Origin: Chiloscyllium plagiosum | Taxonomy: Eukaryota | Length of the DNA stretch: 64,000 bases | Direction of reading: 5' to 3' | Assembly: GCF_004010195.1 (NCBI RefSeq) | Contig: NC_057718.1 | Span: 70,728,580 to 70,792,579 of the forward strand | Part shown: one piece after another, positions 1-64,000 of the stretch | Layout: each line of letters begins with the position of its first letter | Position numbering within the stretch: position 1 is the stretch's first letter | The notes under the pieces: model-generated | Seen by the model: the letters and a program-made list of their open reading frames with translations, nothing else | What the model was told of the DNA's origin: nothing | Databases searched by the model: none | Position numbers and translations under genes: made by a program

Positions 1-362
1 GTATGCTTTCCTTTATTGGTCAAAATATTGAGTACAGGAGTTGGGAGGTCATGTTGCGGCTGTACAGGACATTGGTTAGGCCACTGTTGGAATATTGCAT
101 GCAATTCTGGTCTCCTTCCTATCAGAAAGATGTTGTGAAACTTGAAAGGGTTCAGAAAAGATTTACAAGGATGTTGCCAGGGTTTGTGGATCTGAGCTAC
201 AGGGAGAGGTTGAACAGACTGGGGCTGTTTTCCCTGAAGCGTCGGAGGCTGAGGGGCGACCTCATAGAGGTTTACAAAATTATGAGGGGCATGGATAGGA
301 TAAATAGACTAAGTCTTTTCCCTGGAATCAGGGAGTCCAGAACTAGAGGGCATAGGTTTAGA
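1..362 (+). mobile_element. CR1/HER1-type LINE, ORF2 C-terminal fragment
   Basis: Encodes LYRTLVRPLLEYCMQFWSP...LERVQKRFTRMLPG...RRLRGDLIEVYKI...TRGH, the typical CR1 RT C-terminus. Confidence 0.92.
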
Positions 363-732
363 ACCTATAACCACACTGCCTCAACATTGAATTCACCAGT
401 TTCAAAATCTCTCCAGCACCCCACCCCATCTTGGATCCAACCCTCCATCTCAGCATCAAGCTTACCTAGCTGTCCATCTTCCTTCCCATCTGTCCACTCC
501 ACCCTTCCCATTGAATTATCACAATCACCTCCTATCGCCATCCCACCTACTTTCCCCAGCCCCGCACCCATTTATTTCTCAGCTCCTTTCCCCCTCCCCA
601 GGCCTGATGAAGGGTCCTCCCCAAAACATTGACTCTCCTGCGGCTCAGATGCTGCCTAACCTGTGTGCTTTTCTCAGTGTGGCACTCTATCTATTCTGAC
701 CCTCCAGCATCTGCAGTTCTCACTATCTTCTA
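363..732 (+). mobile_element. Penelope-like element 3' end (family A) with degenerate hammerhead
   Basis: A GIY-YIG C-terminal-like stretch (LNIEFTSF), a pyrimidine-rich 3' region, CTGATGA-AGGG-tcct-CCCC-AAAAC at 604-627, then the family-A tail (gatgctgcc...ccagcatctgcagt..tcact). Confidence 0.7.
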
Positions 733-1575
733 GTTACTGCAATCCTTTATTTATGCTAACACACTACCTCCAATATGAGGGGCTCTTAGCTTATTAAGTA
801 ACCCAATATGTGGTGCCTTATCAAATGTCTTTTGAAACTCCACATATATTACATCCCCTTTCATTTTAAGACTATTCATATGAGTTCTAGACCATGCAGC
901 AAACTGAAACTAAAACAATCTCTTAGTACTTATGCAGTAAGCCCATTCAAAATCTTGAGATTTACTTCTAAAAAAAAAGGGCACAATTTACTCATCCTTT
1001 CATTGTTGGTCTCTCAGACAAAAGTGTTGTCTTTTGTCATGAACCTTTAATGCATTATCTCCAGTGCAAGTATGTTCTTTCTTAAGTAAGAAGAACAAAC
1101 AGATACAAGTATATTCCAGATATGCTGCCATAAAAAAACATCTGTAATTACAAGACTTCTTGAAATAAAGGCCAACATGCTATTTGTCTTCCTAACTGCT
1201 TTTTGTACCTGAAGGCTAACTTTTCAGCATGAATATATCCAAATCTCTCTAAACAGTGACATTGAAAGATTCATGCCTCTTAAGAAATGCCCTGCTTTTC
1301 TATTCTTATGACGATCTTTTTGCAGCCTTTGTGTTTTCCCCAAAACATACATTTCCATCTTGCGTTACATTGTTAGCAAACATAATTACATTACTTTGTT
1401 CAAGACACTCATATCAATTGCAAATAGTTAAAGTGCTAAGACTGATCCTTTTGGCATTCACAGCCTGCCAAATTTAAAATACCTAATTTAATCCTACTCT
1501 TTGATTCCTGACCTTTAACCAATCATCTATCCATGTGAAGATATTTTTCACCCAACTCCACAAAGTCTTCAAATA

Positions 1576-1805
1576 AGATGCTGGACATCTGAAACAAAAA
1601 CAGGAATTGCTTGTGAAACTCAGCAGGTCTAGCAGCATATCTGCAGAAAAAGCAGAACTAATGTTTCAAGTCTAGTACCTTTTCATCACAACAAGTCTAC
1701 AGAACAGTTCTGATGAAGAGTCACCGGACTCAAAACATTTACTCTGCTTTCTTCCCACAATCCTGCCAGACCTGCTAAGTTTTCCCAGCAATCTTTGTTT
1801 TTGTT
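1576..1805. mobile_element. PLE-derived fold-back element, family B
   Basis: Imperfect inverted arms (aaacaaaaacaggaattgc...agcaggtct / cagacctgct...gcaatctttgtttttgtt). Hammerhead-like CTGATGA-A-GAGTC-accg-GACTC-AAAAC starts at 1710. Confidence 0.7.
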
Positions 1806-1903
1806 CCTTGCGCCCTTATCATGTCTATTAATTGTTTGCGTGGCACCTAATCAAACAGCTTTTGGAAATCCCAATATTCCAATCCCTCCATATAGATCTT
1901 AGA

Positions 1904-2220
1904 CTAGATTACCTACAGTATGGAAACAGGCCCAACAAGTCCACACCGGTCCCCCAAAGAGTAACCCACCCAGATCCATTCCCCTGCCGTAAATTTACCC
2001 CTGACTAATGTGCCTAACAATATGAGCAATTTAGCATGGCCAATTCACCTGACCTGCACATCTTTGGATTGTGGGAGAAAACCAAAGCAACCAGAAGAAA
2101 CCCACGCAACACAGGGAAAATATGCAAACTCCATACAGACAGTCACCCAAGACAGGAATCGAACCTGGGTCCCTGGCACTGTGAGGCAGCAGAGCTAACC
2201 ACTGAGCTACCATACAGCCA
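1904..2220 (-). mobile_element. HE1-type V-SINE
   Basis: Reverse complement of the tRNA-derived head (tggttagc...ggttcgattcc), the V-domain (tgtctgtatggagtttgca) and the HER1-like tail. Confidence 0.9.
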
Positions 2221-2894
2221 CTAGTTTGTTAGAACCTCTTTGTTATATCCTCAAAAAACTGTAAGAAGTTTGTAAAACATAATTTCACTTTTTGAGAATG
2301 ATGTTGACTTTATCCAATCATGCAATGCTTCAGTGCATATTTAAGACTTGCTTAAAAATAGGTTCCAGCACTTACCCAAAGTTTAATATCAAGTTAACTG
2401 GTTTATAGTTCACTGTTCTTTTTCTATCTCATATCTTGAATAGTGGTGTAACATTTACTAACATCCAGCCTGATAAGACTAATCTAAAATATAGGGAATT
2501 TTGGAAAATTGTGTCCAGCCCATCTACTATCTCTGTTGCTACCTCTTCTAGAATTCTGGGATATAAGGATTTGTCAGATTCTAGCTTTTTAAGCTTGTTC
2601 AATGCTTTTTCTCTGACATTAATTCCTTCAGTGGCCTTGATTGCACTTTTATTTTGGTATGCAAGTTGTGTTTTCTCCTTTGAAGACAGACAAATTAGTT
2701 GTTCACTTTCTTTACTATTGCCGCATTCCCAATTACCATTTCTCCTGTTTCTGCTTATATGGGATCTATGTTTAGTTTAGCAACTCTCTTCCTATTTATA
2801 TATTGATAAAAATTCTTACAACCAATCTTTTTGTATTTATGGGTAATTTGCACTCATATATCAGTTTTCCCTTTCTAACCAATATTTTAGCTGT

Positions 2895-3183
2895 CCTTCT
2901 GAGGAAGGGTCACTCAACCTGAAATAGGTAAAAACAATGACTGCAGATGCTGGAAACCAGATTCTGGATTAGTGGTGCTGGAAGAGCACAGAAGTTCAGG
3001 CAGCATCCGAGGAGCAGTAAAATCAATGTTTCGGGCAAAAACTGCTCCTCGGATGCTGCCTGAACTGCTGTGCTCTTCCAGCACCACTAATCCAGACTCA
3101 ACCTGAAATGTTAACTCTGATTTCTTTACATAGATGATGCCAAACCTGCTGAGCAGTTCCAGCAATTTCTGTTTGCATTTTTT
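2895..3183 (+). mobile_element. PLE family-B tail interrupted by a family-A fold-back element (2926-3095)
   Basis: A 14-bp direct repeat actcaacctgaaat at 2912-2925 and 3096-3109 flanks an inverted-repeat insert. Removing it restores ctgaggaagggtcactcaacctgaaatgttaactctg, similar to 10982-11018. Confidence 0.85.
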
Positions 3184-3296
3184 CTATCCTTTCTTGGTTT
3201 CTAAAGCAATACAATTGCTACTATTCTTTGTAACATCATAAGCTTTTACTTTTAATTTAATAGTATCCTTAACTCCATTATAAGTAAGATATTTTA

Positions 3297-5293
3297 TTGG
3301 TATGTGACAAGAAATACCAAACATTGATTGGATTAGTCTGTTCACAAATGAAAGGGTGTCTGATAAATGGGAGGCTTTCAAGTGTAATAATGACAGTTCA
3401 GAGTCATTATGTTTCTGTTAGAGTAAAAGGTAAGGCTTGTAGGACTAGAGAACAATCGATGAATAAAGATATCGAGGTTCTAGTCAAGAATAAAAAATGA
3501 AGCATATATTAGATATAAACAATTGGGTTCAAATTAATTACTTGGACAGTATAAAGAGTGTGAGGTATTCTTCCGAGGGAGATCAGGAAGGCAAAAAAGA
3601 GCATATGAGATAGCCTTGGCACATAAGATTAAGGATAATCCAAAAAGATTCTACGACTACGTTAAGAGCAAGAGTACAACCGGACAGACAGTATGTCCCC
3701 TTAAAGATCAAAGACTTTATCTTTGCGTTGAACCTCAAGAGATGGGAGAGATATTACATGAACATTTTGCATCAGCTTTTATTATGGAAAAGAAATGGAG
3801 GCTAAAGAACTCAGGGAAATAAATGTTGATATTATGAAAACAATTAACACCACAGAAGAGGAAGTGCTGGAGGTCTTAAAATAGTTAAAGGAGGATAAAT
3901 CTCTAGGGCCTGATCTAGTGCACCCAGGACTTTGTGGGAGGTTAAGCAAGAAATTTCAGAGCACCTTGCAGAAATATTTGTATCATCTACAAATATGGGT
4001 GAGGTGCTGAATGACTGGAGAGTGGCTAATGCTGTGCCTGTGAACTGTAGACCTGAGAGTCTGACTTCAGTGGTGGGTAAGTAGTTGGAAGTGATTCCGA
4101 AAAATTGGACTTATATGCATTTGGAGATTAGGCATAGTCAGCATGGTTTTGTCCAAGGGAAATTGTGTCTCACAAACTTGAATCCTTTTTTGAGGAAGTA
4201 ACCAAGAAAATTGACAAGGGCAGAGTGATAGATATTGTTTACTTGGGTGTTAGTAAAGCCTTTGACAAGATTCTGCATGGTAGATTAATTAGTAAGTTAG
4301 ATCACATGGGATTCAAAGTGAGCTTGCTAAGTGGATACAAAATTGGCTCAAAGACAGGAGGTGGAGAATGATGATGGAGGTTTGTTTTTTGGACTGCAGA
4401 CCTGTGACCAGCGGTATTCCATAAGGATCAGTGATGGGTCCACTTTTATTCATCTTTTATATTCATCTATTATTTAGATGAGAAGATAGAAAGCGGCACA
4501 GTATGGGCGGCACGGTGGCACAGTGCTGCCTCAGAGCGCCAGAGACCCGGGTTCAATTCCCGACTCAGGCGACTGACTGTGTGGAGTTTGCACATTCTCC
4601 CCGTGTCTGTGTGGGTTTCCTCTGGGTGCTCCGGTTTCCTCCCACAGTCGATAAATGTGTAGGTTAGGTGTATTGGTCATGCTAAATTGCCTGTAGTGTT
4701 AGGTGCAGGGGTAAATGTAGGGGAATGGGTCTGGATGGGTGCGCTTTGGTGGGTCGGTGTGGACTTGTTGGGCCGAAGGGCCTGTTTCCACACTGTAAGT
4801 AATCTAATCTAATCTAAAAAAGCATGGTTAGTAGGTTTGTGGATGGCACCAAGATTGGTGATATAATGGACATTGAAAAAGACTTTTTTTTTAGAGCAGA
4901 GGAGTCTGAGGGTGGATCTTTTAGAAGTGTGTGAGATCATGAGAGGCATGGATAGGGTGAATGCACTCAGTCTTTTTCCCCAGAGTTGAGGCATCACAGA
5001 CCAGTGCAGGCATCAGTTTAAGGTTAGAGGGGAATGAATAAATGGGAACATGACGGACAACTCTTTTAACATAGAGGGTGGTACACGTATGGAATGTGCT
5101 GCAATAAGAGGTTGAGGTGGTACATTAACAACATTTTAAAGACATTTGGATAAATACATGAATAGGAAAGATTTAGAAGATATGGGCCAAGTGAAGGGAA
5201 ATGGGGTTAGTGTGGATGGACATTTTGGTTGGCATGGACCAGTTTGCACTGAAGGACCTGTCTCTATGTTGGAGGACTCTATGGCTCTATGAT
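3297..5293 (+). mobile_element. Decayed CR1 LINE ORF2 with nested HE1 SINE (about 4504-4816)
   Basis: Fragments KIKDNPKRFYDYVK and FFEEVTKKIDKGRVIDIVYL..SKAFDK, and a 3' tail (ctctatg)n. The HE1 copy ends in (taatc)n. Confidence 0.88.
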
Positions 5294-5713
5294 TGTTAAA
5301 CTCTATAAAGTGGAAGGGGAGTAGACTACCACCATAAAGTGATATATGAAGAACAGAAGCAAATGGAATTGAGAAAAGAACAAGAATACTAACATGTAGT
5401 CAGAGAATATACTTGTAAACTATGCAGTCAAGTACCTGAAAGTTCCTGCAAAAGTCACCTTATTAAACTACCATGGTGCACAGCTACACAGAGATTTTCA
5501 TGGGCCACACATTAAAATAAAACATCTGTGGCCTCCAATCAGCATTTATTTTTACATGGTCATGCATTACCAAATCCAGATCAGCCACACAAAACAGAGA
5601 ACATTTTAGAAGGAGGAGAGAAAATGCAAGCTGGCAGAGTAAGGAGTAATGGCTCTGAATAATGAAAGTTTCTAGTTTATCAAAATACATTTGCCACACA
5701 AGTTTGACATTAC

Positions 5714-5762
5714 CTTTAAAAGTTCCACAGGCGGAGGAGTAGGAGGTACAATGGCAATATTA
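5714..5762 (-). CDS. SYTL3: SYTL3 coding exon 5 (proline-rich VPPTPPP)
   Basis: Acceptor gttttctctttcag, donor gtaatg, 49 nt, phase 2 to phase 0. Encodes (S)NIAIVPPTPPPVELLK, resembling SYTL3 SKISVVPPTPPPV as recalled. Confidence 0.88.
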
Positions 5763-6531
5763 CTGAAAGAGAAAACATAGTCAGATTTTCAGTTCTCTAA
5801 CAATATTACAAAGCTACCTTATTGGCATAATACAATTTTAATAGAATTTTATAAATCATATCCCTTATTCAGTCTTTACTAATTCTGTATGTTGTTGGAA
5901 AATTTGCAGCCAACTCTGATAATGAATGGGTTTCAATGTGATTCATCCAAATTTGTTCTCATCAAATATTATAAATTCTTGGCGTGGTACATTAATTAAA
6001 AATGTAGTCAGATGACAGAACTTTTTGACACAAATAGACTATTTAACTTCAATTTTAGGAAAAGGCTGACATTTTCTAGCAAACTAGATGTTAGAAGTGA
6101 GTAATTCAATGTCAATATTTAACTGTTGTATTTGACATCACTTGCACTCACTCACCGGTGTTTCTATTTTGTTAGATCTTCCCTGAAGCTACCCTGCTTG
6201 GAATTTCACTTTTCCCAACCTCACACTGAAAGACTACATTAAAGGAAGAGAGAACAAAGATGTTCTAGATATGAGACAAAGCAGGGAATTAGCCAACAGC
6301 AAATTCAGTGAAAAAATTCAATATAACACAAAATATCAGAAAATGGATGATATCAACTTATTGCTGTTTGACATTTGTGGTTCACCAGCATATTCTGAAT
6401 GATGATTAAGCATGAACAATAAATTCTGATCTTATCCTCCATATCTCAAGGATAAATTAAAACAAAACAAAACTAGCTATCAAAATAGAACTTTAAAGGA
6501 GCTTTTTGTTTAGTTTCGTTAAATCTGGGTC

Positions 6532-6773
6532 AAGATTAGAGTGGTGCTGGAAAAGCACACCAGGTCAGGCAGCATCTGAGGAGCAGGAAAATCGATGTTT
6601 CAAGCAAAAGCCCTTCATCGGGAATGAGGCAGGGAGCCTCCGGAGTGGCGGCTCCTGATGAAGGGCTTTTGCCCGAAAAGTCAATTTTCCTGCTCCTCAG
6701 ATGTGGCCTGACCTGCTGTGCTTTTCCAGCACCACTCTAATCTAGATTCTGATCTGCAGTCCTCACTTTCGCC
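6532..6773. mobile_element. PLE family-A fold-back element with hammerhead core
   Basis: 17-bp TSD ttcgttaaatctgggtc (6515-6531, 6774-6790), inverted arms, and CTGATGA-A-GGGC-tttt-GCCC-GAAA at 6655-6678. Confidence 0.88.
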
Positions 6774-6830
6774 TTCGTTAAATCTGGGTCGAGTAAACAA
6801 TCATTGCTAGGTCAAAGTGTGAATTTGCTA

Positions 6831-7019
6831 GAAGAAAGTGAGGACTGCAGATGCTGGAGATCAGAGCTGAAAATGTGTTGCTGGAAAAGCAAAGCGCAGC
6901 AGGTCAGGCAGCATCCAAGGAGCAGGAGAATCGACATTTTGGGCATGCCCGAAACGTCGATTCTCCTGCTCCTTAGATGCTGCCTGACCTGCTGCGCTTT
7001 TCCAGCAACACATTTTCAG
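6831..7019. mobile_element. PLE family-A fold-back element
   Basis: 18-bp TSD caaagtgtgaatttgcta (6813-6830, 7020-7037). The arms invert about gggcatgccc (6941-6950). Confidence 0.88.
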
Positions 7020-7204
7020 CAAAGTGTGAATTTGCTAAAGCTAGAGAATGTATTTATCTATTCCTCTACTATGAAGCCAATCTCGCTCAGCACTTTCAAC
7101 ATATATTATATTCAAGTCAGTGTGGTAGAACTGTGGCTTAGATGATAGCACAAAATGAGCGATAATGCAGCAAAAGTTTGATATTCAGTTCCAATTGCGA
7201 TTTT

Positions 7205-9815
7205 TGTACATTTGTACATTTGGATGAGAATGTACAAGGCATTTTTAGTATGTTTGCAGATGACACTAAAGTAGGCGGTATTATGCACAGTAGAAAGGTT
7301 ATCAGAATTTGCAGCAGGACTATGACCAGCTGGGGAAGTGCACCAAGAAATGGCAAATGGAGTTTAATATAGATAGGTGTGAGATCTTGCATTTTGGAAA
7401 GTCAAATCAAGGGAGAAATTTCATGGTGAATGGTAGGGTCTTAAGGAGTGTAGTGGAACAGGGGGATCTTGGAGTTCAGGTGCACAGTTCTCTGAAACTG
7501 GAGTCACAGGTAGACAGGGCAGTGAAGGCAGCTTCTGGCACATGAACCTTCATCATTCAGGGCATTGAGTACAGAAGTTGAAAAATTATGTTGCAGTTGT
7601 ACAGGATATTGGTGAGGCCACACTTGGAGTATTGTGTTCAGTTTTGGTTACCTTGTTGTAGGAAGGATGTTATTAAACTGGAAAGAGTGCAAAGAAATTC
7701 ACAAGAATGTTGCCAGGACTCAACAGTCTGAGTTATAGAAGAGGTTGGACAAGCTAGGTATTTTTTTCTTTAGAGTGTAGGAGACAGAGGGGGAATCTTA
7801 CAGAAGTGTATAAGATCATAAGAGGCATGGATAGGGTGAATGCGCTCAGTCTTTTTTACAGGGTTTGGGAATTGAGGATGAGAGGGCATCAATTTAAGGT
7901 TAGAGGGGAAAGAATAAAAAGGGAACATGAGGAGCAACTTTTTTTTACACAGAAGGTGGTATACATATGGAATGAATTGCCAGTGGAAGTTGTTGAGGCA
8001 GGTACATTAACAATATTGAAAAGGAATTTGGACAATACATGGATAGGAATGGTTTAGAAGGATAGTCCTGCAAATTCTTTGTGACATCCTCTCCAATTTC
8101 CTTCCCACCTACTTTTGTTTCATCCACGTAGAGTCCTACAGCGCAGAAACAGGCCCTTCGGCCCAAACTGGTTCATGCTGACCAAAATATCCATCCACAC
8201 TAAGCCCATTTCCTGTACTTGTCCCATATCCTTTTAAACCTTTCCTATCAAAATGTAATACCTCACATTTATCCAAATTAAACTCCATTTGCCACTCTTC
8301 AGCCCAACTGATCCAATTGATCATAATGTTAGATAATCTTCTTCACTGTCCAATCTTGGTGTCAACCACAAACTTATTAACAATGTTTTCCACATTCTCA
8401 TCTAGATCATTTATATAAATTACAAATAAAAGTGGACCCAGCACTGATCCCTGTGGAACACTGCTGGTCACAGGTCTCCAGTCCGAAAAACAACTCTCTA
8501 CCCTGTCTCTTGTCATTAAGCCAATTTTGTATCCAATTGGCAAGCTCACCCTGAATCCCATGTGATATAACTTTACTAATTAATCTATCATGTAGAACAT
8601 GTCAACGGCTTTACTAAAGTCCAGGTAAACGATGTCTACCACTCTGCCTTCATCAGTCTTCTTGGTTACTTCCTCAAAAGAAAACTCAATCAAGGTGTTG
8701 GGGTGTTGAAAAAATATTAAGGTAGATAAGACTCCAGAGTCTAATGGTATCTTTAAGAAAAATCATCAAGATCTATCATGATAGGCTGCTCCAGAAGATT
8801 AAATCACAATGGGATCCATGCAGAATTGGTAAGTTGGTACAAAATTGGCTTGATAACAGAAGACAGAGTGTAGCTGTGGAAGCATGTTTTTCTGACTGGT
8901 GACCAGAGATGTTCTGCAAGAATCACTGCTGGGACCATTGTTGTTTTAATTTATGTAAATAATTTGAATGAAATTGTAGGTGGCCTGATCAGTAAGTTTA
9001 TAGATGGCATGAAAATTGGTGGAACTGTGGACAGTACAGAAGGTTGTCAAAGGATAAAGCAGGACATAGAACACTTGAAAAGCTGGGGGAAGAAATGGCA
9101 GATGGAACTTAATCCAGACAAGTGTAAGGTGATAGACTTTGAGCAGTCAAATGTAAGAGGAATGTATATAGTAAATGGCAGAACCCTCAGGAGCATTGAT
9201 ATACAGAGGGATCTTGAGGTGCAAGTCCATAGTTCCCTCAAAGTAGCAACACAACTGGATAAGGTGGCACAGAAGGGGTATGGCATGCTAGCCTTCATCA
9301 GTTGGGGCACTGAATATTAAAGTTGGCAAGTCATGTTGCAGTTGCATAAAACTTTAGTGAGGTCACATTTGGAGTACTGGATGAGGTTTCAGTCACCACA
9401 CTCTAGGAAGGATGTGGAGGCTTTGGAGAGAATGCAAAAAAGGTTTACCTGGATGTTGCCTGGATATTAACTATAAGGAGAAGTTAAATAAATTTGGATT
9501 GTTTTCATAGAGCATCTGAGGCTACGGGGCAATCTGGGAAAAGTATATAAAATCATGAGAGGCATGAATAGGATGGATAGCCAGAGTCTTTCTCTCACAA
9601 TGGAAATGTCAAATACTAGGGGACATAGGTTTAAGGTGAGAGGAGGCGAGTTTAAAGGAGATATTGGAGGTTGGTAACAGACTGCCAGGAGATGTAGTAA
9701 AAGCAGATGCCACAGCAATATTTAAGAGGCATTTAGACAGACACATGAACATGCAGTGAACAGAGGGCAGGCAGGCAGAATTAATTTAGAATGGCATCAT
9801 GGTTGGCAGAGACTA
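7205..9815. mobile_element. Cluster of decayed CR1 RT fragments (+, -, +)
   Basis: Motifs FADDTK, WQMEFNx[17 protein letters not shown] and RGMDRV...RGH occur in several ORF fragments on both strands. Confidence 0.88.
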
Positions 9816-10307
9816 ATACCAAATTTTTTCAAATGCTCCCTTTCACGACTTGCCTGATTTGCGAACATTTTTGGGAAATGAATTGTGTCCTCTTTTGTGA
9901 AGACAGAAACATTTAATTTTTATGCCATTACTTTGTTCCCCATTATAATTTCCCCCATTTATTACTGTAAAAGACCTACATGTCTTCACTAATCTTTTGC
10001 TCTTCACATATTTAGAGAAGATTTTACAGTCAGTTTTATGCTCCTTGCAGGTTCATTTTCATACTGTATTTTCCTTCTCTTGATCAACCTTTCTGTCCTC
10101 TTTTGTTGAATTCTAAATTGCTCCCAGTCCTCAGGCTTGCTGCTTTTTCTGGCAATGCATGTCAGAAAATAGAGGTCTGCAACACAGAAAATGTCCTTTG
10201 GACCACTGTGTCTATGCTGACCAAAAACACACACCTAACTATTCCAACAAGTGCACATTTTAATTCCTCTTAAAAATTATGAGGGTTTCTGCTTTGACTA
10301 CCTTTAT

Positions 10308-10520
10308 TAGGCGAGAGAAAGTGAGGGCTGCAGATGCTGGAGATCAGAGCTGAAAATGTGTTGCTGGAAAAGCGCAGCAGATCAGGCAGCATCCAAGGAA
10401 CAGGAGAATCGACGTTTCGGGCATAAGCCCTTCTCCTGATGAAAGGCTTTTGCTCGAAATGTTGATTTTTCTGCTCCTCGGCTGCTGCCTGACCTGCTTT
10501 GCTTTTCAAGCACCAAAATC
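10308..10520. mobile_element. PLE family-A fold-back element, apparently chimeric
   Basis: The left arm is the aaaatgtgttgctgg/gggcataagccc subtype and the right arm the ggcttttgctc/gcacca subtype. CTGATGA lies near 10436. No TSD is evident. Confidence 0.75.
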
Positions 10521-10944
10521 TCTCTTTGGATCTAATACTATCCCTAATTTCTTTTGTGTGCTATAATTGAGCAACCTTTCCTGTTTAATTTTTTTGCATC
10601 AGAAAAGAATGGATAATTGCAGTAATTCATGCTTAATGTGCTTAAACATTAGTTATTGCCTATCCACTGCCAAAGCTTTTTACTAAGGTTTTATGGTTAT
10701 CCATAAGTTAAAGCGGAATCTAATCTTTCAAATGTTTCATTGTTAACTATCCAGATAAGTGAGTTGGAACCCTTCGATATCTCTGACTTTAGCTCAGAGT
10801 TAAAGACATTTTCAAAGGGTTCTACCTGCCAGGTAATTGTCCATTGAAAGTTTACATTTTCTGAGAAATTCCCAGGAAGTAAATCCATCAGGATTTTGAG
10901 GGGACACATGGTATTTCTTTCAAGATAAATGAAAACTGAAAGAA

Positions 10945-11082
10945 CTGAGCATGCTGTAAATCAGAAACATAAACAGAAATTCTGAGGAAGGGTAACTGGA
11001 CTTGAAATATTAACTCTGATTTCTCTTCACATATGCTGCCAATCCTGCTAAGCTTTTCAGAAATTTCTGTTTTTATTTCTTT
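10945..11082 (+). mobile_element. PLE family-B tail with degenerate hammerhead
   Basis: ctgaggaagggtaactggacttgaaatattaactctg at 10982-11018, followed by the family-B tail. Confidence 0.7.
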
Positions 11083-12114
11083 CGAGGTGTTGCTCTCGAA
11101 CATGAGGGAAAAATACTGTAATATACAACCTCTACTATGGAATCTCACTCATGCATTCTCAAATGATCAAGACTCCAACTTTAAAAATGATCACATGAAC
11201 TTCCAACAATAGCCAGCTTCCCACTAAACTCTAATTCCTTTTGACCAGTGAAGAGGAAATCCAAAACAGTTCTGAACCAATAGAAGGGATTTCGTTTATG
11301 AAGTTGTGCGGGTATTTTAAAGTTAAGGGAAGGCATTTAAGTGCATAAAATGTAAGAATTGAATCAGTTGTTCTTTGCAAATCAACTGCTTCATGAATGA
11401 AGACAAAAATGAATTGTGACTATGGTGGTCGATTATTTTACAAAATAATCTCAGGAGTCTTGAGAAACAAGTCAACAATCATTTATTGAATCAACGTTGG
11501 GATAATTCACCCCATAAAAGATTCCAAGGTGGGGTGGTGCCTTAATTTTAGATAACAAATCTGGGCAAGTGGTTGAAGTATCAGTGCAGAAGCATTTTGT
11601 TGAGGGTAATCATAACTTCATTTAATTCAAGATATTTATGGAAAAGAACAAAAATGGGCCTGCAATCAAAGTTGTCAAAAGGGGGAAGATTGATTTTCAC
11701 AAGATCAGTTATGATTTGGCTAGGGTGGATTGGGAACAAATACTTTCAGGTAAATCTGTTTCAGAACAGTAGGATGCACTGAGAAAGGAAATATGGAAAG
11801 TATAGGGCCAACATATTCCAATAAAGACCATTAAATTCTGTGAACCTGAGATATTGAATAACTTACAGTATTAGTTTAAGAGAAAAAGGGAGGTTGATGG
11901 CAGGTACTCAGGGTTTAAAGCAGCAGAAGCCCTAGAGAAGTATAAAATGTTTCCAAGGGACCTTAAAATTTTAAGTCATTTTCCAAGTACATTAAGGGTA
12001 AAAGTCTATTATGGAAAAGAGTAAGACCCATTCAGGACCATTTTAGTAATTCATGCATGGAGCAGGCTACTGACAAAATGCAGATAAACAGGATTAGTGT
12101 TTAATCTGCACAGA

Positions 12115-13720
12115 CATAGAGTCATAGAGTTGTATAGTATGGAAACAAATATTTCTGGCAAAGTCATCCATGCTGACCACAAATCCTAAATTAATCCAGT
12201 CCCATTTGCCAGCACTTGGCCCATTTCCCTCCAAACTTTTCCTATTCGTATACCCATCTAGATGCCTTTTGAATGTCGTACTTATACAAGCCTCCACCAC
12301 CTCCTCTGGCATTCCATACACACACCACCCTCTGTGTGAAAAAGTTGCCCCTTAGGTCCCTTTTAAAACCTTTGCCTCTCACCTTAAACCTATGCCTTCT
12401 AGTTTTGGACTCTCCCACCCGGGCAAAAGACCTTGGCTATTTACCCTATTTATGTCTCTCATGATTTAATAAACCTCAATAAGATTACACCTCAGCCTCC
12501 GATGCTCCAGGGAAAATCACTCCAGCCTGTTCAGCCTCTCCCTTTAGCTCAAACTCTCCAACCCCAGCAAAATCCTTATAAATCTTTTCTGAATCCTTTC
12601 ACATTTCACAACATTCTTCCTAAAGCACAGAGACCAGAATTCCATCAGTATTCCAGAAGTGGCCTAACCAATATCCTGTATAGCCATAACATGACCTCCC
12701 AACTCCTATACTCAATGCACTGACCAATAAAGGCAAGGATACCAAACACCTTCTTTCTTTTCCTATCTATCTGCGACTCTATTTTCAATAAATTATGAAC
12801 CTGCACTCCAGAATCTCTTTGTTTGGCAACACTTCCCAGGACCTTAACATTAAGTGTATAAGTCCTGCTCTGATTTGCCTTTCCAAAACGCAGCACCTCA
12901 CATTTATCTAAATTAAACTCCATCTGTCACTCCTCAGCTCACCAGCCAAGGTAACCTGCTTTGCTGTCCACTACACCACCAATTTTGGTGTCATCTGCAA
13001 ATTTACCAGACATACATCTGATGTTCTCATCCAAATTAATTAAATAAATGATGAAAAGCAGTGGACTTATCACCGATTCTGTGACCTGATACTTTAAGGA
13101 AATAGTGCACATGCATACTAGTGCATATCCTCGGATCGTCCACACTTCTCAGGGTTTTATCATTCTTCACCTGCCTTGTTTGTCCTATCTGAATGCATCA
13201 CCTCACATTTATTCTGTGACCGCTGGTCACAGGCCTCCAGTCTGAAAAACAATCCTCCACCAACTGTCTCTACCTTTGAGTCAGTTCTGTATCCAAATGT
13301 TTAGTTCTTCCTGTATTCCATGTGATTTAACCTTGTTATTCAGTCTAAGATGGAACTTTGTCAAATGCCTCATTGAAATCTATGTATCTCACGTTTACCG
13401 CTCTGCCCTCATCAATCCCCATCATTACTTCTTCAAAAAATTCAAATAAGTCAGTGAGACATGATTTCCCACGCTCAAATCCATGTTGACAATCCCTAAT
13501 CAGTCCTTGCCTTTCCAAGTACATGTAAATCCTGTCCCTCAGGATCCCCTCCAATAAGTTGCCCACCACTGATGTCAGACTCACTGGTCTATAGTTCCCC
13601 AGCTTTTCTGTGCCACCTTTCTCAAATATTAATCAACCTTCAGTCCTGTGGCACGACACTTTTGGCTATTGATGATACAAATATCCCAGCAATGGGCCTA
13701 GCAATCACTCCCTGACTCAT
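12115..13720 (-). mobile_element. Decayed CR1 LINE (RT to 3' tail)
   Basis: Minus-strand ORFs with SLTSVVGNLLEGILRD, DFNEAFDKVP, KFADDTK and MEFNLDKC; the (ctatgact)n tail is at the left end. Confidence 0.9.
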
Positions 13721-14074
13721 TCCTTTGCCCAACTGCACCAGTCTCAGACTGATCTCTTTTCTCACCATTTCCCTGGCCTCACCTCCTCCCAAAGTAGTTT
13801 AAATCCTCTGAAGCAACTCTAGCAAATGTCAAACCGATATATTAGTCCCTTCTATCCCAGAAGAGATTCCAGTGATTCAAGAATGTGAATCTTTCTCCCC
13901 TATACCAGCTCCTCAGCCACACATTCATCTGCTCTTTTCCTATTCTTACTCCCACTAGTTCATGACACTGGGAGTATTCCAGACGCTACTAACCACAAGG
14001 ACCTATTTTTTAGCTTCCTGTCTAGCTTTCTATATTCTCTCCTCAGAACCCCTGTATGACTCTATGACTCTATA

Positions 14075-15110
14075 AATGTGAGGTGATGCATTCATATGGG
14101 ACAAACAAGGCATGGGAATATATGAAGAATGGTAGAACCCTGGGAATACCGAGGATCCGAGGAACCAAAGTATGCATGTACACTAGTTCCTTAAAGTATC
14201 AGGACAGCTAGATAATGTGATTAAAAGGCATTTTGAGATACTTATATTTATTAGCAGAGGAATAGATTTTAAGAAGTTATCCTTGAACTGTACAAAACTG
14301 TGGTTAGGTGATAACTAGTGTTGTGTGCTATTCTGGAATTCACATTACAGGAGAGATTTAATAGCAATGGAAAGGGTGCAGAGTTATGAAGAAAGATTGG
14401 ACTGGCTGGAGTTGTTTTCCTTAGGGCAGAGAAGATTGAAAGGGAACAAGATTGAGATGTGTATAATTTAAGGGGCACAGATGGAGTAGGCAGGAAAACC
14501 TTTCCCCCTCAATAGATGGATCAATGACCAGGGGCATAGATTAGGTTAGATTACATTACATTACAGTGTGGAAACAGGCACTTCGGCCCAACAAGTCCAC
14601 ACCGACCCGCCGAAGCGTAACCCACCCATACCCCTTACCTAACACTACGGGTAATTTAGCATAGCCAATTCACCTAACCTGCACATCTTTGGACTGTGGG
14701 AGGAAACCAGAGCACCCGGAGGAAACCCACGCAGACACGGGGAGAATGTGCAAACTCCACACAGTCAGTCACCTGAGGCGGGAATTGAACCTGGGTCTCT
14801 GGCGCTGTGAGGCAGCAGTGCTAACCACTGTGCCACCGTGCCACCCACGACTTAAGATAAGGGGCAGAAGTTTTAGAGGGAACATAGTGGGTGGAAGGAA
14901 TCTGGAACTCTTTGCCTTAAGGGTAGAGACAGAAACCCTCATGGCATTTAAGAGGCACTTAGGTGTGCACTGGTGATGCCAAGGCATACAAGGATTTGGG
15001 CCAAGTGCTGGAAAATGGGATTAGAATAATTAGGTGGTTGTTTTTGACCAGCACTGATTCTGTGGGCCGAAAGGCCTTTTTCTGCAATGTAGATCTCTAA
15101 GACTCTATGA
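14075..15110 (+). mobile_element. CR1 3' fragment with nested HE1 SINE (14538-14848, minus)
   Basis: CR1 C-terminal homology, interrupted at ggggcataga by a young reverse-oriented HE1. Confidence 0.85.
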
Positions 15111-15879
15111 TCCAGCAAGCTTTCTCAGTGCGATGCTGCAAGTTCACCAACACCTTACATACCAACTTCCACACTTAGAGCGGAAGAGAGACAATCATGT
15201 TTTTTGCTTTGATTTACAATGTGCAGATGTCTATACCATTTTTAACAACTTTCAACTGGCATAGCTACCTTCAATAATTTTGTACATAGTTACCTCATGG
15301 AATTTCTGTCCCTGGATCCCTGTAAAGAGTACCTTTTATGTTACTTCTCTTTGTACTTCCTACCAAAATGTATCACTGCACACTCTTTTGCATTAATTTT
15401 CATGTCATGCATCCAGCCATATCACAAACATGTCTACATCAACTTGACATCTATCATATCCTTCTCAGTTCCTAATACTTCCAATGTTTATGTTGTCCAA
15501 AAATTTTGAAATTGTGCCATGCTTGCTCAAGTTTAAGTTGATAAAATACTATAAGAAATACAACAGCCTTGCCACCAACTCCTAAAAATCTCTACAATAA
15601 GCTTTCTTCCTGTTGGAGAAACAATCATTTATGCCTACTCTCTGGTCCTTGTCACTTTAGTCTCGGGTACTACCCTTGAATCAAAGTAGGATTGGAAGAC
15701 TACAGCCAACACCTCCACCTAATACTTTCCTGAGTATCCTTGTTTATATCCATTTGGTAGTAGTAATGTTTCAACTTTGAAGCTAGTGCGTTTTAATACC
15801 ACTCTTTTACCAATTGGCAACTATTCCAAAATCTCCATGCTATCGTCTTTAGTATTGCTGGAAAATAAACTTGTACTCT

Positions 15880-16370
15880 TGATTTTGTTTTGTCTTATTC
15901 AACAGAACAGAATCAAAGAATACCCAATTTTCAAAGGGAATGAAAGTTTACACTAAATGAGAAGAGAATGCTGATTAGTTGGCAAGTGAACTCTGATTGG
16001 TAGAGGCAATTGTTTCAACTTTTGTTTCAATTCAAACCAGACGAGTCAAGAAATTTCAATGAGAAATGGGCACCAGGAGACATTAATCCCCAAAGCACCT
16101 TTTTGGTTAAAAAAAAGTGTACTATGTGGATGTGGTTTTCCTGTTTGCAAAGCAACGCAGAGCCTACATGTGAGCATAGTTAATTTCAATCAAATGTAAC
16201 TAAACTACAGTGCAAACCCAATCAATAATCTTAAATTTGTTGTCAGTATAATCCTTAGCAAAATTGGAATGGTTAGCAGATGTCCAATTGGGATTCATAT
16301 CTAATGTTGAGAACTTTGCTAGCATGGGGAGATTGGACAATTACAATTAACTGAAGGCACACTCTGTTTG
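15880..16370 (-). mobile_element. Decayed Penelope-like GIY-YIG C-terminal fragment
   Basis: The minus strand resembles the PLE C-terminus pattern (IGxHL..N...F.II....L..LE..YI....LCxQ) across frameshifts. Recognised by eye only. Confidence 0.5.
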
Positions 16371-16434
16371 TTGCAATCTGCTAGTCATTGGCCTACACCA
16401 ACCTACTTATCACACCAGCACTGAAATCCATATA

Positions 16435-16609
16435 CAAGAAGAACCTCGATTATCTGGCATTCGATTATCCAAACATTGGTTTATCCGGCAGTATCGCAAG
16501 CTTCCGATGCTTAGCTAAACAATGTTATCTGGCATTCAATTATCCAGATTTCGATTAACTGAACAAAATACTCCCCACTCGTGTCCTTTGGATAATGGAG
16601 GTTCTTTTG
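16435..16609. mobile_element. pogo/Tigger-like (Tc1-mariner) MITE
   Basis: Terminal inverted repeats caagaagaacctcgattatc / gataatggaggttcttttg, preceded by TA, with internal ttcgattatc repeats. Same family as 34271-34893. Confidence 0.82.
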
Positions 16610-16804
16610 TGTTCATATTTGTGTCGGAGGTAGAAGATCTTCTTGGCTTGAAGTCAGAATCTTATTAGTGGTGAATACCATGGTTTCTGTACAATTGTAC
16701 ATGTGAAACAGCATTCTTACCCTTGCTGAGATAGCCTGGGCACTTTTCAGAGCTGAAAATTGCTTCCTCAGGTTCCTTCATTAATTTGCATTATATACAG
16801 TGAG

Positions 16805-19770
16805 CAAAAAAAACACAGAAAATGCTGGAGAAACTCAACTGGTCTCACAGCATCTGCAGAGAGAGAGACATGATTCAACTCTGATATGGGGCAGCTCAGG
16901 GCTCAGTGGTAAGCCCTGATTCAAATCTTGGATGACTACCCGTGTGGAGTTTACATGTTCTCCCCATGTCTGCGTGGGTTTCCACCGGGTGCTCTGGTTT
17001 CCTCCCACAGTCCAAAGATGTGCAGGTCAGGTGGACTGGCCATGCTAAATTACACCGTGGTGTCTAAGGATGTGCAGGTTAAGGGAAACTGGTCATGGTA
17101 ATGCGGGGTTACAGAGATAGGGTGGGGGTTGGGTCTGGGTGGGATGCTCTTTGAAGAATCGGTGTAGATTTAATGGGCACAATGGCTTCTTTCCACAATG
17201 TAAGGATTCCATAATTCTATGACTTCTTCAGAACTGTAATGGGGCTGGAAAATGATGTGTTTTATTTGTTTGACAGAAGCAAAGGACAGACAGGAACAGA
17301 TGGTGTTGAGTCCCTGTGCGAAAGAAAAGCGACGTTGCTAATTATGGTGAAAGAGAAGTTAAGATGTAAAATGGATGTAAATTGACATGTGAAAGAGAGA
17401 AAGTGGATCCTCTTTGCTGACAGCAAAGTCAAGATGACACAAATAAGACAAGGCCATTGTTGGTGCAGTGGAGAGGGGGTGCCAGAGGACAGACGTTAAG
17501 TGGTCAGGCTTTGAAATTGTTGAATTCAGCATGGTTGAAAAGTACCTAAGTGGAGACTGAAATGTTGCTCCCTGAGCTTGTATTGTTCTTTATTGTATGA
17601 TTGCAACAGGCCTAGAACATAAATGTTAGTGTGAGAGCAAAGTGGTTTATTGAAATGGAAGGTGGGTATCATTCCTACAGACAAAGCAGAGCAGTTCTGC
17701 AAAGCAGTCACTTCATCTGCATTTGGCCAGTGTAAAGGGGATCACATTATGAGCAAAAGGTGCAGCAAACTAGATGAAAAGAAATAGAAGTAGAACACTG
17801 CTTACCTGGAAGGATGTTTGGGGCCTTAGATGGTGAGGAGGGAGGAGGTGAATGGGCAAGAGTTACACCTCCTGAGATTGCACAGGAAGGTGCAATGGGA
17901 GAAATGCGAAAGTGTTGGGAGTGATGAAGGAGTGTTCTAGGTATCACTGAGGGAATGATCCCTGCAGAATGATGACAGTGGAAGGGAGGGACAGATGTAT
18001 TTGGTGTTGGAAATTGGAAGCAAAGCTGATTAATTTTTCCAATTCTGGTTAAGAACAGGAAGCAACTCCAATGATATCATGATGTATCAGAGAAATAGTT
18101 ATGGCTGCCCCTAAGCAGAACTGGCACAAGGAATGTTCCACATAACTTACAAAGAGATCTATGCAGGTACCCATATCCATATCTGACTTGAGAGTAAGCT
18201 TAGTCAATGGAGAAATTGTTCAAAGTGAGAACAAACTCAGACAGGCGAAGAAGGGTGGTGGCGGATGGAGACTGTGCAGGACACTTTTCAAGTAAGAAGC
18301 AAAGAGCCTTCAGATCATACTGATGTGAAATTGATGTGCAAAGGGATTGTACATCCATGGTGAAGAGGCAGCAGCTAGGACCAAACAACTTGAAATTGTG
18401 GAACCGATGTAAAGCATTAAAAGAATCATGAATCTAAGTAGGGAGAGAATGAACAAGAAGAGTACAAATACAGTCAAGATAGGAAGAAACAGAAGTGCAG
18501 GAACCAGCTGAAATTGTGGCTTTGCCAGGGCAGTCATGTCTGTAAATTTTGGGAAGGAAGTACAAGTGTGTAGTTGGGGGACCAGCAGGTGGGAAGCTGT
18601 GGAAGGGAGATTAAATCAGTTTCAGTACTAGAATCAACTACTCGATGCTTAGTGTTGGTATCTTGATCAAAGGCAGATAGAATAAAGTGTTTCAGAGTTG
18701 GCACACAAACTCTGGCAGGTAGAGATTAGCATGCTAGATGACATTACATGACTCTTATCGATAGGTTTGGTGACAAAGTCAGGATTGGACCTGAGAGGAC
18801 TGAGGGCAGCAAGTTCAGATGAAGACAGGGTGAGAGATGCAAAAAATTTAAGGACATCAATATATCAGTAGTACTCAATGAAGAGATCATGTACAGGTAA
18901 AAGGCCAGAGGGAAGGGTCCAGGTGGAGATGAAGTATTGGAGACTGGTGAAAGGTTCTATGTGGCACTGAGAAGACACTTGCATTGAGATGGGGGCATTA
19001 AAGGATAAAGCTAGGTTCTTTGCTAAGCAGAGAGAGAGCTAAGAGTGGACATGTTCCATGAGCATGGATCACAGGAGGTGGTGGGAGCAGCTGTCAGAGG
19101 AATTTTACGTCTGTAATTTTGTTTGGATTTGAAAGATTAAGGATAGAACTTCGTGGGCGGCACGGTGGCACAGTGGTTAGCACTGCTGCCTCACAGTGCC
19201 AGAGACCCGGGTTCAATTCCCGCCTCAGGCGACCGACTGTGTGGAGTTTGCACATTCTCCCCGTGTCTGCGTGGGTTTCCTCTGGGTGCTCCGGTTTCTT
19301 CCCACACTCCAAAAATGTGCAGGTTAGGTGAATTGGCCATGCTAAATTGCCTGTAGTGTTAGGTGCAGGGGTAAATGTAGGGGAATGGGTCTGGGTGGGT
19401 GCGCTTCGGCGGGTCGGTGTGGACTTGTTGGGCCGAAGGGCCTGTTTCCACACTGTAAGTAATCTAATCTAATCTAATCTAATGTAAACTTCAGCTGGCA
19501 TCCATGTGGGCTAAAGCAGAGTCAGGGACAGTGACTAAGAAAGTAGATGTGACTGTGAAAACAAATGTTTTATCCAACACTAGTTAAGAAATAGAAATCA
19601 ATGAAGGTGAACTGGCCAAAAGATTAAAACAGAAATCCTGTCTGAGAGAAGGGCAGAATTTCAAGGTATTGTTTCCTCTGGAATTGGAAAAATTGATCAG
19701 TTTTGTTTCCAATTTCCATCTTTCTCTCACTTACACCTGGTATATATCTAACTCCTCATTCCCCTTCACT
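16805..19770 (-). mobile_element. Long decayed Penelope-like retroelement (RT + GIY-YIG) with two nested HE1 SINEs
   Basis: Minus-strand LFTMDVQSLCTSISH...LLRLSEFVLTLNNF (RT motif A), STSISFHLVCCTFCS (GIY-YIG start) and HLGTFQP (C-terminus), with a family-B-like tail at 16805-16880. HE1 copies at about 16887-17222 and 19155-19483. An inverted RT piece (ELEKLISFVSNFH..TW.IS.SSFPF) lies on + at about 19678-19767. Confidence 0.82.
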
Positions 19771-20249
19771 TCAAAAGCCCTCTTGAATGCCTCAATTGAA
19801 CCTGCTTTCTTTTTAAAAGTCACTGAGGAAATCATATCAAATGCCATTTTTATAAAGTATGTTACATTTAGAAAGGACTAGTTCTCTGCTGCAACTGTTC
19901 TATTGCTTGGATTATGCAATTTAACAACCTGTTAGGTGTTATTAACATCTAACTCATACTTGAATATCAAATTCTCCCCAGACTCTTTCAACATCAATTT
20001 TCACAAACACCAGGCACATACAGTATAGATATGAAACCGGTTAAGACCAGCAGTGTAAAATGGGCTGATAGCTAATTGGCTGTCAGATTTTCATGAGAAA
20101 TTAATTTGGCACTGTTTAAAACATGGACATTGACACATTCAATTCATGTGCTCTGTCAGTATGGTTTCTCCGCTGTACTAAGTTTCTGAATGCAGCATAT
20201 AATCTGAACCCTCCTATAGTTTTCTTTATAAACTACTGGTTGAATGTTG

Positions 20250-20790
20250 TGTTATGAAGTTAAAGGTGTGTACTGTACCTTTAAGAGAGAGTGAACACTA
20301 TTCTGAACTGAAGGATTACAAGCACCTGTGTCTATGACTAGATGGCAGTCCCAGAGTATACTGGAAAATTGAAAATATGTAATATTTGGCTGTGAAATGG
20401 ATACATGAGTTTTGGTTGCTGTCTTGACAACAATGTGAATTTAACCAATCTGTTTAAATTATGCCCCAGGATACTAAAACCCAATCAAGGTTGAATTTAT
20501 TGTTTTGACACAAGACTACCCAGGGAATTCAGCAGCCGGAAGAGTAAAGTCACAAAAGATGTGACTTTTGCTGTGTGGTTCTGAAATTAAGTTGATGTAA
20601 TTTTAATAAGTGTCTTATTGGTACAGTATATTGTTATAGAGTTGGAAGCAGGTAATAAGCAGTTAAGAGAAAGGAGAGCTTACAGATGTGAATAGTTGTT
20701 GTTTAATGTTCACTTTTAGAATTAAAAAATAAATTGATGTAATTTTCTTTAAATAGTGGAGTTTAACAGATTACAAGGTGAGGTGAGGAT
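20250..20790 (+). mobile_element. LTR-like fragment, truncated by a CR1 insertion
   Basis: Begins tgttatga, contains ccaatc boxes and AATAAA near 20728, has no ORF, and ends abruptly at a CR1. No TSD seen. Confidence 0.45.
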
Positions 20791-21398
20791 CCTGGGTATT
20801 TTGGCTTTTATTAACAGGGGGATTGAGTTTAAGAGTTGTGAGGTTTTGCTGCAGCATTATAAAACCCTTTATAGACCACGCTTGGAATATTGTGTCCAGT
20901 TCCTAGCTTCATTGTAGGAAGGATGTAGATACTTTAGAGAGGGCGCAGAGACTTATCAGGATGCTGCCTGGATTGGAGGGCTTTTCCAATAAGAAAGGTT
21001 AAGTCAGCTAGGGCTTTTCACACTGAGAAAAGAAGGAAGTGAGGTGACTTGATAGAGATGTATAGGTAAAGAGAGGCATAGATAAAGTAGATAGCCAGAG
21101 ACTTTTCCCCAGGACAGAAATGGCTGTCACAAGGGATCATAATTTTAAGTTGATTGGCAGGAGGTATAGGGGAGATGTCAGAGGTAAGTTCTTTACACAG
21201 AGAGTGGTGGGTGTGTGTAATGCACTGCCAGCAGTGGTAGTTGAGACATTAGTGACATTTAAGAGACTACTGGACAAGCACATGGATGGCAATAAATTGA
21301 GGGGTGTGTAGATTAGGTTGATCTTAGATTAAGATAAACGGCTTGGCACAATATAGTGGGCCAAAGAGCCTGTACTGTGCTGTATTGTTCTATGTTCT
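20790..21398 (+). mobile_element. CR1 3' fragment
   Basis: RPRLEYCVQF and KFFTQRVV motifs, ending in a (gttctat)n tail. Confidence 0.88.
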
Positions 21399-21459
21399 TG
21401 TTGAGATGCGTACCCATTTAGACATTATTTCTCCAAAGAATGCATCACAAACATCTTAC

Positions 21460-21511
21460 CTCAGTGTTTGAAAAGTCTGTAACAGCTTCTCACTAACTGT
21501 TTCATGTTTAC
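21460..21511 (-). CDS. SYTL3: SYTL3 coding exon 4
   Basis: Acceptor gttgtatag after a pyrimidine tract, donor gtaaga, 52 nt, phase 1 to phase 2. Encodes (G)KHETVSEKLLQTFQTL(S), resembling SYTL3 GKHETVGGQLLQSYQKLS as recalled. Confidence 0.9.
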
Positions 21512-21639
21512 CTATACAACAGCAAAAACAAAAACAAAAGAATAAAAACAACAGTAAAATTAATGGGCATGGTCATTATTGTAAATTGTTCAATGATGAA
21601 TGAAAATTGTGATTGTCTTTTGTTTACTGAGGGACTTTT

Positions 21640-21830
21640 GAAGATGCCATCACTCAGATGAGATGTTAAACAAAAGCTCTGTCTGCTCCATCAGATAGAT
21701 ACAACTTTGAAAAGGGGCACGGGGTTATCATGAGTGCCCTGGCCAATACTGGTTCCTCAATCAAAATCTCAGTGTCTATTCAGTATTATGTTGTTGTTTG
21801 TGGGAGCTTGCTGTGCAGAAAAAAACATTT
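21640..21830 (+). mobile_element. Ancient Deu-domain SINE (SacSINE1/AmnSINE1-like) fragment
   Basis: gatgagatgttaaac...tgtctgc...ccctggccaata...cctcaatcaa...tgtttgtgggagcttgctgtgc matches the recalled Deu-domain consensus. Confidence 0.7.
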
Positions 21831-22463
21831 CCAGAAATCACTTCAGAGTGTTAACAGGTGTTGCTCTGTGCATTAGTAATTAGCAATTAGTGCCCTGTAA
21901 TTAATACTCCAACATGTTGAACACCACATAGACAAAGCACAGAGAATACATTCTGGGTGGAGGTGTTAAATGTTCATCACTATCAGTGGCTTGGTTACAC
22001 CATTACTGAATCCTGAAGAACATGTCTGCCAGACTTGGGTCTGAAGGAAAAAACAAGGGAGAAATACTTTACTAGGTTGTGTTTTCACGAATCTACCTGT
22101 TACAGGTCTATCTGCCCATGACAATGATGATGTAAGTGATTACCACTTAGTCAATTAAATGTAAGATAAAGCCCAAAGACTAAGACCAAGTGATGTTGAA
22201 TTTTTTGGAGGGCTGTTACCATGAGGCTTAAAATAGCTTGTTGGATCTTAACAAACTTGCCACATTGATTGCCTATCCCATCCCTATTGTGTCTCCCTCA
22301 CCTGATTTTCATGCTCTTCGCATAACAATTTATCATTTAGCAACTGTCTTTCAAAATATGACATCCCTTGTGCTCCATCTTTAGAATATCACAGTGCATC
22401 TGGACGCTAACTTTCCAAAGCTGCTCTGCTCTTGAAGAAGGTTTCCACAAGATATTGGAGAAG

Positions 22464-23330
22464 GGGAAAATGGCATCATGATTCACAAAGAGGAACCTGA
22501 AAGCCCTGGTGGACAGGACGGTGCAAAGGAGGACTACCCTCTTCCGAGAGGGTTGCTAGAAAACTCTGCACGACCAGACCCTGCCAGCCTCATCTAAGGT
22601 CATTGCCTGAGTCAGTGCAATCTCCAGGGCATGGAGAAATGGCCAGCTGTGCAGCCAAAAGGTCAATGACCATCTCCACTCTACCTGGATAAGTGCCCCA
22701 TTCTTCCATCTATCATTTCTCCACTCACTCTCTCTCATTCACAGTCCATAACACTTTCATTATTCCTTGCAACACCTTGTTTTTCTCAATCTCTCTCCTC
22801 AGCCTCCATGCTGTTAACCTTGTATGCCCTCTGTACTGTCTCCTCAGTGCAATGCTACATCTCATCACCTTTCCTGCACATGCATCAGTACTAGCATTTG
22901 TGCCTCTTACTGTCATCTCACTAATTTTCCAAATTATTTGCATTGCAGCAGAAGATAACCCATAACAGGGCAGAAGCCAGATGAGTGGACGGATGTCCAA
23001 CATCAAGCTCCTTACCCTCAAGGGGAGAATCTTGACCCTTCCAGAGGGATTGTTCCTGCAGGGCTGTTGTAACATTCACATCATGTCAAATGAGTAAGAA
23101 GCACTTTGCATGCCACAGCCACTCACCCATTAACCCGGCTATCACTCTCAGTCATTGGATGCCATTTCTAACCATTGACTGCAAAACCTTCTCTCTTTTG
23201 ACTTGCAGGTTCTGCAAGATTGCTCTCAACAGTATCAATGTGTCCAGTTCCAGCTCTGACAAGAAGATCATCGACATTTCTAGCCCATCCAACACAAACA
23301 CCTCTGAGTCACTCCATCAAAGTTGCAGGG
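22464..23330 (+). pseudogene. Decayed Myb/SANT-like (NAIF1/MSANTD-type) gene, probably of PIF/Harbinger origin, with remnant introns
   Basis: One frame over 22464-22689 reads GKMAS*FTKRNLKALVDRTVQRRTTLF...TLPASSKVIA*VSAISRAWRNGQLCSQKVNDHL (3 stops). After ttgcattgcag comes QKITHNRAE..., and a further acceptor ttctctcttttgacttgcag lies near 23208. Confidence 0.68.
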
Positions 23331-23569
23331 CTAACAGTCTCTACATCAATCCAGCCCAGCTGCAGAATCTCATACTGCACTTAGACTTAATGGGAAGGTG
23401 AGAAAGAAGAAAATGTATTGAATGCATTTTGGTTGAACAGGTGAAGAAAGCTGGTTTATTTTTCAAAATCTGTGCATAAATGTCATTGATGGTAACTTCT
23501 TTGCATCTACATGTGCTTTTCAATATCTCCATGTAGGTGCCCAATATACTGTCATACCATCTAGCAGCA

Positions 23570-24128
23570 TAGAATCATCGAGTCATAGCGATGTACAGAA
23601 TGGAAACAGACCCTTCGAGCCAACTCATCCATGCCCACCAGATATCCCAACCCAATCTAGTCCCACCCGCCAGCATCCGGCTCATATCCCTCCAACCTGT
23701 CCTATTCATATACCCATTCAGATGCCTTTTAAATGTTACTACTGTACTAGCCTCCACCATGTCCTCTGGCAGCTCATTCCAGACACATACCACCCTCTGT
23801 GTGAAAACGTTGCTCCTTAGGTCTCTTTTATATCTTTCCCCTCTCACCCTAGTTCTGGAATCCCCCACTCCAAGGAAAAAACTTTGTCTATTTATCCTAA
23901 CCATGCCTAGGGGTTCGGGTACATAATTCTTTGAACATTTGCATCACATATGGATAAGGTAGTTAAGAAGGTGCTGAGCACGCTTGCCTTCATTGCTCAG
24001 ACCTTTGAATGTAGGAGTTAGAACGTTATGTTGAGGTTGTACAGGACATTGGCGAGGCCTCTTCTGTAGTACTATGTCCAAGTCTGGCTGCCATGTTATA
24101 AGAAGGATATTAGTAAGCTGGAGAGGCT
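23570..24128. mobile_element. CR1 3' fragment with inverted 5' part
   Basis: A minus-strand 3' end (23570-23907) abuts a plus-strand upstream RT segment (23910-24128). Confidence 0.75.
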
Positions 24129-24129
24129 T

Positions 24130-24400
24130 GATGCAGTGCAACAAGCCTCAGATGTTGGCCAGGGAAGTGGCAGGCAACTAGAAGCTCTGGGTCTTTTTTG
24201 CGGACAGAACGTAGGTGTTCTGCAAAATGGTCACCCATTTCCATACATTGATTCCTCAATGTATACAAGACCATATTATGAGCAGCGAATACAGTAGACT
24301 AGATTATGTGAAGTGCAGCTGCTACACCTGGAAGATGTTGGGGCTCTTGGATACTGAGGAGGGAGGAAATAACTGGACAAGTTTTATAGCTTCTGCGGTC
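24130..24400 (-). mobile_element. Penelope GIY-YIG endonuclease fragment
   Basis: The minus strand reads CTSHNLVYCIRCS*YGLVYIEE...GDHFAEHLRSVRKKDPELLVACHF. Confidence 0.8.
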
Positions 24401-24624
24401 ACAGGGCACGTACATATCCAAGTACATATCTGCTTTTTGGTCCCTACTCAGCCATACTCTTCCTTTTACCACCCTTTCCCTAGAAATATGGCCATAGAAG
24501 ATTTTGGGACACCTCTTCATGTTGGCTTCCAGTCTTCTCTTACTTGCTTTTGCTTCTCCCCTCTGAGTTGAAACTTTATTGCTGGAACAGCACAGCAGGT
24601 CAGGCAGCATCCAGGGAACAGGAG

Positions 24625-24660
24625 ATTCGACGTTTCGGGCACAGGCCCTTCTTCAGGAAT
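24625..24660 (-). ncRNA. Minimal type-I hammerhead ribozyme motif (mirror copy)
   Basis: Exact reverse complement of 24659-24694, in the sense of the SYTL3 pre-mRNA. Confidence 0.8.
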
Positions 24661-24694
24661 TCCTGAAGAAGGGCCTGTGCCCGAAACGTCGAAT
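24659..24694 (+). ncRNA. Minimal type-I hammerhead ribozyme motif
   Basis: attc-CTGAAGA-A-GGGC-ctgt-GCCC-GAAAC-GTC-gaat: stem I attc/gaat, intact core, 4-bp stem II, palindromic ACGT in place of stem III, GUC site. Confidence 0.8.
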
Positions 24695-27600
24695 CTCCTG
24701 TTCCCTGGATGCTGCCTGACATGCTGTGCTGTTCCAGCAATAAAGTTTCAACTTTGATCTCCAGCATCTGCAGACCTCACTTTCTCCTCTCCCCTCTGAA
24801 CCTTCCATATTTCTCGATTCTCAATTTGATTTTCTGCCTGATGCTTATCATAAACACACTTTTACTCCTTTATATTAATTTATATCTCTTGTGTTATTCA
24901 GGTATCTCTGGATTTGTTTGTTCTAACTTCCCCATTGGAGCATGTGCCGAAATCAGTTCCATTGTTCAGGTACTTCTTTTCCTGCCACTCTCTCAATTCT
25001 GCCAAATCCCTGTTCTTGCCCCACTGAAGTCTACTCTCCACAAATTGATTTTTCTCACTCTGAATTGTTGCATGTCATTCACTACCATCATTCTGAATCT
25101 TACGATACAACGACCATTGCTTCCTAAATATTCCCCAACTGACACTAAATCCACTTAGTCCACCTCATTTCTAAGAATTAGATCTAAATGTGCATCCTTT
25201 CTTGAAAACTAGACTAGAAAATTACTGCGCTCCCGCATGCAATCCAGGAATACTTACCTCCCGCAGCTCTGTACACTAGATCATAGAATCCCTATGGTGT
25301 CAAAACAGGCCATTTGGCCCATCAAGTTCACACTGACTGTCCAAAGACCATCCCACCCAGACCCATCTCAACCCTAGGACCCTGCATTTCCCCATGGCTA
25401 AACTACGTAGCCTGCACATCTCAGGATACTATGAACAAGTTAGCATGGCCAATCCACATAACCTGCACATCTTTGGACTGTGGGAGGAAACCAGAGCACC
25501 CAAAGAAAACTCACGCAGACATGGGGAGAATGTACAAACACCACACAGACAATCACCTGAGAGTGGAATCAACCTGGGTCTGTGGTGCTGTCTGGTCAAT
25601 GCTTGGGTAATGGAAGTCTCCCATTATAACTACACTATAATGTTAGCAGCTCTCTGTAATTTCCTTATACATTTGTTCTTCTACATCTTGTCCATTAGTT
25701 AGTGGTCTATAGAATACACCCAGTAATGTGATTGTATCTTTTTTTGTTCCTTAGGTTTAGCTAAATAGATTTTCAGCTTGGACCCCCAGGTCATCCTTTC
25801 TCCAGCATTGCAATGTGCTCCTCAACAAATACTGCTCCTGCTCCTACTTTCCTCCCTTTTCTATCTTTTTTGAACACCTTATATCTAGGAATATTTAACA
25901 CCCAGTTTTGTCCTTCCTCAAGCCAGGTCTCTACTATCACTACAACATCAAAATTCTACATAACAATCTGCACTATAACTCCCTATCTTATTTACTATAC
26001 ATCATGCATTCACATACATGCACAATTAGCCTTGACTTTTTCCTTCCTCACTCTCACTTAATTTAACAACTTGCTGTCTATGTTAGTGCCAGTTGCACAT
26101 CTTATATACTTTGTGAACCCTGGTCTTCTCCTCTACTATTCTCACTTGATATCCCCCCTGCCAAATTACTTTAAAGCTTTCCCGAAAGTATTATCAAAAT
26201 GCCTTGCAAGGAATTCAGTCCCAGCTCTATTCAGGTGCAACCCATCCAGCCTGTACACTTGCCATCATCCCAAGGGCCAGTCCCACATTCATCTGCCTTC
26301 ATCGATTTCTGCACACACTTCATATGGCACTGGGAGTAAACCAGGAATTACTACGTGAGGTGCTGCTTGCTAATCTTCTACATAGCTTCTGAAATTTTGA
26401 TTGCTGGACCACATTCTCCTTCCTCCCCAAGTCATTGGTACCAATGTGGACCTTAATCTCTGTTTCTGGATTAGTGGTGCTGGAAGAGCACAGCAGTTCA
26501 GGCAGCATCCAAGGAGCAGTAAAATCGATGTTTCGGGCAAAAGCCCTTCATCAAGAACCCTTACCCCAAAAGAATGTTCTGCAGCCACTGTGTGACACCC
26601 TGGTGCGACCTGGCACCAGGGAGGCAAAATACCATGCTGGGGTTAGGTTGACAACCACAAAAACGCCTATACGTTCTCCTAATTAATAAATCCTCTATTA
26701 CTATTGCTCCTCCTTTCCTTCTTCCTGTCCAGAAAGCCCCACACAGTGCAATAAACGTAACTCTGGCTTCTCTCTCCTGAGAAATCTGTGTCCCCATCAG
26801 CTTCCAAAATGGAAAATCAATTTCTGAGCAGGATGCCACGGACTCTTGCAGTGCCTGCCAGTTTTGCATGGACTACTTGACCATCTTCCTTCTTCCAGGC
26901 TCTTAAGCTACAGTGTGACTACCTCTCTGAATGTAACTCTCAGTCTCAATGTGCCACAGTGTCTCCAGATGTTGTTCAAGCTCTGAAATGTGAAGCTCAA
27001 GTTTCTGCAGATGGAAGAACTCCCTGCACATTTGGTTGTTTTGGACCTCAGTAGAGTCCTAAAAGAAATCCATGGATCAGATGTTGCTGAAATGGCAATG
27101 GAGGACGAGGTGGCAGAGACATTAGTTTCCTAAAAGCGAATAAAAATCAGTTATTAGAAAGAACCAGATCAGATTCCTTTGAGGAAAATCAAAGAATTAA
27201 GGGTGGAAACTGTGGAGACATTGACCACGATCTCTCAATTTCCTCAGACTTACAATTAGTGCCAGAGGACTTGAAAAATTCCCATTCTTATTTTTAAAAA
27301 TCCCACTTAAGTAACCCGTTTGAGTTTTTCAATGAAGTAACAGAAGGTTGACCAGAGCAACACAATTGATGTGGAGTTGAATGATCTTCCAGTAGGTGTT
27401 TTGAAAGGCTTGCCAGCAAAATAAACCATGGGATCACAATGACAGTGGCAACACTGAGTAACAAGCACTAAGAACTGAAGTGAATAATTGCTTTTCATAT
27501 CAGAAAAAAGTATCTTTGCTTTGATATATTATTGACCTAAACTTAAACAAATCTGAAACAAGGCTTAAGTGTACAAGACCAAATCTCAAAAGGAAGATAG

Positions 27601-27814
27601 ATGGAAACCTGAAGGAAATAACTTGCAAGGCATTGATTACGTAAAAGTGACTGGATTGCACTGCATGAATTTGATGGTCCAAAACACTCTATGATACTGG
27701 AATTATAGTTCTCCTAACGAGTGTACTTATTTTTCTGCTATTAATGTTTGTTGTTCAAACATCTCACGACTAATGTTGAGAGATGTAGGCATTTAGCAGT
27801 AGTGCTACAAATAC

Positions 27815-27882
27815 CTTTCTTCTGCTGAAACTTCTTCGCTCTTTCCTCAATGAACCATTCTCCAGATTTCTCCTTCATTTGT
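27815..27882 (-). CDS. SYTL3: SYTL3 coding exon 3, SHD2 with SGEWF Rab27-binding motif
   Basis: Acceptor tatttcag, donor gtattt, 68 nt, phase 2 to phase 1. Encodes (R)QMKEKSGEWFIEERAKKFQQKK(G), in frame with both neighbours. Confidence 0.92.
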
Positions 27883-27954
27883 CTGAAATATAGAATCAGT
27901 ATAATTTATTTTAAAAATAGAACTTCAGTTCCTGCAGAGCAGGTCAGTTTTGAT

Positions 27955-28665
27955 GACATGGAATTCAATCTGGTTAAGTGTACTTGGGGTGGACAAACAA
28001 GGCAAGGGAATACATTATGAATGGTAGGGCCCTGAGAAGTACCGAGGATCAGAGGAATTTTGCTGTGTGCAAATGCTTTGGATCCTTAAGGTATCAGGAC
28101 AGTGGATAAAGTGTTTATGACGATACACTGGATACTTGCTTTTATTAGCTGATGCCCAGAGTTTAAGAGCAGGGAGGTTATGCTGGAACTGTATTGGTTA
28201 GGTCATAGCTAGAGAATTGTGCATAGTTCTGGATCCATATGATAGGTTGGATGTGATAGCACTGGAAAAGACACAGAGATTTTGCAGGATGTTGCCTGGG
28301 CTGGAAAGTTTCAGTTATGGACAGAATGGGGTTGTTTTCCTTAGAGTACAGGAGATTAAAGGAGATGTGACTGGAATGTATAAAATTACGAGGGGCATAG
28401 ATAGGGTCAACAAGAAGAAACTTTCCCCTTGCTGGAGAGATCAATGACTAGAGGGCATGGATTTAAGGTAAGGCACATACGGTTTCGAGGAGATGTTAGT
28501 GGCATGGCAGGTATCTGGAACTCACTGTCTGTAAAGGTGGTAGAGGGAGAAACCTACACAACATTTAAGATGTAGTTTGATGTGCATTGATGATGCCAAG
28601 GCATACAAGGCTATGAGCCAACTGCTGGAAAATGGGTTTGTTTCTGGACTGAAGATCTCTGTGAC
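27955..28665 (+). mobile_element. Decayed CR1 3' fragment
   Basis: ALEKTQRFCRMLPGLE and MYKITRGIDRV motifs. Confidence 0.85.
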
Positions 28666-28799
28666 CTCATTACATTCAGGGAGATATGTTCCAGTAAATA
28701 AAGTGAAATTACCTTCAAGGCAATGTAGTTGCAAGGAAGAATTTGTCAAGTGAAACCCTTAATGAGATAAATAATATCAAAAACTTATTTCTTTAAAAA

Positions 28800-29220
28800 T
28801 GTAGTGGGTAAGCAGTACTCTCGCTTCACAGTTGGGGATCTATTACATTACCTAGCAGATGTGCTGTCTTTCAAATGAACACTGCATGCTTTCTCAAGTG
28901 GATACAAAAGATCCAATAGCACAATTGACAGAAGAGAGGTGGGGGGGGGGGGGGATTGTGCTGATGCCGTGGACAAAATAAACAACATCACTGAAGCAAC
29001 AGAAAGTGAGGACTGCATATGCTGGAGATCAGAGTTGAGGGTGTGGTGCTGGAAAGACACAACAAGTCAGGCAGCATCCGAGGAGCAGAAAAATCAATTA
29101 TGAAGGGCGTATGCCCATAATGTCAATTTTCCTGCTCCTCGGATGCTGCCTGACCTGCTGTGTCATTCCAGCACCACACTCTCAGTATCACTAAAGAAGG
29201 TCATCTGGTTACCAAATTGC
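28800..29220 (+). mobile_element. Deu-domain SINE relic with nested PLE family-A fold-back (about 29000-29184)
   Basis: gtggatacaaaagatccaatagcac...aacatcact is split by an inverted-repeat insert, flanked by a degenerate repeat atcact(g/a)aag. Confidence 0.65.
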
Positions 29221-29247
29221 AAGTATCTTGCGACTATGACTACATCT

Positions 29248-32160
29248 CATAGAACATAGAACATTACTGTGCAGTACAGGCGCTTCAGCTCTGGTTATTG
29301 CGCTGACCTATTCAACCAATCTGAAGCCTATCTATCCTATATTATTCCATTTTCATCCATATGTTTATCCAATGACCATTTAAATGCACTTTGAGTTGGC
29401 GAGTCTATTACTGTTGGAGGCAGTGCGTTCCATGCCCCTGCTACTCTGAGTAAAGAAACTACCTTTGATATCTGTCCTATATCGATCACCCCTTAACTTA
29501 AAACTATGTCCCCTCATGCTAGCCATCATCATCCGAGGAAAAAGGTTCTCACTGTCCACCCTATCTAACCCTCTGATATGTCGCAGTTAAGTCACCTCTG
29601 AACCTTCTTCTCTCTAATGAAAACAGCCTCAAGTCCCTCAGCCTTTCCTCATCAGATCGTTCCTCCATACCAGACAAAATCCTAGTAAACCTCCTCTGAA
29701 CCCTTTACAAAGCTTCCACATCCTTCCTATAATGCAGTGACGACACTGTATAGAAGCAAAGAGGTTCTTCTGCAGCTGTACAGGGCCCTGGTGAGACCAC
29801 ACCTGGAGTACTGAGGGCAGTTCTGGTCTCCAAATTTGAGGAAAGACATTCTGGCTATTGAGGGAGTGCAGTGTAGATTCACGAGGTCAATTCCTGGAAT
29901 GGCGGGATTACCTTACACTGAAAGACTGGAGCGACTGGGCTTGTATACCCTTGAGTTTAGAAGACTGAGAGGCGATCTGATTGAGACATATAAGATTATT
30001 AAAAGATTGGACACTCTGGAGGTAGGAAACATGTTTCCGCTGATGGATGAGTGCCGAACCAGAGGACACAGCTTAAAAATACGGGGTAGACCATTTAGAA
30101 CAGAGATGAGGAGAAACTTCTTCACCCAGAGAGTGGTGGCTGTGTGGAATGCTCTGCCCCAGAGGGCAGTGAAGGCCCAGTCTCTGGATTTATTTAAGAA
30201 AGAGTTGGATAGAGCTCTCAAGGATTATGGAATCAAGGGTTATGGAGATAAGGCAGGAACAGGATACTGATTAAGGATGATCAACCATGATCATATTGAA
30301 TGGTGGTGCAGGCTCGAAGGGCAGAATGGCCTACTCCTGCACCTATTGTCTATTGCCTATTGAATCCTTAAAAGAGTATAAAGGCAGTAGGAGTATACTT
30401 AAGAGGGAAATCAGGAGGGCAAAAAGGGGACATGAGATAGCTTTGGCAAATAGAATTAAGGAGAATCCAAAGGATTTTTACAAATACATTAAGGACAAAA
30501 GGGTAACTAGGGAGAGAATAGGGCCCCTCAAAGATCAGCAAGGTGGCCTTTGTGTGGAGCCGCAGAAAATGGGGAGAATGTAGGGAAATAGATAGTGACA
30601 TCTTGAAAAAATGTCCGTATTACAAAGGAAGAAGTGTTGGATGTTTTGAAACACATGTAGATGGATAAATTCCCAGGACGGGATCAGGTGTACCCTAGAA
30701 CTCTGCGGGAAGCTAGGGAAGTGATTGTTGGGCCTCTTGCTGACATGTTTGTATCATCGATAGTCACAGGTGAGGTGCTGGAAGACTGGAGGTTGGCAAA
30801 CGTGGTGCTACTGTTTAAGAAGGGTGGTCAGGACAAGTCAGGGAACAATAGACGTCAGTGGTGGGCAAGTTGTTGGAGGGAATGTACATGCATTTGGAAA
30901 GGCAAGGACTGATTAGAGATAGTCAACATGACTTTGTGCACAGGAAATCATGTCTCATTGCGTTTTCTGAAGAAGTAACGAAGAGGATTGATGAGGGCAC
31001 AGTGGTAGATGTGATCTATATGGACTTCAGTCAGGCGTTCGACAAGGTTCCCCATGGGAGACTGATTAGCAAGGTTAGATCTCATGGAATACAAGGAGAA
31101 CTAGCCATTTGGATACTGAACTGGCTCAAAGATAGAAGACAAAGGGTGGTGGTGGAGGGTTGTTTTCAGACTGGAGGCATGTGACCAGTGGAGTGCCACA
31201 AGAATCGGTGCCGGGTCCACTACTTTTCATCATATATATAAATGATTTGGATGTGAACATAAGAGGTATAGTTAATAAGTTTACAGATGACACCAAAATT
31301 GGACGTGTAGTGGACAGCGAAGATGTCAACAGGATCTTGATCAGATGGGCCTATGGGCTGAGAAGTGGCAGATGGAGTTTAATTCAGATAAATGCGAGGT
31401 GCTGCAGTTTGGAAAAGCAAATCTTAGCAGGATTTATACACTTAATAGTAAGGTCCTAGGGAGTGTTGCTGAACAAAGAGACCTTGAAGTGCAGGTTCAT
31501 AGCTCCTTGAAAATGAAGTCACAGATATGTAGGATAGTGAAGAAGGCATTTGATATGCTTTCCTTTATCGGTCAGAGTATTGAGTACAGGAGTTGAGAGG
31601 TCATTTGCGGCTGTACAAGACATTGGTAAGGCCACTGTTGGAATATTGTGTGCAATTCTGGTCTCCTTCCTATCAGAAAGATGTTGTGAAACTTGAAAGG
31701 GTTCAGAAAAGACTTACAAGGGTGTTGCCAGGGTTGGAGGATTTGAGCTATGGGGAGAGGCTGAACAGCTGGGTCTGTTTTCCCTGGAGCGTTGGACGAT
31801 AAGGGGTGACCTTATTGAGGTTTCTAAAATTATGAGGGGCATAGATAGGATAAATAGACAAAGTCTTTTCCCTGGCGTGGTGGAGTCCAGAACTAGAGGG
31901 CATAGGTTTAGGGTGAGAGGCGAAAGATATAAAAGAGACCTAAGGTGCAACTTTTTAATGCAGAAGGTGGTATGTGTATGGAATGAGCTGCCAGAGGAAG
32001 TGGTGGAGGCTGGTACAATTGCAACATTTAAAAGGCATTTGGATGGGTATATGAATAGGAAGGGTTTGGAGGGATATGGGCCGGGTGTGACAGGTGGGAC
32101 TAGATTGGGTTGGGATGTCTGGTCGGCATGGACGGGTTGGACCGAAGGGTGTGTTTCTGA
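29248..32160. mobile_element. Nested CR1 cluster
   Basis: A minus 3' fragment (about 29248-29745), a young plus 3' fragment (about 29753-30363, 144-aa open C-terminus) and a plus ORF2 (about 30364-32160) with DFSQAFDKVPH, GVPQES and KFTDDTK. Confidence 0.9.
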
Positions 32161-32354
32161 AGAATATTTACTTTTTTCTTAAAGACTTTCCTAAACATTC
32201 AATTATTCCTTAACTTTAAAGAGAATAAAACTTCAACACAGCTTCCCAGTCCAGCAGCTTTCCAACAGACTTCTGCCATAAAAAAAAACAGTCCAAACCA
32301 GTTCAATCCATGGTTTGTTTTCCTTTTTCAACATTCTCTGTGGTTCTCATCCCT

Positions 32355-32592
32355 TGATTTACTACGTATTGCATGACAAAAGAGTGCTGCAAATTTCAAA
32401 AACATTATGAGATTCTGGATTAATACTCAATGTCAAAGTAAATTTTCAAAGTCAATGAAAATATTTTTGGATCACATTGTAGAGGCAGCATGAACTCAGG
32501 CAGCACACAAAAGATGAAAGACGTTAAGAAATTTCCACCAACCAGGAATATTGCTGAATTTCAAAGATTTATGGGTATAGTGAATTTGGTAG
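32355..32592 (+). mobile_element. Ty3/Gypsy RT thumb fragment
   Basis: IFLDHIV...KMKDVKKFPPTRNIAEFQRFMGIVNL matches the Gypsy pattern FLGHIV...FPxPxNxxELQRFLGMVN. Confidence 0.7.
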
Positions 32593-33259
32593 CTTTCAGT
32601 TGTAAAGGCAGGGACTTCCTTTTCTTTGTGCCATAGCAGGCACTTTGTAAGTTGAAAAACCTCTACAGTTCTGCACTCTCTGATTTATGGTTTTGAAGGG
32701 CTCATCCCCACTCTGCCTTTCTCAGCTTGTCTGGAGCCCGCTGCATTCCAGAAAGTTATTGGGTTAGGAAGACTGAAACTCAGTGATCACCAGAAATCCA
32801 TATTCTCAATGGAGTTTCAGTCTTTGAACTGTTTTGATGACTTTCCCCTTCCAATTCAATTGTGCAGCTGGCTGAACATCCTTCATTTGCTATTCTCTAA
32901 TACTGCTAAGTTTTAATTCAAGTATTTTCTTTGCCGCTTATCATCATTTTCATGGTATGATCATTGCTTAGCATCATTTAGGATTATCGATAGAATCATA
33001 ACACTAGAACTCCAAACAGGTGGACCGCTCTGGCAATACTACTCTGAAATGAGCCATAACAAAAGGGAAAGTGATTTTCTTCAATTACCTAAACATCCTT
33101 TTATTATTACTACCTATAAATTAACAGGGGGAGAGAAACAGACAGACAGATAAAATCTATCTTTTTACCCCAAGCTTTCTGAGGTCTTTTCTTCCATAGA
33201 CAGATTCAAGTATACTGATAAAGAAAAATTTCAGTCCAGAAGTTGTTGCTAGGTAACCA

Positions 33260-34130
33260 TTAAGACCATAAGACCACAAGACCATAAGACATAGGAATGG
33301 AAGTCAGGCCATTCGGCCCATCAAGTCCACTCCGCCATTCTGGGTGACACGGTGGCACAGTGGTTAGCACTGCTGCCTCACAGCGCCAGAAACCCGGGTT
33401 CAATTCCCGCCTCAGGCGACTGACTGTGTGGAGTTTGCACGTTCTCCCCGTGTCAGCGTGGGTTTCCTCCGGGTGCTCCGGTTTCCTCCCACAGTCCAAA
33501 GATTTGTAGGTCAGGTGAATTGGCCATGCTAAATTGCCCGTAGTATTAGGTAAGGGGTATGGGTGGGTTACGCTTCGGCGGGGCGGTGTGGACTTGTTGG
33601 GCCGAAGAGCCTGTTTCCACACTGTAATGTAATCTAAATCTAATCTTAATCATGGCTGATGGGCATTTCAACTCCACTTACCCGCATTCTCCCCGTAGCC
33701 CTTAATTCCTTGTGATATCAAGAATTTATCAATCTCGGCCTTGAAGCCATTTAGCGTCCCAGCCTCCACTGCACTCCGCGGCAATGAATTCCACAGGCCC
33801 ACCACTCTCTGGCTGAAGAAATGTCTCTGCATTTCTGTTCTGAATTTACCCCCTTTAATTCTAAGGCTGTGCCCACGGGTCCTAGTCTCCTCACCTAACG
33901 GAAACAATTTCTTAGTGTCCACCCTTTCCAAGCCATGTATTATCTTATAAGTTTCTATTAGATCTCCCCTTAACCTTCTAAACTCCAATGAATACAATCC
34001 CAGGATCCTCAGCCGTTCCACGGACCTGCCATTCCAGGGATCATCCGTGTGAATCTCCGCTGAACACGCTCCAGTGCCAGTATGTCCCTCCTGAGGTGTG
34101 GGGCCCAAAATTGGACACAGTACTCCAACG
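33260..34130 (-). mobile_element. Young CR1 3' fragment with nested HE1 (33342-33645, plus)
   Basis: 146-aa minus ORF with RRLRGDLIETYKI...TRGH and a (tatggtct)n tail. The HE1 splits tccgccattc/aatcatggc. Confidence 0.9.
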
Positions 34131-34495
34131 CAGAGTGATTAATGCCATAAAATACTGAAGATCCATCTCTTAACTCTCTTAGAAGCTTAGCTGCCTTCTC
34201 TCCACAAAGTCTGACTTTTTGTAAAGGGTAGGTGATCCATGCAACACCAGGTTATAGTCCAACTGGTTTACAGAGGAACCTCAATTAGTAAAGAAGGCGT
34301 TTGGTATGCTTTCCTTTATTGGTCAGAATATTGAGTACAGGAGTTGGGAGGTCATGTGGCGGCTGCACAGGACATTGGTTAGGCCACTGTTGGAATATTG
34401 CATGCAATTCTGGTCTCCTTCCTATCAGAAAGATGTTGTGAAACTTGAAAGGATTCAGAAAAGATTTACAAGGATGTTGCCAGGGTTGGAGGATT

Positions 34496-34689
34496 NNNNN
34501 NNNNNNNNNNNNNNNNNNNNNNNNNNNNNNNNNNNNNNNNNNNNNNNNNNNNNNNNNNNNNNNNNNNNNNNNNNNNNNNNNNNNNNNNNNNNNNNNNNNN
34601 NNNNNNNNNNNNNNNNNNNNNNNNNNNNNNNNNNNNNNNNNNNNNNNNNNNNNNNNNNNNNNNNNNNNNNNNNNNNNNNNNNNNNNNNN
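34496..34689. other. Assembly gap (194 N)
   Basis: Run of N inside a CR1 copy. Confidence 0.99.
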
Positions 34690-34982
34690 GAAGGGTCTGT
34701 TTCCATGCTGTACATCTCAATGACGCTATGACTCTATCTGAAGGACACCTGCGGAGAGTATTTCATTCGATTATTTGAATTCCGGATTATCAAATGCCGG
34801 ATAACATAGTTTAGCCAAGCACTGGGACCTTGCAATCTTGCCAGATAATCTGATATTTGGATAATTGAATGCTGGATAATTGAGGTTCCTCTGCATTTGG
34901 AGACACTAGCTTTCGAAGCGCTGCTTCTTTATCAGGTGGTTGTAAATCACGATCGTAAGATCTTATGATCCTGCTCCACAAC

Positions 34983-35017
34983 CACCTGATGAAGAAGCAG
35001 TGCTTCGAAAGCTAGTG
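34983..35017 (+). ncRNA. Minimal type-I hammerhead motif, family C
   Basis: cac-CTGATGA-A-GAAGC-agt-GCTTC-GAAAG-CTA-gtg: stem I cac/gtg, 5-bp stem II, palindromic AGCT, CUA site. Confidence 0.75.
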
Positions 35018-35130
35018 CCTCCAAATAAGCCTGTTGGACTATAAGCTGGTGTTGTGTGATTTTTAACTTTGTCCACCTCAGTCCAACACAGGCTCCTCCA
35101 AATCATAGGTGAACCACAGTACACTTCAAC

Positions 35131-35317
35131 GTTGTGGTTCTGTTCGCCGAGCTGGGAATTTGTGTTGCAGACGTTTCGTCCCCTGTCAACGTGACATCCT
35201 CAGTGCTTGGGAGCCTCCTGTGAAGCGCTTCTGTGATCTTTCCTTCGGCATTTGTAGTGGTTTGAATCCGGATTCAAATACCGGAGCACCCAAGCTACAA
35301 ATCTTCTCACAAACTTT
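35131..35317. mobile_element. PLE family-D short inverted insertion
   Basis: 12-bp TSD gtacacttcaac (35119-35130, 35318-35329). Retains many CpGs and contains a minus-strand hammerhead. Confidence 0.8.
35167..35206 (-). ncRNA. Minimal type-I hammerhead motif, family D
   Basis: The minus strand reads gca-CTGAGGA-T-GTC-acgttgacaggg-GAC-GAAAC-GTC-tgc. Confidence 0.72.
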
Positions 35318-36836
35318 GTACACTTCAACCTTCGGACTTTGCAGTGCCCAAAAATTACATGGTAAACCCTCTTCAACCCAAAAATTATCCAAATGTTTCT
35401 TTAAAAATCTGCCAATGGACCATTTATTTCCAACACCATGAGCTCAAGACATTCTAGGGCTGATAATTTATTCCCAATAAACTAAATACATAAGCATGTT
35501 ACAGCAGTGCTTTACTACCATCTTTTCCCATCAAGTTTTAGTTGCATGTATTCTGAGAGCATTGTAACACAGCAACTGAACATCTGTGTAAGAAACTATT
35601 ATCAATGTACACGTATAGTTGGTGCTTTACTCCACACTGACCACGTAACTACTTATCAGCACTCACATTAATGAAGGGAAACATATCCTGCATGGAATAG
35701 GATGCTTTCCCGACACTAGGGTGTAGGCAGAACTCACATTTACTCTATTTTTAAAAAAATACCATGGAGAATAATACTTTGACATTATAATGTGTCCAAG
35801 AACAAAACCACTCAGATAAAATTTGTTAATAGATGGTAGTCCCCTCCATTAATGGACTAAAAACACATCAGGACTACTTCACTGGCTGTGCACTATGTTG
35901 CAAGTCTTCAAACTGTGCAAAATACAATATAAGTGCACGTTCTCTCTCAGTCTTCAATCTTGTGTCAATGCTGAAAAAAAACTTTAGGATTCTTAACTAT
36001 TGAATGAAAAACAGACAAATTTACCATCCGTGTCATCACAATACTTGCAAGGTTATGTTGACACCAGAAGTGGAAGAAATGGGAAAGGTAAAGGAAATGG
36101 TTTATGCAAAAATGCTCAGTAACATCATTCTCTTTTAGGAGCTAACCCAAGTTGGAATGTCTTAAAGCAGTCCATTCCCCAACAGCACTGCCAACTCTGG
36201 TTAGTCGAATTCCTATAGGTTAAGTCACATGATATTCTGATCATTGACATTATATTACATCCAACATGGCATCTGAGCAAATATCAACACAATCTAATGC
36301 AATTGCAACAATTACTTTTCTTGTGTGTAAATTGGGAAAACAGGAAGTCTGGGCACAACTGTGTTGCAGAGAATGCATCAGATATATGTTTTCACAACTT
36401 GTAGGTCAAAGTATGTTATCCACATTTGGTTACACAAAGCCATGTAACATTTTGAGAAGTTGGATTTTATGAATTTGTGATCCAAGCTGGTATTGCTGGG
36501 ATTTTTATGCTGCAGTTTGTTATAGACCTGAGAAAGGGAAGTTAGACTCAGACCTCAAGAACCCTAGAGCCTACATAAGTCTGTCTCTCTTTCTTATTGT
36601 CTGATTTTAAAAAACCTTAAAAACTCTGAAAAGAAGAATTTCTAAATCAAGTAAAGACCTAGGTCCAACTGACTGGCCACTGAAGTGATGATTTTCTATT
36701 GCACTGTGGCCAATAGGAAAATTATGTCATTGCCAAAAACCAAACGAACTGTGAAATATTCACCACATTCCACACTCATCACTTCAACTGCTGATCCACC
36801 AATTTTCTTCTTTTGTGCTTCTGTTTTCTATCTATA

Positions 36837-37166
36837 ATTAGATTAGATTAGATTAGATTAGATTACTTTACAGTGTGGAAACAGGCCCTTCGGCCCAACA
36901 AGTCCACACCGACCCGCCGAAGCGTAACCCACCCCTACCCCTACATTTACCCCTTACCTAACACTACGGACAACTTAGCATGGCCAATTCACCTGACCTG
37001 TACATCTTTGGACTGTGGGAGGAAACCGGAGCACCCGGAGGAAACCCACGCAGACACGGGGAGAACATGCAAACTCCACACAGTCAGTCGCCTAAGGCGG
37101 GAATTGAACCCGGGTCTCTGGCGCTGCGAGGCAGCAGTGCTAACCACTGTGCCACCGTGCCGCCCA
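36837..37166 (-). mobile_element. Young HE1 V-SINE
   Basis: Full-length, CpG-rich, with a (taatc)n tail. Confidence 0.93.
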
Positions 37167-37546
37167 CTAATATTTCAGCAGAGCCGTCTTTCATATATTC
37201 TGTTTGTGAATTAATGTGTACAGGTCTGGATTTAAAGGGGATTTCATTTGTTTTATAATAGCTAATAATCCATTTGTCCACTTGTTAACAGTGTGTTTAT
37301 AATAATCTTTTTTGTTTATTGATCAAACCAAGCATGAGTATCTTTAGTCCTAGATAGCAGAGTCAGGCAAATGAACCATTTTGGTGATTCAACTGGCTAT
37401 TTATATAGGAGTGGCAGCTCGAGGAACAGTGTGGCTTCATTCCCACTGCACTCTTTCCATCAGTCTACAGAGGGAACATGGCTATTTGTGGAAGCTGATC
37501 CAGCTGACACAGTGCAAAATATGACCATAGTTTTAGAAGTTCTTAC

Positions 37547-37762
37547 CTGTGAGCTTGACACACCATGCATCTCCACACATTATTCTTTTTATACACACAG
37601 CATTCATGGCACACTTTGTGACTGCAATAGCTACACACCACACCAACTTTAAATACCAATCCTAGGGTTGTCTGACATCGAGCACAGGATCGGTTGCTAA
37701 ATGCCTGCCGAGAGATTTTTGTCCCATTCCGCCAAATTTCTTGATATTCAGACTTTAACTTT
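37547..37762 (-). CDS. SYTL3: SYTL3 coding exon 2, FYVE-type zinc finger of the SHD
   Basis: Acceptor ttttttttgtgcag, donor gtaaga, 216 nt, phase 2 to phase 2. Encodes (R)KLKSEYQEIWRNGTK...CARC...CSYCSHKVCHECC...WRCMVCQAH(R), the eight-Cys pattern of the Slp/rabphilin zinc finger. Confidence 0.93.
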
Positions 37763-38149
37763 CTGCACAAAAAAAAGTGGTATTTTCATTGGCACAAAGT
37801 AACCACAGACATTACTTTTCTCAAAGGTCAAAGCAACAGAGTGAGCAGTCAGTTTTACAAAGACAAAATAAAGAAGAATACAGCATAAGAACAGGCCTTT
37901 CAGTACACCAAGACTGTGCTGACACACTATGTCTTTCCAAAATAAAAACGTTTTCCTTCCACAAGGTCCTGTGCCTCTTAAAAATCGCTATTGTATCCAT
38001 CTTCTAGAGGTTAATTCAAGGTACTTACCATTCACTGCATTTTAAAAAAATAATTTGTCTTTCACATCTTTAAACTTACCACTTTTTACTTAAACCAAGG
38101 TTTCCTAGTAATTGGCATTTCTACCCTGGGAAAATAAACTCCATTGCAT

Positions 38150-41100
38150 TGTAGTAAGGCAAATCAAGGCAGGATTCATACATTTAATGTTAGGATCCGA
38201 GGGAGAGTTATTGAACAAAGAGAGTGCAAGTTTATAGTTTATTGAAAGTGGAGTTGCAGGTAGACAGGATGGTGAAGAAGGCGATTGGTACCACTTGTCT
38301 TTATTGGTTAGTGCACTGAGTATAGGAATTGGGAGGTCATGTTGCATCTGTACAAAACATTGGTTAGGTCTCTTTTGGAATACTGTGTTCCATTCTAGTC
38401 TCCTTACTATAGGAAAGATGTTGTGAAACTTTAAAGAGTACAGAAAAGGTTTATAAGGATGTTGCCAGGGTTGGAGGGTTTGAGTTATAGGGCAAGGCTG
38501 AATAGCCAGGGGCTATTTTTCCTGGAGTGTCAGAAGCTGAGTGGTGACCTCATAGAGGTTTATAAAATAATGAGGGGAATGGATAGGCTGGATGGCAAAG
38601 GTCTTTTCCCCATTGTAAAGGTGCCCAAAACTAGAAGGCATAGGTTTCAGGTTGGAAGGGAAAGATTTAAAATGGGCCTAAGGGGCAATCTTTTCATGCA
38701 GAGAGTGGTGCATGTGTGGAATGAGCTGCCAGAGGAATTGGTGGAGGCTGATACAATTAAATCATTTAAAAGGTATCTGAATGGATACATGAATAGGAAG
38801 AGTTTAGAGTGCTATGGACTAAATGCTGGCAAATTAGATTAGATTTATTCAGGATATCTGGGCGGCATGGACAAGTTAGAATGAAGGATTTGTTTTCATG
38901 CTGTACATCTCTCTAACTTTGATATGGTATGGTGGCTCAATGGTTAGCTCTGCTGCCTCAGAGCGCCAGGGATCTGGGTTTGATTCCGCTCTTGGACAAC
39001 TGTCTGTGTGGAGTTTGTACATTCTCCCTGTGTCTGTGTGGATTTTCACTAAGTGCTCTGGTTTCTTCCCACAGTCCAAAGATTAGGTAAGATGGACTGA
39101 CCATGCTAATTTTCCCATAGTGTCCATGTACAGGCTAGGTGGATTAGCCATGGGCAATGCAGGGTTATAGGGATGGTCTAGGTAGGATGATCTTTGGAGG
39201 GCAGATATGGACTTAATGGACGAATGGCCTGCTTCTACACTGTAGGGATTCTATGACTATGCTTTCTGTCTATGCCTCACATGATTTTGTAAACACCTAT
39301 CAAGTCGATTTTCAAGTGAAACAAACCAACTTTGTACAATCTTTATCCGCTTTATGGTAGTGTGGATCTATATGCCTAGATCCTTCTGCATATTGATGCT
39401 ACTAAGGGTTTTGACATTTATTATCAGCTTCCCTCCTGCATTAGATCTCCCAAAATGCCTCAGCCCATATCTGTCCAGGTGAAACTCCATATGCCACTTC
39501 TCCACCCAAGTCTCCAGCCTATCTATATCCTTCTGTATCCTCTGGCAATGCCTCTTAGTGTCTACAACTCCAAAATCTTTGTGTTGTCCAAGAACTTTCT
39601 AATCACCTCAATTACATTCGCCACCAAATCATTGATATATATTACAGACAACAGGGAACTCAGCATTGATCTCTGCAGAACACCACTGGTCAGAGCTCGC
39701 CAGTCAGAAAACCATCCTCCCTCCGCTACTCTCTGTCTTCTATAACCAAGCCATAACTAAGTCTGTATCTATCTTTGAAGCTCACCATGGATCCCATATG
39801 GGGGGTGGAGGGGGGGTTTGGTGGCTCAATGGTTAGCACTGCTGCTTCACAGTGCCAGGATCCTGGGTTTGATTCTGAGGTAACTGTGCAAACTTCTCAC
39901 AGGCAGTGTCCCCATATCTGGGTGGGTTTCATTCGGGTGCTCTGGTTTTCTTCCACAGTCCAAAGATTTGCAGATTAGGTGAACTGGCCATGTTAAATTG
40001 CCCCAGTGCCCAGGGATGTGCAGGCTAGGTGGATTAGCCATTCAATGTGCAGGGTTCAGGGATAAGGTGATGGTGGTGGTGTTGGGTATGAACTCAATGG
40101 GCTGAATGGCCTCCTTCCACATTGTAGGGATTCCATGATTCTATGTGACCTCATCTTTTGTATTAGTCTATCATGAGGGACTCTATCAAAGCTTTGCTAA
40201 AGTTCATTTAGATAATAGATTAGATTACTTACAGTGTGGAAACAAGCCCTTCGACCCAACAAGTTCACACCGACCCTCCAAAGAGCAAACCAACCAGACC
40301 CATTCCCTACATTTACCCCTTCACTACGATCAATTTAGCATGGCCAATTCACCTAACCTGCACATCTTTGGACTGTGGAAGGAAACCCACGCAGACACGG
40401 GGAGAATGTGCAAACTCCACACAGACAGTTGCCTGAGGTGGGAATTGAACCCAGGTCTCTGGTGCTGTGAGGCAGCAGTGCTAACCACTGTGTCACCATG
40501 CCACCCTAATATGTACTACCACCCTGCTCTCATCACTCATCTTTGTCACTTCCTCAAAAACTTCAAATCAGGTTTGTGTAACATGACCTTCCCGGCACAT
40601 GCTGCCAATTACTAATAAGTCCATGTTTTCTAAATGTGGGTTAATCCTATCTCTCAAAATCTTCTCCAATAATTTCCTTACCACTGCTGTAAAGCTCAAT
40701 GCCTTACAATTTCCCAGATTATTCTTGTTGCCCTTTTTAAACAAAGGTACATCATTGGCCATCCTGCAGTCCTCTGGTACCTCTCATGTGACCTCTCATG
40801 CAAAGATTTCATACAAAGCAGAGGCAATTTCCTCACCTGCCTCCCACCACATTCTGGGATAGATTCTATAGGTCTTGGGGACTTATCTACTTAATGTGCT
40901 TTAATCACCCAACACCTTTTTTACTTTTTATATTGATAAAGTCCCGAATATCAACATACCCCTCCCAACATGTCCTTCTCCTTTGTAAAAACCAATGCAA
41001 AATATCAGTAAGGATCCCATCCACTTCCTCTGACTCCAGACAAATTCCTTCCTTTGTCCTAGAGTTTACCTATCTTTTCCCTAACTATCCTCTAGGTCCA

Positions 41101-41640
41101 TAAAACATCTTAGGTTTTCCCTTAATTCTGTCTGCCAAAGACATGGCCCCTTTTAGCCATCTTAATTCCTTGCTTGTGTACTTCCCTACTAGGGCTGCAT
41201 GGTGGCACAGTGGTTACCACTGCAGCCTCACAGAGCTAGAGACCCGGGTTCAATTCCTGCCTCAGGCAACTGTCTGTGTGGAGTTTGCACATTACCCCAT
41301 GTCTGCGTGGACCCGCTCCAGTTTCCTCCCACAATCCAAAGATATGCAGGTTAGGTGAATTGGCCACGCTAAATTGTCCGCAGTGTTAGGTGGAGTGGAA
41401 TGGGTCTGGTTGGGTTGCTGTTCGGAACATTGGTTTGGGCTTGTTGGGCCGAAGGGCCTGTTTCCATACTGTAAGTAATCTAATCTACTATCCCTGTATT
41501 CCTCTGGCTTCAGTTTTGTAAACCTTACATTTGCTTCATTTATATTTTCAACTAAACTCTTAATTTTTCTTCTCATCTAAGGTTCCCAAATCTTGCCATT
41601 CTTATCCTTCTACTTTCACAGGAACATGCTGGTCCTAAAC
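38150..41640. mobile_element. CR1 fragments with four HE1-type SINEs
   Basis: CR1 on + at 38150-38915 and on - at about 39260-41640. SINEs at about 38925-39260 (+), 39815-40145 (+), 40215-40507 (-) and 41190-41486 (+). Confidence 0.85.
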
Positions 41641-41874
41641 TCTAATCAAGTGCTCTCCAAAGAATTCCACATGACAAATGACAGTCATTTTGCCTGATGA
41701 AGGACCAGCACTCCAAATAGTGGCTGCTCATCCTCCCTCTCTGTAATGCAACTCCTCCACCTCTTTAACATCCCTTTCTGATTTAATTTGAGCCTTTCAG
41801 AGTTCCAGACATAGAGAGTTGTCCAGAAAAATCTTCAATTTCCCAGGCAATTCCTTTCGTGCGTGTGCTGATGG

Positions 41875-44800
41875 AGATATTTCAATACAAAGAATATTAC
41901 AAACAAGTCGGATGAACTAAGGGCACTGACAAGACACATGGCAACATGATGACTTTGCAAAATCAGAAACCTGGCTAAAGGAGGGGCAAATCTGGCAGCT
42001 CAATATCTCAGAATATAGATTTTTCATGCAAGATAGAGTGGGTGGCAAAAAAGGAGGGGGAAGTCTAGCATTATTGGTTAAAGAATCAATTGCAGTTGTG
42101 AGAAAATATGATATGCTAAATGAAGCTTTTTGGGTTCAGCTTAGGAATAAAAAAGGGGTAGTCACACTACCAGTATACTCCAGACCCCCAAATAATGGAA
42201 GGAAAATAGAAGAACAAATACGAAGACAAATTTCTGCATGTTGGAATAAGACAGCGGTAATAAATCAGAGACTTTATTTCAATAACAACTGGGTTTCGAA
42301 CAATAAGGGGCATTGATGGTGAAAAATTTGTGCGTTATATCCAGAAAAGCTTTTTTTTAAAACAATACATGACAAGCCCAAAGAGAGGAGATGCGATTCT
42401 GGATTTAATTTTGGAAAATGAAAGTGGCCAAGCGGGTAAAGTGAAAGTAGATGATCATATTGGGGATAATTACCACAATTAGGGTAGATTTAGTATTAAT
42501 ATGGAAAAGAGATGAATACCCCAATAAAAGATTTTAACTGGGGAAAGATAAACTTTACAAAAGTGATTTGACTGAGGTGAACTTGACAGGACTGCTAAAG
42601 GATAAATCAATGGTAAACCAGTGGGAGACAATAAAAAGTGAGATCCTTGCAGCACAAAACATACGTATCCCTCAAAAAATAAGAATGGTACTACCAAGTA
42701 TTATGGTTGACTAGAAAAATACAGGGGAAGATTAAACAAAAAAAGAAAGCTGATGATAGTCACAAAAGATTTAACATTGAAAATAGCCTAGAGTAGTGTA
42801 CGCTGCAAGTTCAGCGCTGCTGGTTGACTAGAAAAATACAGGGGAAGATTAAACAAAAAAAGAAAGCTGATGATAGTCACAAAAGATTTAACATTGAAAA
42901 TAGCCTAGAGTAGTGTAGAAAGTACAGGGAACAAGTTAAAAATGGAATTACAGAAATCAAATAAAAAGAATATTAGCAAGCAAGATAAAGGAAACCCAAA
43001 GATGGTTTACCAGTATGTAAAATGCAAAAGAATAGCTAAGGGAAATATGGGACCTATCAAAGATGAGATGGGGAACTTCTGTGAAAATGCAGAGGATATG
43101 GGAGGAACTTTTATTTTTCTTTGTCTCTGTATTCACAAAGTGATGATGAGGATATAGTAATCCAAGAGGAGCAATGTGACATTTTGGACAAAATAATCAA
43201 AATGAGAGAGAACGTGTTAGAGGAGTTCAAAACCTTGAAAGTGGATAAGTCATAAGGGAGGGATGGATTGTTCCCCAAGATGTTGAAGGAGGTCAGGGCG
43301 GAAATAGCAGATGATTGAGGAGTATTCTCCAATCTTCATTAGAGATCGGTGAGGTGCTGAAGGACTGCAGGAATACAAATGTGGTTCCGTTGTTTAAGAA
43401 GGGTATAAAGGAAACAATTATAGGCCAGTTATCTTACTTCTGTGGTAGGCAAATTGTTGGAATCAAGCCTGAGAAATCGGACAATCAGTCACTTAGAAAG
43501 GAATGGACTACTCAGAGATAGTCAGAATGGCTTTGTTAAAGGAAGGTCATGCCTTACAAATTCGATTGAATTCTTTAATGAAGTGACAAGGAAGGTCGAT
43601 GAGAGTAGTGCTGTTGCCTACATGGACTTTAATACAGAATTTGACAACATGGCCACATGGCAGACTGATTTAAAAAAAGTAAAAACCTGGGGATATATGG
43701 TAATGTGTCGAATTGGATCCAATGTTGGCTTAGCAACAGGAAACAATAGTCAATGGCTGCCCTTGCGAATGGAATGCTATTTCAAGTGATGCTGCACCGG
43801 GCTCAGTAGTAGGACCTTGCCATTTGATTTATACATTAATGATTTGGAGTTGAATGTGGGGGCACAACTGGGACACAAACATTGGCTGTGTAGAGGACAG
43901 CTGTAAACCCCAAAATGATGGGTTGATGGAGTAGATGGGAAAGTGGCAGATGGAGTTAAACATAGAATCCCTACAGAAATAGGCCCTTCGGCCCAGCAAG
44001 TCCACACCGACTCTCCGAACAGTATCCCACTCAAACCCAGTCCCCATTACTACATTTACCCCTGACTAATGCATCAAACCTGCACATCTCTGAACACTAT
44101 GGGCAATTTAGCATGGTCAATTCACCTACCTGCACATCTTTAGGTTGTGCAAGGAAACCGGAACTCCCGGAGGAAACCTCCACAGACACTGGGAGAATGT
44201 GCAAACTCCACACAGCCTGAGGCTGGAATCAAACCCGGTTCCCTGGTGCCGTGAGGCACCAGTGCTAACCACTGAGTCACCGTGCCACCCCGATAAGTGA
44301 TAAGTGTGAAGTAATGTATTTAAGGAGGTCAAATAACAAAAAGGAATATATGAGAGGGTTAGGTGAAGTGAGAGATCTTGACATGCAATTGTACAGGTCC
44401 CTAAAGATAGCAGTATAGGTAGATAAGGTTGTAAAGAAGACACATGAAATGTTGTCTTTCACTGGCAGAGGTATAGAATACAAAAGTAGGGATATAATAA
44501 TGAAATTGTAAAAGATATAAAATACTGGTGAGGCCACAACTGTTCTGGTCACTACATTACAGGAAGGACATTATTGCTCTGGAGGGAGTGTAGAGAAGAT
44601 TTACTAGAATGTTGCCAGGAGAATTTTAGCTAAGAGGAGAGATTAAAGGTGTTTCCCTTGGACCCGAGAAGGCCAAGGGGTGACATGATTGAGGTATACA
44701 AATTTGTGAGATAGAGTAGGCAGAAGGAACCTGTTTTCCTTGGCAGAGTTCAAAAACCAGTGATCAGAGATTCAAGAAAGGTGGCAAAAGGATTAGAGCA

Positions 44801-45040
44801 TACAAGAGACAAAAGTACTTCATGCAGAGGTTGTTGGGTGTCTGGAATTCACTGCCTGAGTTGATGGTGAACTCTTTTAAAAAGTATCTGGATTGGCACC
44901 TTAAGTGCTGTATATTGAAGGGCAGTGGGCAGGAAGATGGGATTAGAAAGGGTCTCTGAATGTCTTCCGACCAACATGGATAAGATGGGCTGAATGGTCC
45001 CCTTTTGTGCTGTATCATTACTATGGTTCTGTGGTTCTAT
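41875..45040 (+). mobile_element. Near-complete decayed CR1 ORF2 (APE + RT) with nested HE1 (about 43960-44290, minus)
   Basis: DRVGGKKGGGSLALLVKE and VYSRPPN (APE), QNGFVKGRSCLTN and YMDF (RT), and a (tatggttc)n tail. Confidence 0.85.
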
Positions 45041-45426
45041 GGGTGTTTGCAGTGTACAAATTGGCTGCCAAATATTCTATTTTATACTCATTTTGACACT
45101 GAATGTACTTCAGAAAATACAAAATTGTTTGTAAAATGCTTCAAGACATTAACCAAACCACTAAAAAGCACTGGCGTTAAACCATTTGATTGATGTTAGT
45201 CTGATCAATATTTCCCATGAAACACCTTCAACAGCAATGGTATTTTATTTGGTCAATATAATCATATAACGCTGTTTTGCGATCAATATCTGGACTCTAA
45301 ATGTCGTTTTCTCCAAAATTCATCATAATTCTAAACTTCCTTTTAGATATTCCAGTAATAGGCCCTTCACTGTAGCACTGAAACTTCTCTTTGAATGGAT
45401 CATTAAAAATATTTTATGTTGCTCAC

Positions 45427-45536
45427 CTTATCCGCTCTTCTTCAGCTTTACGTAGCTTTTCATCCCGCTGAAGGACTTCCAGCACATTCTCACGTTCTAG
45501 ATTTTTGAGGGATTTGATATCCACCTCCATTTCCAT
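45427..45536 (-). CDS. SYTL3: Synaptotagmin-like protein 3 (Slp3), first coding exon (SHD1 helix)
   Basis: The minus strand reads MEMEVDIKSLKNLERENVLEVLQRDEKLRKAEEERI+AG, then donor GTGAGC. The ATG is in a strong context (agaATGG) with an in-frame TGA 21 nt upstream. 110 nt, phase 2. Collinear with the mammalian SYTL3 N-terminus as recalled (MAQEIDLSALKELEREAILQVL...EEER). Confidence 0.9.
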
Positions 45537-46224
45537 TCTTACGTCTATCCAATTTCAAGTGTCACTATTGTTTGATAGTTTAGTGCCACAAATTTGTGTG
45601 CAAATCACGGCAGCTTCCCAGACCAACAGGTTGAGAGAAAATTTTCTGAACTGCGTAGGTTCAATAGGTTCTTAATGTTGCATTGCATTTTTGGCTTGAC
45701 AGTTTGCTATTAAACTTATCACCACTGTATTCCCATTTTTTCATACGTTCCCATTATCACTTCATTAAACAATTTTAACCTTTTCCTTTCAGATTGATGC
45801 ACTCAAAATTATTCTCTTTTCAGTCATTCATCAAGCTAAACATTGATTCTGGGGCTGCACTTCTCCATCAGGATTACTTGCTTGAACACAGTGAAGTGCA
45901 ACGTTCTTCGAGTAACATCCGACTTCAAACACACAGCATTGTCTTGAATCATAAGTAGCTTTAGACCTTATAAAAGAGTAAGCAAATGTCAGCCTGTTTA
46001 CTCTAATCACTATTATTGAATTGAACATGTGTCTTATCTCAGATTATGCTTTCACGGCACTACTCAACAGGAACTTTGTATACTTTACTTGTACTCACCA
46101 TTCTTTCGTTAGATATTAATGGATTAGAAAACTGGATAGCCATTGATTGTGCCAGTGTAAATTTATATCTTATGGCTAGTTATAGTTAACTTTGAATTGT
46201 CACTGTTTATTCAAAACAGTCTTA

Positions 46225-49200
46225 ACATAGAACAATACAGCGCAGAACAGGCCCTTTGGCCCTCAATGTTGCGCTGACCTATGAACTAATCTAAGTCCAT
46301 CACCCTGGACTATCCCATCATTATCCATATGTTTATCCAAGGACTGTTTAAATGCCCCTAAAGTGGCTGAGTTAACTACATTGGCAGGCAGGGTATTCCA
46401 TACCATTACCACTCTGAGTAAGAACCTGCCTCTAACATCTGTCTTAAATCTATCACCCCTCAATTTGCAGTTATGCCTCTTTGTACAAGCAGATGTCATC
46501 ATCCTAAAAAAAAGACTCTCACTGTCCACCCGATCTAATCCTCTGATCATCTTGTATGTCTCTATTAAATCACCTCTTAGACTTCTTCTCTCCAACGGGA
46601 ACAGACCCAGGTCCCTCAGCCTTTCCTCATAAGACCTTCACTTCAGACCAGGCAACATCCTGGTAAATCTCCTCTGCACCTTTTCCAATGCTTCCACATC
46701 CTTCCAATAATGGGGCAGTACTGCACACAATACTCCAAATGAGGCCGCATTAGCATTTTCGAGGAGAAAGTGAGGACTGCAGATGCTGGAGATCATAGCT
46801 GAAAATGTGTTGCTGGAAAAGCGCAGCAGGTCAGGCAGCATCCAAGGAGCAGGAGAATCAACGTTTCGGGCATGAGTCCTTATTCACACTACCAAGAATA
46901 TTTCCAGTGACCCAGTATTCTGCCTTCCTGTTATTCTTCTCAAAGTTGTCTCTACAGCCCTTCTTGAACAAGTCACAACATTCGCAATCCTCCAGTCCTC
47001 TGGTACTAAACTTGTAGACAATGACAACTTAAAGATCAAGGCCAAAGGCTCGGCCATCTCCTTCCTAGCTTCCCAGAGAATTCTCGGATAAATCCCATCC
47101 AGCCTAGGGGATTTATCTACTTTCACACCTTCTAGAATTGATAACACCTCCTCTTTACTAATCTCAATCCTTTCAAGTCTAATAGCCCATATGTCAGTCT
47201 TCTCCTGTACAATATTCTCCTTTCTCGGAGTGAAAACAGATGAGAAAAATTCATTTAGCATCTCTCCGATCTCTACAGGGTCCCACTTCTGTCTTTGACA
47301 GGCCCCATTTCTACCCTCATCATCCTTTTATTCTTCACATATCCATAGAAAGCTTTAAGGTTCTCTTTTATTCCACCTGCTAAAGACTGCTCATGACCCC
47401 TCCTTGCTCTTCTAACTCTCTCTTTATATCCTTCCTAGCTGCTCTGTAACTCTCCATCGCCTCATCTGAACCATCTCGCTTCAATGTCAATAAGCCTCCC
47501 TCTTCTGCTTAACAACAGATAGAATTTCTTTAGTAAACCACGGTTCCATTACTTTATCACTTCCTCCCTGCCTGGCAGGGACATACCTATCAAAGATACA
47601 CAATATCTGTTCCTTAAAACCAGCTCCACATTTCAATTGTCTCCATCCCCTCCATTTTGCTGCCCCATTCTCTGCCTCCTAAGTCTTGCCTAATCGCATT
47701 ATAATTCTCCTTCCTCCATCTATAACTCTTGCCCTGTGGCATGTACCTGTCCCTTTCTTTTGAGAAACTAAATGTAACCAAATTATGGTCACTCTCTCCA
47801 AAGTGCTCACCTCTCACTAAATCAAACACTTGGCCTGGTTTATTACCAAGTACCAGATCCAGTGTGGCCTCCCCTCTTGTTGGCCCTTTGACATACTGTG
47901 TCAGGAAACCCTCCTGCACAAGTTGGACAAAAACTGGTCCATCCGACGTACCAGAGTTATAGCATTTCCAGTCAATATTGGGGAAGTTAAAGTCCCCATA
48001 ATGACCACCCTGTTCCTTTCACTCCTGCCCAGAATCAATTTGCCAATCCTCTCATCCACATTCCTGGAACTTTGCAGAGGCCTTTAAAAAACTCCCAGCA
48101 GTGTGACCTCTCCTCTCCTGTTTCTAACCTTAGCCCATACCACCTCAGTAGACAAGCCTTCATCAAAAGTTCTTGCAGCCACCGTTATACCGTCCTTGAC
48201 TAACAAAGCCACACCTCCTCCTCTTTCACCACCTTCCCTGATCTTAATGAAAGATCTAATCCCTGGAAGCTGCAACATCCATTCCTGATCTTGATCTATC
48301 CATTCCTCAGTAATGGCTACAATATTGAAGTCCCAGCTCAATATTGTAAGCTCACATACCTTATTCCTGATACTCCTGGCATTGAAATAGACACACTTCA
48401 AACCAGCTTACTGTCTGCCAGCACACTCCTGTGACCGTGAAATCCTGTCCATTTCCTCCCTACTCTCATTCTCCTGTGTACTGGAATACAACACAGGATC
48501 CCATCCACCTGTTGAGCTAGTTTAAACCCACCCGAATAGCAAATTTCCCACCCAGGATATTAGTACCCCTCTGGTTCAAGTGAAGACCGTCCTGTTGTAG
48601 AGGTCCCACCTTCCCCAGAATGAGCCCCAATTATCCATAAATCTGAAACCCTCCCTCCTGCACCATCCCTGCAGCCACATGTTCAGCTGATATTTCTTCC
48701 TGTTCTTTGCCTCGCTATCACATGGCTTGGGTAACAACCCAGAGATAACAACTCTGTTTGTTCTCATTCTTAACTTCCACCCTAGCTCCCTGAAATCCTG
48801 CCTTACATCCCTATCCCCCTTTCTATCTATGTCTTTGATATCTATGGACCACGACTTGGGGCTGGTCACCCTCTCCCTTCAGGATCCCAAAGACATGATC
48901 CAAGACATCACGGTCCCTGGAACCTGGGAGGCAACACACCAACCGTGAGTCTCTTTCGCTCCCAACAAACCTTCTATCTGACCCTCTAACTATTGAGTCC
49001 CCAATGACAAACACCCTCCTCCTTTCCCTCCTTCCCTTCTGTCTAACAGGGACAGACTCTGTGCCAGAGACCTGCACTACAGTGCATGCCCCTCGTGGGC
49101 GGCACGGTGGCACGTGGGCGGCACGGTGGCACAGTGGTTAGCACTGCTGCCTCACAGCGCCGGAGACCCAGGTTCAATTCCCGCCTCAGGTGACTGACTG

Positions 49201-50090
49201 TGTGGAGCTTGCACATTCTCCCCGTGTCTGCGTGGGTTTCCTCCGGGTGCTCCGGTTTCCTCCCACAGTCCAAAGATGTGCAGGTCAGGTGAATTGGCCA
49301 TGCTAATTTGCCCGTAGTGTTAGGTAAGGGGTAAATGTAGGGGTATGGGTGCGTTGCGCTTCGGCGGGTCAGTGTGGACCTGTTGGGCCAAAGGGTCTGT
49401 TTCCACACTGTAATGTAATGTAATCTAATCTAATCTAATCTAAATCATCCCCTCCAACGGTATCCAAAATGGCATATTTGTTTTTCAGGGGAACTACCAC
49501 AGGGGATCCCTGCACTTACTCTTTCCCCCTTCTAACAGTTACCTAGCTTGTTTCATGCCTAGTAGTAACTACTTCCCTGTAATTCTTATCTGTCACAGAC
49601 TCTGCCTCCCGAATGATCCAAAGTTCATCCAACCCCCGCTCCAGTTCCCTAACGCAGTCTTCGAGGAGCAAATGTTGGGTGCACTTCCTTCAGATGTACT
49701 TGGATGGGACACTAATGGTGTACTTCACCATTATGCAGGAGGAACATTCCTCTCCCTGCATTGTCACCTCTGCTAGTTCCCTTATCAGAAAGTTAAAAAA
49801 AAAGAAGAGACGCTTACCTGATGTGTTCCTGGTGTATAAGGTTAGAGGAGGTGGATGGGTGGGATGCCGTACAAGGTTAGGATCTCAGCTTTAGAAAACA
49901 CTCACTTACATAGCCAAGGGGAAAAAAAAGTCTACCTTTCCCAAAAACCTCTGCTCTCTGAGGTGCTGCTGCCACCTTTCCTGACAGGCCCCTGGTCCAA
50001 GCTCCCACTCTTCCTGATGCTGGCAACTGAAATGGAGGCTCTGATGCTCTAGGTAAGCTTTTAAAGTTTTAAATCAGTGACTCACCTTTC
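46225..50090 (-). mobile_element. CR1 LINE with 5' region, ORF1 (zinc finger/esterase), APE and 3' tail; RT core deleted at a PLE half-element; nested HE1 49094-49443
   Basis: ORF1 VIGDSIVRGSDRRF...VCCLPG, ORF2 start MKCVYFNARSIRNK, GEATLDLVL and GESDH. A family-A PLE half (46761-46876) sits at the junction between the pre-RT and C-terminal parts. Confidence 0.88.
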
Positions 50091-52169
50091 CCAAAAGTGG
50101 AGCAAGGTCAATTTTGATGGTACTAGACAGGAACTTCAAAGAGTTAATAGACAGGAACTTCAAAGAGACTGTTCACAGGTAAAGAGACATCTGGCAAGGG
50201 GGAGACTTTTGAAACTAAAATAACAAAAGTTCAGGGCCAACATGTTCCTGCTACTGTGAAGAGCAGTGCTGGCAGGAGTAGGGAACACGTGAGATATTGA
50301 GGATCTGGTCGAGAAAAAGGAGGAGACTTATGTCAGATATAAGCAGCTGGGATAAAGTCTGGAAGAATAATTAAGAGGGAAATCAGGAGGGCAAAAAGGG
50401 GACGTGAGAAAGCTTTGGCAGATAAGGTAAAGGAGAATCCAAAGAGATTCTACAAGTATATTAAGGGCAAAAGAATAACAAGGGAGAGATTAGAGCTCCT
50501 TAAACATCAACAAGGTCATCTATATATAGAGCCACAGGAGATGGGTCAGTTCTTAAGTGAATATTTTTCATCAGTATTTATCATGGAGAAAGACATGGAA
50601 GCTAAGGAACTCATGGAAATAAAACATGATGTCTTGAAAAGACTCCTTATTAAAGAAGCAGAGGTGCTGGAGGTCTTAAAATGCATAAAGGTGGGTAAAT
50701 TCCGAGACCTGATCAAGGGTGTACCAGATATTTGTGGGAAGTTAGGGAATAAATTGCTGGGCTTCTAACAAAAACATTTGTATCATTGACAGCCATGGGT
50801 GAGGTGTCAGAAGACTGGAGGGTGGTTAAATGTTGTGTCATTATTTAAGAAAGGCTGCAAGGAAAATCTTTGCAAGGAACTACAGACAGGTGAGCCTTAC
50901 ATCAGTAGTGGGTAAGTTGTTGGAGGGGATCCTGTGAGACAGGACCTACATGCATTTGGAAGGCAGAGGGGCATAAGAACATAAGAACTAGGAGCAGGAG
51001 TAAGCCATCTGGCCTTTCAAGCCTGCTCTACTATTCAATACGATTATAGCTGATCTTTTTGTGACCTCAGTTCCTCTTACCCAGTCTCTCACTATCAACC
51101 TTAATTACTTCATTGTTAAGAAAACATCTATCTTAGCTTTAAAAACATTTACTGAATTAGTGTGAACTACTCCACTGAGCAGGGAATTCCATAGATTCAC
51201 AACCCACTGGGTGAAGAAGTTCCTTCTCAATTCAGTTTTAAATCTGCTTGCCCTAATTTTGAGGTTATGCCCTCTTGTCCTAGTTTCATCTGCCAGTGGA
51301 AACATCCTCTCTACATCAATCTTATCTATTCCTTTCATAATTTTATATGTTTCTATAAATTCCTCCCTCGTTCTTCTAAGTTCCAATGAATATCATCCCA
51401 GTCTGCTCATTTTCTCCTCATAAGCTAACTCCCTCAAATCCCGAATTAACCTCGTGATCCTCCTTTGCACCCCCTCTAGTGCCAGTGCATCCTTTTTCAA
51501 GTAAGGAGACCAAAACCACATGCAGTACTCCAGGTGTGGCCTCACTAGCTCCATACACAGCTGCAACATAACTTCCCTACTTTTAAACTTAACCCGTTTA
51601 GCAATGAAGGCCAAAATTCCATTTGTCTTCCTAATTACCTGCAGACCAACCTTCTGTGATTCATGCACAAGGACTCTCAGGTCCCTCTGCATAGCAGCAT
51701 CCTGCAACATTTTACTATTCAAGTCATAGTCCTTTTTACTGTTACTCCAATCAAAACAGATGACTTCGCATTTATGAACATTGTATTCCATCTGCCAGAC
51801 CTTTGCCCACTCACTTAACGTATCTATGTTCCTCTGGAAAGTTTCACAGTCCTCTGCACACTTTGGTCTGCTATTCATCTTTGTGTCATCTGCAAACTTA
51901 GACATACTACATGTGGTCCCCAACTCCAAATAATTTATGTAACTTGTGAATAATTGTGGTCCTGACACTGATCCCTGAGGCACACCACTAGTTACTGATT
52001 GCCAACCAGATATTATCCCCACTCTCTGTTTCCTGTTAGTTAACGAATCCATTATCCATGCTAACACTGTACCTGTAAAGCCATGCATATTTATTTTATG
52101 CAGCAACCTCTTGTGCAGCACCTTGGCAAAAGCCTTTTCGAAATCGAGGCACGCCATATCTACACTGCC

Positions 52170-52257
52170 CTCCGCCACCCAACCCCATCCAACTCCGCCC
52201 CCTCCCGTCCCCGTCCAATACCGCCCCGCCCCCGTCCAACACCGCCCCACACTCTGC

Positions 52258-52318
<61 letters not shown>

Positions 52319-52542
52319 GGTTAGGGTACACACATCTGTAGAACTCCAGGGAAACTGTGGGGAGAGAGAGAGGGTGGGAGGTCAGTCATTTGGAGACGGT
52401 GCCTATTTAATCACTGTAAACAAAAGACGCGATCACTGTTAGAAACACGTCTTTGATGTAATGTTTCTATCGGGCCCTCAAGATCTCCTTTGGATAATCC
52501 AATTTTCAGATAATTGGTATTCAGATAATCGAGGTTCCTCTG
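52170..52542. mobile_element. Right part of a Tigger-like non-autonomous DNA transposon, including a C-rich tract and poly-G
   Basis: Ends in gataatcgaggttcctctg followed by TA, the same TIR as the MITEs at 16435 and 34271. The left TIR is absent. Confidence 0.65.
52260..52317 (+). repeat. 58-nt poly-G tract
   Basis: Directly visible. Confidence 0.95.
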
Positions 52543-55004
52543 TATATACTTTGGCTGAGCACTTTGAAAAATTGCTTTAAAAGTCCTCCACTGCTCGTCA
52601 ACTGTCCCACCATAAACTCTTTGTTTCCAGTCTACTTTAGCCATGTCCTCCCTCATCCTATTCTAGTCTCCTTTGTTTAAGCACAGGACTCTGGTATTGG
52701 ACTTTACCTTCACACTCTCCATCTGTATTCTAAATTCAACCATACTTTGATCACCATCCAGGCAAATGTGAGGTGATGCATTTTGGGAAGTCTAATTCTT
52801 GAGGAAATTATACAGTAAATGGAAGAGCCTTGGGAAAAGTTGATGAGCAGAGAGATCTGGGAGTTCAGGTCCATTGTACCCTGAAAGTTGCTGCACAGGT
52901 GGATAAAGTGGTCAAGAAGGCATATGGTATACTTGCTTTCATCAGACAGGGTACTGAGTATAAGAGCTGGCAGGTCATGCTAAAATTGTACATGACGTTG
53001 GTTAGGCCGCATTTAGAATACTGTGTACGGTTCTGGTTGCCATATTACCAAAAGGATGTGGATGCTTTGGAGAGGGTGCAGAGAGGTTTACAAGGATGTT
53101 GCCTGGTATGAAAGGTGAACATAGAACATAGAACATTACAGCGCAGTACAGGCCCTTCAGCCCTCAATGTTGTGCTGCCCTGTCATACTAATCTGAAGCC
53201 CATCCCACCTACACTATTCCATGTACATCCATGTGCCTGTCCAATGATGATTTAAATGCACTTAAACTTGGCGAATCTACTACCATTGCAGGCAAAGCAT
53301 TCCATACCCTTACTACTCTCTGAGTAAAGAAGGTGCTAGATATGAAGAGATGTTGAGTAGGTTAGGTTTGTTTTCATTAGAAAAAAGGTGAGGGGGGACC
53401 TGATTGAGGTCTACAAAATCATGAAGGGTATAGATAAGGTATATAGAGATAAGCTTTTTCCCAGGTTGAAAGATTCAATAATGAGAGGTCACGCTTTCAA
53501 GGTGAGAGGTGAAAAGTTTAAGGGGGATACACGTGGCAAGTACTTTACACAGAAGTGGTAGGTGCCTGGAACACGTTGCCTGCAGAGGTAGGAGAGGCAG
53601 CCACAATGGATTCATTTAAGATACTTCTGGACGATGCATGAGTAGGTGGGGAGCAGAGAGATACAGATGCTTAGAAATTGGGTGACAGGTTTAGACAGTA
53701 GATTTGGATCAGCTCAGACTTGGAGGGTCCAAGAGCCTGTTCCTGAGCTGTAAATTTTCTTTGTTCTTCTATGTTCTTCTTGTTCACTCCTTCCAAGAGG
53801 ATCCGTAACTATGAGGTCATTAATTATTCTTATCTCATTACACAGGACCAGATTTAGGATAGCTTCCTCCCTTGTCGGCCCACTACATACTGTTCAAGAA
53901 AAATATCATGGATACACTCGACAAACTCCTCAAGGCTACCCTGACAGAGCTGGTTCGACCAATGAGCATCTAGATTAAAATACCTCATGATAATTTATCT
54001 GTTTACTGCGCACCTCAATGTGATATTATTATTTGGAGGACTATCGACTACGCCTATCAGTGATTTTTTTCTTCTTAGAATTTCTAATTCCCACCCAAAT
54101 GGATTCAATATTATTCTCCATAGAACCTGTATCATCTCTCAGCATCACCCTGATGTTGTCCTTGAATATCAGTGCTACACCACCTCCCTTACCTTCCTGT
54201 CTGTCCTTCTGAATAGTCTGATACCCTTCGATATTTAACTCCCAGTCATAACCATTCTGTAACCATGTCTCTGTAATGGCTACAAATCATATTCATTCGC
54301 AATGATTTGTGCCATTAATTCATCAAGCTTGTTATGAATGCTACGAGCATTGTGGAGAAGGTTATCAAAGATCAACTGGATCTTTTCATTGGGCCAAGAA
54401 TGGCAGATGGAGTTTAATTCAGATAAATGCAAGGTGTTGCATTTTGGTAATATAAACCAGGGCAGGACGTGCACAGTTAATTGTAGTGCCCTGGGTATGT
54501 TGTCAAACAGAGAAACCTATGAGTGCAGGGGCATAGTTCCTTGAAAGTGGCATCACAGGTAGAGAGGATGGTGAAGGCAACATTTGGCACACGCCTTTGT
54601 TGGTCAGAACACTGAGTACAGGTGTTTGGACTTCATGTTACAACTGTACTAGATATTGGTAAAGCCACATTTGGAGTATTGCGTGCAAATCGGGTCACCC
54701 TGCTACAGAAAAACTGTTACTGAACTCGAAAGAGTGCAAAACTTTTACTGGGATATCACCGAGCCTGGAAGGTTTGAGTTATAAAGAGAGGCTGGATAGG
54801 CTGAGACGGTTTCCCTGGAATGAGGAAGGCTGAGGGGTGACCTTGAAGAGATTTATAAAATCATGAGGGGCATGGATAGGTGAATAGCCAAGGTCTTTTC
54901 CCTTGGGTGAGTCCAGAACTAGAGGAATAGGTTTCAGGTGAGAAGGAAAAGATTTGAAAGATATCTAAGGGGCAACTTTTTTACACACAGGGTGGTGCGT
55001 ATGT

Positions 55005-55228
55005 GGGAATCGGTTTAGCTCATTTGGCTGGATTTTTTTTTGCAAAGCAGTGTGATGCCAACAGCGTGGATTCAATTCCCATCACCGGTTTGAAGTTGCC
55101 ATGAAGGACTCTCCTTCTTAATCTCTTTCTTTGCCTGAGGTCTGGTGACCCTCAAGTTAAATCACTACCAGTCGCTTCTCCCTAATGAGAAAGCAACCCC
55201 TATGGTCTGGTAAGACTATGGCGACACA
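55005..55228 (+). mobile_element. tRNA-derived SINE, not HE1, inserted in CR1
   Basis: A-box-like tagctcatttgg and B-box-like ggattcaattcc, a distinct body, and a tail ending ggtaagactatggcgac. CR1 sequence resumes on both sides. Confidence 0.7.
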
Positions 55229-57258
55229 ACAAAATTTTGATGTGCATATAGAACAAGCTGCCGAGGAAGTGTTTGAGTTGGGTACAATTACAACATTGTA
55301 ATGACATTCAGACAGGTACTTGGATCAGAAAGATTTCGAGGGCCAAATTCAGGTAAATAGGATTAGTTCAGTTTAGGAAGCCTCATTGGCATGGCCGAAT
55401 TGTGCTGAAGGGCCTGTTTCCATGCTGTGCAACTCTCTGAGACTATGCTGACATATGATATATTTCTAAACTAAAACCTTTATCCCTCTATTCCCTGCTA
55501 TTCATATATCTGTCAATATGTCTCTTAAATATTGCTATTGTACCCACCTCCACCACTTCTTCTGGCAGCGCACTCCAGGAATTTACCACCCTCTGTGTAA
55601 AAAACTTACATCTTACATCTCCTTTAAACATACCCCCTTCTACCTTAATCTTATGTCCCCTATGAATTGACATTTCTACCCTGTAAAAGAGACTCCAACT
55701 ATACATTCTATCAATGTCTCTCATAATTTTGTAAACTTCTATCAGGTCACTTCTCAGACCCTGACATTCAAGTGAAAACAAACTGAGTTTGTCCAATCTC
55801 TTCTCAAAGCTTCTACGCTCCCAATCAGGCAACATCCTGGTAAACTATTTCTGCACATTCTCCAAAGCCACCACGTCCTTCTGATTGTGCGGTGACCAGA
55901 ACTATCTGTATATGGAATATTCCAAAGGCCTAACAAAAGTTCAATACAGCTTCAAAGTGACTTTCCAGTTTTTACACACTTATGACCCAAATGATTAAAG
56001 CAAGCATGTTCTACTTCTTCTGGATCACCTTATCTTTTATTGACTTGTGTAGCCACTTTCAGGGAACTGTGAACCTTACACATAGATCCCTCTGTATGTT
56101 AGTGCATCTAAGGGTTCTGTCATTTACTGTACACTGCCATTCTGCATTAGAGTCTCCAAAATGCATCACCTCACATTTTCCAGTTTAAACTCCATCTGCC
56201 ATTTCTCCACCCAATATATAATAATGCAATGTATAAATTACAAGTAAAAGGGGTCTCAGGACCGGTTGCTGTGGGACACTGTTGGGCCACAGATCTCCAA
56301 ACAGAAAAATATCCTTCCACTGCTCCTCTATCTCTTCTAAAACTGAACCAGTCATGCAACCATTTTACCAGCTTACTACCAGAAGATGTGACTTCATATT
56401 CTGTATCTGCCTGCCATGTGGGACCTTATCAAAAGTGTTGTGAAAGTCCATGTGGACATTATCACCCTATCCTCATCAATTATGTTTGTCACTTCCTCAA
56501 AAAAACTCAATCAGTTTTGTGAGACTTCCCTGCACAAGCCATGCTGCCTATCACTAATAAGTCCAATCTTGCCGAAATGTGAATAAATCCTGTCCCCAAG
56601 AATCTTCAATAATTTCTCTACCACTGATGTAAGGCTCACTGGCCTGTAATTTTCCAGATTAATCCCTTCTTAAACAAAGGAACACCACTGATATTTTCCA
56701 GTCATCAGAGACCTTTCCTGTGATGAGAGAGGAAAAAAACTTTCTGTAGAAGGTCCAAGCATTTGCTTCCCTTAGCCTTGTAGGATGGATCCCATCTGGG
56801 GACCTGTCTCCCTTAGTGCTTTTCAAAACACCCAACACATCTTTTTTATATTTACATGCCCTAGAATATCAACATACCCCTTCCAAGATTCACCATACAC
56901 GATGCCTTTCTCCTTTGTGAATACCGATGCAAAGTACTCATTCAGGACCTCACCCATTTATGGAGGATTAGCATCATACAGCACAGAAACAGGCCCTATA
57001 GCCCAATTTGTCCATGTTTACCAGTTTTCTAAACTGAACCACTTCCATGCCTACATTTGGCCCATATCCCTCAAAATCTTTCCTATACATGAACCTGTTC
57101 AAATGTCTTTTAAATGTTGTAATTGTATTCACCTCTAAGACTTCCTCATACACATATACACATGACCCTTCCTCTGGCTCCTCACACAATTTCCCTTCTT
57201 TGTCCTTGAATGGACCTACTCTTTTCCTAGCTATCTTACCATACCTTACTTCGTTAAA

Positions 57259-57460
57259 AATGACACAATATCAGGTTATAGTCCAACAGGTTTATTTGGA
57301 AGCACTACCTTTTGAGGTGCTGCCTCTTCACAACCAGTTGGTGAACAGGCAGCGCCTCAAAAGCTAGTGTTTTCGAATAAACCTGTTGGACTATAACCTG
57401 GTGTTGTGTGACTTTAACTTTGTTCACCCCTGTCCAATACTGGCACCTCCAAATCATGAC
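57259..57460. mobile_element. PLE family-C fold-back element (decayed hammerhead cores)
   Basis: Inverted arms caggttatagtccaacaggtttattt / aataaacctgttggactataacctg. Confidence 0.85.
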
Positions 57461-58514
57461 AAGTTCGCTTTGAGCAGCTTGAAAATGAACTGTTTCTGAA
57501 TCTTGTTGTACATTTCAGTTTCTATCCGTACTATTTCAGATAGACTGGCAAGCAATATTAAAACATTAAAAACAATGCAGTCACAGTTCACTTGTAAGAT
57601 ATGTATATGTTCTTACTTTTCAAATAGTTGCATTTCTAAAAGAAGGGCATTCAATCCATTGAGTCCATCCTAAATATCAGACGGCAATTTAGTTGGTCTC
57701 ACAATACCAGTTCATTCCCAGTAGCCCTGCAATTTTTCTCTTCCTCTTGGAAGTTACAATTGAATCTGCCAGTCCTCCAAGGCTGACATTCCTGTCACTG
57801 CATACCAGGTACTGAACCCTCAGGAACCCCACTCTATACTTTCCTCAAGTTTTAAAACTTACTATTCAACATTTCTCTTTATTTCTTGTCAGTCAAAACA
57901 ATTTTGTATTTATATTACCACTGTCCCTTTGATCCCATGAGTTCAACTTTGCTGGCAAACTTATTATGACGTACTATCAACATCTTTTGGAGGTCCACAT
58001 TGCCCGCAACAACAGAAATACCCTTATCAACACTCTTCAACACTTCATCAAAAAGCAAATAAAAATGGTTAAATGTAATTTGGTCTTAATAAATTCAGAC
58101 TGGCTTTCCTTAATTAGTCTGGACTTGTCCAAATGACCATTAAATTTTTGTGTTAGTTTATTGTTTCTAAAATGTTCCCCACTACCCAAACTGGTGTGTA
58201 GTTCCTCAGTGTATCCATACACACTATTTGTTTTGAGCAAAAATGAAACATTTACAATTTGACAGCCCTCTGACTGCTACACTAAATGAGGATTGGAAGA
58301 CCATGCCAATATCTCTGCAATTTCTATATTCCTCTATGAGCACCTCCAGATGGGTTCATCCAGACTTTGTCAACTTTAAATCAGCACTCTAATTTTTCAT
58401 CATGATATCAAGTTTTACTGCACTCAGTACCTCAGCCATCTCTTCATATTATGTGACAGTAGCAGCAACTTTTTCATTCATAAAAGACAGGCAAAGTATT
58501 CAAAGTAGAGCAAA

Positions 58515-59165
58515 CACAACTGGGGAGACAAAACGCAGGCTAGGTAACTGCTTTGCAAAACATTCATGCTCGGTCTACAAAAATGGCTCAGAACTTCCTG
58601 TTGCCTGCCACTTCAACACACCACATGTTCCCTGGCTGACATCTATGTCTCAGGTTTACTGTAGTGCTACAGTGGAGCTCACCATGAACTGGAAGAAATG
58701 CATCCCATTTCATGTTTGGGGACCCAAATTTAGGGCCTAAGCACTTCTCCTATATCCTTACCCCAAACCCTCACACACCAAGCCTTGTCATCACATGGTG
58801 TGCTACCACAAACATCCCATTTGTCAGCCACTAATGATCCCCATTAGTAGCTATTGATTCTCCCAGGCTGACATTTACCCATTCCTTTGGTTACCCAGTT
58901 GTTTTTTTTCTCTCTCTCTCTCTCTCTGGGCTCCAACCCCATCTATTGCTTAATCATGCACCCACCCTCATTGCATCTTCAGCATATATATATATATATA
59001 TATATATACACCTTTTCCTTACTAAAGTCAGATCTGAAAAAGGGTCACTAGACTGAAAACATGCATTTTGCTTTCTCTCCACAGATGCTACCTGACATGC
59101 TGAGTTTTTCCTGCAATTTCTGGGGGGGTTTCTGATTCCCAGCAACAGTTCTTTGGTTTCCTTTG
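58515..59165 (+). mobile_element. Penelope 3' end: GIY-YIG fragment joined to family-B hammerhead tail
   Basis: GETKRRLGNCFAKH..SV....LPVACHFN, then a pyrimidine-rich region with (ct)n and (at)n, then ctgaaaaagggtcactagactgaaaacat at about 59034 and the family-B tail. Confidence 0.82.
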
Positions 59166-60009
59166 TTCAAAATTTCATAGTTTTGCACATTCAATATTTT
59201 GCTATACAATTGAGAACTGTAATAAAATCTGCAATAAATATGCAACTTATTTCTAATACCCAGCTTAACATGTGGTAAACATGGATTACTGTGATAAAAG
59301 GCCTCACTGCTCAGATGCAGATGCAGTCAAGACCAATCCACAGATTTCTCAGTAACCCAGCAGACACGACTGGCACAGTCTGTTTGATCACTCTTCTTTC
59401 CAAGTTCGCCGGACTCCAAAAACTGCACCCCAGTACTAACTTGCTAACATAGCTTTTCATCACTGGCTAAATTCGCCGATTCAGCTTTTCTCTGATCTCT
59501 AGTCTTACTCAATTACATCAAGAAAATACTGCTTGGAACATTTCACCAGTTACTCACAACAATCTAATTGGGAACGCCACTACTTCCACATAATTGGGTT
59601 CACTATTAATGGGTTTAGATAAACTGTGACATCAACTGACAAAGTTTCAGGATAATCAAAATTATTTTGGTCAGGGCCAATCTGACATCTCACTACTTGG
59701 GAATGGTGTACCTCAACTTTAGTTCAGCTCCAAAATCACGCATCTTAAAATCTTGAGTAGATAGCACTTGGAGCTAATATAATTTTTCACATCAGGCCAT
59801 GCATGAAATGTGTTTTAACAGTTCAGGGCAGCTCCTACCAGACATGGTCCAACAGCACAAAGGTGGGAAAGTATAAGAACACCAGTACCCATCATCTTGA
59901 TAAAATCAGGGCATTCCATTGGTTGACACACGACAATATAATAGAGGATGTCTAGTAGGACAATCTTACAGCTTCTGGCCTATCCATAAATCATAGAATG
60001 GTGACAGCA

Positions 60010-60440
60010 TAGGAGGTGGAGGAGGAGGAGCAGGAGAAGGAGGAGGAGGTGAGGACTGAAGATGCTGGAGAGCAGAATCAAAATGTGTAGCGCTGGAAAA
60101 GCACAGGATGTCAGGCAGCATTCGAGGAGCAGGGAAATCAACATTTCAGGCATAAACCCTCCATCAGGAATGTGGAGGGGCAAGGGGGCTGACAGATAAA
60201 TAAGAGGGGGTGGTGGGGCTGGGGGGAAGGTAGCTGGGAAGGCAATAGGTAGATGCAGGTGGGGGGTGATGGTGATAGTTTAGAGTGGAGAGTGGAGCAG
60301 ATAGGTGGAAAGGAAGATGGACAGGTAGGACAGTTCAAAGAGGATGGTGTCGAGATAGAGGGTTGGATCTGAGATAAGGTAGGAGAGGGGAGATGAGGAA
60401 ACAGGTGAAATTGATGTTGATGCCATTCGTTGGAGGGTCA
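60010..60440 (-). mobile_element. Penelope 3' end, family A
   Basis: Reverse-complement homologue of 363-732, with degenerate core attcCTGATGGAGGGTttatGCCTGAAATGTT. Confidence 0.78.
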
Positions 60441-61162
60441 CAGGCCAATTTGGCCATCAAGTCTGTGCTGACTCTGAAAGACCTATTCACAAAGTGAATA
60501 ATAATCTAATCTTTTTTGAATGACTTGATTCAACTGACTTGCACTATATTTTTAGGCAGTAGATTTCAAACTCTAACATGATGTCTGAGAAAGTTTTTCT
60601 TACGTTACCACTGTTTCTTTTGTCAACTACCTTAAAAGGTACCCTCAGAATCTTGATGCTTCCATCAATGGAGCAGTTTCTATCTATTCTACCAGGACCC
60701 CCTCATGATTTTGAGCACCCTCATCAATTCGCTCTCAACCTTCCCTTCTCCAAGGTACACAGTGTCAACTTCTTCAAATCTATTTACATGATTAAAGATC
60801 CCCATCTCTGAAATCACTCTTGTGAATCTTTTCTGCACTTTCTACAGTGTCTTCATACTCTTCCAGATCTGGAAGCAATGTTCCATTTATGGCAAAGCAG
60901 TATTCCACAGATATTTAACACAGCCTCCTTGTTTTTATACTCAATGCCCCAATTAATGAAGCCTTGAGGCCAAATGCTTTATTAACCTTTCTCTCAACCT
61001 GCTACCTTTATTCACATATACACCTCTATCCTCTGCTCCTGCATCCTCTAGAATTGTGCCCTTTATTTCATATTATCTGCCTGCATTCTTCCTACCATGA
61101 ATCACTTCACACGCTTATGGATGCCCCAGGACCAGCCTGCCATCAACATATCAACAACTAGT

Positions 61163-61558
61163 TGTGTTCAATTGATCAGGGTGATTGAGCCCTGATCGAT
61201 CGATTGGTGGACATTGAAGAGTCTCCCAAAAGGGCGTGACGACTTTTAAGTATAAGCATCGTTGCAACACCACCCTCAGAAGTGGTAACTCGAGAACAAC
61301 CACCATGAAGGGAAGATACCCCTGAGACCAGCAGGAGAAAAATGCCAGACGATCACTGCCATGTGGGTCAAAGCCAAGATCTAATGTGTTATATGATCAT
61401 GCAGAGTTAGGTTAAAGCACAAGATAGTTGATTAAATAGTGTTAGTATAAAGTGTTAGTTTGTATTGTATTTTATTATTATAATATTAATTGTATTAAAT
61501 AAATGTCGTTTAAGAATTGACTCACAGTTTCTTTGCTAGAAATAAGAGTTAATACACA
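61163..61558 (+). mobile_element. Candidate solo LTR
   Basis: About 395 bp, begins TGTG and ends CACA, with a TATA-like tataag at about 61251 and AATAAA at about 61498. CpG-retaining and sharply different from its flanks. No TSD found. Confidence 0.5.
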
Positions 61559-61559
61559 C

Positions 61560-62340
61560 TGTGTGGCAGGCTCAACACCTTCATTGGTCAGTGCACTGAA
61601 TATAGGAGTTGAGTGTCATGTTGTGGCTGTACAGGATATGATATAGAGATGCTAATGTTGGACTGGAGTGGAGAAGTCAGAAGTCACACATCATCAGATT
61701 ATAGTCCAATAGGTTTATTTAAAATCACGAGCTTTCAGAGCACAGCTGATGAAGGATCAGCGCTGCAAAAGCTTGTGATTTTAAATACGCCTGTTGGACT
61801 ATATTCTTTGGTGCTGTGTGACTTCTGATTTTATAGAGGGCACTTTCAGAATACTGTGATCAATTCTGGTCTCCCTGCTATAGGAACGATGTTGTTAAAC
61901 CTGAAAAGGTTTGGAAAAGATTTACAAAGACGTTGCCAGGATTGGAGAGCTCTGGGGAGAGGCTGAATAGGCTGGGGCTTTTTCCTCCTGGAGCACTAAA
62001 GGCTGAGTGGTGGTCTTATAGAAGTTTATAAAATCATGAGGGGCATGAATAGGGTCAGTAGCCAAGGTCTTTCTCCCTGTGTAGGGGAGGCCAAAGAGGG
62101 CACAATTTTAAAGTGAGAGGGGAAAGATTTAAATTGGACCTGAGAGGCAACTTGTTCATGCGGAGAGTGGTGGAGACAGGTACAATTATAACAGTTTAAA
62201 GACATCTGAATGGGTACATGAAAATGAAGGGCTAAAAGGATGCTGGTAAATGGTCCTGGATCAGTTTAGGATATCTGGTCAGCATGGATCTGGAATTGGA
62301 AGGAAGGGTCTGTTTCTGAGCTGTACAACTCTAAGACACT
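61560..62340 (+). mobile_element. CR1 3' fragment with nested PLE family-C fold-back (about 61640-61834)
   Basis: CR1 motifs are interrupted by inverted arms tcagaagtcacaca...gtccaa / ttggactat...tgtgtgacttctga, with ctgatgaagg at about 61746. Confidence 0.8.
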
Positions 62341-62964
62341 TAAGGTGCATACTTTACCCCTACTTGCATGTGTCCTATTTTCCAGAAAGTGGAATAATAA
62401 AATACAAATTAGACAAATTCAATTGCACATTTAGAGCTGGAGACCACCCAAATTCCCACACAAAACAAGTGCCAAAGCACTTGTTAGATGAGCTAACTGG
62501 CATTTCTGAACAAAAGCACATCAAATATTGAAGGTGCCAACAGCTCTAGGAGGTATTTGTTAGTCTTTACTGATCAAAACCTATCAAATATGGGTTATTC
62601 ATTTCTAGACATGGTCCTTTCGACAATACAAATTAACTGAAACCTTTTCATTATATAAAGTGCACAGCCATACTGCAATCAACATGAATAAACTTCATGG
62701 GTCCTGAGAGATTATTTTGCAGGATATTCATGCTTGGTAAACATTTGCCCAAATCTTTGTTTCCAGAATAGAGAGGTGATGAATCTCAGGAAGTGTGCAT
62801 CAGCATTGTGCAGAACTCTTGATGCGTATTTATACATGAATAATAGCAGAGAAAGTTTAAATATCTAATGGGCTGATTCCCTGCTTCCAAAGAATTTCTG
62901 CAAACACCTTGAGAAAGGTGATGCTGAGCTGCCTTCTTAAATGGCTGGAGTTAAGAAATCAGTA

Positions 62965-63300
62965 AGAATCCCTACAGTGCAGAGACCATTGGGCCTATCA
63001 AGTCCTTTCCCACCACCCAAAGACTTTCCCAACCAAACCCAAAGCCCCCATCCTATCCCCGCAACCTCACATTGGTCATGGCTAATCCACCTTGCCAGGA
63101 CATCCCTGCACAACATGAGGCAATTTAACACAGCTAATCCACCGAACCTGCATATCTTCAGGCTGTGCAAGGAAACCAAAATACCTGGCAAAAACCCACA
63201 CAGACAAGCGCAGAATGTGCAAATTCCACATAGTCACCCAAATCTGGAACCAAGGTCCCTGATCCTGAGAGGCAGTAGTGTTATCCATTGAGCCACCACA
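62965..63300 (-). mobile_element. Old HE1-type V-SINE
   Basis: Diverged reverse complement of the head, V-domain and tail. Confidence 0.75.
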
Positions 63301-64000
63301 CTGCCCCTGTCCATGATACCGAATGTTGCCGAGAAAGGAGTTCAGAGTTTGACCCAGTAGCAATAAAGGAACAGCAGTATAGTTCCAAATCAGGATGGCA
63401 TATGGCTTGCAGGGGAGCTAGAAGGTTGTGTGCTTAAGTGCATCTGCTGCATTTTATTTTTCTAGGCAGTACAGATTGTGTGTTCATAAGGGCTGCCAAA
63501 AGAGCTTTGATAAGCAGTGCAATTTGTAGGTTCTACACACTGTAACCACTTTGTGTCAGTGATGAGGAGTAAATGTTGAAGGTGGAAGATGGGATCTTAA
63601 TCAGCTGCCTTGACCTGAATGGTGTTGAGATTTTTGACTGCCATTGGAGATGCACCCATCAAGGTGATGGAGAGTACTTGATCACACTCTTGTGACTTGT
63701 AGATGAAGGACAGGCTCTGAGGAGACAGCTGAATCACTCAACAATGAACATGCTCTCATATGGCCAATGATGGAAGAAAGATCATTGATGAAGAAGCTGA
63801 ATATGCTGGACCTAGAACACTACCCTGAGAAACTGGGCCAGACAGAGGGGTAGTGTTTCCTGATTAATAAGAAATGCAATTAAATTAATAGTAAGAAACA
63901 AAGTAGGAATAGATGGTATAGAATCCATGTGGGTAGCATTGAGGAACCGCAAAGGTAAAAAAGCCATAATTGGAGTTATGTACAAGCCTCCAAACAGTAG

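What the first reader, a model, noticed from the sequence alone, without database searches (positions are those of the whole stretch)
363..61834. At least four families of short hammerhead-bearing fold-back elements derived from Penelope 3' ends
Seen: more than a dozen roughly 100-250 bp non-coding inserts with asymmetric inverted arms; several have 11-18 bp TSDs (2926, 6532, 6831, 24567, 34240, 35131). Families that differ in primary sequence share one architecture: short stem I, CTGAnGA, one extra nucleotide, stem II, GAAA, a self-complementary tetramer, then an NUH site. Stems covary: stem II is GGGC/GCCC (A), GAGTC/GACTC (B), GAAGC/GCTTC (C) or GTC/GAC (D), and the tetramer is ACGT or AGCT. 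The A and B tails are joined to GIY-YIG ORF ends in this window (363-732, 58515-59165, 60010-60440). Known: metazoan PLEs carry minimal type-I hammerheads proposed to act as dimers (Cervera and de la Pena). Inference: in this shark the ribozyme end alone is the commonest inserted unit, either as extreme 5'-truncation/inversion products or as a retrozyme-like non-autonomous class mobilised by PLE proteins.
Basis: partly seen in the sequence, partly recalled or inferred. Interest (0 to 1): 0.75.

Follow-up and report, generated by a model that had tools for sequence, protein, structure and literature searches.

The report
Penelope retroelement fold-back stubs with hammerheads
These short mirror-image inserts are real end pieces of Penelope-like jumping genes carrying a known minimal ribozyme motif, not a new element class, and their fixed outer ends and one-sided tail likely record two separate copying starts on the front end of the element's RNA, one from each cut DNA strand.

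Summary
The window has 19 loci in four families (A 10, B 5, C 3, D 1). Minimal type-I hammerhead motifs are real: 4 strict hits, 0 in 60 shuffles, stem II paired in 60 of 68 cells. All six named TSDs are present, one with a mismatch. The reading needs trimming. Hammerheads in pLTRs, an inverted short copy, a one-sided 30-40 bp tail and TSDs are the published signature of Penelope-like elements (PLEs). All 12 inverted inserts have different junctions, sequencing runs show no dominant junction, no tandem units exist, and a fold-back RNA is predicted to bury the ribozyme. A retrozyme-like class is therefore unlikely. What the copies add is a mechanistic hint. The tail is on exactly one side in 12 of 12. 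Of 26 short arms, 24 run past the predicted cut site and none stops at it. Fifteen end 23-38 nt upstream of it, about 30 nt behind an AT-rich box. Likely both DNA strands prime cDNA from two internal start sites near the mRNA's 5' end. This scan has noted the same thing many times on other DNA (393 notes, at least 26 genomes). Cleavage is untested.

The parts
362..732 (+). Family A long copy: last codons of PLE ORF (371-403), 3' UTR, decayed hammerhead (core at 604), tail
1579..1805 (.). Family B fold-back, tail on left arm, decayed hammerheads, no TSD found
2895..3180 (+). Family B single arm, split inside its hammerhead by the 2926 insert
2926..3095 (.). Family A fold-back, tail left; 14-nt TSD 2912-2925 / 3096-3109; inner ends -16 and +7
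6532..6773 (.). Family A fold-back, tail right; 17-nt TSD from 6515 and 6774
6831..7019 (.). Family A fold-back joined in loop II with 2-nt overlap, tail left; 18-nt TSD 6813-6830 / 7020-7037
10315..10515 (.). Family A fold-back whose arms seem to belong to different subfamilies (62 of 81 identical); tail left; no TSD found
10925..11073 (.). Family B fold-back with short left arm plus tail; 13-nt TSD with one mismatch
16806..18156 (-). Family B long copy: RT end, Cys-rich linker, GIY-YIG remnant, 3' UTR, hammerhead split by a ~330-nt repeat
24567..24787 (.). Youngest family A fold-back (arms 92 of 93 identical), intact hammerhead motif on each strand, tail right; 12-nt TSD 24555-24566 / 24788-24799
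24659..24694 (+). Intact minimal hammerhead motif, family A; predicted cut after 24690
26462..26557 (-). Family A single arm without tail, inner end -31
29003..29184 (.). Family A fold-back, tail left; inner ends -3 and -25; no TSD found
34240..35105 (.). Family C fold-back, tail right, left arm split by a TIR-bounded insert (34271-34893); TSD 10 of 11
34983..35017 (+). Intact minimal hammerhead motif, family C; predicted cut after 35014
35131..35317 (-). Family D (Poseidon-like): one arm with intact hammerhead motif (core at 35203, ATG at stem II), 9-nt inverted join, tail moved to the far end; 12-nt TSD from 35119 and 35318
46764..46886 (-). Family A single arm with tail
57257..57457 (.). 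Family C fold-back, tail right, decayed
58522..59150 (+). Family B long copy: GIY-YIG C-terminal remnant, 3' UTR, decayed hammerhead, part of tail
60050..60440 (-). Family A long copy: last codons of ORF, 3' UTR, decayed hammerhead, tail
61638..61832 (.). Family C fold-back, tail left, decayed

Best explanation
The inserts are short pieces of the terminal repeat (pLTR) of several Penelope-like retrotransposon families, each likely made anew at its landing site by the parent element's protein and likely dead on arrival. Shown: PLE ORF links for A and B; two fixed outer ends about 35 nt apart; one tail per insert; different junctions; arms that run through the ribozyme cut site. Inferred: (1) the mRNA starts about 30-37 nt upstream of the cut site in A-C (about 57 in D), so the hammerhead lies in its leader. 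(2) The protein cuts both target strands with a 11-18 nt stagger. (3) Each 3' end primes cDNA from one of two internal start sites, giving one arm with and one without the tail. (4) Both cDNAs copy uncut RNA toward its 5' end or stall in the ribozyme. (5) They are joined head to head through 0-5 nt overlaps. The motif is carried along as a passenger; any cleavage role belongs to the parent RNA.
For: Tail on exactly one side in 12 of 12 inverted inserts (read). Discrete outer ends in runs: family C 35070 (369 contigs) and 35105/35106 (428 + 838) in X1; A 24787/24788; D 35131. D's displaced tail is colinear with the short end in other copies (12 and 20 contigs; 60 RNA reads, 46 starts). Junctions 12 of 12 different. 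24 of 26 short arms pass the cut site, 0 of 26 end within 2 nt of it, 15 of 26 end at -38 to -23 (hand-placed). AT-rich boxes at -60/-63 (A), -65 (B), -87 (D) and -67 (C, loose-end line). Sister arms match each other in 5 of 6 A fold-backs (87-99%). In vitro the anole PLE protein cuts and extends both strands, starts at two internal sites that define the tail, and uses uncut RNA (PMC11167929).
Against: No transcription start, cleavage or insertion intermediate was observed. The inner ends are spread (-103 to +47), and ribozyme structure alone could cause the cluster. The AT-rich boxes are decayed and were not tested against chance. In vitro the start site did not differ between strands, so one tail per insert needs an extra assumption (two enzymes on one RNA). 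10315 has arms of seemingly different subfamilies, which one RNA cannot give. Five of 12 inverted inserts show no TSD. Arkhipova 2013 explains palindromic junctions by antisense self-priming instead. No genome was held, so counts rest on one window and fragmented contigs.
Confidence: 0.6

Rival explanations
1. Same identity (de novo PLE pLTR stubs), other mechanism: cDNA starts at the downstream pLTR, stalls in the folded ribozyme, and the inversion arises by fold-back self-priming or a template switch on one strand.
For: Three junctions are symmetric palindromes (6831, 24567, 34240). Stem II is predicted to be stable in the A arm (P about 0.9). Four long copies show that priming downstream of an ORF happens. 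Self-priming was proposed in PMC3846280.
Against: Simple fold-back copying would give arms that end at the same outer position or at random ones; the observed ends are two fixed sites with one tail in 12 of 12. Most junctions are asymmetric. Family C RNA reads are polyadenylated at 35041-35044, before both outer ends, which would remove the downstream start sites if those reads are PLE transcripts.
Confidence: 0.3
2. A separately amplifying, retrozyme-like or MITE-like class of fold-back mini-elements mobilised in trans by PLE proteins.
For: 15 of 19 loci have no ORF; 7 have their own TSD; summed depth suggests 10^4-10^5 copies per family (rough). pLTRs suffice for mobilisation in trans (PMC3846280). 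Two earlier unchecked notes report pairs with a shared seam.
Against: 12 of 12 junctions differ. Listed strand-switch joints in family A have at most 9 contigs and depth up to 298 against millions; 17 of 2,569 RNA reads over 4 joints. D junction depth is under 1% of arm depth. No tandem hammerhead arrays (0 of 11 rows). In a fold-back RNA the hammerhead costs 59-61 kcal/mol to form (predicted), and the two motifs lie on opposite strands.
Confidence: 0.08
3. Ribozyme self-cleavage creates the template ends, so the inserts are copies of cleavage products.
For: Inner ends lie near the ribozyme; two arms end at -3 and +7.
Against: 0 of 26 short arms end within 2 nt of the cut and 24 pass through it; no read pile-up at the site (a weak test in a poly(A) single-cell library).
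Confidence: 0.02

Closest known systems
Insertion units of endonuclease-positive PLEs with inverted pLTR, one-sided 30-40 bp tail and TSD (Arkhipova 2013 PMC3846280; Craig 2021 PMC8557442)
   Same: Head-to-head inverted arms, tail on one side, palindromes or overlaps at the junction, long TSDs, heavy truncation.
   Different: Here most inserts are reduced to the pLTR end alone (100-250 nt) at very high copy number; TSDs of 11-18 nt are longer than the 8-10 nt cited for Adineta.
Minimal type-I hammerheads of metazoan PLEs (Cervera and de la Pena 2014, PMC4209133)
   Same: Extra nucleotide after A9, G10.1-C11.1 pair, palindromic 15.2-16.2, short stem I, several families per genome, mostly solo motifs, some pairs on opposite strands.
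   Different: Stem II of A-C is 4-5 bp rather than 7-8; the parts read name no cartilaginous fish.
Anole Poseidon element PAc (Frangieh 2024, PMC11167929)
   Same: Two outer ends a tail apart; uncut template; in family D the ATG sits at the start of stem II with the cut about 28 nt from it.
   Different: A and B are tied to an ORF with a Cys-rich linker (Neptune/Nematis type); the passages searched do not link both-strand extension to inverted inserts.
Non-LTR retrozymes (PMC7229834; bioRxiv 10.64898/2026.07.22.740005)
   Same: Non-coding, type-I hammerhead, pLTR-related; reported in one chondrichthyan genome.
   Different: Retrozymes are head-to-tail tandem units giving circular RNA; these are dispersed head-to-head inserts with no tandem units.

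Membership tests
Endonuclease-positive PLE | C-terminal GIY-YIG domain joined to the terminal repeat | tested here: met
   B: 58522-58724 and 17532-18156 match PLE-type proteins, four of which have sub-cutoff Pfam GIY-YIG hits. A: last 11 codons only. C and D: no EN sequence in the window.
Endonuclease-positive PLE | Telomerase-like RT in a full single ORF | tested here: inconclusive
   Only a decayed RT-end match at 17953-18156; no full ORF, no tree.
Endonuclease-positive PLE | Inverted truncated copy, one-sided 30-40 bp tail, TSD | tested here: met
   12 of 19 inverted; tail on one side 12 of 12; TSD in 7 of 12.
Endonuclease-positive PLE | Partial tandem that forms direct pLTRs | not testable with these tools
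   None in the window; no genome held.
Neptune/Nematis clade (A, B) | Cys-rich linker between RT and EN | tested here: met
   C-x4-C-x2-C in the 16806-18156 copy; definition from PMC8557442. A is tied in only through similarity to B and its last codons.
Poseidon clade (D) | ORF start at stem II of the hammerhead, tail inside the ORF start | tested here: inconclusive
   ATG at stem II, 22 codons with one stop, as in PAc; no RT available for a clade test.
Minimal type-I hammerhead | Core boxes, extra nucleotide, stem II with G10.1-C11.1, A15.1-U16.1, short stem I | tested here: met
   4 strict sites vs 0 in 60 shuffles; stem II 60 of 68 vs 18-35 of 68 slid; 15.1-16.1 17 of 17.
Minimal type-I hammerhead | Compensatory change within a family | tested here: inconclusive
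   Family C: both sides of one stem II pair change in most copies (34995, 35005; unphased). None seen within A.
Minimal type-I hammerhead | Self-cleavage | not testable with these tools
   Needs a bench assay.
Non-LTR retrozyme | Two or more tandem units, each with a hammerhead on the same strand | tested here: not met
   No such array.
Non-LTR retrozyme | Circular or unit-length RNA | not testable with these tools
   Only a poly(A) single-cell library was available.
Self-propagating mini-element | Many copies share one internal junction | tested here: not met
   12 of 12 differ; no dominant joint among those listed. Symmetric junctions and those outside the laid stretches were not visible.

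The most novel reading that the evidence does not exclude
PLE insertion is natively double-primed: two enzyme units prime both cut strands from two start sites near the capped 5' end of the mRNA, sometimes on two different RNAs (10315). The inverted pLTR, the one-sided tail and the flood of solo hammerheads in animal genomes are then one product, and the stubs map each family's promoter.
Probability: 0.5. Interest if true: 0.6.

Novelty: new member of a known kind. Interest (0 to 1): 0.3.

Why it matters
As objects the inserts are ordinary PLE debris. Their use is as a natural record of a step that reviews call unresolved: how PLEs form tandem/inverted structures and the tail (PMC8557442). With the anole in vitro system available, the one-tail rule and the inner-end cluster give direct predictions. 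It also cautions that genome-wide hammerhead counts in such genomes are mostly decayed passengers, not active ribozymes or retrozymes.

Tried and rejected
No whole genome held, so no genome-wide clustering. Rfam scan: 10 matches, all miRNA-type hairpins below their gathering scores, no hammerhead; rejected as hairpin artefacts. Pattern scans: 0 hits in viral contigs; 81 in metagenomes, none matching the window over more than 42 nt, taken as chance. Word-indexed protein search found nothing; Pfam on three window pieces gave no GIY-YIG hit. No RNA holder listed; run X22 laid 0 reads. One search had four mis-anchored rows; redone, where two rows were dropped (29097 cut by its junction, 2899 split by an insertion). 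MAFFT misaligned stems across families, so pairs were counted on a hand-anchored alignment. In one search only one of five A references was correctly anchored; inner ends were placed by hand from printed junctions. The arm tree was unresolved (1 of 13 branches starred). The bacterial promoter scan does not apply. Look-up of earlier notes by sequence found nothing. Paper searches for a printed two-strand model (Penelope, twin priming, inverted; 2 papers listed, not read, titles on other topics) and for PLE-derived miniature inverted elements or shark PLE hammerheads listed nothing on point; subscription papers such as Arkhipova 2006 are outside the library.
Full report
Observation. Self-comparison and profile searches give 19 loci in four families (A 10, B 5, C 3, D 1) and one 43-nt fragment. 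Twelve have an inverted layout. One search examined 20 intervals and found exact TSDs of 14, 17, 18, 12 and 12 nt at 2926, 6532, 6831, 24567 and 35131, and 13 nt with one mismatch at 10925; random pairs reached score 11 or more in 3 of 296. The 34240 element is split by an insert with 17-nt terminal inverted repeats, and its TSD matches at 10 of 11. Five inverted inserts have no TSD.

Ribozyme motif. A strict minimal-hammerhead descriptor finds 4 sites at 3 loci and none in 60 shuffles. On 17 arms that keep both halves (my selection; two rows dropped, four re-anchored), stem II is paired in 60 of 68 cells against 18-35 when slid, A15.1-U16.1 in 17 of 17, 15.2-16.2 in 10 of 17, and 7 of 17 keep all core letters; four of the five G12 losses sit in a CpG context. 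In sequencing runs both sides of one family C stem II pair are changed in most copies, unphased. These are the features of the PLE minimal hammerhead in PMC4209133 (parts 1-2 of 4 read), which also reports that most motifs are solo and cleave poorly. Isolated A and C motifs are predicted to fold as hammerheads, D's copy not; in the whole fold-back the stems have probability 0 and cost 59-61 kcal/mol. No cleavage was tested.

PLE origin. A profile of two window fragments found 34 proteins, best E 5.6e-08; 4 of 13 scanned have GIY-YIG hits below Pfam's cut-off. They map back to 58522-58724, 17532-18156 and 24164-24409. The 17532 piece continues through a 3' UTR into a B-type hammerhead split by another repeat, and has the Cys-rich linker of Neptune/Nematis PLEs (definition in PMC8557442, passages and section 15 read). 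The A copies at 363 and 60010 hold only the last codons, ranking joint first and third of 127,479 windows, beside one unrelated hit. D has an ATG at stem II as in the anole element. C has no ORF link here. Four of 19 loci reach an ORF; 15 do not.

The layout is known. An inverted truncated copy, a 30-40 bp tail on one side, junction palindromes and TSDs are described for PLEs in PMC3846280 (passages), PMC8557442 and PMC8969392 (passages). In the window the tail is on exactly one side in 12 of 12 inverted inserts. Runs show two sharp outer ends about 35 nt apart for C, a sharp tail end for A, and that D's displaced tail is colinear with the short end in other copies. PMC11167929 (parts 1-2 of 4 and passages) shows that these ends equal two internal reverse-transcription starts, that both target strands are cut and extended, and that uncut RNA is the template.

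Test of a separate class. All 12 junctions differ. On the A arm 27,144, 32,275 and 27,725 contigs were laid in three DNA runs; the listed strand-switch joints have at most 9 contigs and depth 298, against arm depths of millions, and 17 of 2,569 RNA reads over four joints. At D's junction depth falls to 5,463 from 1.0-1.4 million (X1) and to 28,197 from 2.6-3.8 million (X6). There are no tandem hammerhead units, which define retrozymes in PMC7229834 (passages) and bioRxiv 10.64898/2026.07.22.740005 (parts 1-3 of 5). Limits: contigs collapse symmetric junctions, junctions outside the laid stretch are unseen, 81 joints were not shown, and summed depth is no copy number; 10^4-10^5 per family is a rough reading.

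Mechanism. Of 26 short arms, 24 pass the predicted cut, none ends within 2 nt of it, and 15 end at -38 to -23 (hand-placed), so the templates were uncut. Long copies have an AT-rich box about 30 nt ahead of this cluster (A -60 and -63, B -65; C -67 from the loose-end line; D -87, with depth falling from about -56 on). I infer that the stubs copy the mRNA leader from two nearby start sites, one per cut strand, and are joined by short overlaps. Against: the ends are spread, stalling in the ribozyme fits too, start sites were not strand-specific in vitro, and 10315 has arms 62 of 81 identical that differ at 3 of 3 scorable diagnostic columns (tree unresolved), which needs two RNAs or later conversion.

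Verdict. Real, PLE-derived, known in kind (about 0.9). The two-strand, leader-copy mechanism is likely (0.6) and I found no paper stating it, within a library that lacks most subscription papers. The scan's earlier notes report the same elements and readings in at least 26 genomes; they are unchecked and are not counted as support. The host is called a bamboo shark only in those notes. PMC5753468 (passages) added nothing.

Noticed in passing
window 35024-35044 (family C): Most copies read AATAAA just after the hammerhead, and RNA reads carry poly(A) at 35041-35044 (518 + 121 reads, run X21) while spanning the predicted cut site. The pLTR supplies a poly(A) site, to PLE or host transcripts; part of the signal may come from one locus.
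   Followed up: partly
window 10315-10515: Fold-back whose two arms seem to come from different family A subfamilies; possible two-template insertion or gene conversion.
   Followed up: partly
window 34271-34893: Insert with 17-nt exact terminal inverted repeats, preceded by TA and followed by CA, holding a LINE fragment and an N gap; looks like a Tc1/mariner-type MITE (label recalled, not tested).
   Followed up: no
window 2895-3180 and 16885-17225: Two family B hammerheads are themselves interrupted, one by a family A fold-back and one by a ~330-nt repeat; may be chance or a target preference.
   Followed up: no
window 34973-35084: In DNA runs the family C hammerhead part has about a tenth of the depth of the part downstream; either most C copies stop short of the ribozyme or subfamilies differ there.
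   Followed up: no
window 24164-24409 and 19624-19782: Orphan PLE ORF fragments (linker plus GIY-YIG; RT end) with no terminal repeat attached.
   Followed up: no
window 41694-41725: Possible heavily decayed family C-like hammerhead remnant; not recovered by the profile search.
   Followed up: no
window 42704-42917: 117-nt direct duplication, 100% identical, 1.8 copies; recent duplication or assembly artefact.
   Followed up: no
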